IMG/VR virus record: IMGVR_UViG_3300033489_000043 | Location: 1 to 31,390 of that record | Reading direction: 5' to 3' (one strand) | Length of the DNA stretch: 31,390 bases | Origin: a virus | Lineage: Duplodnaviria; Caudoviricetes | Shown: positions 1 through 31,390 of the stretch, one piece after another | Numbering within the stretch: the stretch's first letter is position 1 | Layout: every line of letters starts with the position of its first letter | Made by a program: the position numbers and the translations under genes | The notes under the pieces: generated by a model | Told to the model about the DNA's origin: nothing | What the model saw: the letters and a program-made list of their open reading frames with translations, nothing else | Database searches by the model: none

Positions 1-1248
1 CTTGCAACAGTAAACCGTCCTGTAAGAAAATCGCTTGACGTTATGACTCAGCATCTGGTGGAAGTAATCCATGATTTGTCATGGCACGAATGGCTGATGG
101 ATGCGAACAAACTCATAGGTCATAAGGACGTTGACGCTGCTATCCGAGAGCATTATGGCGCGCAGACTGTCAGGGAAATCAAGGATGCATTGATCGATAT
201 TGCCAGCGGTAACCTTGCGCAGATGAACGCTGTTGACCGTGGCATGATGCACCTACGAGCCAACATATCAGCAGCGACAATGGGCTTATCTATGACGACC
301 GCATTTCTACAACCTTTCGGATTGTTGCAATCAATGGCGAGAGTTGGTGTTGTTCCAGTGGTGCGCGGCATGGCGCGGTGGGGTGGAGACATGGCTCGCA
401 TGGAAAATACACTGGCCGGAATCAAGGATAAATCAGAAGTAATGCGTCACAGGTCAAAGACGATGAACCGCGAACTTCACGAAATTAACGGGCGACTGGT
501 TCAGGGTAAATCTACCGCAAGGCAGATTTATGAGGCATCTCTGTTTATGCTGATGCAGAAAATGCAGTTGATAGCAGATGTTCCAACTTGGATAGGGGTT
601 TACGAATCACAGATTACGAACGGAGCAAGCGAATCTGAGGCTATTGCCCAAGCTGACCGCGCCGTTATTGAATCACAAGGTTCAGGACAGGTTAAAGACC
701 TCGCACAGATACAGCGCAAGCATCCATTCTTGACGATGTTCTACAGTTACTTTTCCGCGACATTCAACATTGCCGCAGAAAAAACCGCAGCTACAGACTT
801 CAGAAGCCCTGCTCAAGTTGCAGGATGGGTGGCGGATATGGCGTTGCTGGTTATTGTTCCAGCCATTGGGCCAGCTATGATTACCGCATGGATGCGAGGA
901 GAGGACGACGACGATTGGGAAGAAATTGCAAAAAAACTTGCGCTTGAAACAGCTGGATTTACACTTGGCATGGTGGTTGGGTTGAGAGAGTTTTCCGGTG
1001 CGTTGCAAGGGTTTGATTATGCAGGCCCACCAATCGGTCGCGTAGTAACAGACGTTTCGCGTTTTGTTGAAAGATCGCTTAAAGGTGAAATGGATGACAA
1101 GATGGCAATGGACTCTTTACGCGTGACAGGGTCGCTGCTTGGGATACCTTCAACCCAGATCGTGCGCAGCTGGAGAGGATGGCAAGAGTGGGAAGAGGGT
1201 GACACACCGCCTACCGCAATATTGATGGGGCCTCCACGCAATGATTAG
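1..1248 (+). CDS. C-terminal part of large internal virion/ejection protein (5' truncated by window)
   Basis: Frame open from base 1; VIHDLSWHEWL motif and hydrophobic helical C-terminus recall epsilon15/BPP-1-like ejection proteins; lies just before tailspike. Confidence 0.65.
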   Translation, partial: LATVNRPVRKSLDVMTQHLVEVIHDLSWHEWLMDANKLIGHKDVDAAIREHYGAQTVREIKDALIDIASGNLAQMNAVDRGMMHLRANISAATMGLSMTTAFLQPFGLLQSMARVGVVPVVRGMARWGGDMARMENTLAGIKDKSEVMRHRSKTMNRELHEINGRLVQGKSTARQIYEASLFMLMQKMQLIADVPTWIGVYESQITNGASESEAIAQADRAVIESQGSGQVKDLAQIQRKHPFLTMFYSYFSATFNIAAEKTAATDFRSPAQVAGWVADMALLVIVPAIGPAMITAWMRGEDDDDWEEIAKKLALETAGFTLGMVVGLREFSGALQGFDYAGPPIGRVVTDVSRFVERSLKGEMDDKMAMDSLRVTGSLLGIPSTQIVRSWRGWQEWEEGDTPPTAILMGPPRND

Positions 1249-1274
1249 CGTGACACTAATTAAAAGGAAAAATC

Positions 1275-3485
1275 ATGGCACAAATTGACCGAATAAACGG
1301 ACTTGTCGGGAGCATTGCAGTCAAAGCTCCTTGCAGGGTAGCGACAACTGCAAATATCACGCTTGCCGGATTTCAGACTATCGATGGAATTACGCTGGCT
1401 GACGGTGACGACAATCTACGTGTTTTTGTCAAAGATCAGACAGACACTACCGAGAATGGTATTTACGATGCCTCGTCAGGAACATGGTCTAGGAGTGCTG
1501 ATTTTGATGGATCACGAGACGTTGTTACAGGGACATTGATAACGGTCAATGCTGGAACAGCTAATGCAAATACAGCATGGCGGGTATCGACCAATGCGAC
1601 TATCGTTGTAGGGGCAACTGCACTGACATTTTCACAGGCAGTATTTTCAGGATCTGGTAGTGTGGAATTTCTACCAGAAGGTGCTGGTGCTGTTGCCACC
1701 AATGTGCAATCAGCACTCAGGCAAATGGCCATGGTCAGCGTTTTTGACTGGTTTACAGCAGCGCAGATTGCGGATATTCAGGCGGGCACATTGTCGGTCG
1801 ATGTGACATTACCAATACAGACCGCATTGGACGAAATGAAAAGCGGACAGTGCTTAGTCTTTCCTTACGGACTATATAAAGTCACTGACTATCTGTCACT
1901 TACTCTGATAGATTTTGAAATAATGATGCTTGGCATTATTGTACCCACCGGAACACTAAATAATGTAGCAGATGGGCTATTCAATTTTGTCTCCTGTGAG
2001 CACTTTCGTATCAGGCCGAATATCAAAAATGCAAGCTACGCATCCACGATTAACCCCATACGCCTGCAATCCTGCACCGAATTTTACATTGGCGGTGGGC
2101 GGATTGACGTAAAAACATCCGGTATTGACGGCTCGGCAGTTATCCAGATTGCCGCGAATACCCAGGGGGGGGTTATCGAGAAAATGTTCCTGCGCGGCGG
2201 GTATGGTGTGTTGGTAAATGATATTGCCGGCGTGTCTGATATTGACATCCTGAATAACCATTTTGTCGGACAAGTTGCCTATGGCAACGCCGGTCCAGGG
2301 GATGCAATTGAAATCAATACTCCTACAAATGGCTCAAGCAATTTCAACATTATCGGCAACCGCTACACCGGCTACGCCTATGCTGTAGCAGGCAGGTCAA
2401 TCATCAACGGCTTCGCGAATGTGGCCAACGTTATCGCATCCCATAATAGCATTACCGATGCTGTTGGAATGATCGGTTTCCATGCTGAAGATGGATCGAC
2501 AAATATTACCTTCGAACACAATATTATTACCAGCGCGCACATAGGTGTGAACATTGCATGTAACACAGCGGATGATCTGAAAACTATCAAGGTGAATGGC
2601 AATAGCATCGACATGCCAATACTTGATGCCGGGGCAACTTACGCCACTGGCGCCGGGATTAAGGTGTCAACAAATCAGGCTTCTGGCGGCGGTGAAATAC
2701 TCGGATTGGATGTGGTTGGAAATACGGTAACGACATCAGCAGTTGCCAACAATGGAATATTTATTTCCGACCATCGAAACGGTGATATTTCAAGTAATAC
2801 AGTGTCTGGATTTCCCGGTATTGGTTTATCTGTGCATGCTAGCAATTCAGGCTCATCTGGTATTCATCATTCCCAGATTCACGACAATATTTCCACAGGT
2901 AACACCACAAATTACAATATTTCAAAAGGCGCTGCTGGCAGCACATACACCGACGAATTGATATTCAGGGATGTTTCGGTAAAAAACAACAAGGCGGACA
3001 ACCTCGCTTGGACACTTGACTATTACAGTGGCGGTGTACAGGCGTATCCAATATATCCAGCTTCAAAAATTAACCTGACCGGAAATGCTGTATCACTCAC
3101 AGATAACACGGCAACAAAAATATTCACAATCACAATTCCTAACTCATTTGTTGTTGGGCAGGTACGGGTAGATTACAACGCATATAACACCGAGACAGGT
3201 AACAGGGTTCAAGAATCTGGAAGCTACGTGTTTACAATCGGTCGGCAATCCGGTAGTGCCGCCAAGATTGCCTCAAGCGCAAAATTTGCAAATTCACAGG
3301 TCGCTCGTATCGGGGCCGGTGCTCCTACCGTAACGATAACATCGACAGCAGTTGCAGGTGCGGTGGGTGCGACAAACACATTCGATATTCAGTTCACCTA
3401 CAACCTCGGAGCCGTATCGGAAAACAATTGTGAATTCGAGGCGACTTATATAGGCAACCTTAATACGGTTACGCTTGCTCCATAA
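1275..3485 (+). CDS. Tailspike/tail fibre with right-handed beta-helix (pectate-lyase-like) domain
   Basis: N-terminal VKAPCRVATTANITL virion-attachment motif, VSVFDW...D-T-PIQTALD linker, many I-x-x-N repeats; SD AAGGA. Confidence 0.85.
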   Translation: MAQIDRINGLVGSIAVKAPCRVATTANITLAGFQTIDGITLADGDDNLRVFVKDQTDTTENGIYDASSGTWSRSADFDGSRDVVTGTLITVNAGTANANTAWRVSTNATIVVGATALTFSQAVFSGSGSVEFLPEGAGAVATNVQSALRQMAMVSVFDWFTAAQIADIQAGTLSVDVTLPIQTALDEMKSGQCLVFPYGLYKVTDYLSLTLIDFEIMMLGIIVPTGTLNNVADGLFNFVSCEHFRIRPNIKNASYASTINPIRLQSCTEFYIGGGRIDVKTSGIDGSAVIQIAANTQGGVIEKMFLRGGYGVLVNDIAGVSDIDILNNHFVGQVAYGNAGPGDAIEINTPTNGSSNFNIIGNRYTGYAYAVAGRSIINGFANVANVIASHNSITDAVGMIGFHAEDGSTNITFEHNIITSAHIGVNIACNTADDLKTIKVNGNSIDMPILDAGATYATGAGIKVSTNQASGGGEILGLDVVGNTVTTSAVANNGIFISDHRNGDISSNTVSGFPGIGLSVHASNSGSSGIHHSQIHDNISTGNTTNYNISKGAAGSTYTDELIFRDVSVKNNKADNLAWTLDYYSGGVQAYPIYPASKINLTGNAVSLTDNTATKIFTITIPNSFVVGQVRVDYNAYNTETGNRVQESGSYVFTIGRQSGSAAKIASSAKFANSQVARIGAGAPTVTITSTAVAGAVGATNTFDIQFTYNLGAVSENNCEFEATYIGNLNTVTLAP

Positions 3486-3511
3486 CAATTTACTAAGCAA
3501 AGGTTATTAGC

Positions 3512-3739
3512 ATGGAAGATCGCCGCGCACATGAGCGACTTACGTCGCTCGAAGAGAAACTTAAAGAGCATCTCGAAAGTCATGCGAGATTTGAGAGTGC
3601 AATAAATGATATTGCTGAAAACACCACCGAACTGGTGCAGCTTGTCAAAGGGGCTAAAGGGCTCAGATCATTTGTGATATGGGTCGCCCCTGTAATAGCT
3701 GCAATTGTCGCGGTGTGGGCGTGGATTAAGGGGCATTAA
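3512..3739 (+). CDS. Small coiled-coil protein with C-terminal TM helix (holin/antiholin-like)
   Basis: 75 aa; C-terminal hydrophobic stretch FVIWVAPVIAAIVAVWAWI; lysis-cassette position. Confidence 0.55.
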   Translation: MEDRRAHERLTSLEEKLKEHLESHARFESAINDIAENTTELVQLVKGAKGLRSFVIWVAPVIAAIVAVWAWIKGH

Positions 3740-3913
3740 ATGCGCGACGAAGATGCACTCCGCGAGTATCTGCGCAGCCCGCCAAAACGCGCAGAACCTT
3801 TACCAGAGACAGGATACTGTGATCTGTGCGGGAAGTGGGACACCCACCTGATTGAAGGGTGCTGTCCAAGCTGCCGGTCAAAATACAAATTAGTTTTGTC
3901 GGGTAATGAATAA
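3740..3913 (+). CDS. 57-aa C4 zinc-finger protein
   Basis: Hand-translated MRDEDALREYL...CDLC...CPSC...GNE; starts right after the upstream stop and overlaps the next start. Confidence 0.55.
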   Translation: MRDEDALREYLRSPPKRAEPLPETGYCDLCGKWDTHLIEGCCPSCRSKYKLVLSGNE

Positions 3914-4115
3914 AATAGCACGACTGCTAAACGATTTGTTTACAGCGAAAAACGGCATCGATTACTCGCTGACGAAATTACTCGGCGTATCTGCTGGTGT
4001 GGCAATGATCTATAATTTTGTGCATACCGAATCGGGAGATTACTCCGGATTTGGAACCGGTATAGGGCTTGTTATGGCGGCCCTGGCCGCAAAGTATTTT
4101 GCCGAATCAAAATAA
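3906..4115 (+). CDS. Two-TM membrane protein, holin-like
   Basis: Two hydrophobic segments and charged C-terminus. Confidence 0.55.
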   Translation: MNKIARLLNDLFTAKNGIDYSLTKLLGVSAGVAMIYNFVHTESGDYSGFGTGIGLVMAALAAKYFAESK

Positions 4116-4162
4116 TCATTTTTCGCATACTTTGCAGTTCGCGCAATTTTTTGGGTCACATA

Positions 4163-4435
4163 TTAAAATGCAGTAATCATAGCTAATGAGTATGTCAGCA
4201 TCCAAGTGAGATAAGCACCTGAATCTTGCCCGGTCTCCACCGACTGACAAGAAATTATACTACTTTCTCTCCTCTGTTGAGCCATGCTCCTAATCATCCA
4301 GCCAACATTGATTGATATTGCATCTTTAGCCCGCACCGTCTGCTCACGGAGATCGTGTTTCACATCCTCCGCGTGTGGTTGATTCGCGCATCTTCTCTGA
4401 TACGCCAGAATACGGATTCGATCATAACTGATCAC
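4163..4435 (-). CDS. Hypothetical protein
   Basis: ORF at the distal end of the leftward operon. Confidence 0.4.
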   Translation of the reverse strand: MISYDRIRILAYQRRCANQPHAEDVKHDLREQTVRAKDAISINVGWMIRSMAQQRRESSIISCQSVETGQDSGAYLTWMLTYSLAMITAF

Positions 4436-4530
4436 CCATCACCCACATGGCAGCACTGAGCATCGCGAACATGCATACAGTGATTACAATCCCCAATGTA
4501 ATTAGGTATATTTTGTACAAAGTTTTCATT

Positions 4531-4797
4531 TCATTCTACCTTGTTAAGCGCAACGGTTTGAATACACTCCGCTGAGGTTCGATCAAGCGGTAACTCTGTG
4601 ATGTGAATAGCCACTAAACTACTAAGCTCTTTCAGCACTCCCAAATACATGCCATTACGAGTGGAAATAGTCCAAACATAGGAGTCATCTTCACCAATAA
4701 TAACCAGCGGATTCCCATCGTGCATGAAGAAACCGCGCGATCCAGGAACGAATCTCGTTTTATTTGCGATTGCATCGTTTGTAATAGTGATTTTCAT
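4531..4797 (-). CDS. Hypothetical protein
   Basis: ATGA-coupled to upstream lipoprotein gene. Confidence 0.55.
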   Translation of the reverse strand: MKITITNDAIANKTRFVPGSRGFFMHDGNPLVIIGEDDSYVWTISTRNGMYLGVLKELSSLVAIHITELPLDRTSAECIQTVALNKVE

Positions 4798-5129
4798 TTC
4801 TTGCCCCTCTTTGAGTCTGCGTACGCCTGTAATATGCCGTCATGATCCCCACCTTTGCAATGGCTGACCTCATGGTCCATATCCTCAGGCAATGGATTTG
4901 ATAGATGGTAAATATCACAGGTGCCTGTGTCGAAATTTATCTCTGCGCAAGCTTTTGTAATGCCGCCTAAAAGCTTGTAGATTAGCGGCATGTACTTCCA
5001 ACATTTGCCCTGTACGCCGAAAAATGACAGTTCGTGTGTACGGATTTCCAACTCAGGCCAGTCTTTAACTTGAGTGTCTATGGTGGTGCAGCCGGAGAGT
5101 AAAACGGCGATTAGGATGAGTTTTTTCAT
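4794..5129 (-). CDS. Predicted lipoprotein with HExxH motif
   Basis: MKKLILIAVLLSGC signal/lipobox; HEVSH near C-terminus. Confidence 0.65.
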   Translation of the reverse strand: MKKLILIAVLLSGCTTIDTQVKDWPELEIRTHELSFFGVQGKCWKYMPLIYKLLGGITKACAEINFDTGTCDIYHLSNPLPEDMDHEVSHCKGGDHDGILQAYADSKRGKK

Positions 5130-5374
5130 TACCATCCACCGGTGAGGCTGAGTACAAATAACATCATAAAACAAATACCGGCTATCACCAGATGCCAAAT
5201 TGGCCAATCTTTCTCAGGCTCAACGATTGGAGACCATCTTCCTGTCGGGTCGGTACGGTGAAATCTGCCTGGATTATGGGAATTAGCCCACGGTTCATAA
5301 TTGATTTTGTTGTTTTTCACTACACAGTCAATTTTGTTGTTTTTCATTTCGAAATTGATTTTATTATTTTCCAT
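5129..5374 (-). CDS. Small membrane protein with 3x 9-aa N-terminal repeat
   Basis: SD AGGAG; NNKI repeats (27-bp period, about 5294-5374); C-terminal TM. Confidence 0.55.
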   Translation of the reverse strand: MENNKINFEMKNNKIDCVVKNNKINYEPWANSHNPGRFHRTDPTGRWSPIVEPEKDWPIWHLVIAGICFMMLFVLSLTGGW

Positions 5375-5400
5375 TATGCACTCCTAAATTAATAGCTGCC

Positions 5401-5491
5401 GCCCAACCCGAAGTGCAAGGCGAGGCGGTTCAGCGCGGTTTAAGTTTCCTGATCGGGCAGTGCGCCGCCCGCCTTAATTTGAACGTTATGC
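5401..5491 (+). repeat. attC-like site 1
   Basis: GCCCAAC-CCGAA-GTGCAAGG...CCTTAAT-TTGAAC-GTTATGC imperfect palindrome. Confidence 0.75.
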
Positions 5492-5946
5492 CTCTCAAAT
5501 CTCCCCCGTACCGCTTCGCCGCCCATCTTTACGGTGCGGTCGTACAGAATTACGTTTGCCGTCGCCGCGAGGTTCATGCAGCTATGCGTAGGCACGTACA
5601 CCACATCTCGGCACCAAGAAAGAACGCGATCCCCGAGCGTCGCATCCTCGGCACCGAAGATGTAGAACGCCCGTTCCGGATGGGTGTAACTCGCCAAACT
5701 GCGAGCGCCAGGAACCAGATCGACGGCCACCGGTACGCAGTCGTATGGAATCACGAGCCGCAGGTCTTCGGTTTCAATTACGGGCGTCATGCGCCACTGC
5801 TTTTTTACGTCGGTCGGTACGTTCCGCATCCTGTGCCCGGACATCGCAACCATCGCGGCGCCGTAGCATCCGGCAGCGCGCATCACGCCGCCCACGTTGG
5901 CAGCGCATTTCGGGTTGTCGAGTCCAATTGCCGCAAAGCCTCTCAT
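5440..5946 (-). CDS. SpoU/TrmH-family (SPOUT) RNA methyltransferase, cassette cargo
   Basis: LDNPKCAANVGGVMR, FGAED and MNLAATANVILYD motifs; SD AGGAG. Confidence 0.85.
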   Translation of the reverse strand: MRGFAAIGLDNPKCAANVGGVMRAAGCYGAAMVAMSGHRMRNVPTDVKKQWRMTPVIETEDLRLVIPYDCVPVAVDLVPGARSLASYTHPERAFYIFGAEDATLGDRVLSWCRDVVYVPTHSCMNLAATANVILYDRTVKMGGEAVRGRFERHNVQIKAGGALPDQET

Positions 5947-6289
5947 GTCGTTTCTCCTGTGTCGCAAGGCATAACCCTGCGGTCAACCGGAGCTTCGCGA
6001 TAAGGCCGCGAAGCCCGGTTACCTTGAACGTTAGGGGTCAACCCACGGACGGCGGCACTCAGCACGTCACGGTGTAGATAGTCGGCAATTCCATCTCCGT
6101 AATACAGGCGCGTTCCGTATGGCTGCTTATCCCAAAACTCAGTTGCCTTTAGCAACCCCTCAAGGCCGTGCGCGCCCTTGAATACTCCAAGCTTCGTCAG
6201 GGTATCGGCGGCGGTGAGCGCAACCCCTACCCAGCGTTCGAGTCAGACAGCCCGACATTTGCTTCTTTATCGCTCAATGGTGTTTCCAT
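5943..6289 (-). pseudogene. Cassette gene frameshifted by 1-nt deletion in attC core
   Basis: GGAG+ATG at 6289 inside site 3 reaches TAG at codon 21; restoring one T (GTTAGGGG) joins it in frame to LLKATEFWDKQ... Confidence 0.6.
5969..6036 (+). repeat. attC-like site 2
   Basis: GCATAAC-CCTGC-GGTCAACC...GGTTACC-TTGAAC-GTTAGGG, canonical R''/L''/L'/R' layout. Confidence 0.9.
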
Positions 6290-6346
6290 GTTAATCGCTC
6301 CGTTTCAAGTTTGGTGGCCGGGCTGCTGCTCAACTCTACGTTGTGC
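6224..6346 (+). repeat. attC-like site 3 (R'' lost one A)
   Basis: CCCCTAC-CCAGC-GTTCGAGT...GCTCAAC-TCTAC-GTTGTGC. Confidence 0.8.
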
Positions 6347-6594
6347 GTCAAAGGACTGTCAGTGAATCCGAACGGCCCAAAGTTTTCTATCAAAACAATA
6401 TGCGTGTCCCAACCAATTCTTTTATCAATACCTATTCCGTACTTCTCTACACGTACCATGCTCGTGGTTACTATAGGGCCAAAGTCTTTCCATTCTTCAT
6501 TTATGTGTGCCGCAACAGCGTCGGCTGTCGCATCAATTTTGGCAACCGTAAGCATGCTTTCGGCAAGACCTCCTCGGTGCGAGCGTATTTTCAT
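6274..6594 (-). CDS. Hypothetical protein, cassette cargo
   Basis: SD GGAG; reads into site 3 (HNVELSSSP) and stops in its loop. Confidence 0.7.
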   Translation of the reverse strand: MKIRSHRGGLAESMLTVAKIDATADAVAAHINEEWKDFGPIVTTSMVRVEKYGIGIDKRIGWDTHIVLIENFGPFGFTDSPLTHNVELSSSPATKLETERLTWKHH

Positions 6595-6619
6595 ATTATT
6601 TTCACTCCGTAGTATTGAC

Positions 6620-6724
6620 GCACAACCCGGCGTTCGAGCGCACGGGCAACGGCGCGGCTTCTTTCACAGTTTCATTCATGGTTTCTCCTCGCGCCGTTAC
6701 CCGGCGCTCAACTATTCGTCAGCA
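6620..6724 (+). repeat. attC-like site 4 (R' GTC variant)
   Basis: GCACAAC-CCGGC-GTTCGAGC...GCTCAAC-TATTC-GTCAGCA. Confidence 0.8.
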
Positions 6725-6992
6725 CCCAGCCCCGCGTGTGCTCTCGTACCACGTAGCGCAGTATCCCGTCAGTTTTCATCCTGTCGGCAAACCTGCTTGC
6801 GGCCAGCGCAGCGCCCTGACGTTTCATGTGGTGGTTCGGCCAAATCGCATCCGCAATCTGGCTGGCCAGTACCGGAGATGCCCCGCGCAACGCCTCCATC
6901 ACGCGCTCACATGCATCCTGGTAGCTCACAACTTTTTCGCCCGTTTTTCTGTTCAATTTTCTCTCCGTTGATCGTGACTCACAACCATACAA
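6708..6992 (-). CDS. Hypothetical protein, possible winged helix; start uncertain
   Basis: ORF fills the space between sites 4 and 5. Confidence 0.5.
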   Translation of the reverse strand: MYGCESRSTERKLNRKTGEKVVSYQDACERVMEALRGASPVLASQIADAIWPNHHMKRQGAALAASRFADRMKTDGILRYVVREHTRGWVLTNS

Positions 6993-7039
6993 TCCAGCGG
7001 AAGCCGCAAAAGCGCGACCCCCTCATTTACACGTTAGAG
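6979..7039 (+). repeat. attC-like site 5
   Basis: TCACAAC-CATAC-AATCCAGC...CCTCATT-TACAC-GTTAGAG. Confidence 0.65.
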
Positions 7040-7119
7040 CGCATGTTCCATCGCTCACAAACTAACTTTATTTTTCGTAATTAATACACTTGTAAATTTT
7101 ACGGGTGCGGTAAAATAAA

Positions 7120-7533
7120 TCAAAAAGGTATGTCATCGTCGAAATCATCAAACGAAGCTGGTTTAGCAGGTTTCGCCTTGGCGGCATTTTCATTAACTTC
7201 GCTGTGCGAGTCTTTTGGTGTGTCTTTTTTTCCTCCCAACAAAGTCAGGTCGTTAACTCGCACATCCAGCGATACGCCTTTTCCGCCGTCTCTCTGGTCG
7301 TAGCTACGCAATGTCACCTCTCCGCTTATTCCGACGAGCTGTCCTTTTCCTAGGTACGGGAGCACCGATTCGCCGCGCTTGCCAAACATGGCACAATTAG
7401 CCCACGTAGTTTTCTCTTTATCGCCATAACCAGACTTTACGGCTACGCTGAAAGATACTATGCTATCTCCGCCAGTGGTGAAGCGCTGCTCGGCTGCGTT
7501 GCCTAGATTTCCTGTGAATGAGAATATGTTAAT
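7120..7533 (-). CDS. ssb: Single-stranded DNA-binding protein, apparent ATT start
   Basis: (I)NIFSFTGNLG N-terminus, YLGKGQLVGISG, DDFDDDIPF acidic tail. Confidence 0.9.
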   Translation of the reverse strand: MNIFSFTGNLGNAAEQRFTTGGDSIVSFSVAVKSGYGDKEKTTWANCAMFGKRGESVLPYLGKGQLVGISGEVTLRSYDQRDGGKGVSLDVRVNDLTLLGGKKDTPKDSHSEVNENAAKAKPAKPASFDDFDDDIPF

Positions 7534-9292
7534 TTTTTGTTCCTACCTTTCTGTTTTCAAATTGAATGTCGCCCGCAAATTCTGCCAAAATCCATTCAAG
7601 AGCGGTTTGCTCACTAATGTCGAATACATCCGCCAGCAGTAACAGCAATTCTTTGCGTGTCGGGCGAAGGTTACGCGCTGCGTTCGCATCTGCCACGGCT
7701 TTATCGGAAAGCACGGCAGGAGCTTTTGCCGATTCCGCAATCTGCGCATCTGCTTCGCGTTCTGCGGCAAGGATAGCCAAAGCTTCGGCCTGTGCCTTTG
7801 CGGTGGCTTTGCGCTCTTCCTCGCGCTCTATGCGCATCTTCTCCATCGCATCGGACTGCGCCTTAGCTTCCTCTTCCGCCCGGATGCGCAGACGCTCTTC
7901 TTCCAACTTTTCGGCGGCTTCCTTTTCGGCCTTGGTCTTGGCTTCGGCTTCCATGCTGGCGCGCTGGGCTTCAACGTCGGCCTTTTGCTTCTCGATCCGG
8001 CTGGTGATGGTCAGGGTGAAATCTTCCATTGGCTTTGACATCAGTGTTTGCAGGTCAGGAAATAGCGCGCTTTGACCGGCTGCATTTTCTTTACACCATG
8101 CTAACTTTTCTCGCACGTCCTTAACTGCCTCGGCGGCGGCAAATTTCCCATCACGAAGCGCGGTATCTACTGCATCTTGCATGGCCGACAGCTTTTTCAG
8201 CCCCTTCATTGCACCTGGAAAGTCTGGGTGTTGAGCAACTAGGCGGATCGGCTTAATCTCGGCTTCCAGCGCGGAGAAGTATTCATTGAAGTCCGCGCGA
8301 GCTTTCAGGACAATTGCCTCTTTTCTGGATTCCTTTTCACTTTTCACCAGTTTATCCAGCATCAAGCGCTTGTCGGCAAGCTGTTTCTTGATGTGGTCGA
8401 GCGTGCGCACCACTTCATCCACGGTGGACATCTGCGCAAGTACGCTGGCCTTTGTCGCTTCCAGGTTGCCTTCGGCTTCTTTGCAGAATTTCACCGTTGA
8501 TTCAGCATCTGCAAAATCCTGATCCGTGGTCAATTCTGTTTTGATATTGGCGATGAACGTGGTGGCCGCTTCCCTGAATTCCGCAAGGTTGCTGGCTGTC
8601 ACCATGCCAGTTGCCTGCACGAATACGGCTGGAAGGGCTTTGATGGCTTCGGCTTGCGGCGCTTCCTTTTGTTGCATGATCTCGCCTGCGGCCAGTTTGC
8701 GCTTGTATTCTTCAACATCCTTTTTGAATTGAATCCAGCCGGCGCCGATGCGTTTGCGCAGTTCAGGATTCGGGTAGTACCAGCAATGCAACTCTTCGAT
8801 CAGATTTCCATCTTTATCCCACTTGGACGCCATGAACAAGCATTTCTCGCCTTCGCATACCTCTGCTTGGTGTTCCATTTGAACCTGATGCTCTTCGGGT
8901 AGGTCGGCTCCGGTAACGCCCTCGCGCGACAAAACTTCGCGCAGTTCTTCGTTGAGCGATTTGTGCTCAAACCAGACAGACTGGCCGTAGGTTATACCGT
9001 CGAAGCTGGCTGAATATTCATCGCGCGCGCCAGTCACAGGTGAAAGCTCATCGCCGATGATCTCTTCGGCCAACGGGCGGGCCATCGACTCGAAGCGGTG
9101 TCCATCATTGAATCGGCGCTGAGTTGCGTCGTCAACCTCTTGAATGATGCCGGTTGCGCGCTCTTTGATAAACTGGCTGCGCGCCTTGTGTTTGCTGATT
9201 CCGAGCATGGTTGGAGCATCGCTGGCGTTGAATGCGGTGGCGCGGTGGGTGTGCCATTCCGGGCTTCCTTGTACGAGGTTCAGGATTTTCAT
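7529..9292 (-). CDS. YqaJ/lambda-Exo-like exonuclease with long coiled-coil C-terminus
   Basis: MKILNLVQGSPEWH, ASFDG, FEHKS, HQVQMEHQ motifs; ATGA overlap with bet. Confidence 0.88.
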   Translation of the reverse strand: MKILNLVQGSPEWHTHRATAFNASDAPTMLGISKHKARSQFIKERATGIIQEVDDATQRRFNDGHRFESMARPLAEEIIGDELSPVTGARDEYSASFDGITYGQSVWFEHKSLNEELREVLSREGVTGADLPEEHQVQMEHQAEVCEGEKCLFMASKWDKDGNLIEELHCWYYPNPELRKRIGAGWIQFKKDVEEYKRKLAAGEIMQQKEAPQAEAIKALPAVFVQATGMVTASNLAEFREAATTFIANIKTELTTDQDFADAESTVKFCKEAEGNLEATKASVLAQMSTVDEVVRTLDHIKKQLADKRLMLDKLVKSEKESRKEAIVLKARADFNEYFSALEAEIKPIRLVAQHPDFPGAMKGLKKLSAMQDAVDTALRDGKFAAAEAVKDVREKLAWCKENAAGQSALFPDLQTLMSKPMEDFTLTITSRIEKQKADVEAQRASMEAEAKTKAEKEAAEKLEEERLRIRAEEEAKAQSDAMEKMRIEREEERKATAKAQAEALAILAAEREADAQIAESAKAPAVLSDKAVADANAARNLRPTRKELLLLLADVFDISEQTALEWILAEFAGDIQFENRKVGTKN

Positions 9293-10122
9293 TGTTGGAC
9301 CCCCTTCTCCCATGATTGAATTTCGTCCAAAACTTCTGCCGGTAAAATGTACTTCGCCGAAAGGAAGTCGATCAGGTTCTGTGCCGTCTCTTCCTGATGC
9401 TCGATCAGGCTCTTCGCGCTGAATTTTGTCACCACGCCGTCCGCATCCAATTTGTCGGTCGAATACTTTTTCAGGTCGGAGAGCGTCATAGTTTTGCGCT
9501 CTGGCTTTTCTGGGATTACTTTGGCGGTTCCTTCGATTGTAGTAAATCCTCCATCCGCCTCGATTATGCGCTCTGCTTCGTCTTGATCGAAGATACCGGC
9601 GAATCCGAAAGCAAGGCGCGCAGCTTGAATCAGCGTCTTGTGCCTGTGCATCCGCTTTGGGTGAGTATCCCAAGGGGTAGTAAAATTCACAGTGCGCATC
9701 ACTTCATCAAGAAACTCGCGAACCACAATAGGCTTCGATCTGTCTTTGCGGGTGATGATGCAATCAATCCATTCATGCACAGTCTTTCCTTTGTGCTGAG
9801 TAGTTTCTGGGGAATACACAAATTCAAGTCCATCCATTTGCGGGTTTTCGTTGATAATGCGCGCCCATCCATCCACCGACACAACAGGAACAATCGCGCC
9901 CTTATCTGGGTATGCGTATATTTCCTTGGTGAACGGGTTGAGACCGTACTGATCTGCGACGACAAGCAGCATGGTCATTTGCTCATTTGAAATCTGCATT
10001 CCCTCTTTTTGCTTAAATGCCGTAGCTTTCAGCGTGTCAAGAAATTTTGCTTCATCGACGCTGTATTTCTCGGCGAAACGATGCACTAGAGATTGATTTT
10101 GTGTTGCAAGTGCTGTAGTCAT
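9289..10122 (-). CDS. bet: Phage ssDNA-annealing recombinase (Bet/RecT family)
   Basis: ADQYGLNPFTKEIYA, VSVDGWARIIN, PWDTHPKRMHRHKTLIQAARLAFGF; SD AGGAGG. Confidence 0.92.
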   Translation of the reverse strand: MTTALATQNQSLVHRFAEKYSVDEAKFLDTLKATAFKQKEGMQISNEQMTMLLVVADQYGLNPFTKEIYAYPDKGAIVPVVSVDGWARIINENPQMDGLEFVYSPETTQHKGKTVHEWIDCIITRKDRSKPIVVREFLDEVMRTVNFTTPWDTHPKRMHRHKTLIQAARLAFGFAGIFDQDEAERIIEADGGFTTIEGTAKVIPEKPERKTMTLSDLKKYSTDKLDADGVVTKFSAKSLIEHQEETAQNLIDFLSAKYILPAEVLDEIQSWEKGVQQ

Positions 10123-10131
10123 AAATCCTCC

Positions 10132-10281
10132 TTAAATATGTTTCCATGTGCGGCGATTTGCTATGTCGCTAATGGTTGTTTGAGATACCAAAAACCGGCT
10201 TGCTAATTCTTGCTGCTCTGCGCCGTGCGACAATCTCATGCGAATGGCGATAACCTGATGCGCGGATTGTGAACGGTTCAA
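10132..10281 (-). pseudogene. Orphan C-terminal HTH of an HNH homing endonuclease
   Basis: Hand translation QVIAIRMRLSHGAEQQELASRFLVSQTTISDIANRRTWKHI*; no nuclease domain upstream. Confidence 0.55.
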
Positions 10282-10283
10282 AT

Positions 10284-10610
10284 TTATTCATTTTCAACGT
10301 ACTTCGCAAATGATACAGGTTTGCCACCCCCAATTTGTACAGTGCGTTTGTCCACGTCAACGGTTATGATTTCATACTCGTTGTCGTATATCTTGCAAGA
10401 AATCCCAAAACCTGTAGTTTCCGCCCAATATTCACTCGGTATCATCTGGCAGAAAATAATCCTCGTTAGGTACTGAAAATCATGCCACCGACTTTCCCCG
10501 CGTTTAAGTGCCAAACGTAAAGTTTCAGGCAGTTCGCTCCCGTTCCAATGCGTGTAAAGAACAACCTGTTCTTCGCCTCTCTTTACAACGATGTTTGCTC
10601 TATCTCCCAT
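10284..10610 (-). CDS. Phage hypothetical protein
   Basis: SD AAGGAG; MGDRANIVV...LYTHWNG. Confidence 0.7.
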   Translation of the reverse strand: MGDRANIVVKRGEEQVVLYTHWNGSELPETLRLALKRGESRWHDFQYLTRIIFCQMIPSEYWAETTGFGISCKIYDNEYEIITVDVDKRTVQIGGGKPVSFAKYVENE

Positions 10611-10649
10611 TTCCACACTCCTTTTCACTTGATTAATTTGCAGTTCACC

Positions 10650-11100
10650 ACTGCTACCACTACAACTTTCGCTGCCAGTTGTTCAACCGTTCAGCACTAG
10701 GCTTGATAGGATGCTGTCAAAACTGTTTGTGGTCTGGCACATGCTTTCGCCATTGCTATGCTGATAATCCCGTTTCACTTAGTTCATATCGGTATCGACA
10801 GCTTATGACCATAGGTGCTCACTGTCTCTTGCTTTAGGCATTCCGTCTCTGTGCTCTACACCTTCCTAATAGCTTCAGCCGATACTGGAAGCTCAAAGCG
10901 ATCAAACTATATTAGGCTTGGCTCGGCGTTGGCATTCTTACTGCGATTGCAGATACTGCTAATCACTTACCCCACTATCCAGTCTGGATACTTACTCCAT
11001 GCATAGAGTAGGGTTAGTTAAGTAAGATTAAGCGTTCGCCGAATTTACGGAAATTCATCTAGCGGGTTTCCCTTGAGTTGTTTACGTACATCCAGCAGCA
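10650..11100 (-). ncRNA. Group I intron-like RNA (boundaries approximate)
   Basis: P3 TTCCGT/ACGGAA, P4 TTCGGCG/CGCCGAG, P6a CCTAATA/TATTAGG, P7 GAGCACA/TGTGCC, GAAA-capped P9 in the expected order. Confidence 0.7.
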
Positions 11101-11150
11101 CGATTTACTAACTCATTTTTCGCTAGCGGGCTTTAACAATCTCCTTTACT

Positions 11151-11417
11151 TCATTTGAATCCTGACAACTTGCGTAAACCTAATACCAGAGCCACTTTGC
11201 TCCAGCTCCCGCTCCCGCTCCAGCTCCTGCTCCTGCTCCCGCTCCAGCTCCTGCTCCCGCTCCCGCTCCCGCTCCCGCTCCTGCTCCAGCTCCTGCTCCA
11301 GCTCCCGCTCCTGCTCCTGCTCCTGCTCCAGCTCCCGCTCCTGCTCCAGCTCCTGCTCCTGCTCCAGCTCCCGCTCCTGCTCCTGCTCCATAACTCGCGC
11401 ATAATAACGGCGTTCAT
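11151..11417 (-). CDS. Ser-Arg/Gly/Trp low-complexity protein
   Basis: ATG immediately after upstream TAA; SRSRSGSW repeats. Confidence 0.55.
   Translation of the reverse strand: MNAVIMRELWSRSRSGSWSRSRSWSRSGSWSRSRSRSGSWSRSWSRSGSGSGSGSRSWSGSRSRSWSGSGSWSKVALVLGLRKLSGFK
11199..11390. repeat. Hexamer tandem repeat GCTCC(A/C/T), about 32 units
   Basis: Direct reading. Confidence 0.95.
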
Positions 11418-11774
11418 TTACTTTTGACTCCGTGGCAGGTCTTTGCGCAGCTCGCACACATCTAGTAACGCTCCGCGATTGATATATACCGGCAGGCCAT
11501 CTGGGTACGGCTCACATTCTCTGACTTTCCCTTCGGCCACAAACTGCATAAACCTATCCGTTTCCGGTATCCAAGAGCAATCCACAAGCACCAAATCTGT
11601 TTCGCTGACCGACTCCAGCCTGCCGGTATATATCATCGTCACAGTACGAACGATAACGTTCTTGCCAACCGGATATGCGCTCTGCGTGGCGGAATGTTGC
11701 GGTACAGCGCATAAAGCTTGAATCTCGCGGATTTGCTTCAAGGTAAGTTCTTCGATGTTCATTTCATACTCCAT
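11418..11774 (-). CDS. Phage protein with probable Sm/SH3-like beta-barrel
   Basis: VGKNVIVRTVTMIYTGRL; probable start at 11762 after GGAG. Confidence 0.7.
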   Translation of the reverse strand: MEYEMNIEELTLKQIREIQALCAVPQHSATQSAYPVGKNVIVRTVTMIYTGRLESVSETDLVLVDCSWIPETDRFMQFVAEGKVRECEPYPDGLPVYINRGALLDVCELRKDLPRSQK

Positions 11775-11926
11775 AATAGTTAATAGCTTACTCAGGGCGG
11801 CTTACCCGCCAGCATCGCTTCTAAGGCGCTTAGCAAACCACCCGATCAACTCGACATCGTTTAAGACGCGGTTATCTTAGCGGTCGCTTGTTGCTGTTAT
11901 CAGCGATGCGCTGCTGATGGTTAGAC

Positions 11927-11999
11927 ATCATACAGATATTTTTGATTGTGTCAAGGGGTTCGTGAACATCTTGACATAATCTGTCATTGCGATAATAAT
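11927..11999. promoter_or_regulatory. Back-to-back divergent sigma70 promoters with operator-like palindrome
   Basis: Leftward TTGACA-16-TATGAT (11954-11927); rightward TTGACA-17-AATAAT (11971-11999) containing TGACA-N5-TGTCA; gene orientation switches here. Confidence 0.7.
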
Positions 12000-12020
12000 A
12001 TCGAAACTTTGGAGGCTTTC

Positions 12021-12182
12021 TTGGACAAAAAAACAGAAATAGCAAACGCAAAAAAACGTAGAGCAAAACTACTGGCTCAATTTAATCGGCTTGGGATTAC
12101 AAAGCGTAAATTTGCCGAGATGCATAACTTATCGGCTGAGAGAATCGGGCAGTTATTAAGAAAGGCGAGCAATGAAATATAA
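12021..12182 (+). CDS. Small Cro-like HTH regulator
   Basis: SD GGAGG + TTG; GITKRKFAEMHNLSAERIGQLLRK. Confidence 0.65.
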   Translation: MDKKTEIANAKKRRAKLLAQFNRLGITKRKFAEMHNLSAERIGQLLRKASNEI

Positions 12183-12287
12183 GACATTATTTTCAGCATG
12201 GATTGTTCTTGGTGTTCTTTGGTTGGTTACTGCGGCAGTGGACTTTATCAATGGGGATACATCAATGGCTTTCGCGGATAGGTGTAA

Positions 12288-12572
12288 ATGGTGTATTACA
12301 CACAACTGGAAAAACTGAAAGCGCGCAAGCCGCACAGATGCACAAGTTGCGGAGAAGCTATCGCTATAGGAGAAGCATACTACAGATGGCGATCCTATGA
12401 ATGTGGAGATGCAGGAACCCACAAAATGCATCCTGAATGTTATGAGATGCACGATGCCGATGCAGTTGGTGGGGAGTGGGAGTACTCGCCATATAGCCAC
12501 GAGCGTCCGGAAGTGACGCACAGCGTGCAAGGTGAGGCGTTGCCAATCTCGAAAGGACAAACGAAGCTATGA
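12288..12572 (+). CDS. Zinc-binding hypothetical protein
   Basis: ARKPHRCTSCG...HPEC; stops within attC loop. Confidence 0.7.
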   Translation: MVYYTQLEKLKARKPHRCTSCGEAIAIGEAYYRWRSYECGDAGTHKMHPECYEMHDADAVGGEWEYSPYSHERPEVTHSVQGEALPISKGQTKL

Positions 12573-12640
12573 ACGACCAGACACCAATGCCAGCGAAAGA
12601 ATTCACTTCAGGGCAGTCCCGCTTGACCGTAGGGTTAGCC
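12518..12640 (-). repeat. attC-like site 6 (R' GCT variant)
   Basis: Minus: GGCTAAC-CCTAC-GGTCAAGC...CCTCACC-TTGCAC-GCTGTGC. Confidence 0.7.
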
Positions 12641-12901
12641 GCTGACTTGCGGACAAGATCGGGGCAGGAAGCATCTGTGATTGAGCAAATACGTGAGTAT
12701 GGCGGATTCTCGATATTCTGGGCAACCGAAACACAGCGGAGAGCGTGCGCCATAGAGCGACTGCAAAAGCGCGGAGAGATTAGCAGAATTGGCGGAAGCT
12801 ATCCATTTTGTAAATATGAACTGGCGCACAACGTTCAAATTGAGGCGCCGCCCGCTTCTGGGCGGTCGCTCTCGAATGCAGGGTTGTGCGTCAAAACGTA
12901 A
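12569..12901 (+). CDS. Hypothetical cassette protein starting inside site 6 and reading through site 7
   Basis: AAAGGA + ATGA overlap in loop; C-terminus HNVQIEAPP...SNAGLCVKT. Confidence 0.65.
   Translation: MNDQTPMPAKEFTSGQSRLTVGLAADLRTRSGQEASVIEQIREYGGFSIFWATETQRRACAIERLQKRGEISRIGGSYPFCKYELAHNVQIEAPPASGRSLSNAGLCVKT
12826..12889 (-). repeat. attC-like site 7
   Basis: Minus: GCACAAC-CCTGC-ATTCGAGA...CCTCAAT-TTGAAC-GTTGTGC. Confidence 0.9.
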
Positions 12902-12915
12902 CTACGGAGATAAAA

Positions 12916-13200
12916 ATGGAAATCAACAAAATAGCAGCACGGCAATATGACTGGGTGGAGCGCATGGGCTGGCATAACAAAACCGTGCTTGAGGCGCTGG
13001 CGCTGATCGCAAGCGAAGTAGGCGAAGCGGTGAACGAGTGCCGAGGTGAAGCGCCATCCGAGGATTTTCCAACGGAGCTTGCGGACATCATCTTGCGGAC
13101 AGTTGATCTTGCCCACTGGCAGGGCATCGACATTGCGGACGTGATCGCTACAAAGATGGCGAGCAACGAGCGGAACGGAACGCGGGGCAGGCGCATTTGA
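12916..13200 (+). CDS. MazG-like NTP pyrophosphohydrolase, cassette cargo
   Basis: LIASEVGEAVNE and ELADIILR (ExxE...ExxD) motifs; SD GGAG. Confidence 0.8.
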   Translation: MEINKIAARQYDWVERMGWHNKTVLEALALIASEVGEAVNECRGEAPSEDFPTELADIILRTVDLAHWQGIDIADVIATKMASNERNGTRGRRI

Positions 13201-13201
13201 C

Positions 13202-13264
13202 GCACAACGTAGAGTTAACCGGCTCCGCGCTTTTGCGGAGTCCGGGTTCAACGCCGGGTTGGGC
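13202..13264 (-). repeat. attC-like site 8
   Basis: Minus: GCCCAAC-CCGGC-GTTGAACC...GGTTAAC-TCTAC-GTTGTGC. Confidence 0.88.
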
Positions 13265-13286
13265 GGCATGTGGAGCCAGCGGTGGG

Positions 13287-13730
13287 CTAATCGTGCTTGA
13301 CGACGCGACCGACTATGAAAACAGAGACAAGACCAATGACCGTCGTACCGCCAATAACTCCTGCAACAGCAGGAGAACCCATAGCCAGCGCCAACATTGA
13401 GGCTCCAAGTGCGGTGAGGCCGATTACGAAACCGAAAAACTGGCCTCTTTTTACTTCGGCCTCCATTGCGCGCAAGGCTGCAAATTCGATTTCTTGTTGG
13501 TGCTTCGTATCTGACTCGGCCATTATCAAGATGCGTTCAGCGGCACCCTTGACGAGATGTTCATACCCCTCAAGAACTGAAGGGGGTGGCATGGGGCCTG
13601 AGAAAGTGGATTGCTGGAACTGTGCAACAGACTTGCTATTGCCATTTGCGCCGGAAGCAGTAACCGCGCCGTTGGCGGTGCTAACGGCGTTCTTAGGCTG
13701 CTTTGGTTTTTGTGATTGGGGTCGAGCCAT
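13287..13730 (-). CDS. DUF2335-like membrane protein
   Basis: FSGPMPPPSVLEGYE...GAAERILIMAE...RGQ followed by two TM helices. Confidence 0.8.
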   Translation of the reverse strand: MARPQSQKPKQPKNAVSTANGAVTASGANGNSKSVAQFQQSTFSGPMPPPSVLEGYEHLVKGAAERILIMAESDTKHQQEIEFAALRAMEAEVKRGQFFGFVIGLTALGASMLALAMGSPAVAGVIGGTTVIGLVSVFIVGRVVKHD

Positions 13731-13902
13731 TATCAGCGAACGAACCGCAAGCGCGGCTAACAGACTCGCCGACATGGGTGAAATGACTAGCCATGCGTTC
13801 AGCACCGCTACGGCGCGGTGCCAATTGACGCAGATTGCGCGCAGGAGCCAAGTCCATCACGCTCCCTGCGCCACGAAGAAAATTCTTTGTTTTCGTATTC
13901 AT
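13693..13902 (-). CDS. Small hypothetical partner of DUF2335 gene
   Basis: FLRGAGSVMDLAP; overlaps start of DUF2335 gene. Confidence 0.6.
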   Translation of the reverse strand: MNTKTKNFLRGAGSVMDLAPARNLRQLAPRRSGAERMASHFTHVGESVSRACGSFADNGSTPITKTKAA

Positions 13903-14802
13903 GGCCGAATGATAGCCGCAAGCGGCTTGACAATCAAGTCGTTAAGCGTAACGGGAACGTCACATTCCCGGCACGTGAGGTTCTTGACGCCCAACGTATA
14001 GTAGCCGGCAAAAACGCCGGATATGCTGGTAATACCGGACAAACACGGCGTTTACCAATACGCATGACCATTGCTAGTTTGATTGCAAATCAAACATTGT
14101 GCATCGAAGCCTGACTGTGCGCACAGCGCCCGGATGGAAATAGCATAGAAAACAGTGGTCATCCGTGTTGGTAAGGGCAATGTCTGGTAGGTACTAGCTA
14201 CCAGACACCCAACAGCGTGAAGTGTGCTACCGGAGACCGTTAGTAAGCTAGACGAAAGCGCGAAAGGTCGCAATGCACACTAGCTCGGTATAATAGAGCT
14301 GCCAACACTAATTTTGCTGGTGAATGCGCATGCTGAGATAATCCCAGCAAAATGTCGATTGAGCTTGCGACAAAAAAGGCGGCGAGCCTTAAATGAATAA
14401 GTTTCCGTGTTTCTTGCGCGATGGTAACGAAATGACCATGCCGGATATCGTAACCGGCAAATTTTCCGCTTGCTATTGGTTTGCGGAAGCTTTAAAGTTA
14501 TATTTGTTCGCGGGTTAACCGCCGCGACAACCAATGTCGAGGTGCCAATGTATCAAATCAGTTTCTTCAGTGATGGGCAGTCGGCTTTTAGCCAATGCCT
14601 CGTATCGGCTAGACTCCTGTTGGGTTGGTTGCCCAGCGCCCATCACAGAGGATATTGATATGACGATAAATACCCCAGAATACCTCCGCTGCTACGCAGT
14701 TGCGAAATCCATCCCATCACGCAAGAATAAGCGCCCGGCGATACTGTTTTGGTTTAAGTGCGCAAAAAAGATGTTGAAGGCGTCCAAAGATAGGGGTGAT
14801 AA

Positions 14803-15555
14803 GTGGCGCGCATAAGAACCATAAAGCCTGAGTTCTTCACTAGCTCAGACATAGTTTCTCTCACGCCTCTTTCACGGCTTTTTTACATCGCTTTATGGTG
14901 TGAATCAGATCGTGAGGGAAGGTTAGATTGGAAAACAAAAACATTCAAGCTCCGATATTTTCCAGGCGATGAATGCGATATTGAAAAGATGGCGTCCGAG
15001 TTGATCAACGCAGGTTTGGTTGTTTTGTATTCGGTGGACGGGCAGCAATATGCAGAAATTCCATCCTTCACTTCACATCAAGTTATCAACAATCGGGAGT
15101 CCGAAAGCAATAGGCCATGCCGAAGTTTTGACGCGTCCACCACGCGTGAAAGTGGCGTGAAAGCGGAAGGGAAGGAAGGAAGGAAGGGAAGGGAAGGGAA
15201 GGGAAGGGAAGGGCGCGATGAATCGGCGCCAGAAATTACCTTTGACCAATTCTTAACAGAATGTGAAAGTACCGGAGAGTTACCAATCCCTGAGGACGAT
15301 CCTGTTTTTGAATGGTCACAAACGATAAACCTGCCGCAAGCGGTTTTATTTGTCGGTTGGGAAGCGTTCAAGAGGCGCGAATGGCTGGACGCCAAAAAGA
15401 GACCTAAAAAATACAGGGACTGGCGGGCGGTGTTTCGGAACTACTGCAAAAACCCAGATTGGTTGAACGTGTGGAGCATCAACAAAGACGGCGAATACTA
15501 CCTGACGGCCAAAGGTAAGCAGTTGGAGTCAGAAATAAAAGCGAGGAAAGAATGA
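14803..15555 (+). CDS. Phage replication initiator (lambda O analog)
   Basis: MARIRTIKPEFF N-terminus, central low-complexity linker, KKYRDWRAVFRN C-terminus; directly upstream of helicase. Confidence 0.8.
   Translation: MARIRTIKPEFFTSSDIVSLTPLSRLFYIALWCESDREGRLDWKTKTFKLRYFPGDECDIEKMASELINAGLVVLYSVDGQQYAEIPSFTSHQVINNRESESNRPCRSFDASTTRESGVKAEGKEGRKGREGKGREGRDESAPEITFDQFLTECESTGELPIPEDDPVFEWSQTINLPQAVLFVGWEAFKRREWLDAKKRPKKYRDWRAVFRNYCKNPDWLNVWSINKDGEYYLTAKGKQLESEIKARKE
15165..15213 (+). repeat. (GGAA/GGGAA)n polypurine tract, candidate origin element
   Basis: Direct reading; inside initiator linker where lambdoid origins lie. Confidence 0.7.
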
Positions 15556-16916
15556 ACTACGATGAAACAGGGCTTATGATTCCACCTCATAGCGCCGAAG
15601 CTGAAATGGCGGTGCTTGGAGGATTGCTGATAGACAACGGGGCGATAGATAGACTAGGAGAACTGGAAGAGAGCGCATTCTTCAGTGAAGCGAATAGGTT
15701 GATATATCGCGCAATCCGAAAACAAGCCGCTGCGGGCAAACAGTGGGACGTGATTACCGTAGCAGAAATGCTGGAGTCTGTTAATCGCCTTTCCTCTGCC
15801 GGAGGATTGCAATATATAGGCGGAATTGCGCACAACACACCAAGCTCGGCGAACATTACCAGATATGCTGACATTGTTCGCGAGCATTCAATGCGGAGAG
15901 AGCTCATGGCGGCGGCTGCTGAATTGACCGAACTAGCATCTAGCAAGAGCGGGGATATTGCTGTGGCGATGGACAAGGCGCAATCTAGGTTGATGGCTAT
16001 CACTGAAGGGGTAAAGACCGACGAGCCGAGAATACTGGCCGATATTGTGCGAGATCATATCGACACAATCGAGAAAAGGTTTGAGGGAGAGCGAAAGGGG
16101 ATACCTACAGGCCTGACGGCACTAGACGATATGCTAAACGGAGGTTGGCACAAGGGGCAGGTGATTGTAATGGCTGCAAGACCAAGCCACGGAAAAACAG
16201 CATTGTCCATGCACAACGCCATTTATTCCGCACAAACAGGACATGGTGTATTGTATTTAAGTATGGAAATGCGCGATGCCGAATTAGCAGACAGGGCGAT
16301 AGCATCAATCGGCAGGGTGTACTTAGGGAACGTACTAACCGGAAAACTCAAAACAGACGAATGGGACGGAGTAACGCATGCAATCGGGGAAATATCAAAA
16401 TTGCCGCTGCATATTATCGATAAATCCGGGCTGAACTTTTTCCAAGTAGCTACATTTTCGAGACGGCATAAGCGCAAGCACGGTTTAGATTTATTAGTGG
16501 TGGACTACCTGCAATTAATGGCTGGCGCTGATAACGAAAAACGGCATGCGCAGATAGAGGAGATCACACGCAATCTAAAATCTCTAGCGAAAGAATTGGA
16601 TATTGCGGTACTGCTGTTATCTCAACTATCCCGCAAGACAGAAGAGTCGCGCAGGCCAAAACTTTCCCATCTTCGTGATTCTGGGAGCATTGAGCAAGAT
16701 GCCGATGTGGTGCTGTTCATCCACCGAGAAGAGGTAGATTCTCCAGAAACAACATGGAAGAACTACGCTGATATTCACGTTGCCAAAAACAGGCAGGGAG
16801 CCCTTGGTCGGGTAGGCGCGAAATATATTGGACATCAGGTTAGGTTTGAGAATTACGATGGAGTGACACCGGATTGGGACGCACAACCGAGATCGCAAAC
16901 CAAGGGGTTTAAATGA
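15552..16916 (+). CDS. dnaB: Replicative DNA helicase DnaB
   Basis: PPHSAEAE, AARPSHGKT Walker A, VVDYLQL, LSQLSR, LRDSGSIEQDAD, KNRQG. Confidence 0.97.
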   Translation: MNYDETGLMIPPHSAEAEMAVLGGLLIDNGAIDRLGELEESAFFSEANRLIYRAIRKQAAAGKQWDVITVAEMLESVNRLSSAGGLQYIGGIAHNTPSSANITRYADIVREHSMRRELMAAAAELTELASSKSGDIAVAMDKAQSRLMAITEGVKTDEPRILADIVRDHIDTIEKRFEGERKGIPTGLTALDDMLNGGWHKGQVIVMAARPSHGKTALSMHNAIYSAQTGHGVLYLSMEMRDAELADRAIASIGRVYLGNVLTGKLKTDEWDGVTHAIGEISKLPLHIIDKSGLNFFQVATFSRRHKRKHGLDLLVVDYLQLMAGADNEKRHAQIEEITRNLKSLAKELDIAVLLLSQLSRKTEESRRPKLSHLRDSGSIEQDADVVLFIHREEVDSPETTWKNYADIHVAKNRQGALGRVGAKYIGHQVRFENYDGVTPDWDAQPRSQTKGFK

Positions 16917-17027
16917 TGACTTACTTTTTAATGCACAGTATGGAGAATGACAAATGAGAGAGGTGGGAAATGTCTAATAAAATCGAAACAAAATGAGTCT
17001 TAATCAGCAACGAATAGGAGGTTGGTA

Positions 17028-17747
17028 ATGACTGAGAAAGTGGTGATTGGGGATTGCGAGCTTTGGCATATCGACTGCATGGAATACATGGCGACATTGC
17101 CGGATAAGGCTTTTGATTTGGCTATTGTCGATCCGCCTTATGGGATTAAACAGTTAAGCGTCAACGAGAACCGAGACGAAAATAGTAAGTTTCGCCGCTC
17201 GATGGCAAAAATGGTTGAATCTGCAAAAGGCTGGAATGCAATTAAGCCAACACAAGAATACTTTGACGAGTTGTTCCGCATTTCAAATGAACAAATTATA
17301 TGGGGGGCTAATAATTTCTCCTTGCCGGAGAGCGAGTATTTTTGTGTTTGGGATAAACAGCAAACGGTTGCAAATTTTGCCAGTGCCGAATATGCGTGGG
17401 TTTCGATGAATGAATGGAAACACCCGGCCAAGGTTTTTAGGTATCAAATACATGCGGCAAATGCCGTTGAATCGAAGATACACCCAACCCAAAAGCCCGT
17501 AAAGCTCTATGAATGGCTCCTGACCAACTACGCCAAACCTGGGCAGCGCATCATTGACACGCACTTGGGCAGTGGAAGCAGCGCGATAGCCGCAATGGGG
17601 ATGGGATATGAATTTGTTGGCTGTGAGCTTGATGCCGACTACTTTGCCGCCGCCTGCCGAAGAATAAAGCAAGCCTACGCCCAGCCCCGCCTATTTGCTG
17701 ACGCACAGCAGATTAAGCCAGAACAATCGGAGTTAATATGTCCATAA
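17028..17747 (+). CDS. DNA N6-adenine/N4-cytosine methyltransferase (beta class)
   Basis: DPPY, HPTQKP, DTHLGSGS. Confidence 0.93.
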   Translation: MTEKVVIGDCELWHIDCMEYMATLPDKAFDLAIVDPPYGIKQLSVNENRDENSKFRRSMAKMVESAKGWNAIKPTQEYFDELFRISNEQIIWGANNFSLPESEYFCVWDKQQTVANFASAEYAWVSMNEWKHPAKVFRYQIHAANAVESKIHPTQKPVKLYEWLLTNYAKPGQRIIDTHLGSGSSAIAAMGMGYEFVGCELDADYFAAACRRIKQAYAQPRLFADAQQIKPEQSELICP

Positions 17748-18037
17748 TGAAGCAAAAACTAGACGGCCTACGCGCACAGCTTGCAATGGCATTATCAAGT
17801 AATACGCCAAGTAAAATGCAGATTGCGCTGTTGAAGGCAGAAATAAAAAAGCTGGAGGAAATCACTTGCCGAAAATGCGGTGGCGAAATGAAGCCCGGAA
17901 AGGCCATCGAGCAGACATACACAGGAACCCCTGACTTTGTCGGTGATGCACACCCGGTTACCGTATCGCCTGGAGGGAAGGGGCGGCTTATAGATTGCAA
18001 AAAATGTGAGCGGTGCGGATGGAGCACGACAAAATGA
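17738..18037 (+). CDS. Zinc-ribbon hypothetical protein
   Basis: CRKCG...CERCG. Confidence 0.6.
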   Translation: MSIMKQKLDGLRAQLAMALSSNTPSKMQIALLKAEIKKLEEITCRKCGGEMKPGKAIEQTYTGTPDFVGDAHPVTVSPGGKGRLIDCKKCERCGWSTTK

Positions 18038-18798
18038 AAAAATTACGGGTACTAGTAGCGTGTGAAATGTCAGGGATTGTTCGGGATGCGTTTATTTCCC
18101 GTGGACACGATGCAATGAGCTGCGACCTACTTCCAACGGAACGTCCAGGAGCGCATTACCAAGGCGATGTGCGCGACATCTTGGACGGATGGATGCCGGT
18201 ATCGTTTACGGCTGAATGCGATCAGTACGGCGACGGGTGGTGTCAAGTACGCGACTGCGAAATAGATGAATGCCAATGTATCGGCACAACACAAGACGGG
18301 ATTGAGTACATCGAGAAAAACGGGGTGCTTTTTGGTAGGCCGGAAGAATCTCCAAACTGGGATTTGCTAATCGGGCACCCCGATTGTACCTACCTATGTT
18401 CATCCGGGCTGCACTGGAACAAGCGTGTTCCAGGCCGAGATGCATTGACCGAACAGGCGCTGGAATTTGTGCGGCTGTTGATGAATGCGCCGATACACAA
18501 AATAGCCATCGAAAACCCGATAGGGCGAATAAATACCGCCATCCGCCCGCCTGATTGCTATATCCAGCCGTATGAATACGGGCATGATGCAAGCAAACGC
18601 ACCGGGTTATGGCTGAAAAATTTGCCGCCACTACGACCGACCAAGTTTGTCGAGCCTCGCGTGGTGGACGGGAAAAACAGGTGGGGGAATCAGTGCGACA
18701 GCGGACAAAACAAGCTCGGCCCATCGCCTGATCGTTGGAAGGAAAGAGCGCGGACATACCAAGGGTGGGCGGACGCATTCGCCGCGCAATGGACATGA
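18034..18798 (+). CDS. Phage DNA cytosine-methyltransferase-like protein
   Basis: VLVACEMSG, SCDL, HPDCTYL, IENP, KRTGLW, RARTYQGWADAFAAQW. Confidence 0.75.
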   Translation: MKKLRVLVACEMSGIVRDAFISRGHDAMSCDLLPTERPGAHYQGDVRDILDGWMPVSFTAECDQYGDGWCQVRDCEIDECQCIGTTQDGIEYIEKNGVLFGRPEESPNWDLLIGHPDCTYLCSSGLHWNKRVPGRDALTEQALEFVRLLMNAPIHKIAIENPIGRINTAIRPPDCYIQPYEYGHDASKRTGLWLKNLPPLRPTKFVEPRVVDGKNRWGNQCDSGQNKLGPSPDRWKERARTYQGWADAFAAQWT

Positions 18799-18943
18799 AA
18801 TGCTCATATTGCCGGTACAGATGGTACAAACCAGGTGGTGCATGGCACTGCCGGCGCTCTACCATAGCAAAAGCCGTACTGATTGGTGATGGTACAGATA
18901 AGGCTATCAAATCGCAATCGTGTAAATTTTTCGAGGAGCTAAA

Positions 18944-19285
18944 ATGACATTTTTGGATGCACTAAAATCAAAACTACACGCCGACTACTCGGAGGGGGAA
19001 ATTTTCGGAACAAAAGATTTTGCCGAGTTGGCGCGTAAAATGAGGATAAATAGGTCGTTGATCAACGACTCGTTGAAAACACTGGTAGAGAGAGGTATCG
19101 TAGAGCGCGTAGGTGATAAAAAACCTTTACAAATGCGTGTTGTGAAAGACAAAGTCGATGCGCTGCTGGTAAAAAAACACGACCAAAAACAAATAGCGCG
19201 TATGGCGGATGAGTCTAGGAGAGAGGCTGCTTATAGGCTGGATGTTGTGTTGGATACGATTACAAGGGCGAGGGTTGGGGCGTGA
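18944..19285 (+). CDS. Winged-HTH hypothetical protein
   Basis: ELARKMRINRSLINDSLKTLVERG; SD GAGGAG. Confidence 0.6.
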   Translation: MTFLDALKSKLHADYSEGEIFGTKDFAELARKMRINRSLINDSLKTLVERGIVERVGDKKPLQMRVVKDKVDALLVKKHDQKQIARMADESRREAAYRLDVVLDTITRARVGA

Positions 19286-19749
19286 AGCCAGTAAAAAAGG
19301 AAAGGATTTACCTGCGAGTAGGGAAGGGAATGCTGACTCCAGCCGATAGCTACTCAGAGAGCCAGCTACGCGCCAAGGGGTATAAAATTGGAGACGTGGT
19401 GGCGGCTAGCATAACGAAATTGCGCAATCAGAAATTTAACAGATTGGTGCACAGAATTGGGCAGCTTGTGGTTGCGAATATCGAAGCATTTTCTGGGCTG
19501 GATGCGCACCAAGCGGTTAAAAGATTGCAAATTGAGGGTCGTATTGCCTGTGACGAAATCGGAATCATGGTGAATGGTTACGGAATGGTGATTCAATTCA
19601 TACCGCGAAGCCTGTCGTTTGACACGATGGATGAGGCTGAATTCCACGAAGCGGCTATGGGGATATGCCGGACAATCGCTGAACGGTATTGGCAGACACT
19701 TACGCCGGAGCAGGTCGAAGAAATGGCCGAAAGTTTTATTACAGAATAA
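19282..19749 (+). CDS. DUF1367/nin-region-like protein
   Basis: RNQKFNRL, PRSLSFDTMDEAEF. Confidence 0.7.
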   Translation: MKPVKKERIYLRVGKGMLTPADSYSESQLRAKGYKIGDVVAASITKLRNQKFNRLVHRIGQLVVANIEAFSGLDAHQAVKRLQIEGRIACDEIGIMVNGYGMVIQFIPRSLSFDTMDEAEFHEAAMGICRTIAERYWQTLTPEQVEEMAESFITE

Positions 19750-19774
19750 ACATGAAATAAATACGCTAAAACTA

Positions 19775-19803
19775 TTGACAAGCGCAATTGTTGCGCGTAT
19801 TGT
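19775..19803 (+). promoter_or_regulatory. Sigma70-like promoter
   Basis: TTGACA-17-TATTGT with palindromic spacer. Confidence 0.55.
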
Positions 19804-19945
19804 GTCGGAACGGTTGAGCGAAACCGGATAGACAAGGATCAGCGAACATGAAAACATACATCCAAGCAAGCAGCATCCAGCGCACACTTCGCAACCGGTC
19901 AACATTGTTGGTTATGGTGCTGGCTGGCAGGAATAGCGTGCCGTT

Positions 19946-20143
19946 GTGACCGCCAGCCAGACCGCAAAAGCCGCTGGACTAAAGAGCCTAGCCGAGCTAT
20001 CAAAAATCAGCAACACCAAGACACGCACATTACAAAACTGGCACAAATACAATCACACGCGGTTTCTGGTGGTATTGGCTGGTGCTATGTCATTAAAATG
20101 TGGAAGTTGGTCAGATCAATCAATTAAACATGATCGGAATTGA
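19946..20143 (+). CDS. Small HTH protein
   Basis: AGLKSLAELSKISNTKTRTLQNW. Confidence 0.6.
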   Translation: MTASQTAKAAGLKSLAELSKISNTKTRTLQNWHKYNHTRFLVVLAGAMSLKCGSWSDQSIKHDRN

Positions 20144-20178
20144 GCCGATATTATGGCTGACGAGTTAGGCGGTTAGAA

Positions 20179-20415
20179 ATGGAGATTGAAATGCAACAGG
20201 GGAAATTGGCTGGAATTATTGACCGTACCGAAGCCCCGCCTGGATATTTTGCGGTGTTGAAAGCGGAGGTTGTAACCCAATCGCTTGGCAACATATGCAG
20301 GGCGTGTGACTGGCGACCTGATTGCGATGGGGTGACTTACAGGTGTATGCCGTATGAGCTGGCGAACGGATTAAAGAGACGCGACGAGTGCAGCGTGGTG
20401 TTCAAGCGATTATGA
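20179..20415 (+). CDS. Cys-rich hypothetical protein
   Basis: CRACDW...VVFKR; precedes site 9. Confidence 0.6.
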   Translation: MEIEMQQGKLAGIIDRTEAPPGYFAVLKAEVVTQSLGNICRACDWRPDCDGVTYRCMPYELANGLKRRDECSVVFKRL

Positions 20416-20431
20416 AATTGAAATGGTTTTT

Positions 20432-20518
20432 TATTGGCGCTGAGTTGAGGGGCGAGGAATGAGCGAAGCGAATGACGAGTCCAGCCGCGCAGCGGCGACC
20501 TCGAACGCCGTGTTAGAA
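20432..20518 (-). repeat. attC-like site 9 (R' degenerate)
   Basis: Minus: TTCTAAC-ACGGC-GTTCGAGG...CCTCAAC-TCAGC-GCCAATA. Confidence 0.65.
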
Positions 20519-20529
20519 CGGCGGGCGTT

Positions 20530-20811
20530 ATGGAACGAAGAATAGTTTGCGCGGCAATGCGGAACAGTGCGGGTGATATTGTGACCGGAGCGCGTCATTA
20601 TGACGGAATCATGCGACAGCACATAGAACGGCTGCGCGAGTCGCACGGGCATGATGTGTGGTCGAAGAGCGACATTGAGCAAGGTTTCATTGACCAGCGT
20701 GGAGAGTTTCTGACACGCGAAGAGGCGCACAAGGTTGCAGCCGAAGCTGGGCAGATCATCCGGCGCTGCGGAGGCGATGATGTGAGGCTGTTCAGCGAGA
20801 ACCTGTACTGA
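20530..20811 (+). CDS. Phage hypothetical protein, cassette cargo
   Basis: IVCAA...GARH...QGFIDQRGEFLTREEA...LFSENLY. Confidence 0.75.
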   Translation: MERRIVCAAMRNSAGDIVTGARHYDGIMRQHIERLRESHGHDVWSKSDIEQGFIDQRGEFLTREEAHKVAAEAGQIIRRCGGDDVRLFSENLY

Positions 20812-20814
20812 GGT

Positions 20815-20878
20815 GTCGAACGTAGAGTTGAGGGGGCGCGCCCGCTTTTGGCGCGTCCCTTGCAACGATGGGTTAGCC
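20815..20878 (-). repeat. attC-like site 10
   Basis: Minus: GGCTAAC-CCATC-GTTGCAAG...CCTCAAC-TCTAC-GTTCGAC. Confidence 0.85.
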
Positions 20879-20925
20879 CCCGCTTTTGCTACAGCGCGAA
20901 AAGTTTTGTGTTAGAATAAAGCCAT

Positions 20926-20975
20926 CTGAGAGTAGGCTAGTCTGGTCAAGTCACCCGGTTTGGAACCGGGATAAT
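20926..20975 (+). pseudogene. 5' portion of disrupted tRNA-Pro(TGG)
   Basis: Acceptor CTGAGAG, D arm, anticodon arm CCCGG-TTTGGAA-CCGGG; T arm missing; extended -10 TGtTAGAAT upstream. Confidence 0.85.
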
Positions 20976-20977
20976 TT

Positions 20978-21055
20978 CAGTGTGTAATGTCAATCTGGTA
21001 GACGGCCTGCTTTGGAAGCAGGAGGCTGAAGGTTCAAATCCTTCCACACTGACCA
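20978..21055 (+). tRNA. tRNA-Pro(TGG)
   Basis: CAGTGTG/CACACTG acceptor, CCTGC-TTTGGAA-GCAGG, GAAGG-TTCAAAT-CCTTC, encoded CCA. Confidence 0.92.
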
Positions 21056-21100
21056 ATTTATGTGTTATGATGTTTGGAACTTAACTACATAGTTCCAATT

Positions 21101-21445
21101 ATGACAAGCGACGAGAAGCGCAAATACCACAGGGATTATCACGCAAAAAGAAGTCCAGATAAAAAGCAACACAAGATGAAATTACAGGCCGACCGCGCCC
21201 TTAAAAACATCTTGGCGTTACGGGATTATAAATCCGAGCATGGATGCTCTGTATGCGGAGAAAAAGACCCGATAGTTTTAGAGTTTGACCATCTTGATAT
21301 GGATGCTAAAAGTTTTAGTGTTGGGAATTCCGCAAGATTGGGAATGTCATTAGAAAACCTAATGAAAGAAGTGTCGAAGTGTGAAGTTTTATGCGCGAAC
21401 TGCCATAAAAAGAAAACAGCAAAACAAATGAATTGGCGGGTATAA
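21101..21445 (+). CDS. HNH homing endonuclease
   Basis: CSVCG...LEFDH...KCEVLCANCH; AT-rich. Confidence 0.88.
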   Translation: MTSDEKRKYHRDYHAKRSPDKKQHKMKLQADRALKNILALRDYKSEHGCSVCGEKDPIVLEFDHLDMDAKSFSVGNSARLGMSLENLMKEVSKCEVLCANCHKKKTAKQMNWRV

Positions 21446-21464
21446 AATCCTACCTCTCAGACCA
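21445..21464 (+). pseudogene. 3' remnant of disrupted tRNA-Pro
   Basis: AAATCCTAC-CTCTCAG-ACCA; CTCTCAG pairs 7/7 with CTGAGAG at 20926. Confidence 0.85.
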
Positions 21465-21503
21465 TCAAATAACCTGTACGTACTTTAAGACGAAAGGTGT
21501 CAA

Positions 21504-21692
21504 ATGAAAATCGCAACTGAAAAACCATACCGTATTTTTGCCGAAGTTTTGGAGCAAGGCGCGCTCGATCAATTCGAGAGCGCGATGCAACAGCCGTTTG
21601 CAGTGCGTGGCGCACTGATGCCTGACTCTCACTCTGGATACACTCTACCAATCGGGGCGGTGATCGCCACGGATGGCGTGATACTGCATTAA
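21504..21692 (+). pseudogene. rtcB: Orphan N-terminal fragment of RtcB
   Basis: KPYRIFAE...GALMPDSHSGYTLPIGAVIA aligns with N-terminus of 22228 gene. Confidence 0.9.
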
Positions 21693-21696
21693 CCTG

Positions 21697-21725
21697 TTGA
21701 GTTATGATAACGGGTGCGGTATAAT
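21697..21725 (+). promoter_or_regulatory. Sigma70-like promoter at start of HNH insertion
   Basis: TTGAGT-17-TATAAT. Confidence 0.6.
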
Positions 21726-21754
21726 TACGCATTGTTTTTATCGGTAACTTTCAA

Positions 21755-22234
21755 ATGGCGTTATCAACCAAGGAAATAAAAGCCCGTTATTTCAAGAAAA
21801 AGTACGACGAAGCACCAGAAATAGAATGCCTTTGCGGGTGTGGCGAAAAGATTAAATCTATTGATGCGTATGGCAGGCCGAAAGGTTTTGTTAGTGGGCA
21901 TAATGGGCGAAAATACGCGGACAAGTATGGGCATAAAAAAGAATGGGTTAAAAGAAACCGTGACTGGGTAAATTCGCGTAAACAGCGATTATCCAGAGAG
22001 CGTAAATTGTTTTTAATGACGCTGAAAAATTCAGTCTGTAAAAATTGCGGACTTGAGTACGACGGTAAAAATGGATCGGCATTCCATTTCCACCACACAA
22101 ACCCAGAAAATAAAGAGGTTGAGATCGGAAGCAATTTAAACAATATCTCGCTTGATGCCCTGATTGGCGAGGTTGAAAAATGCGAATTGCTTTGCTCTAA
22201 CTGTCACTCAATTAAACATCAAGGAGAATGGTAA
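21755..22234 (+). CDS. HNH homing endonuclease
   Basis: CLCGCG...SGHN, CKNCG...FHFHH...KCELLCSNCH. Confidence 0.88.
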   Translation: MALSTKEIKARYFKKKYDEAPEIECLCGCGEKIKSIDAYGRPKGFVSGHNGRKYADKYGHKKEWVKRNRDWVNSRKQRLSRERKLFLMTLKNSVCKNCGLEYDGKNGSAFHFHHTNPENKEVEIGSNLNNISLDALIGEVEKCELLCSNCHSIKHQGEW

Positions 22235-23397
22235 TGTACAAAGGAAAATATGTTGAATCGCTTGGTATGACTGACTTGCAACATCTTGATTCTCTCGGAA
22301 AGCCTTACAAAATATTTGCTGAGATTATTGAGGAAGCCGCGATACTTCAATTCATTGACTACATGGATCAGGATTGGGTCGTTAAAGGCGCTTTGATGCC
22401 GGACGTGCATTCCGGCTATTCGCTGCCGATTGGTGCTGTAATCGCTTGCGATGGGGTTATAAGCCCACAAGCGGTTGGCTACGACATTGGTTGCGGAATG
22501 TGCGCGTTGCCAACGACCTTTGAAGCGGGCGAAGTGAAGGAAAAGGCAAAGGCAATTTTCGACGGCATTTACAAGGCCGTCCCGGTCGGGTTTTCGCACA
22601 ACCAGAGAAACACCGAATGGGATTACAGCGTCCTTCCGCGCACTGCCAAGATGCAGGAGATTTTCGACAAGAACGGGCTGCGCCAGATCGGCAGCTTGGG
22701 CGGTGGTAATCACTTCGCCGAAGTGGGAGCGGACGAAACTGGGAAAGTTTGGGTTGTGATCCATTCCGGCTCACGCGGCATCGGACACGCGGCGGCATCG
22801 CACTACATGCGATTGGCGAGCGGTGACGGGAAAGCGCGGGAAGGGCATTTTGGTTTTGACGTGAACGAAACGAACGGGGTTGACTACATCGCCGACTTAG
22901 GGTTTTGCCTTGAATTGGCGCTTGAGAATCGGCGCGAAATCATGCGCCGTATTGAGGCTGTGCTTTCGGCTAACTGCACCGGGTTTGGCGATTGGGATGC
23001 GCTGATAAACCGCAACCATAACCACGCCGAACTGAAAGACGGGCTATGGATTCACCGCAAGGGCGCTACACACGCCGAATCCGGGATGATGGGCGTGATA
23101 CCGGGCAACATGCGGGACGGCAGCTTTATCGTGCGCGGCAAAGGCAACCCATATGCGTTGTGGTCAAGCTCACACGGCGCAGGCCGTGTGCTTGGGCGCA
23201 AGGAAGCGCAGCGCACTTTGAACATGGAGCAATTCACCGAAGCCATGACCGGAGTGGTTGCGCTGGTGACAGCCGAAACACTCGACGAATCGCCATTTGC
23301 TTATAAGTCAATTTATGATATAATCGAATCTCAAGTAAGGGATGGCATGATCGAAAAGGTTTGCCACATAAGGCCGATTATCAACATAAAAGGATAG
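22228..23397 (+). CDS. rtcB: RtcB RNA-splicing/repair ligase
   Basis: MPDVH, GYDIGCG, GSLGGGNHF, HSGSRG, HNH, HRKGAT, IPGNM, SHGAGR, DESPFAYK, NIKG. Confidence 0.96.
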   Translation: MVMYKGKYVESLGMTDLQHLDSLGKPYKIFAEIIEEAAILQFIDYMDQDWVVKGALMPDVHSGYSLPIGAVIACDGVISPQAVGYDIGCGMCALPTTFEAGEVKEKAKAIFDGIYKAVPVGFSHNQRNTEWDYSVLPRTAKMQEIFDKNGLRQIGSLGGGNHFAEVGADETGKVWVVIHSGSRGIGHAAASHYMRLASGDGKAREGHFGFDVNETNGVDYIADLGFCLELALENRREIMRRIEAVLSANCTGFGDWDALINRNHNHAELKDGLWIHRKGATHAESGMMGVIPGNMRDGSFIVRGKGNPYALWSSSHGAGRVLGRKEAQRTLNMEQFTEAMTGVVALVTAETLDESPFAYKSIYDIIESQVRDGMIEKVCHIRPIINIKG

Positions 23398-23399
23398 CA

Positions 23400-23957
23400 A
23401 TGGAAACGAGCTTTGAGTATGCCGCTGGCTTTTTTGATGGGGAGGGATGCGTAGGAATTTATCCCGGATCATATAAAGGAAAGCTTGCCAGATATACCCT
23501 TAGAACTCAGTTGGCGCAAAACAAAAACTCATTAACTGATGAGCTTTTTAAGTGGTTTTCCGATACGTTTGGCGGCGGTATATCAACGCAAATTTCGCTA
23601 TCTGGAAACGAAAAATTGAACTGGCAGCTTAATGGAGACAATGCAAATAATTTTTTGCGAATAATTTCCCCGCATCTTGTCTTAAAAAAACCGCAAGCAG
23701 ATATTGCAATATCTTGGCAAACGAAAAGACCAAAACAAATCCACTTGCCAAGCGGTCAATTCAGATTTGAGACTGCGCCAGATTTAGTTTTTGATGCTAA
23801 GGTTTGCGATTTAATGAAAAGGTGCAAGCGAGAAATCCTTGAGGATGTAATAGCAGATGATGAAATGCTGCTGACGTATCAAAGCGTGATGGCGCAGCAA
23901 ACCGACATGGTTGAGGTTGTTGCGCACGTCAAGCCACTGCTGAACATCAAGGGATGA
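23400..23957 (+). CDS. LAGLIDADG endonuclease fused to displaced RtcB C-terminus
   Basis: YAAGFFDGEG, ISPHLVLKKPQA; tail YQSVMAQQTDMVEVVAHVKPLLNIKG. Confidence 0.88.
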   Translation: METSFEYAAGFFDGEGCVGIYPGSYKGKLARYTLRTQLAQNKNSLTDELFKWFSDTFGGGISTQISLSGNEKLNWQLNGDNANNFLRIISPHLVLKKPQADIAISWQTKRPKQIHLPSGQFRFETAPDLVFDAKVCDLMKRCKREILEDVIADDEMLLTYQSVMAQQTDMVEVVAHVKPLLNIKG

Positions 23958-23963
23958 ACGCGG

Positions 23964-24027
23964 GGCTAACGTTCAAATTGAGGCGCGGCGCGCTGTTGCG
24001 CCGTCGCTCTCGAATGCAGGGTTAGGC
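23964..24027 (-). repeat. attC-like site 11
   Basis: Minus: GCCTAAC-CCTGC-ATTCGAGA...CCTCAAT-TTGAAC-GTTAGCC; arms near-identical to site 7. Confidence 0.9.
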
Positions 24028-24048
24028 TTTTGAAAAGGAGAATGAAAA

Positions 24049-24336
24049 ATGAGCGACAACGACAAAGTGATTTGCCCGAACTGCGTGCATGAATTCGTGG
24101 CCGTGTCCGTGAACATACAGGCCAAGTTGACGATGAAAAATCAGAAGGTAGTTACTTTAACATCGTTCGACTTACCACCGAGGCTAATAACTTCAATAAA
24201 CGCATTTGACGATGCAATGGTAAAAGCGATAGATACTGTTATCGAATCTGGTGTGCATCGTGGAATGATAGTAGGGATGCTTCACGCATACGCACATGAG
24301 CAGACTAGAAGGATGGTTGAAGATGGGTACGCCTAA
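24049..24336 (+). CDS. Hypothetical protein, cassette cargo
   Basis: SD AAGGAG; stop is the TAA of GCCTAAC. Confidence 0.7.
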   Translation: MSDNDKVICPNCVHEFVAVSVNIQAKLTMKNQKVVTLTSFDLPPRLITSINAFDDAMVKAIDTVIESGVHRGMIVGMLHAYAHEQTRRMVEDGYA

Positions 24337-24417
24337 CGTAGAGTTAACCGGCTCCGGGCAGCCTTATCGCCCGGAGTCCAGCGACCGAAGGGAGCGAGGT
24401 TGAGCGCCATGTTATGC
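24331..24417 (-). repeat. attC-like site 12
   Basis: Minus: GCATAAC-ATGGC-GCTCAACC...GGTTAAC-TCTAC-GTTAGGC. Confidence 0.88.
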
Positions 24418-24722
24418 CACGCAGCCACGGGAGAGAGCGAATGCCCTGCTACATAGAGCCGATGAGGGACGGCGGCACGATGTTTCTGTGCGGCGCCTTT
24501 GGGCCGCATTGCGCGGATTGCGGAGCCGTGGGAGACAACCTGTGCGATTACCCGGTAGGTGATGGCAATACATGCGACCGCAATATTTGCGACCGCCACG
24601 CCCATGAGGTGGCACCGAACATGCACTACTGCGACCAGCACTACGCGGAGTGGCGAGCGTTCCGCGATGCAGGCGGGGTGAAATCAGAGCTTGAGAACGT
24701 GGTGCCGTTTCATGGGGCATAA
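24414..24722 (+). CDS. Cys/His-rich zinc-binding hypothetical protein, cassette cargo
   Basis: CADC, LCDYP, TCDRNIC, YCDQH; stop is the TAA of GCATAAC. Confidence 0.7.
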   Translation: MPRSHGRERMPCYIEPMRDGGTMFLCGAFGPHCADCGAVGDNLCDYPVGDGNTCDRNICDRHAHEVAPNMHYCDQHYAEWRAFRDAGGVKSELENVVPFHGA

Positions 24723-24782
24723 CGGACAGGTTCAGGGGCTGGCGGGCAGTTTCGCCAGTCCCGCTGGAACCGAGAGTTAGAG
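24717..24782 (-). repeat. attC-like site 13
   Basis: Minus: CTCTAAC-TCTCG-GTTCCAGC...CCTGAAC-CTGTCC-GTTATGC. Confidence 0.88.
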
Positions 24783-24962
24783 GGGTGATTTGATGTGGAA
24801 CAGTTCCCACAAACCGGGGTGCATTTTGGATTTTCCGGCTTCCCAATCCTGCCATGTGCGCAGTGCTGAATGCACCAAGCTGGCCGCCGTTTTCTGCGTG
24901 AGGCCGGCAGCTTTACGGGCTGCGCAAACCTCACTGTTTGACGGGATTAATCCGGGTTGCAT
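24777..24962 (-). CDS. XRE-family HTH protein
   Basis: ARKAAGLTQKTAA...RTWQDWEAG; stop in CTCTAAC. Confidence 0.8.
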   Translation of the reverse strand: MQPGLIPSNSEVCAARKAAGLTQKTAASLVHSALRTWQDWEAGKSKMHPGLWELFHIKSPL

Positions 24963-25195
24963 GGTTCGAGTTTCAGCCCAGCCCGATAGCCGCGCCCAAG
25001 TGCCGCGCGCATCGGGTCGGTGGATGATTCCGCAGACAGCCACATATCATGCTCCGCCTGCGTTCCGAATTGGTCGCCATGGTGGGCGCGGCGCAGGCCG
25101 CGCATGTGCCCGGCCCACCACTCGGATTCGACCGGATCGTCTGTCAGCCGGCGTAGGGTGTCAGCCCTACGCATCAGGGTTGCGAAATTGCTCAT
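24947..25195 (-). CDS. Hypothetical protein
   Basis: ATGA-coupled within inverted operon. Confidence 0.6.
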   Translation of the reverse strand: MSNFATLMRRADTLRRLTDDPVESEWWAGHMRGLRRAHHGDQFGTQAEHDMWLSAESSTDPMRAALGRGYRAGLKLEPCNPD

Positions 25196-25416
25196 GTTTG
25201 GTCGAAAGCAACGGCCTCACCAGCATCGTACCCGTCGATGTAGTCAAGCACGTCTGCCGGGAGTCGGCGAAAATGAATGTCGAGGCTATCCAGGACACAG
25301 ACCAGAGGCGTGCAAATAGCCAGGTTAGACGGGTAACGCTCATTGGGGAGCATTTCGGCTTTCATACCGGCCAGGTAGCCGGCAAAACGAGCGGGGGACA
25401 TTGTGGACATTTTCAA
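25192..25416 (-). CDS. Hypothetical protein
   Basis: SD GAGGAG; upstream promoter TTGCGT-16-TATAAT near 25475-25502. Confidence 0.55.
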   Translation of the reverse strand: MKMSTMSPARFAGYLAGMKAEMLPNERYPSNLAICTPLVCVLDSLDIHFRRLPADVLDYIDGYDAGEAVAFDQT

Positions 25417-25555
25417 CTCCTCACCAGGCTACCGGCTGGCGTCGGCGGGAAGCGTTGCGCATCCCATGAACTGAATTATACGCGGATTTCGCGTAAACGC
25501 AAGAACATTTTTGAATTATTTTTCGGATGGCGTGGCGTGGCGTGACGGCCAAGCC

Positions 25556-25611
25556 CTCTAACGCAAAAGTCACCGGCGCCGAAGGCGTCCGCGTGGACTG
25601 ACGGGTTATGC
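25556..25611 (-). repeat. attC-like site 14
   Basis: Minus: GCATAAC-CCGTC-AGTCCACG...GGTGACT-TTTGC-GTTAGAG. Confidence 0.85.
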
Positions 25612-25706
25612 CCCGTCTTTCGATGGAAATATATTCGATTTAGGTGTTGATGCGCTGTTAATTTACCTGTAATATACGTTTATTAAATTTACAAGGTAAA
25701 TCCAAG

Positions 25707-26198
25707 ATGAAAAGCGCAGAATGCACGATCAATGTAGGGATTCCGGCAGATGTTCTTGAGCGGCTCGATGTGATGGCAAGCACGCAATTCACCACCCGAT
25801 CAGAAATAGCTAGATCGTTTTTAATCGAGGCTCTATACCGACAGGATATAGATTCTGAATTTGTTTTTTTGACCTTGGTTACATGGTCGAAAGCGGTAAA
25901 AAACCGCGACAGCAATAAATGCGCGAAGTGCGGAAGCGTTGAAAAATTACACGCGCACCACAAGCGTCCAGTGGCGCGTGGCGGAAAAAATACATTGGAG
26001 AACGGGATAACGCTTTGCCGGGAATGCCACACAGCAGCGCACATCTTGGAATTCAGAGGGGCAGGGCAAGAGCGCATTGCTGTTGGCTTGAAGCTCCCCC
26101 GCTGGCTTGTGGAATGGCTACGCGCCCAGCCCGAGTCTTTAACCGGATTGATCGAAGAGGCTTTGATCGAAGAAAATAAGTTAAAAGCACCAATTTAA
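25707..26198 (+). CDS. RHH + HNH endonuclease + small DNA-binding domain fusion
   Basis: VGIPADVLERLD; CAKCG...HAHH...GGKNTLENGITLCRECH; KLPRWLVEWL tail. Confidence 0.8.
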   Translation: MKSAECTINVGIPADVLERLDVMASTQFTTRSEIARSFLIEALYRQDIDSEFVFLTLVTWSKAVKNRDSNKCAKCGSVEKLHAHHKRPVARGGKNTLENGITLCRECHTAAHILEFRGAGQERIAVGLKLPRWLVEWLRAQPESLTGLIEEALIEENKLKAPI

Positions 26199-26252
26199 GG
26201 ATATATAAAATCTTATTGACTTTCGCTAAAATAATGCTATACTGTTTTCACG

Positions 26253-26510
26253 GTGCAGGAAATGCCGGATTACAGAGGAGCAGCGAACATGGCAAATACA
26301 GATAGTTGGAAATCTGCCGGAGATTTGAAATATAGCCGCATGTTAGGCGCATATATGAGCCGAGTAAATTCGGGCGTAGACAGGGGCGATGATGATGCAT
26401 CGTTTGCGCACGTTGAGAAACTATTTTCATTCATGGCCGCTAACCCAGTTGATTATGCCCAGCGCGCTCGCGATGAGGCACAGGCCAAAAAAGAGGAGGA
26501 TGGAGAATGA
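26253..26510 (+). CDS. Hypothetical protein (start uncertain)
   Basis: Preceded by TTGACT-16-TATACT (26216-26243); ATGA-coupled to next gene. Confidence 0.55.
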   Translation: MQEMPDYRGAANMANTDSWKSAGDLKYSRMLGAYMSRVNSGVDRGDDDASFAHVEKLFSFMAANPVDYAQRARDEAQAKKEEDGE

Positions 26511-26764
26511 AACTCAGCGATAAAAAAATATACGAGCAGGAGTGCAAAAAAATGGATGCGATGATGGGTGATCCGGTTTTTGTTTGCGCTACAGGAGCCA
26601 TTCCAGAATTACGCGCAGCCACACCCCGTCAGGGCGGGGAGCTTTTCGCTAGGTTTTATGCGCACGATGAAGAAAGTTTTTTGAAAGCGACAAAATATGT
26701 TGGGCTTTCCACTCGTGAAATAGCTGTTGCCCGCGAACAGGCAGAATCTCGCGGGGTAATGTGA
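26507..26764 (+). CDS. Hypothetical protein
   Basis: SD GGAG; coupled on both sides. Confidence 0.6.
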   Translation: MKLSDKKIYEQECKKMDAMMGDPVFVCATGAIPELRAATPRQGGELFARFYAHDEESFLKATKYVGLSTREIAVAREQAESRGVM

Positions 26765-26988
26765 GTGACTCTAATCCAAGAGGCGCGGGGCGCAAGCCCG
26801 CACCGCCTGAACTTAAAAAGATTCCGGTTGGAATAAAACTCCCGCGCTGGCTTGTGGAGTGGATGCGTGCTCGGCCTGAGAGTCAGGCCGTGCTGATAGA
26901 GGAAGCGTTAAAAAAGCGGCACAAATTGAAACCGCCCGAAGGGGCATATGCACCACATATAAGCCGAAAAAATTGGAACCGAAAATAA
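26761..26988 (+). CDS. Small RHH-like DNA-binding protein
   Basis: RGAGRKP...IKLPRWLVEWM...LIEEAL. Confidence 0.7.
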   Translation: MSDSNPRGAGRKPAPPELKKIPVGIKLPRWLVEWMRARPESQAVLIEEALKKRHKLKPPEGAYAPHISRKNWNRK

Positions 26989-27551
26989 AACAGAAAAAAT
27001 GCAAATCCCCTGGATGTGGTAAATTATTTACCCCTGATCGATCTACGCAGGTTGTTTGCAATAATATGCGGTGTGCAGTTGGCTACGTAAAACATAAATC
27101 AGAGCAGAGATCCGCAAAGGCGGCTACCAGAGAGCGTGTAGCGCTGCGGGAGGCCAAAATAAAGGCTAAGCCCAGGGGGGAGTGGCTAAAGGGCGCGCAA
27201 TCTGCATTTAATGCGTACATCCGCGCACGTGATGATCATTTGCCATGTGTGAGCTGTGGACGTCATCATACCGGGCAATACCACGCCGGACACTACATGC
27301 CGACCAGCACTAGGCCAGCACTCAGATTTGATGAGCGCAATGTGCACAAACAATGCTCTGTATGCAACAATCATCTGCATGGCAATTTAGTGCACTACAG
27401 GATGGCTCTGGTAAAAATGATCGGCAGCGATCTGGTGGAGTGGTTGGAGGGGGAGCACCAGCCAAAAAAATACACAATCCCCGACCTAATTGATATCAGA
27501 GACCGCTACCGCCTAAAATTGCGTGAACTGCTCAAAAAAAAATGTGAATAA
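26973..27551 (+). CDS. ninG: NinG/Rap family endonuclease
   Basis: AQSAFNAYIRARD, CVSCG, HAGHY, LRFDERNVHKQCSVCN, GNLVHYR. Confidence 0.92.
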   Translation: MEPKIKQKKCKSPGCGKLFTPDRSTQVVCNNMRCAVGYVKHKSEQRSAKAATRERVALREAKIKAKPRGEWLKGAQSAFNAYIRARDDHLPCVSCGRHHTGQYHAGHYMPTSTRPALRFDERNVHKQCSVCNNHLHGNLVHYRMALVKMIGSDLVEWLEGEHQPKKYTIPDLIDIRDRYRLKLRELLKKKCE

Positions 27552-27597
27552 CTAAGAATTATGTGGATAACTCAAAAAAATAGCCGACTTATCCACA
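27543..27597. promoter_or_regulatory. Three DnaA-box matches
   Basis: TGTGAATAA 27543, TGTGGATAA 27562, TTATCCACA 27589. Confidence 0.65.
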
Positions 27598-27607
27598 GAT
27601 ATTTATG

Positions 27608-27635
27608 TTGACGTTGCGCCAAAATGGCGTATGAT
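27608..27635 (+). promoter_or_regulatory. Sigma70-like promoter
   Basis: TTGACG-16-TATGAT. Confidence 0.6.
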
Positions 27636-27703
27636 GACCTGCATCGGATGCACTAACGCAAACAGCACAAATAACCCCCGAGGCGCGCAAAGCGCCTCTT
27701 TTG

Positions 27704-27731
27704 CCCCAGCCTAATCGCTGGGGTTTTTTTT
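27704..27731 (+). terminator. Rho-independent terminator
   Basis: CCCCAGC-ctaatc-GCTGGGG followed by T8. Confidence 0.9.
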
Positions 27732-27777
27732 GCCCAATCTATTGACAATAGTGAGCACTCACGCTATTTTAATCAGC

Positions 27778-28368
27778 ATGAGCGAGCACACACCAACCAA
27801 ACAGCCAAAAACGCCAAGGGTAGCAAAAACCCCAAAGGCTCAGGTATCAACTCCATCCAGCAAATCGACTACAGCGCATCCTACAACAGCACAACGCCTT
27901 GATGTAATTGGGATTGATGCAATCTGCGAAATGGTAGCGGATTGTGTGACTCTGAGAGAGATTGCCGAGGGTGTGGGAATATCAAAAGGCTCGCTGATTG
28001 CATGGCTTGCCGGACATGCTGACCAATACACGCGCGCGAGAGAGGCGCAGGCTGATGTTTTGGCTGGCGACATCCTGAAACTGGCCGACGAATGCCGAAT
28101 CGGTACTATAAAAACCGAACGGGCCAACGGCGACACGGAAATCAGGACTGCCGACATGGTTGATCGCGCTCGGTTGCAGATTGATGCACGTAAATGGCTG
28201 GCTGGCAAAATGTCGCCTAAAAAATACGGCGAAAAAATCCAGCACGGCGGCGCCGACGACCTCCCACCGATTAAAACCGAAGAACAAACATCGCCGCGCG
28301 AAATGGCGCGGCGCATCGCATTTGCGCTATCCATTGGACTCAAGGATGCGCAAACCCCGCCCGACTAG
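27778..28368 (+). CDS. terS: Terminase small subunit (Sf6-like)
   Basis: ICEMVADCVTLREI, YTRAREAQAD, RARLQIDARKWLAGKMSPKKYGEK. Confidence 0.9.
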   Translation: MSEHTPTKQPKTPRVAKTPKAQVSTPSSKSTTAHPTTAQRLDVIGIDAICEMVADCVTLREIAEGVGISKGSLIAWLAGHADQYTRAREAQADVLAGDILKLADECRIGTIKTERANGDTEIRTADMVDRARLQIDARKWLAGKMSPKKYGEKIQHGGADDLPPIKTEEQTSPREMARRIAFALSIGLKDAQTPPD

Positions 28369-28418
28369 GGCATCCTCCGCAGCACAAGCAGGCCACGGCC
28401 ATATAAAGGAGTAACATC

Positions 28419-29264
28419 ATGGGATCACGTAACGACAACAACATACTCACATCGCTGCACGGCAAAAAGTGCGGCATCACCGGCTCTGGCGCATTAGTAA
28501 TCAATGGCCAGCAGGTAACGCAGGCCGTATCGACCGGGCTGTGGGAGCAGTGCCCGGCAGGTGGCCGCGACCCATATCCTACATTCGAGGTGTTTGAAGA
28601 TTTCCTGTACCCGGCATCGGCCACGGTATCTGATCTCACAGCATGGACGATATCAGGCGACGGCGCTACCGGCACCAATGCATTTCAGGACGCGGCAGGC
28701 GGCATTTTTAATCTGGTCACGGCTGCCGCTGACAACGACTACCATCATATGTCGTTGCAACATGAGGCGTTTAAGTTCGCCTCAGGCAAGCGGTTGTGGC
28801 TGGAGGCGCGGGTGAAAGTGGCTGAGGCTACCGTGCTGGAGTCCACGTGGTGGGTCGGGCTGACAGATACTCTGACAACGGGCGGATTCCAGGCCAACGC
28901 CGCTGGCCCGCTGGCATCATATGATGGCGCTCTGATCTACAAAACCCCCGAAACTGCAATGACGCTCAATTTTGAGTCCAGCAATGCCGGGACGCAAGTG
29001 ACTAATGTCGGCCCGACTGGATCAACCAGCGTGACTGACACATGGACGCGAGTCGGGTTTTATTTTGACGGCACAGCAACCACCTCAACAATTACACCGT
29101 TTTTTGCGGTAAACGGTAGTAATGTGTGGGTAAAAGGCACTGCGCACGACATCACACTGAGCGGACTCGAAGAAATGCACTTGGTGATTGGTGTTAAGGC
29201 TGGCCCTACTGCTGCCGCAGAAACCCTGCAAATCGATTATGTGAAAGTAGTTGCAGAACGGTAA
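28419..29264 (+). CDS. Hypothetical beta-rich protein, possibly structural
   Basis: SD AAGGAG; FEDF, LWLEARVK, QIDYVKV suggest beta-sandwich. Confidence 0.7.
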   Translation: MGSRNDNNILTSLHGKKCGITGSGALVINGQQVTQAVSTGLWEQCPAGGRDPYPTFEVFEDFLYPASATVSDLTAWTISGDGATGTNAFQDAAGGIFNLVTAAADNDYHHMSLQHEAFKFASGKRLWLEARVKVAEATVLESTWWVGLTDTLTTGGFQANAAGPLASYDGALIYKTPETAMTLNFESSNAGTQVTNVGPTGSTSVTDTWTRVGFYFDGTATTSTITPFFAVNGSNVWVKGTAHDITLSGLEEMHLVIGVKAGPTAAAETLQIDYVKVVAER

Positions 29265-29267
29265 CAA

Positions 29268-30854
29268 GTGAGCGCACACTTACGCTTAGATGCAGCACTG
29301 GCGGCATTGCGTCTCGATGATATTGAGGCGCATGTTGCCGCTGGTGGTGATGGGGTGATTGCTGCGCTCAAATCTGCCAATGATCTGATTGGTGGTAAAA
29401 AATTCATCCCTTCGCCCGGGCCGCAGACTCGGGCGTACCATTCTGAGGCTGACGTACTGCTGTATGGGGGTTCGCCTGGTGGTGGGAAAACTGCATTATT
29501 GTGCGGCTTGGCAATAAACGAGCATCGCCGCAGCCTGATTGTTCGGCGTAATTTCGTTGATTTGGACGCTGTAATTGGCACTCTGCGTAACATCCTAGGT
29601 AGTAGGCAGGGAATCACCGGCGAGGGCAATAGACCACGCTATACCGATGGCGAGCGTGAGATCACGTTTGCTGGTATGGGTGAGGATATGGGCGGAAAAC
29701 AGGGTAATGCCAGAGACCTGGTAGGAGTCGATGAGGCGGCACAAATGCCTGAGGATCAGATCAGGATGCTCATGGGCTGGCTGCGAACAGAGGTGGCAGG
29801 ACAACGATGCCGCGTTGTACTAGCCAGTAATCCCCCGTTAAATTCAACCGGCGATTGGATGATCGAATATTTTGGCCCGTGGCTCAATCCTCAGCATCCC
29901 AACCCAGCTCAGGAGGGTGAGTTGCGGTATTTCCTGCCGTGTGACGACGGCGGGTATCGTGAGTGCAGCCCAGACGATTCGATAATGATTCACGGGGTAA
30001 AGGTAAGACCTCAAAGCCGCACGTTTATCAGCTCCAAATTTACCGATAATCCGTTTTACGACTCAGAGCAATACGCCAAATCATTGGCTGGTTTGCCTGA
30101 TTCAGTTCGTGACATACTAATCAGCGGCAATTTTCTGACATCGCGTGCCGATGATACATGGCAGGCAATCCCGACATCGTGGATACGTGAGGCTCAATCG
30201 AGGTGGACTAAAACTCCTCCAGTCGGTGTGCCGATGTGCGCTATTGGCGTTGATATTGCGCAGGGTGGCGCGGACGAAACTGTATTAGCTGTGAGGCATG
30301 ATGGGTGGTATGCGCCATTATTCGCCATTCCTGGCACTCAAACGCCTGATGGTAAGATTGCTGCCGGCCTTGTAATGTCGCGCCGTCGCGATGGCGCGCG
30401 GGTAATTGTTGATATCGGTGGAGGATGGGGTGGTGATTGCCATGCGCATTTGAGGGAAAATGGCATTGATTCTGTATCGTATATGGGTGTAAAACCGTCG
30501 ATGGGACGAACAGCAGACCGAGCGTTAAAATTTACCAATATCCGCAGTCAGGCATATTGGAGATTTAGAGAGGCTCTTGACCCGTCGCAGCCTGGCGGTA
30601 GTCCGATTATGCTACCGCATGACAGCGTGTTAGTTGCTGATTTATGTGCGCCGACATACGAAGTAACGCCGAATGGGATTAAAATAGAGCCAAAGGAAAA
30701 AGTGTGCCAAAAGCTTGGGAGATCGCCTGACCGTGGCGACGCTGTAGTAATGGCATGGCACGATGGGCTGAAAGTGGCAAACAAACAGGGCGGATGGCAG
30801 GGTAACAATCGAATGCCAAAAGTAAATCTTGGACACAGTGCTGTAAGGCGATGA
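29268..30854 (+). CDS. terL: Terminase large subunit
   Basis: GGSPGGGKT Walker A, VGVDEA Walker B, ASNP, IGVDIAQGG, SPDRGDA. Confidence 0.95.
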   Translation: MSAHLRLDAALAALRLDDIEAHVAAGGDGVIAALKSANDLIGGKKFIPSPGPQTRAYHSEADVLLYGGSPGGGKTALLCGLAINEHRRSLIVRRNFVDLDAVIGTLRNILGSRQGITGEGNRPRYTDGEREITFAGMGEDMGGKQGNARDLVGVDEAAQMPEDQIRMLMGWLRTEVAGQRCRVVLASNPPLNSTGDWMIEYFGPWLNPQHPNPAQEGELRYFLPCDDGGYRECSPDDSIMIHGVKVRPQSRTFISSKFTDNPFYDSEQYAKSLAGLPDSVRDILISGNFLTSRADDTWQAIPTSWIREAQSRWTKTPPVGVPMCAIGVDIAQGGADETVLAVRHDGWYAPLFAIPGTQTPDGKIAAGLVMSRRRDGARVIVDIGGGWGGDCHAHLRENGIDSVSYMGVKPSMGRTADRALKFTNIRSQAYWRFREALDPSQPGGSPIMLPHDSVLVADLCAPTYEVTPNGIKIEPKEKVCQKLGRSPDRGDAVVMAWHDGLKVANKQGGWQGNNRMPKVNLGHSAVRR

Positions 30855-30865
30855 AAGGACATATC

Positions 30866-31114
30866 ATGAGTGGAATGGGAGACTTTATTACTGGTGGAAT
30901 GGGATTTGGTAAGATTCTGAGTAGTTTAACAGCAAAAGCTGCTACACAATCAGCCCCAATTTTAAAAGAGCCAACAGTGATGCCGACTGCTGACGATGCA
31001 GCAATTCGCGCAGCTAAACGCAAAGCTCTTGCAGGCCAATCTAAACGTAGTGGAAGACAGTCTACAATCCTATCTGGCGATGGCGGAGTTGGATCATCCG
31101 ACACATTGGGCTAA
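30866..31114 (+). CDS. Small protein upstream of portal
   Basis: MPTADD...SGRQSTILS...TLG, typical pre-portal gene of podoviruses. Confidence 0.65.
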   Translation: MSGMGDFITGGMGFGKILSSLTAKAATQSAPILKEPTVMPTADDAAIRAAKRKALAGQSKRSGRQSTILSGDGGVGSSDTLG

Positions 31115-31117
31115 TCC

Positions 31118-31390
31118 ATGAGCGCGCGCGTAAAAGCAATTAAGGATTTGGGTAATCAGCTATTCGGAAAACGTGATGGGCTGCTGACGTTGTGGCAGGT
31201 TATTGCCGAAAATTTTTACCCGATACGCGCAGATTTCACCACAGCCAGCAATTTGGGTGATGAGTACGCATCAAAATTGATGAGCTCATATCCGGTGATT
31301 GCGTGTCGAGATTTGAGCAATTCCATAGGTTCAATGCTCGATCTGTCTAAATTCTCAATGTCTACCAGCAGGCCAGACAGGGAGGATACT
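31118..31390 (+). CDS. Portal (head-tail connector), 3' truncated
   Basis: Hand translation MSARVK...LFGKRDGLLTLWQVIAENFYPIRADF; follows terL. Confidence 0.8.
   Translation, partial: MSARVKAIKDLGNQLFGKRDGLLTLWQVIAENFYPIRADFTTASNLGDEYASKLMSSYPVIACRDLSNSIGSMLDLSKFSMSTSRPDREDT

Follow-up and report, generated by a model that had tools for sequence, protein, structure and literature searches.

Why do the small genes of this phage run against the polarity of the integron attC sites beside them, and which enzyme would move them? The window, i.e. the whole stretch of DNA that was analysed, comprises 31,390 nt of a virus (Duplodnaviria; Caudoviricetes; IMG/VR record IMGVR_UViG_3300033489_000043, about 60% complete). 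It contains 14 attC sites arranged as three arrays of 5, 3 and 6 sites (Table 1), and a search for intI with TIGR02249 gave no match in the 31,390 bases of this partial record. Each of the three arrays thus holds at least two attC sites without intI and is a CALIN in the sense defined in the available text of Cury 2016 (PMC4889954). Most small accessory genes of the phage sit in integron-type cassettes. With a probability of about 0.75, we consider these to be three true integron attC arrays with genes opposite to the bacterial strand, the likely enzyme for cutting and inserting their cassettes being an IntI borrowed from the host.

Table 1. Features of the window in order of position; for attC sites the strand is that of the top strand (CM, covariance model).
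Feature	Position	Strand	Details
attC S1	5401-5491	+	CM 20 bits; final left-array site in transcription order
SpoU-family methyltransferase gene, reversed cassette	5488-5946	-	PF00588, E 3e-12; 9-nt R-box complement; stop TAA within S1 R' box
attC S2	5969-6036	+	CM 54.5 bits
ORF, reversed cassette	6030-6285	-	starts inside S3; interrupted by in-frame stop at damaged R'' box
attC S3	~6222-6346	+	long; R'' damaged, one base short; CM only 7.6 bits; loop encloses ribosome-binding site and ATG (by sequence)
phrog_8785 gene, reversed cassette	6274-6594	-	E 2e-22; 12-nt R-box complement; runs on into S3
attC S4	6620-6724	+	R' is GTC; CM 23.3 bits; a 25-aa ORF has its ribosome-binding site and ATG in the loop
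ORF, reversed cassette	6708-6956	-	called by gene model
attC S5	6979-7039	+	CM 41.4 bits; promoter-proximal end of left array
Back-to-back sigma-70-like promoter matches	11927-11999	11954 (-), 11971 (+)	11/12 consensus bases each
attC S6	12518-12640	-	R' imperfect; CM 21.7 bits; ATG at 12569 within its loop
Gene, reversed cassette	12569-12901	+	N-terminus encoded by S6; reads through S7
attC S7	12826-12889	-	CM 49.8 bits
MazG-like pyrophosphatase gene, reversed cassette	12916-13200	+	phrog_3301, E 2e-18; 13-nt R-box complement
attC S8	13202-13264	-	CM 69.1 bits; part of DUF2335 cassette
DUF2335 gene, normally oriented	13287-13805	-	PF10097, E 4e-14; lies first at attI, in antisense to the phage transcript
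attI-like site S9, betaproteobacterial type	13989-14030	-	promoter-distal (R'') end of middle array
Replication initiator gene	14803-15555	+	phrog_16167, E 6e-36; DnaB adjoins
attC S10	~20432-20518	-	R' degenerate; CM 11 bits; promoter-proximal end of right array
phrog_839 gene, reversed cassette	20530-20811	+	E 2e-28
attC S11	20815-20878	-	CM 39.8 bits
3.1-kb reversed cassette	20879-23963	+	9-nt complementary R boxes at both ends
attC S12	23964-24027	-	CM 61.1 bits
phrog_15190 gene, reversed cassette	24049-24336	+	stop TAA in S13 R' box; 7-nt complement
attC S13	24331-24417	-	CM 29.8 bits
phrog_13747 gene, reversed cassette	24441-24722	+	stop TAA in S14 R' box; 8-nt complement
attC S14	24717-24782	-	CM 36.1 bits
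Three-ORF cassette, normally oriented	24777-25416	-	stop of final HTH gene in S14 R''; 9-nt complement
attC S15	25556-25611	-	CM 42.7 bits; final site of right array

Strand of the attC sites

The sites carry AAC in the R'' box, GTT in the R' box, a 5-bp spacer after R'' and 5-6 bp before R', with the exception of S3, S4, S6 and S10; together with S5 these are the damaged or imperfect sites (5/14). An Rfam scan of the window returned nothing but one tRNA, and a blastn comparison of the left array with annotated phages gave no match. According to the earlier note, the attC top strand is plus in the left arm, whereas in both right arrays it is minus. A detector built on the attC geometry published in Nivina 2016 (PMC5027507), with an extra base 16, A at 23/24 and R'' followed by a 5-bp spacer, found seven window sites at a score of at least 21, versus one in 30 shuffles of the window, and its polarity agreed with the position of intI at 70/70 sites from 16 bacterial loci. 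A covariance model trained on 60 bacterial attC sites, each taken from the strand opposite its intI, detected 12 of the 14 sites at E<=0.004 (20-69 bits, nine above 29 bits), every one on the strand named in the note, and so bore out the plus polarity of the left arm and the minus polarity of both right arrays. The damaged sites S10 and S3 gave weak scores with the strand unchanged, and the highest opposite-strand scores among all window sites were 8.2 and 6.6 bits. Inspection of the extrahelical bases, as the note had proposed, led to the same result: position 16 is C in 11/14 sites and G in one, two being read by eye, and an extrahelical A at 23 or 24 is present in 10/14.

Orientation of the cassette genes

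Genes were called with our own simple gene model. In 10 of 12 bounded cassettes the gene lies on the attC bottom strand, which agrees with the claims that cassette genes are reversed relative to attC and that the bottom strand is the mRNA-like strand. The reversal does not extend to the two remaining cassettes (13265-13995 and 24783-25561), the only ones in which, as in the classical layout, the top strand carries the gene and the gene's own attC comes after it; one of them is common to normally oriented arrays. Complementary R boxes of at least 7 nt flank the gene in 8/12 window cassettes, one of them re-registered by eye.

The contents of the cassettes are diverse. A 75% copy of the SpoU-family gene sits between other attC sites in locus L063. 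The letters of ORF 6030-6285 are identical in contigs of two studies, and its two frames were read separately; ORF 6708-6956 had no family match in PHROGs or Pfam. An 81% match of the gene at 12569-12901 to locus L077 starts at 12561, within S6. Relatives of the MazG-like gene occur both with and without attC. The 3.1-kb cassette holds tRNA-Pro, HNH genes, an RtcB RNA ligase in pieces and an endonuclease gene. For the second normal cassette (24783-25561) we found no viral relatives, and among 401 genomes searched two matched it in part, both away from any attC. By eye, its three ORFs are preceded by a perfect -10 box, which the promoter scan did not list. PADLOC gave matches to defence systems for 0/13 cassette proteins.

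The survey of polarity across phages suggested by the earlier note was carried out with search patterns taken from the window's own sites, and its sample is mainly one attC family. One detector served for viral and bacterial sites alike. Of 222 unique viral sites, 176 had a reversed gene on the R'' side, 19 a normal one and 27 none that could be called, whereas the bacterial sites (n=292) gave 214 normal, 17 reversed and 61 uncalled. Grouped by locus, 47/55 viral versus 6/109 bacterial groups are reversed. Polarity is apparently non-random, in line with the proposed phage-adapted cassette class, and many other phages likewise have their cassette genes reversed. Normally oriented exceptions among the viruses are phage TJE1, loci L069 and L023, and the IntI locus L226, the last by its gene map. 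In the reversed cassettes of bacterial arrays, only a Phd-like antitoxin matched PHROGs (11/12 proteins scanned, integrase omitted). Bacterial arrays contain single cassettes of opposite orientation, with their own promoter or encoding toxin-antitoxin systems, whose gene lies on the attC bottom strand. In bacteria these are a minority (17/292 sites), whereas here this orientation is the rule, and the cassettes lack promoters of their own and are transcribed from outside the array.

In the literature we found no description of a reversed phage cassette class, although a figure or annotation of Qi 2023 (PMC9892861) may show the orientation. The window resembles the phage attC clusters without intI described there, which were recombined by IntI1 with bottom-strand preference; according to the available text, the bottom strand ranked above the top strand for the five sites that integrated. 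In that text the reversal of gene versus attC is not mentioned, PH101 is termed typical, and neither a host-type attI in an intI-less phage nor a phage IntI clade is described. By our own check TJE1 is normal, and PH101 and MW202573 are reversed; the MW202573 array listed in the same source belongs to the attC family of S7/S12. For PH101, the bottom strand of attC1 and attC2, both assayed by Qi 2023, is the annotated gene strand; we took the forward oligonucleotides to be the bottom strands, since the aadA7 control and the geometry of the bulges are in agreement. The sites of P12002L were missed by detector and model; by motif, its attC1 is reversed and its attC2 lies between convergent genes. 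PH101 is a cultured phage, and assays for such attC sites exist.

attI, integrase and the switch of polarity

At its end the middle array has a site that, judged from its sequence, is an attI of betaproteobacterial type, and the first cassette there is of the bacterial type. This site, S9, scores 25.7 bits on an attI matrix built from 11 intI-adjacent sites, compared with 11.5 bits for the next site and 18.2 bits for the best of 50 shuffles. The DUF2335 cassette is joined exactly at the R boxes and has the layout of betaproteobacterial integrons; including S8, its DNA is 89-92% identical to that of cassettes from all-forward arrays, and the DUF2335 gene with S8 is common to loci L313, L314, L315 and L322. 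Chromosomal integrons of betaproteobacteria (Gallionellaceae, Rhodocyclaceae, Methylophilaceae) share with the window the attC family (L123 5471-5534 resembles S7/S12), the attI motif and the position of attI relative to attC polarity. They differ in carrying genes on the top strand (214/292; 17 reversed) and intI facing away, whereas the window genes lie on the bottom strand without intI. By sequence likeness, attI is present in one of the three arrays only. No closing R box was found past S1 (complement of its R'' box sought within 1.6 kb), and neither attI nor a closing R box beyond S15. For a Pc promoter reading from attI into the array, a scan of the minus strand at 14000-14900 gave no consensus match; such a scan would miss weak promoters.

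We identified 67 viral loci encoding IntI (the IntI tree was a quick version); three of the proteins scored 464-478 bits (cut-off 265) and are encoded beside tail and phage-integrase genes. At the upstream sites of these loci the top strand lies opposite intI in 101 cases, the gene being reversed at 89, not called at 11 and intI itself at one, and on the same strand in one case. Most IntI phages have an attI of a different motif, and the host-type motif follows 1/36 of their arrays. An IntI-like gene also occurs in virus Rctr41k, of which the 11.6 kb examined gave no attC match. In inverted-integrase integrons, e.g. of Treponema (available text of Cury 2016, PMC4889954), intI and the cassette genes share one orientation, which is also the case in the IntI phages. 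In the inverted-integrase integrons it is intI that has been turned onto the attC strand, whereas the IntI phages flip the cassette genes and keep intI on the usual side, opposite the top strand. S9 and the IntI-encoding relatives, both missed by the earlier note, explain the layout.

The note had further claimed that polarity flips at the divergent promoter and not at the origin. The flip is bracketed only to 7039-12518, an interval that contains the promoters and two skew minima, 11858 and 11952 (the latter of purine skew), but not the initiator gene. A flip at the promoter is compatible with this bracket, while the contrast with the origin depends on one array and on an origin assumed to lie in the initiator gene, which has short repeats at 15131-15163. 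Transcription and replication are separable only through the middle array, provided that the origin is in this gene. Moreover, to say that polarity follows transcription is largely a restatement, because reversed cassettes must lie in sense for phage promoters to read them. A marker search in other viral loci found no second array between promoter and origin; attC occurs in 4/80 initiator-relative loci, never between promoter and initiator.

It is possible, but unlikely, that the reversal was selected by replication, with genes running with the fork, the bottom strand on the template of the lagging strand, and the middle array as a tolerated exception. A lagging-template position raises attC excision according to the available text of Loot 2017 (PMC5371416), and with the origin in the initiator gene, 11/14 window sites, as well as 7/7 sites in the four initiator-relative loci, have their bottom strand on this template. 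These seven sites, however, fit transcription and replication alike, S6-S8 and their attI would sit on the leading template and yet keep transcript polarity, and an order of attI then intI in one operon accounts for the reversal without replication.

As to the enzyme, a host-like attI holding an ordinary bacterial-type cassette, without intI in the window, makes it likely that the phage borrows the integron integrase of its host. A different source of the integrase, either a co-infecting phage that encodes IntI or the part of the genome not yet sequenced, would leave cassettes and mechanism unchanged; we regard it as quite unlikely. IntI-encoding phages with reversed arrays are common and about 40% of the genome is outside the record, but S9 matches the host-type attI while most IntI phages use another motif, and the contig ends inside virion genes on both sides, which makes the head-tail module the probable content of what is missing.

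That each gene travels with the attC upstream of it, as the note had supposed, is supported by near-identical phages: 21 of 25 alignment ends near attC, coming from about five phage pairs, fall at offsets 4-10, i.e. at the bottom-strand AAC of R', and the other four at offset 21 (two) and at the R'' end (two). R boxes across the gene match at 7/8 positions or more in 41% of 181 viral cassettes versus 1.6% of random pairs. When 17 homologous cassette pairs were compared between different contexts, similarity was higher for the upstream attC in only 11 (means 0.67 and 0.60), and for the S6 cassette of the window it was higher for the downstream attC. The sequencing runs listed as containing this DNA included no RNA run. 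The four joints listed from their contigs were not counted as excision, because their short sides measured 22-27 letters and they joined similar attC copies. These breakpoints also bear on the improbable reading that the arrays are mostly relics, shuffled now by phage RecE/Bet-type homologous recombination at repeated attC. RecE-like and Bet genes are present at 7529-10122, some attC sites are damaged, two arrays have no attI, and the 3' end of the S6 cassette departs from the L077 copy a few bases before AAC, losing its stop codon; yet the breakpoints of close relatives cluster at AAC and not along the repeats, the DUF2335 cassette has exact joints, and nine attC sites retain high CM scores. 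That the strand call is wrong, or that the hairpins are terminators or chance palindromes, has a negligible probability: both strands fold, and at some sites the top strand is lower in energy, but the detector and CM results oppose this, the bacterial control is normal using identical code, and in all-forward arrays, too, S8 is the attC found behind this gene.

Proposed mechanism and implications

For cassettes moved by a host-borrowed integrase, IntI would bind the folded bottom strand, here the mRNA-like strand, and cut R' between AA and C. The mobile unit, in gene sense, would consist of C, the interior of the upstream attC, GTTRRRY, the gene and RYYYAA, and insertion would take place at attI, which is distal on the phage transcript, at its end. 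The recombination chemistry would be unchanged and the gene alone turned round. Because phage promoters would read towards attI (and in relatives further into intI), expression without an own promoter would be confined to reversed cassettes, and host cassettes would be antisense. With polarity as a property of the cassette, the arrays would follow transcription as a consequence.

Cassette orientation has been considered fixed by attC strand selectivity for reading from Pc (Nivina 2016, PMC5027507). The large reversed phage pool suggests that it is set at cassette making and by promoter location, and not by recombination chemistry. How cassettes arise is termed 'largely unknown' in the available text of Loot 2017 (PMC5371416); the same phage gene found free and as a reversed cassette, together with genes that start inside attC, may offer a handle on this origin. 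Tentatively, one can speculate about a mirror-image integron system, composed of a phage IntI lineage with its own attI and of integrase-less phages that dock on host IntI via a host-type attI. Phage arrays might then turn ordinary phage genes into new cassettes, as suggested by the MazG-like gene, and the reversal might insulate the two gene pools, host defence cassettes being silent in the phage and phage cassettes silent in the host. As integrons store anti-phage systems, according to the available texts of Kieffer (bioRxiv 10.1101/2024.07.02.601719) and Darracq (bioRxiv 10.1101/2024.07.02.601686), a layout that brings in host cassettes antisense would be of advantage to a phage using the integrase of its host.

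Orientation of attC sites and genes in the window

The window is a linear viral contig with an estimated completeness of 60%, and both of its ends fall within virion genes. Gene annotation revealed a lambda-like early region with a leftward and a rightward unit. No integron integrase gene was found in the 31,390 bases of this record, which is about 60% complete. Reading of the sequence identified 14 attC-like sites in three arrays.

Coordinates and content of features in the window
Feature	Coordinates	Remark
Leftward unit		Bet, RecE-like and SSB genes
Rightward unit		replication initiator, DnaB, methylases, NinB, NinG, then terminase genes
ORF beyond S1	5129-5374	
Repeats within this ORF	5294-5383	three, of 27 bases
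Left array (S1-S5)	5401-7039	five attC-like sites
Polarity flip interval	7039-12518	contains the region's two highest-ranking promoter matches, in back-to-back arrangement
GCTCCN repeats, 6-base, in tandem	11198-11390	within a Ser-, Arg-, Gly- and Trp-rich ORF on the minus strand; contigs break here
Middle array (S6-S8)	12518-13264	three attC-like sites
S9	13989-14030	attI-like, minus strand
Replication initiator gene	14803-15555	
Short repeats	15131-15163	inside initiator gene
Right array (S10-S15)	20432-25611	six attC-like sites
3.1-kb cassette	20879-23963	two HNH genes, rtcB RNA ligase gene
tRNA-Pro(TGG) gene	20978-21055	second tRNA-like stretch ahead of it
rtcB N-terminal piece	21504-21692	separate
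Endonuclease ORF	23400-23957	rtcB-like tail
Contig departure, run X1	26014-26043	into 28-base end

A detector scoring the attC geometry, in which position 16 and one of 23 or 24 are unpaired (Nivina 2016, PMC5027507), returned seven window sites with scores of at least 21, compared to one in 30 shuffles. In 16 intI-bearing bacterial loci, the top strand was opposite to intI at 70/70 detected attC sites. A covariance model of 60 attC sites of at most 76 bases from these loci recovered 12 window sites (E ≤ 0.004), whose top strand is plus in the left array and minus in the two others. The remaining two sites, both damaged, gave 11 and 7.6 bits on the strand of their neighbours, and opposite-strand scores at the window sites reached at most 8.2 bits. 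The strands assigned in the earlier note were thus reproduced by an independent model at all scored sites. The reversal of attC sites relative to genes in the window is real, and 10 of 12 bounded cassettes carry bottom-strand genes.

The DUF2335 gene together with S8, the last attC of the middle array, was 89-92% identical to stretches in four of 13 metagenome loci compared, with identity stopping at, or just beyond, R' GTT. Two such arrays, with five (L313) and four sites (L322), carry all genes forward, the DUF2335 cassette among them. Because no intI is seen in these short loci, we class them as bacterial-type and not as proven bacterial ones. This match to forward arrays fixes the polarity of S8 by homology; S6 and S7 share it, yet their genes face the opposite way and are therefore reversed. 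The DUF2335 cassette itself is of the ordinary, normally oriented type.

The 3.1-kb cassette of the right array looks as if homing endonucleases had invaded its rtcB gene. The 28-base contig end in sequencing run X1, which we take to be CRISPR-repeat-like, suggests a host spacer against the window phage in the same sample.

Cassette polarity in viral and bacterial loci

The polarity described in the earlier note recurred across phages, with 176 of 222 unique viral sites reversed against 17 of 292 bacterial ones. The viral set (85 loci) was collected with three patterns from window sites plus four annotated phage records from the Qi paper, the bacterial set with one window-derived pattern in 31 of 64 parts of bacterial genomes; the survey covers chiefly one betaproteobacterial attC family. 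Taking the gene on the R'' side as owner, the remaining viral owners were on the top strand (19) or uncalled (27), and the remaining bacterial ones were top (214) or uncalled (61). Gene calls came from our own amino-acid model, which reproduced most window genes but put some start positions wrongly and fused Bet to the exonuclease. After collapsing loci sharing a site, 47/55 viral and 6/109 bacterial groups were mostly reversed; of the five viral groups with normal orientation, two were identical to bacterial loci. One bacterial locus (L143, 5997-8100) showed both attC polarities within one short stretch, and three bacterial arrays (L111, L142, L157) contained many copies of a single short cassette (about 180-200 bases), all with identical attC.

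A search with one phage IntI protein yielded 67 viral loci. Three phage IntI proteins scored 464-478 bits on TIGR02249 (cut-off 265), and tail, lysis or separate phage-integrase genes were present in three IntI loci checked. As in integrons in general, the top strand of attC upstream of phage intI is opposite to intI. The genes at these sites were reversed in 89 cases, uncalled in 11 and normal in none; by gene map, L226 appears to be an exception. Among 38 of the 67 loci examined, 31 had upstream attC, and in 27 of these a matching R box closes the last gene at a distance of 47-149 bases ahead of intI; in most cases a common motif unlike host attI comes next. In a quick tree of 67 IntI proteins, with viral members sampled by likeness to one query, 38 viral ones grouped without bacterial members (SH-aLRT 88); three viral IntI outside this group are also flanked by reversed arrays. 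One IntI-encoding phage (L243) carries a reverse transcriptase gene (phrog_1423, 18976-19974). Virus Rctr41k (L405, KX853513) has an IntI-like gene annotated xerD at 4680-5678, and no attC match was found in the 11.6 kb searched.

Active attC clusters in phages have already been described: six phage sites were assayed, and the five that integrated, including both of PH101, gave correct junctions and higher bottom- than top-strand frequencies (Qi 2023, PMC9892861). Locating the oligonucleotides in the genomes, with the forward ones taken as bottom strands, showed that TJE1 has normal orientation and that at both PH101 attC the bottom strand coincides with the coding strand of every annotated neighbour. 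The available text of that paper calls the PH101 array "typical" and makes no mention of reversal.

The attI site and the mobile unit

In 11 hand-picked bacterial loci the arrays end in a non-hairpin motif, located 47-240 bases ahead of the called intI start in 10. On a matrix from these 11 attI sites, window position 13989 scored 25.7 bits, compared with 11.5 for the next window site and a maximum of 18.2 among 50 shuffles. Judged by this motif, an attI closes the middle array, and the DUF2335 cassette lies at it; no attI motif was found at the left and right window arrays. The strict motif followed 14/52 viral and 15/65 bacterial arrays and preceded 3/53 and 1/57, respectively. A 155-base contig of run X1 matches window 13989-14029 with four differences, other sequence replacing the DUF2335 cassette, and is possibly a related attI from the same sample.

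Alignments between near-identical phages, about five pairs, had 25 ends close to an attC. Of these, 21 fell at bottom-strand offsets 4-10 (R' AAC), while the other four were split evenly between offset 21 and the R'' end. Shared blocks run from the AAC of the upstream attC to that of the downstream attC, and the unit therefore consists of the upstream attC interior and the gene. This agrees with the earlier proposal that each gene travels with its upstream attC, for which diverged cassette pairs gave a weak signal (upstream attC more similar in 11/17). The gene at 12569 begins within S6, its match to L077 starting at window position 12561, and 37/238 called genes at viral sites start inside attC. 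Genes read on into the next attC in 120/233 viral versus 12/166 bacterial cases.

Compared with its copy in L077 (window 12816-12832, L077 4277-4646), the S6 cassette has another R box at its end, the switch lying a few bases ahead of AAC; it has lost its stop codon and the ORF reads through S7. MazG-like relatives (L277-L310) include reversed cassettes (L278, L281, L284, L290) and plain phage genes without attC, such as that in L277 with a 93% identical protein.

Transcription, replication and a proposed mechanism

The six promoter matches seen, against 4.3 expected, are not significant as a count. The initiator gene lies outside the flip interval. attC recombines best on the lagging-strand template (Loot 2017, PMC5371416), and polarity could follow from replication if genes run with the fork, their sense strand being the lagging-strand template. 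We regard this as unlikely: it fits 11/14 window sites and 7/7 sites near initiator relatives, but transcription fits the same sites equally, since for fork-directed genes both predict the same polarity. Only the middle array separates the two, given an origin assumed to lie in the initiator gene. A lambda-like precedent exists for an origin within this gene, and the short repeats inside it are a second ground for the assumption. The earlier note's contrast, with the flip at the promoter and not at the origin, stands as an observation; as a discrimination it depends on one array and an assumed origin.

Open-licence PubMed Central and bioRxiv yielded no paper on systematic reversal of phage cassettes, on a phage IntI group or on host-type attI in integrase-less phages. 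Layouts named in the parts available of two papers are only regular and inverted-integrase (Cury 2016, PMC4889954; bioRxiv 10.1101/2025.02.12.637893), and the available part of bioRxiv 10.1101/2022.09.11.507474 does not touch on reversal. Reversed phage cassettes are a real, new form of the integron system.

Most likely, IntI chemistry is unchanged and the promoter position altered. The bottom strand would fold as usual, be cut between AA and C and be inserted at attI, with host IntI as the probable enzyme of the window phage, given its host-type attI. Promoter-proximal sites are imperfect in all three arrays (S4-S5, S6, S10), as expected if those sites are oldest. We infer that the window arrays are active at present and that phage promoters express the reversed cassettes. 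Because phage transcription would enter the array from the end distal to attI and run towards attI, then intI where present, only bottom-strand cassette genes would be expressed in such phage arrays, and ordinary cassettes, such as that of DUF2335, would land antisense.

Follow-up and report, generated by a model that had tools for sequence, protein, structure and literature searches.

The integron-type cassettes of a soil phage are inverted: each attC-type hairpin stands in front of its own gene, opposite to the arrangement in bacterial cassettes. On balance, sequence comparisons favor the view that these hairpins have been selected as portable stop-and-restart joints for a single reading frame. 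In this phage and in hundreds of related viral sequences, the layout likely keeps neighboring genes cotranslated after shuffling. In the standard view, an integron cassette is a gene followed by attC, with a hairpin that hinders translation of the next gene. In the large phage pool described here the order is reversed, a frame rule can be measured, and the hairpins appear to supply starts and stops.

The window, meaning the whole stretch that was analyzed, is a 31,390-nt Caudoviricetes contig from soil (IMGVR_UViG_3300033489_000043; completeness, about 60%). It holds at least 14 attC-type hairpins in three arrays plus one pair, and these hairpins are real: a structure filter returned 11 matches, 10 of them attC-like, versus 0 to 2 in each of five shuffles, and a strict set retained 6 versus 0 or 1. 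The filter match at 30924 is probably due to chance. Degenerate sites 3, 6, and 20432 were annotated by hand, and site 8 came from a looser filter. Paired AAC/GTT cores are intact at sites 1, 2, 5, 7, and 8 and at the four sites of the third array, while those of sites 3, 4, 6, 20432, and 20815 are degenerate. The L boxes form 5 to 7 of 7 pairs, with an extrahelical G (C in site 8) in the arm opposite the bottom-strand AAC; the position of this base identifies the coding strand as the attC bottom strand. The sites cluster in groups of two or more with no adjoining integrase, which defines a CALIN, and a search for tyrosine recombinases gave no PF00589 match in this incomplete contig. Genes for RecT and YqaJ are present, and an Rfam search of the window matched a single tRNA. 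The left array contains the following features:

5401..5491, minus strand (attC bottom strand coding): site 1, attC-type hairpin, 91 nt
5440..5946, minus strand: SpoU-family methylase gene (PF00588, E 5e-12), crossing site 1 in the AAC frame with its stop in the loop
5943..6226, minus strand: body of the site-3 cassette gene with the PNVQGN tail, severed from its loop start by a short core
5969..6036, minus strand: site 2 hairpin, 68 nt, AAC frame open through the whole site
6224..6346, minus strand: site 3 hairpin, 123 nt, GGAG and ATG 6289 in the loop, exit core 1 base short of GTT
6274..6594, minus strand: phrog_8785 gene, family match stopping at residue 82
6602..6679, minus strand: leader ORF of 25 aa that opens in the loop of site 4 and terminates 8 nt ahead of the next ATG
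6620..6724, minus strand: site 4 hairpin, 105 nt, entry core mutated, GAGGAG and ATG 6679, SNAG-L
6708..6956, minus strand: gene of unassigned family entering site 4 in the ACG frame (TNS-stop, mutated core)
6979..7039, minus strand: site 5 hairpin, degenerate, following the ssb gene at the head of the left array

The tail read through site 2 ends on the SpoU start in an ATGA overlap (5946-5943) that the first-pass annotation had not recorded. Because the site 3 exit core lacks one base of GTT, the loop frame reads SNAG-stop and ends at 6227. Contigs from two studies (three runs) carry the same letters, and an assembly error was rejected on 0 differences across the X1, X2, and X3 records; X1 is possibly the source, and X3 stems from the same sample. 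The site-3 cassette gene is probably a pseudogene; in its three homologs among the matches listed, conserved residues already precede TTG 6155, the sole start codon further on. At site 4, the SD and ATG sit on the 5' side of an A-rich loop, and the same leader sequence opens a full gene in L213. To the right, the window continues with these features:

12288..12572, plus strand: gene entering site 6 (HSVQGE) in the AAC frame, phrog_7314 match at residues 9-56, stop overlapping the loop ATG
12518..12640, plus strand: site 6 hairpin, 123 nt, AAGGA 11 nt upstream of ATG 12569, LTVG-L, ATGA at 12569-12572
12569..12901, plus strand: 110-aa gene starting inside site 6 and ending past site 7
12826..12889, plus strand: site 7 hairpin, 64 nt, spanned end to end by the AAC frame
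12916..13200, plus strand: MazG-like gene with its own stop, a TGA at -4 ahead of site 8
13202..13264, plus strand: site 8 hairpin, 63 nt
13287..13902, minus strand: two-gene cassette (phrog_26284 and DUF2335) in normal top-strand orientation
13989..14001, plus strand: terminal half-site, core alone without a full hairpin, AAC frame stopping two codons on
20432..20518, plus strand: site 9 of the first-pass annotation (SNAV-L), entry core destroyed, loop ATG 20459, poor SD spacing
20815..20877, plus strand: attC-type hairpin, upstream gene with its own stop
23964..25611, plus strand: third array, hairpins at 23964-24027, 24331-24417, 24717-24782, and 25556-25611

The 13287-13902 cassette has complementary ends (the site 8 exit and 13989-13995), site 20432 opens a 28-aa leader overlapping the next start, and in the third array the core TAA serves as the stop of two genes. 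Coupling is absent at site 1, and the SpoU and MazG-like genes carry their own SD. Contig joints at 6629-6993 and 12885-13206 were considered as excisions and rejected, as their sides are short and at least one derives from the paralogous site at 23964.

We compared the window with a viral set of at least 442 attC-type sites, scanned with one consensus pattern family; genes were called with a simple purpose-made caller, and counts termed caller-free were made without gene calls. The own gene lies on the bottom strand at 338 and on the top strand at 24 of 420 viral sites, versus 15 and 123 of 198 bacterial sites and 15 and 140 of 200 metagenome sites (among the matches listed). The genes of the window and 338 of the 362 called viral genes among the matches listed accordingly depart from the classical layout, a gene on the top strand with attC behind it. 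The top-strand exceptions in the window are at 13287-13902 and 24947-25410, and cassette ends are complementary in 8 of its 11 junction pairs, the short core of site 3 included. This inversion had gone unmentioned in the first-pass annotation.

That annotation had proposed that upstream genes without a stop of their own enter the next site in a fixed frame. All five tails that it cited are present (HNVQIK at site 1, PNVQGN at 2, HNVELS at 3, HSVQGE at 6, and HNVQIE at 7), each reading the core AAC as one codon. The gene entering site 4 in the ACG frame is a counterexample that it had overlooked, and at the seven other window junctions the gene stops before (five) or within (two) the core. In the larger viral set the bias is strong, with 122/2/1 of 125 crossing genes in the AAC and the two other frames, or 114/1/1 of 116 by family (among the matches listed). 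Caller-free frames give 178/59/16 of 415 viral versus 35/39/9 of 194 bacterial sites, again among the matches listed. PHROG matches, found in 32 of 74 crossing calls, comprise 30 AAC-frame genes at plausible sites, one ACG-frame gene, and one false site in a portal gene. The further suggestion that ribosomes are generally routed through the hairpins was overstated, since 233 of 358 upstream genes among the matches listed, about two thirds, stop before or in the core.

A gene's frame sets one of three ends: a stop before the core (mostly TGA at -4), the core TAA, or, for the AAC frame only, the next hairpin. Among the matches listed, the -4 stop is found in 47 of 64 ACG-frame genes versus 24 of 130 and 31 of 144 in the other frames, and the core TAA in 140 of 144 YAA-frame genes versus 78 of 130. 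The site itself closes the AAC frame in 304 of 333 cases, the ACG frame in 230 of 334, and the YAA frame in 247 of 331; tails longer than 30 aa number 7, 76, and 63, and fusions 2, 24, and 33, respectively (among the matches listed).

The hairpins also hold starts. The claim that the loops of long sites 3, 4, 6, and 9 carry an SD-like motif plus ATG stands for sites 4 (SNAG-L) and 6 (LTVG-L). Site 3 has the motif but reads SNAG-stop, not SNAG-L, and site 9, with its poor SD spacing, lies outside the region to which the claim had been assigned. The ATGA stop/start overlap of site 6 was confirmed at 12569-12572. Among the matches listed, SD plus ATG occurs in 68 of 186 long inverted hairpins (shuffles, mean 12.5 and maximum 24; opposite strand, 1), in 4 of 122 canonical long sites (shuffles, 3.2), and in just 1 of 13 long inverted metagenome sites. 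Purine skew as the origin of these motifs is ruled out by the shuffles and the canonical long sites. In predicted folds, the loop zones are unpaired at 0.55 and 0.67 versus 0.18 for the arms. Some loop starts may be miscalled, since 40 of 77 loop-start calls among the matches listed have another in-frame ATG within 75 nt, 10 of them with an SD. The exit frame is not fixed as NNG-TTR, as had been asserted; TTR is merely preferred, at 51 versus 25 GTT, or 27 versus 14 by clusters (p 0.06; both among the matches listed). Of 76 loop starts, 36 are overlapped by a stop in the AAC frame and 4 and 10 by stops in the two other frames; the figures are 22, 2, and 8 of 44 where the present neighbor does not cross and 25, 1, and 5 of 42 by hairpin clusters (all among the matches listed).

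Part of the frame pattern is inherited attC structure, because canonical cassettes share the preference and untranslated bacterial bottom strands already close the AAC frame. Canonical cassettes reading into attC use the AAC frame in 10 of 13 cases and in 7 of 9 from the metagenome, 17 of 22 together, and the bacterial bottom strands close it in 85 of 111 (77%; short sites, 77 of 98 versus 127 of 148), all among the matches listed. Site length in multiples of three (viral 164 of 334, bacterial 83 of 111, among the matches listed) was set aside, as 60-nt sites from few genera dominate the bacterial count. The whole arrangement could be a by-product, with the frame rule arising from attC geometry, the tails being tolerated junk, and the loop starts being ordinary ones that emerged in purine-rich loops, unselected for coupling to the preceding gene. 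On this view, TGA at -4 and the core TAA would close two frames and L-box stops the third; tails are 1 to 30 aa long and missing from many homologs, and attC bottom strands are purine-rich (PMC5027507). We nevertheless consider this rather unlikely: own stops appear to have been kept where needed, the -4 stop having decayed to about 20% elsewhere, canonical long loops have no excess of SD plus ATG, and AAC-frame stops meet the loop start even where the neighbor does not cross.

Both ends of the genes bear signs of shuffling. Neighbors change exactly at the entry core, between AA and C, and in 213 of 292 cassettes the exit core is complementary to the entry core that follows, versus 61 where it is complementary to its own (among the matches listed). 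Homologs of window genes carry other tails, as the first-pass annotation would lead one to expect, and other leaders too, with tail variation beginning at the Asn. The 44 viral SpoU homologs among the matches listed have different tails or none, and two homologs of the phrog_8785 gene among those listed end without its attC-encoded HNVELS tail (22 aa counted from the Asn). Homolog scans with single proteins were sparse for three of the window genes (3, 2, and 1 loci among the matches listed). The 17 whole-cassette pairs were too few and too diverged for placing crossovers, and flank pairs were taken instead. Behind the AAC, spacer identity is at the random level. In 13 of 47 pairs the hairpin is retained along with the downstream flank, whereas retention with the upstream flank is seen in none of 25; the front hairpin is replaced in 34 of 47 (among the matches listed; pairs not independent), a replacement that plain bottom-strand recombination would not explain.

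The hairpin itself might be mobile, swapped at both cores by top-strand recombination or by RecT-type annealing in the conserved arms, grafting start modules onto cargo and thus making cassettes. Low-rate top-strand recombination is described for some attC sites (PMC5027507), and the RecT and YqaJ of the phage would fit. Among the matches listed, 16 of 17 homologous cassette pairs have unlike front hairpins, as do 5 of 10 pairs whose flanks are at least 88% identical, and of 87 pairs of near-identical long hairpins, 86 sit between flanks that are unrelated on either side; the 12569 gene and its 90% identical homolog L472 differ in both leader and tail. However, the hairpins that do stay with a flank keep to the downstream one, and at an exit spacer identity of 0.49 versus 0.42 the exit breakpoint is not placeable. 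Near-identical attC sites on unrelated genes are typical of chromosomal integrons as well. We judge hairpin mobility as the explanation improbable, although it can coexist with selection for stop-and-restart joints. A combined form is conceivable and tentatively put forward: the phages would share a frame standard in which inverted attC hairpins are free-standing stop/restart modules exchanged at both ends, so that the same hairpin with its SD, ATG, and leader could be fitted to unrelated cargo and every AAC-frame gene would couple to whichever cassette follows. If that were true, cassette genesis would be visible in sequence, with phages as its workshop.

That shuffling diversifies C-termini for a function, such as stability, localization, or degradation tags, is very improbable: tails do vary between homologs from the Asn on, but they are short (median 9 aa among the matches listed), dictated by hairpin pairing, outside family profiles, and lacking in many homologs, and nothing in the analysis suggests that attC tails are functional modules.

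Under the favored reading of inverted cassettes with stop-and-restart joints, a host integron integrase would shuffle the cassettes, and ribosomes in the AAC frame would open the hairpin, terminate in its loop, and reinitiate on the gene that follows; tails and leaders would be tolerated linkers rather than functional domains. In its favor, about nine-tenths of the hairpins close the AAC frame and about one-third of the long ones hold SD plus ATG, often on an AAC-frame stop (among the matches listed). No RNA runs carrying this DNA were found among the sequencing runs listed. Such an arrangement would show how phage operons can shuffle accessory genes without breaking translation. It also suggests that start sites and protein ends of these genes are frequently misannotated, and it offers a testable handle on the question of how new genes acquire attC sites.

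A literature search for a frame-locked inverted layout found only phage CALINs and attC mini-ORFs. Integron cassettes, as described in part in PMC5027507, share the AAC/GTT cores, paired L boxes with an extrahelical base, unpaired spacers, a variable loop, a change of neighbor at the bottom-strand AAC, and complementary cassette ends. The phage genes differ in lying on the bottom strand, so that the hairpin precedes the gene and the crossover falls in or next to the neighbor's 3' end; no intI, attI, or Pc came to light in the incomplete contig. Integrase-less attC clusters in phages were described by Qi et al. (2023, PMC9892861), where five of six sites were recombined by IntI1; those arrays have typical and some divergent attC sites, and the available sections of that paper do not discuss translation, start codons, or any frame rule. 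Insertion of cassettes at attG (bioRxiv 10.1101/2022.09.11.507474) would account for arrays seeded where genes end in attI-less phage operons, such as the one at half-site 13989; inversion and reading frame are not addressed in the available part of that model. Closest in translation are ORF-11 of attI1 and short attC ORFs, where termination-reinitiation through the hairpin helps the downstream gene (PMC8876359, PMC11511950, in the portions available). There, too, the ORF crosses the crossover and the incoming cassette supplies the stop, but the product is a short top-strand helper peptide, present occasionally (PMC8876359). In the phages, by contrast, full cargo genes of more than 100 families read through the attC bottom strand in a single frame, and the loops are predicted to supply the start and N terminus of the cargo gene itself.

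Filtering the window (a whole virus record of 31,390 bases, completeness about 60%) for attC-type structures gave 11 matches, 10 of them attC-like, versus 0 to 2 in each of five shuffles. Four more sites, partly degenerate, were added through a looser filter or by hand. The hairpins are arranged as follows:

5401-7039, left array, sites 1 to 5
sites 6 to 8 and a half-site at 13989, right array
20432-20877, hairpin pair
23964-25611, third array

In the window hairpins, the bulged base is found on the coding strand's 3' arm. By the definition in PMC5027507, the coding strand is then the bottom strand of attC, so the window genes run opposite to those of ordinary cassettes. At 8 of 11 junctions, the exit core (the GTT side) is complementary to the entry core (the AAC side on the coding strand) of the next site. 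SSB, YqaJ, RecT, DnaB, RtcB and a small terminase are encoded in the window; no match to a tyrosine recombinase was found in this roughly 60% of a genome.

Several other features accompany the arrays. A two-gene cassette in normal orientation (13265-13995; phrog_26284 and a DUF2335 membrane protein) closes an otherwise inverted array, and sequencing run X1 contains a relative with about 89% similarity. Two or three small top-strand genes at 24777-25416, between the hairpins at 24717 and 25556, form a second normally oriented cassette; one has a weak HTH match. A tRNA gene (20979-21051) directly follows the hairpin at 20815. Within 21504-23957, the rtcB gene (22234-23397) has a homing endonuclease gene on each side, and its ends are duplicated: ahead of an HNH-like gene (21755-22234), the RtcB N-terminus recurs in a 62-aa ORF at 21504, and the terminal part of a LAGLIDADG ORF (23400-23957) copies the RtcB C-terminus. 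About 33 consecutive six-base repeats on the minus strand at 11146-11457, where sequencing reads break, encode an E/Q/R/L-rich ORF or, in another frame, Ser/Arg/Gly/Trp.

Frame-blind patterns were used to collect at least 278 viral loci, 144 bacterial loci and 135 metagenome stretches, each scan giving full flanks for no more than 80. Gene calling relied on a self-trained model of codons and SD motifs, whose results on the window were sensible. Among the 442 viral sites listed, 417 had sufficient upstream DNA, and the upstream gene was on the bottom strand in 358, on the top in 16 and uncalled in 43. The site's own gene was on the bottom strand in 338 of 420 listed viral sites (top 24, uncalled 58). 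The reverse holds for bacterial sites (top 123, bottom 15, uncalled 60 of 198) and metagenome sites (top 140, bottom 15, uncalled 45 of 200). Five bacterial or MAG loci, including one from Rhodanobacter caeni (L351; the others are L337, L366, L371 and L416), have bottom-strand genes flanking attC on both sides and are possibly prophages.

The 358 upstream genes at the listed viral sites end in three ways: before the core (100), at a core TAA (133) or by crossing it (125). The first-pass annotation had proposed a fixed entry frame, and the larger set bears this out: the crossing genes read the core AAC as a codon in 122 cases, with ACG in 2 and YAA in 1, and by protein family (319 families comprising 363 genes, 5 of them from the window) crossing is by AAC in 114, ACG in 1 and YAA in 1. 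Independently of gene calls, 50 stop-free codons span the crossover in the AAC, ACG and YAA frames at 178, 59 and 16 of 415 listed viral sites and at 35, 39 and 9 of 194 bacterial sites. PHROG matches were found for 32 of 74 randomly drawn crossing calls, comprising 30 in AAC at plausible sites, 1 in ACG and 1 at a false site in a portal gene. A reverse transcriptase fragment in one comparison locus (L052:1108-1506), perhaps a group II intron remnant, also crosses attC in the AAC frame.

It is the gene's own cassette that shuts the ACG and YAA frames. At -4, a stop is present in 47/64 ACG-frame genes, 24/130 AAC-frame genes and 31/144 YAA-frame genes, and the core is TAA in 140/144 YAA-frame versus 78/130 AAC-frame genes. 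The AAC frame, for its part, is shut by the hairpins and meets a stop within the site in 304/333 cases (ACG 230/334, YAA 247/331); tails exceeding 30 residues number 7, 76 and 63, and fusions with the gene that follows 2, 24 and 33, for AAC, ACG and YAA, respectively. Multiples of three are over-represented among site lengths (viral 164/334, bacterial 83/111), so that the far L-box stop falls in the AAC frame on either strand.

The annotation also had the loops supplying starts. An SD motif with ATG occurs in the loop of 68/186 long inverted sites, against a mean of 12.5 and a maximum of 24 in dinucleotide shuffles (n = 50) and 1 on the opposite strand; of the 68, 59 begin a called cassette gene, 7 are leaders and 2 end in the core. 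Long inverted metagenome sites have only 1 in 13. Purine skew does not account for the loop motifs, given their frequency at long canonical metagenome sites (4/122 versus 3.2 in shuffles). Loop zones are predicted to be more open than the arms. Among the 76 gene calls that begin at a loop ATG, the start is overlapped by the first stop of the AAC frame in 36 cases, of ACG in 4 and of YAA in 10; where the present neighbor does not cross, the counts are 22, 2 and 8 (n = 44), and per hairpin cluster 25, 1 and 5 (n = 42). The proposed fixed exit frame fails, as these genes leave as TTR in 51 cases and GTT in 25. PHROG matches exist for 12/69 loop-start genes, 10 of them beginning within 7 residues of the exit core. 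Another in-frame ATG follows soon after the site in 40/77 loop-start calls, 10 of these with an SD.

Within the window, all five entry motifs listed by the annotation were found in the AAC frame. Gene 6708-6956 is an exception, reaching site 4 in a different frame; at seven junctions the upstream gene has its own stop ahead of or in the core, and sites 5 and 25556 have no gene nearby on the coding strand. The loop starts of sites 4 and 6 agree with the annotation, including the ATGA overlap at 12569, and the AAC-frame tail through site 2 also closes in an ATGA overlap, onto the SpoU start. The annotation's ninth site, at 20432-20518, has lost its entry core and yields a 28-aa leader. The site 3 loop frame, said to cross the exit core, instead ends at 6227, where that core is one base short. 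The short core recurs with identical letters in contigs from three runs belonging to two studies, and residues ahead of the sole later start are conserved in three homologues, so the site 3 gene (5943-6226) is probably broken. Its homologue at L424:900-1000 keeps a leader and a degenerate 3' arm, lacks the 5' arm and starts over the stop of the gene upstream, a state that resembles a domesticated hairpin.

The inversion, the crossover position, the three gene endings, the AAC-only crossing, the placement of loop starts on AAC-frame stops and the variability of tails and leaders are all shown by the sequence itself. The account we consider reasonably probable is that inverted cassettes would be shuffled by a host integrase, that ribosomes would unwind each hairpin and then restart, that this translational coupling would be under selection and that the tails may be tolerated linkers. 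A reading of the frame rule and loop starts as by-products is unlikely, if still the strongest competitor. Canonical cassettes, which rarely read into attC, use AAC in 10/13 and 7/9 cases, and the AAC frame is closed in 85/111 bacterial bottom strands, which are not translated; both count against a purely phage-specific reading of the frame rule.

The hairpin stays with its downstream flank in 13/47 pairs and with its upstream flank in 0/25 (random, 7/800), and identity drops to the random level in the spacer after AAC, which together place the main crossover, as judged from these alignments, at AA|C. This retention argues against the hairpins being the primary mobile unit, which we regard as quite improbable, although the front hairpin is also replaced in 34/47 flank pairs (16/17 whole-cassette pairs) and, for near-identical long hairpins, the sequences on either side are unrelated in 86/87. 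The entry core behind gene 12569 (12826-12832) is not complementary to its own exit core, whereas that of its relative in L472 (L472:1186) is, so this junction was altered by something besides a clean AA|C crossover.

The annotation had anticipated that reshuffling would exchange C-termini, and homologous genes indeed part ways immediately behind the Asn (L021/L209, L146/L260 and L196/L274 are examples); several families contain both crossing and self-stopping members. Among 44 SpoU homologues, the three closest have different NV-type tails (one of the three with a detected hairpin), two stop at a core TAA and most stop soon after the domain. The phrog_8785 match stops at residue 82, immediately ahead of the tail. 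The L472 gene, 90% identical to gene 12569, has another leader and a tail of 2 residues; its first 16 codons behind the core show 5 synonymous changes and 3 of other kinds. In L213, a full gene has the site 4 leader as its N-terminus. Functional diversification of the tails is very improbable.

Phage CALINs and their recombination by IntI1 have been published (PMC9892861), and the review PMC8876359 and PMC11511950 describe ORF-11 across attI1 and short attC ORFs that aid reinitiation. Among the listings and abstract openings from full-text searches of mostly non-subscription literature, phage cassettes that are inverted and frame-locked were not described. The inverted, frame-locked layout is real and differs from known integron cassette arrays as a variant.

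Follow-up and report, generated by a model that had tools for sequence, protein, structure and literature searches.

The window, which is the whole 31,390-nt stretch of DNA analysed in this study (Caudoviricetes, IMGVR_UViG_3300033489_000043), includes an attC array of a temperate-type phage in which a tRNA-Pro/rtcB unit resides. Two attC-like hairpins bracket a complete tRNA-Pro (TGG) gene, a full rtcB gene, two HNH endonuclease genes and one LAGLIDADG endonuclease gene. The RNA ligase RtcB joins 2ʹ,3ʹ-cyclic or 3ʹ-phosphate ends to 5ʹ-OH ends. The upstream attC (20815..20878) was recognized by a hairpin scan and by a match to a model whose training set includes this site, and its canonical top strand is the minus strand, opposite to the genes. 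The downstream attC (23964..24027, minus strand), recognized by the model and a pattern, belongs to the neighbouring cassette except for the shared core. Because the attC sites face against the genes, the upstream hairpin is assigned to the unit under study. The predicted excisable cassette thus extends over 3149 bp (20821..23969, with no strand assigned), and the crossover at its own attC is predicted between positions 20820 and 20821.

These hairpins carry the hallmarks of attC sites, including Rʹʹ and Rʹ boxes with AAC/GTT, L boxes with an extra base on the Rʹʹ-Lʹʹ arm, and a foldable stem. An orientation-aware pattern scan found seven hairpin sites opposite the gene strand and three weak matches, with 0.45 per strand in controls. 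The model scan found 13 attC sites in the window, all directed against phage transcription, including four outside the training set. Moreover, the model built on these phage sites matches the attC sites of class 1 integrons at 51.7 bits, on the strand of their genes. Detection relied on the orientation-aware pattern together with the model; a hairpin scan restricted to the gene strand had missed the sites of a related locus, L001. The gene of an integron cassette typically reads towards its own attC. Here, and in other phage-type cassettes, the genes instead read away from it, as does the rtcB gene of a bacterial locus (L239), whereas the gene in a control locus (L246) reads towards its own attC. 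A weak plasmid BLAST match (E 2) was used solely to obtain the orientation control.

A preliminary description of this DNA had proposed 11-bp complementary ends enclosing a promoter, a tRNA-Pro, rtcB and three endonuclease genes. An inverted repeat does exist, but the left 11-mer originally quoted is absent from the window; the left end carries five C residues, and the core and inverse core of the cassette are complementary over exactly 9 bp. The left arm (20872..20880, plus strand), made up of the inverse core and an extension, pairs with a right arm at 23962-23970, and the inverse core of a related locus, L082, has one mismatch. This repeat marks the cassette but is not special, because exact end repeats of 7-13 bp occur in 8 of the 11 neighbouring cassette-end pairs tested in the same phage. 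All of the proposed genes were found between the attC ends, but the tRNA-Pro proved to be two genes and rtcB is present in three forms. As for the promoter, the sites listed by a consensus scan include no sigma-70 site where the cassette begins, but an extended -10-like box (20909-20917) is visible there and is kept in L082. Alignments with L001 and L082 indicate that the cassette leader (20881..20925, plus strand) is a decayed copy of the ribosome-binding leader of L001 followed by this box, and the leader may serve as a promoter.

Two uninterrupted alleles, L002 and L084, provide a reference for the arrangement of these genes. They match the compact tRNA-rtcB unit that had been expected from subtracting the insertions, but both lie beside terminase-type sequence without attC sites. 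Aligned with such alleles, one of the two tRNA-Pro genes in the cassette is split and the other is distinct and complete. The 5ʹ piece of the original tRNA-Pro (TGG) (20926..20971, plus strand) comprises the acceptor strand, D arm and anticodon arm, and matches the intact L002 tRNA at 44 of 46 bases and L082 at 46 of 46. Its 3ʹ remnant (21436..21464, plus strand), identified by alignment to L002, has an altered T arm where it overlaps the stop codon of the first HNH gene, and its T loop is altered both in the window and in L082. The 474-bp insert that splits the tRNA holds only a different, complete tRNA and an HNH gene. The former is a replacement tRNA-Pro (TGG) with CCA (20978..21055, plus strand; supported by ARAGORN, Rfam and a cloverleaf fold) whose acceptor stem has a compensatory change in L082. 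The latter, HNH1 (21101..21445, plus strand), encodes a zinc-binding HNH endonuclease of 114 amino acids that matches Pfam HNH and PHROG 2255 and retains the conserved Cys/His columns. A consensus scan and alignment place a promoter-like site for HNH1 within 21043..21080 (plus strand). This segment ends in a nine-base copy (21072-21080) of the anticodon loop of the original tRNA (20958-20966), with one change in L082, and the copy might act as an operator.

A further instance of the uninterrupted tRNA is a contig from run X4 that joins position 20971 to 21445 through an intact T arm. We rejected an integrase-driven element in a tRNA gene, as the insert is without a recombinase and without a direct repeat that would restore the same tRNA end. 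A tRNA lies within 1.5 kb of 53 of the 71 HNH1 relatives, and one locus, L012, repeats the split-tRNA layout with unrelated sequence. The full split-tRNA pattern was recovered by a second remnant detector in 3 of 74 HNH1 loci, which are the three positive controls, and the same detector returned nine further orphan candidates, a few of them plausible. An earlier detector found none but had no positive control.

Three versions of rtcB are present: a start left stranded, a complete hybrid gene, and an end left stranded. The stranded original start (21504..21692, plus strand; Pfam RtcB) spans 62 codons, stops just before the GYDIGCG motif, and shares 165 of 180 bases with the uninterrupted L084 gene. 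Next is a sigma-70-like promoter with 10 of 12 consensus bases (21697..21725, plus strand), which overlies decayed GYDIGCG codons of the old rtcB as judged by alignment to L002; a similar promoter-like site is found in L082. HNH2 (21755..22234, plus strand), which encodes an HNH endonuclease of 159 amino acids, matches PHROG 2255 and 3106 but has no Pfam match, and its relatives occur at the same rtcB site. The hybrid rtcB (22234..23397, plus strand; 387 amino acids) is supported by Pfam, PHROG and PDB matches and encodes a full-length domain with the DxGC, NH, H, HN, SHG and AYK motifs of RtcB. Identity steps relative to the empty alleles divide this gene into a foreign start to about 22490, a native body, and a foreign end from about 23296. 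The GC contents of these three parts, taken with their nuclease genes, are 0.42, 0.57 and 0.39. At the amino acid level, the stranded start is 95% identical to L084 and the new start only 62%; likewise, in comparison with the intact gene of relatives, the stranded end is 87% identical and the inserted new end 61%. Out-of-frame RtcB rows were left out of these analyses (L082 and L001 in one comparison, L002 in another).

The third nuclease gene (23400..23957, plus strand) encodes a single-motif LAGLIDADG protein, I-CreI-like by profile and with a Pfam match, and forms an in-frame fusion with the original rtcB end left stranded at about 23883-23957. The same fusion occurs in the unrelated locus L328, whereas the two parts are unfused in L082. 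The gene follows rtcB in the three best LAGLIDADG relatives from viral contigs and in three cultured actinophages, and 65 of 68 LAGLIDADG relatives have no rtcB nearby. Relatives of HNH2 and of the LAGLIDADG protein sit at rtcB in distant cultured phages, and Gordonia phage OneUp and Microbacterium phage Pumpernickel are cultured models for the LAGLIDADG family. Single-protein viral scans returned almost no relatives of HNH1 or the LAGLIDADG protein; these were found by alignment-based searches.

All three nucleases have intact catalytic motifs and lie outside any intron or intein. On an alternative reading, in which the inserts are inteins, self-splicing introns or trans-spliced segments, processing of RNA or protein would restore the original tRNA and rtcB, and RtcB itself might join the halves of the split tRNA. 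The stranded pieces do look conserved (46 of 46 tRNA bases; dN/dS 0.06 for the rtcB start). In Bacillus phages, furthermore, HNH2 relatives lie within group I introns that interrupt rtcB at the codon affected here, and in L078 this site is occupied by an insert resembling an intein. However, Rfam detected no intron at E values up to 5 within 20400-24500, nor in L082, whereas the same search finds group I introns in the Bacillus loci. In addition, every insert has stop codons and carries a complete second version of the displaced piece, for which splicing would have no use, and the altered T loop of the remnant recurs in both copies. Intron, intein and split-tRNA ligation were rejected on the grounds that there is no ribozyme core, that stop codons intervene, and that flanks are duplicated, and we regard rebuilding by splicing as very improbable. 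Given the divergent replacement beside each nuclease gene, the module likely remains functional with no splicing.

Because the window is a metagenomic contig, and samples of these kinds contain many related alleles, the duplications could also represent ordinary recombination mosaics or misassembly of related phages. This is scarcely credible. Independent contigs from run X1, which may be the source sample, are identical to the window over 20300-23997 (0 differences). The three insertion junctions are seen again in L082, and in part in run X5; the layouts are also repeated, by unrelated sequence, in L012 and L328. We therefore rejected misassembly, and the matching contigs and recurring junctions largely refute the wider proposal.

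The notion that the locus is a single cassette gains support from comparison of three genomes. The two ends recur in L001, where they enclose only rtcB, and in L082, where they enclose a diverged triple-nuclease copy, such that similar cargo with its own attC is found among different neighbours. The upstream attC and leader are related in all three (53 of 69 aligned bases in common with L001 and 45 of 59 with L082), whereas the downstream attC body is different each time. It remains conceivable, though rather unlikely, that the hairpins are relics or phage recombination hot spots and that the tRNA-rtcB block merely lies between them, no longer mobile by integrase. Nothing in the contig, about 60% complete, matched the tyrosine recombinase profile PF00589; a multigene unit of 3.1 kb is large by the standards of these arrays; attC is missing around most of the rtcB relatives; and some sites in the window are degenerate. 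Against this, the sequences of the three genomes coincide over the final 20 bases before the core, and the point at which their attC bodies then diverge is exactly the predicted crossover; arrays of similar sites are present in a Rhodocyclaceae genome, and IntI1 recombined other phage attC sites (PMC9892861).

An endonuclease-free tRNA-rtcB allele between the same attC flanks had been suggested as a check, and no such cassette was found among 197 rtcB loci, two viral pattern scans and 401 genomes. Likewise, none of the 401 genomes, drawn from the order of the Rhodocyclaceae genome, yielded a match spanning the unit, although six short matches of 47-80 bases were seen. Exact pattern scans with the original tRNA returned only the contig of L002, and those with the cassette end returned nothing. 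The preliminary description would have been refuted if related loci lacked attC boundaries or linkage between tRNA and rtcB, and the outcome is mixed. attC sites flank 3 of the 197 rtcB loci searched, and a tRNA lies within 1.2 kb of rtcB in 34 of 202. A test of a specific pairing between rtcB and tRNA-Pro was not significant (16 of 30 versus 10 of 29 controls, p 0.19). The linkage labels are spread over the RtcB tree, where 15 labels take 13 changes against 14.6 in shuffles, and therefore the linkage is not confined to one clade.

Purifying selection acts on rtcB and on the nuclease genes. Between the window and L082, dN/dS is 0.04 for the RtcB body, 0.06 for the stranded start, 0.05 for HNH1 and 0.08 for the LAGLIDADG gene. 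With regard to the earlier expectation of strong selection, purifying selection is shown for rtcB, and both functions do survive every insertion at the sequence level, by a route that had not been foreseen, namely replacement of the displaced piece. HNH2 and its new rtcB start are far more diverged between the two copies (55% and 65% amino acid identity) than the RtcB body (95%), which points to separate homing events. Three intact genes under purifying selection in two diverged copies could also indicate domesticated nucleases that no longer home, the block being either an addiction module or a stable island with competing phages or host DNA as its targets for cutting; endonuclease islands bracketing useful cargo have been described (PMC10448857). 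We consider such domestication improbable, as in unrelated phages each nuclease family remains associated with its own target gene and HNH2 has been exchanged together with its gene start between the window and L082. The two readings overlap, since marker exclusion of competitors is part of homing.

Parts of this arrangement have published precedents, the replacement trick in fungal mitochondria and attC clusters in phages. Mobile endonuclease ORFs in fungal mitochondria carry a foreign gene C-terminus (Allomyces atp6; Glomus atp6, atp9, cox2 and nad3; PMC3630166). As in those ORFs, the LAGLIDADG element is intron-free, supplies a divergent replacement end, and leaves a stranded native end that most closely resembles the alleles of relatives. 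Unlike them, the present elements reside in a phage, one is equipped with a promoter-like site of its own and replaces a gene start, another swaps an entire tRNA, and three are stacked in 3 kb. Free-standing phage endonucleases such as T4 SegB, SegF and SegG carry out intronless homing (PMC13096335, PMC12724721). In these systems and in homing endonuclease islands (PMC10448857), intron-free nucleases are likewise linked to tRNA or conserved genes, the target is swapped for a resistant donor version, and several nucleases surround one useful locus. However, in the cases described their genes are inserted at a place unrelated to the target gene, whereas here they lie inside the target and leave the displaced piece behind. 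Phage CALINs (Qi et al. 2023, PMC9892861) similarly consist of attC-bounded cassettes with no integrase seen, but the genes here are antisense to attC; the main text of that report contains no occurrence of tRNA, RtcB or homing, although its supplements could list such cargo. Finally, phages and bacteria with RtcB and tRNA arrays also have HNH and rtcB genes neighbouring tRNAs, and RtcB with spare tRNAs has been proposed to counter host tRNA cleavage (PMC7824862, PMC8421152). The present example differs as a minimal one-tRNA unit, packaged between attC sites in a small temperate-type phage.

We conclude that this locus is probably an attC-bounded unit, inverted relative to its genes, in which tRNA-Pro and rtcB have been invaded, likely by homing, by three intron-free endonucleases each beside a foreign replacement, and which is predicted to form a single integron-type cassette. 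In this layout, HNH1 splits one tRNA-Pro and comes with a second, complete one, HNH2 strands the old rtcB start and supplies a new one, and the LAGLIDADG gene supplies a new rtcB end. In the mechanism we envisage, each nuclease presumably cuts a conserved site in the uninterrupted allele; candidate targets are the variable loop or T arm in the tRNA and, in rtcB, the codons for GYDIGCG and ESPFAYK. At both rtcB motifs the window differs from the empty alleles in its codons. Repair would then copy in the nuclease gene together with a divergent, cut-resistant tRNA or gene end, and the stranded pieces may provide arms of homology, renewed from live alleles. The tRNA may have joined a pre-existing rtcB cassette secondarily, and a host or co-infecting integron integrase could move the cassette. 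For the phage, a spare tRNA and the religation of nicked RNA would offer a benefit against host tRNA nucleases.

More tentatively, and with considerable doubt, phages may keep a mirror-image cassette pool able to package a counter-defence kit of spare tRNA and RNA ligase as one excisable unit. Widespread, splicing-free ‘replacement homing’ elements that exchange gene starts, gene ends or whole tRNAs might drive this kit through populations as a co-operating stack, and possibly carried the tRNA into the cassette. Within 3 kb, the unit illustrates three splicing-free routes by which a homing endonuclease can enter a conserved gene, and the matched empty, partly related and fully invaded alleles make the target sites directly testable. 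The occurrence of one nuclease family both within introns and free-standing at the same rtcB codon bears on how introns and nucleases meet, and hybrid genes of this kind would mislead annotation and phylogeny. If the cassette can be excised, recombination of the integron type carries tRNA genes and enzymes of RNA repair from phage to phage and into the arrays of bacteria, providing a route for counter-defence against tRNA-cleaving immunity.

The window represents an entire virus record (31,390 bp, approximately 60% complete) whose gene set, including a YqaJ recombinase, DnaB, NinG and terminase subunits, is that of a tailed phage of the temperate type. Contigs from sequencing run X1, which may be the source sample, match positions 20300-23997 with zero differences. 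The rtcB gene and three endonuclease genes reported in the preliminary description were all found, the latter being two HNH genes (HNH1 and HNH2) and one LAGLIDADG gene, and they accompany a single complete tRNA-Pro(TGG) (20978-21055; ARAGORN, Rfam). Elsewhere, an ORF of tandem Glu/Gln/Arg/Leu repeats with 6-base units (11146-11457, minus strand) adjoins a small, conserved-looking gene.

The canonical attC top-strand pattern (control rate 0.45 per strand) yields 10 matches in the window, seven of which are hairpins on the strand opposing local transcription and three of which are weak. A covariance model trained on 11 attC sites identifies 13 sites (nine of them from the training set), every one opposed to transcription, plus one weak match of opposite orientation (E 0.34). 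Because the same pattern and model match class 1 integron attC sites on the strand of that integron's genes, the window sites are genuine attC-like elements in inverted orientation, and the cassette should therefore span 20821-23969 and own its upstream hairpin. The layouts of two related loci agree with these predicted limits, since L001 carries rtcB alone, and L082 the entire triple-nuclease unit, within the same ends. In all three the last 20 bases up to the core are common and the upstream attC sites are related, whereas the downstream attC differs in each. The 11-bp complementary ends initially proposed must be revised: the quoted left 11-mer is absent from the window, and the ends match exactly, as an inverted repeat, over 9 bp. 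Among 11 neighbouring cassette-end pairs tested, 8 also carry exact repeats (7-13 bp), which makes the 9-bp repeat an ordinary core/inverse-core signature. The window's partial contig yielded no tyrosine recombinase; 16 similar attC sites in one Rhodocyclaceae genome hint that hosts could supply an integrase.

Three separate attC arrays are present, each antisense to local transcription (5401-7039, genes on the minus strand; 12518-14050 and 20444-25611, genes on the plus strand). Among the genes carried are those for a SpoU-type methylase and a MazG-like pyrophosphatase, together with small genes of no known function. Only one cassette was seen whose gene reads towards its own attC, as in bacterial integrons: it encodes a membrane protein (PHROG 3996; 13287-13805, minus strand) and was possibly acquired from a host array. 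Two attC sites in different arrays (12826-12889 and 23964-24027) are nearly identical except in the central stem, and unrelated metagenome contigs commonly carry close copies of them.

Nuclease-free alleles between the same attC flanks were sought, and tRNA-Pro followed by rtcB was found uninterrupted at two loci (L002 and L084), although both are without attC. Identity to such empty alleles falls at the boundaries of three inserted elements, and GC content is 0.39-0.42 in the inserts versus 0.53-0.57 in native parts. The first element (474 bp) lies in the variable loop of the original tRNA-Pro and contains a different, complete tRNA-Pro along with HNH1. A contig from run X4 joins 20971 to 21445 via an intact T arm, and its likeness of 82% marks it as an allele of another phage. 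The replacement tRNA has a predicted cloverleaf fold with a compensatory change in L082, and nine bases of the old anticodon loop are repeated, with one change in L082, after HNH1's promoter-like site. At the second element, a stranded 62-codon rtcB start precedes HNH2 and a new rtcB start, and the old GYDIGCG codons have decayed to a promoter-like match (10 of 12 consensus bases) ahead of HNH2. The third element supplies a new rtcB end, beginning after ESPFAY, and next the LAGLIDADG gene, which forms a fusion with the old end. Amino acid identity to L084 is 95% for the old start and 87% for the old end, versus 62% and 61% for their new counterparts. Family motifs, which have catalytic roles in RtcB, are kept in the hybrid protein. 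Intron-borne insertion was rejected, as no Rfam intron was detected in the window unit or L082, whereas group I introns were detected in control loci.

The attC boundaries and tRNA-rtcB linkage of the preliminary description recur at some related loci. The attC search took in 197 of 240 fetched rtcB loci (those left out being mostly duplicates), and attC sites flank rtcB in three (L001, L082 and L239); a tRNA lies within 1.2 kb of rtcB in 34 of 202. L239 is a Thiomicrorhabdus array in which rtcB is likewise antisense to attC. Its rtcB cassette (1627-3095) has a 12-bp exact end repeat, adjoins a gene that reads in the opposite direction, and may be a phage-type cassette inside a bacterial integron. 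At L159, tRNA-Pro, tRNA-Leu and rtcB adjoin an attC array but are outside it. No nuclease-free cassette with both tRNA and rtcB was found among the 197 loci, in two viral pattern scans or in 401 genomes. The window's cassette leader is a decayed likeness of L001's ribosome-binding leader, and among empty alleles L001 is closest to the old rtcB end (66/72); the tRNA and old rtcB start are closest to non-cassette L084 (165/180 versus 125/180). On such comparisons the tRNA is likelier to have entered an rtcB cassette secondarily, and its loss from L001, rather than its gain by the cassette, would be the less likely course.

Comparison of the window with L082 gives dN/dS values of 0.05 for HNH1, 0.08 for the LAGLIDADG gene and 0.04 for the RtcB body. 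HNH2 (55% identity) and its new rtcB start (65%) are far more divergent than the adjacent body (95%), a pattern suggestive of separate events at a single site. If each homing event refreshes the stranded arms from live alleles, as we infer, the dN/dS of 0.06 for the stranded rtcB start (window versus L082) would be as expected.

Comparative sequence evidence indicates that each nuclease family tracks its own target. A tRNA lies within 1.5 kb of HNH1 relatives in 53 of 71 cases, with many isotypes represented, and the full split-tRNA pattern occurs in 3 of 74 HNH1 loci (the window, L082 and the unrelated L012). HNH2 relatives reside ahead of rtcB in L015, behind a stranded start in L242 and, in Bacillus phages Goe27 and CM1, inside group I introns immediately preceding DIGCG; no rtcB was seen in MW202545, one of the four best cultured HNH2 matches. 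Of the 68 LAGLIDADG relatives, the best three are preceded by rtcB, and the other 65 are without rtcB nearby. Fusion of a LAGLIDADG gene to a duplicated rtcB end is repeated in L328, and the gene follows an intact rtcB in phages OneUp (likely the L329 genome), Pumpernickel and Skinny, where a second rtcB end was not detected.

Other interrupted genes were encountered. In L242 (2310-3065), all that remains of rtcB is the stranded start and a C-terminal tail, accompanied by an HNH2 relative; the gene is broken at the same two points as in the window and has lost its middle. L078 (2846-5011) carries an intein-like in-frame RtcB insert at GYDIG|C, a motif also occupied by HNH2 elements. In both L069 (2486-4690; no Rfam intron at E 0.05) and Goe27 (L414, 2166-3600; insert within a group I intron), a nuclease-like ORF splits rtcB at a second site, GGG|NHF. 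A fourth HNH gene of the window (25707-26198) ends in the motif GxKLPRWLVEWxRAxPES, which reappears 600 bp further downstream in a small ORF (26761-26988), possibly through further duplication by a nuclease element.

Passages in PMC7824862 and PMC8421152 propose that RtcB and spare tRNAs counter host tRNA cleavage, and one in PMC13096335 describes rescue of phage T6 from Septu by a phage tRNA. Among small tRNA sets, Pro(TGG) occurs at 16 of 30 rtcB loci versus 10 of 29 control loci (p 0.19), the controls including HNH1 relatives and thus possibly being biased, and a Pro-specific repair role is therefore unsupported.

Full-text literature, in which subscription journals are sparsely represented, yielded no report of a tRNA gene as cassette cargo, of replacement homing at phage rtcB or of general inverted attC arrays in phages. 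Earlier publications describe attC clusters in phages (PMC9892861), gene-end replacement by endonuclease ORFs in fungal mitochondria (PMC3630166, PMC7487136), and intronless homing and HEG islands (PMC12724721, PMC10448857). The tRNA-rtcB unit is well supported as a real composite, a variant that combines kinds of elements already known.
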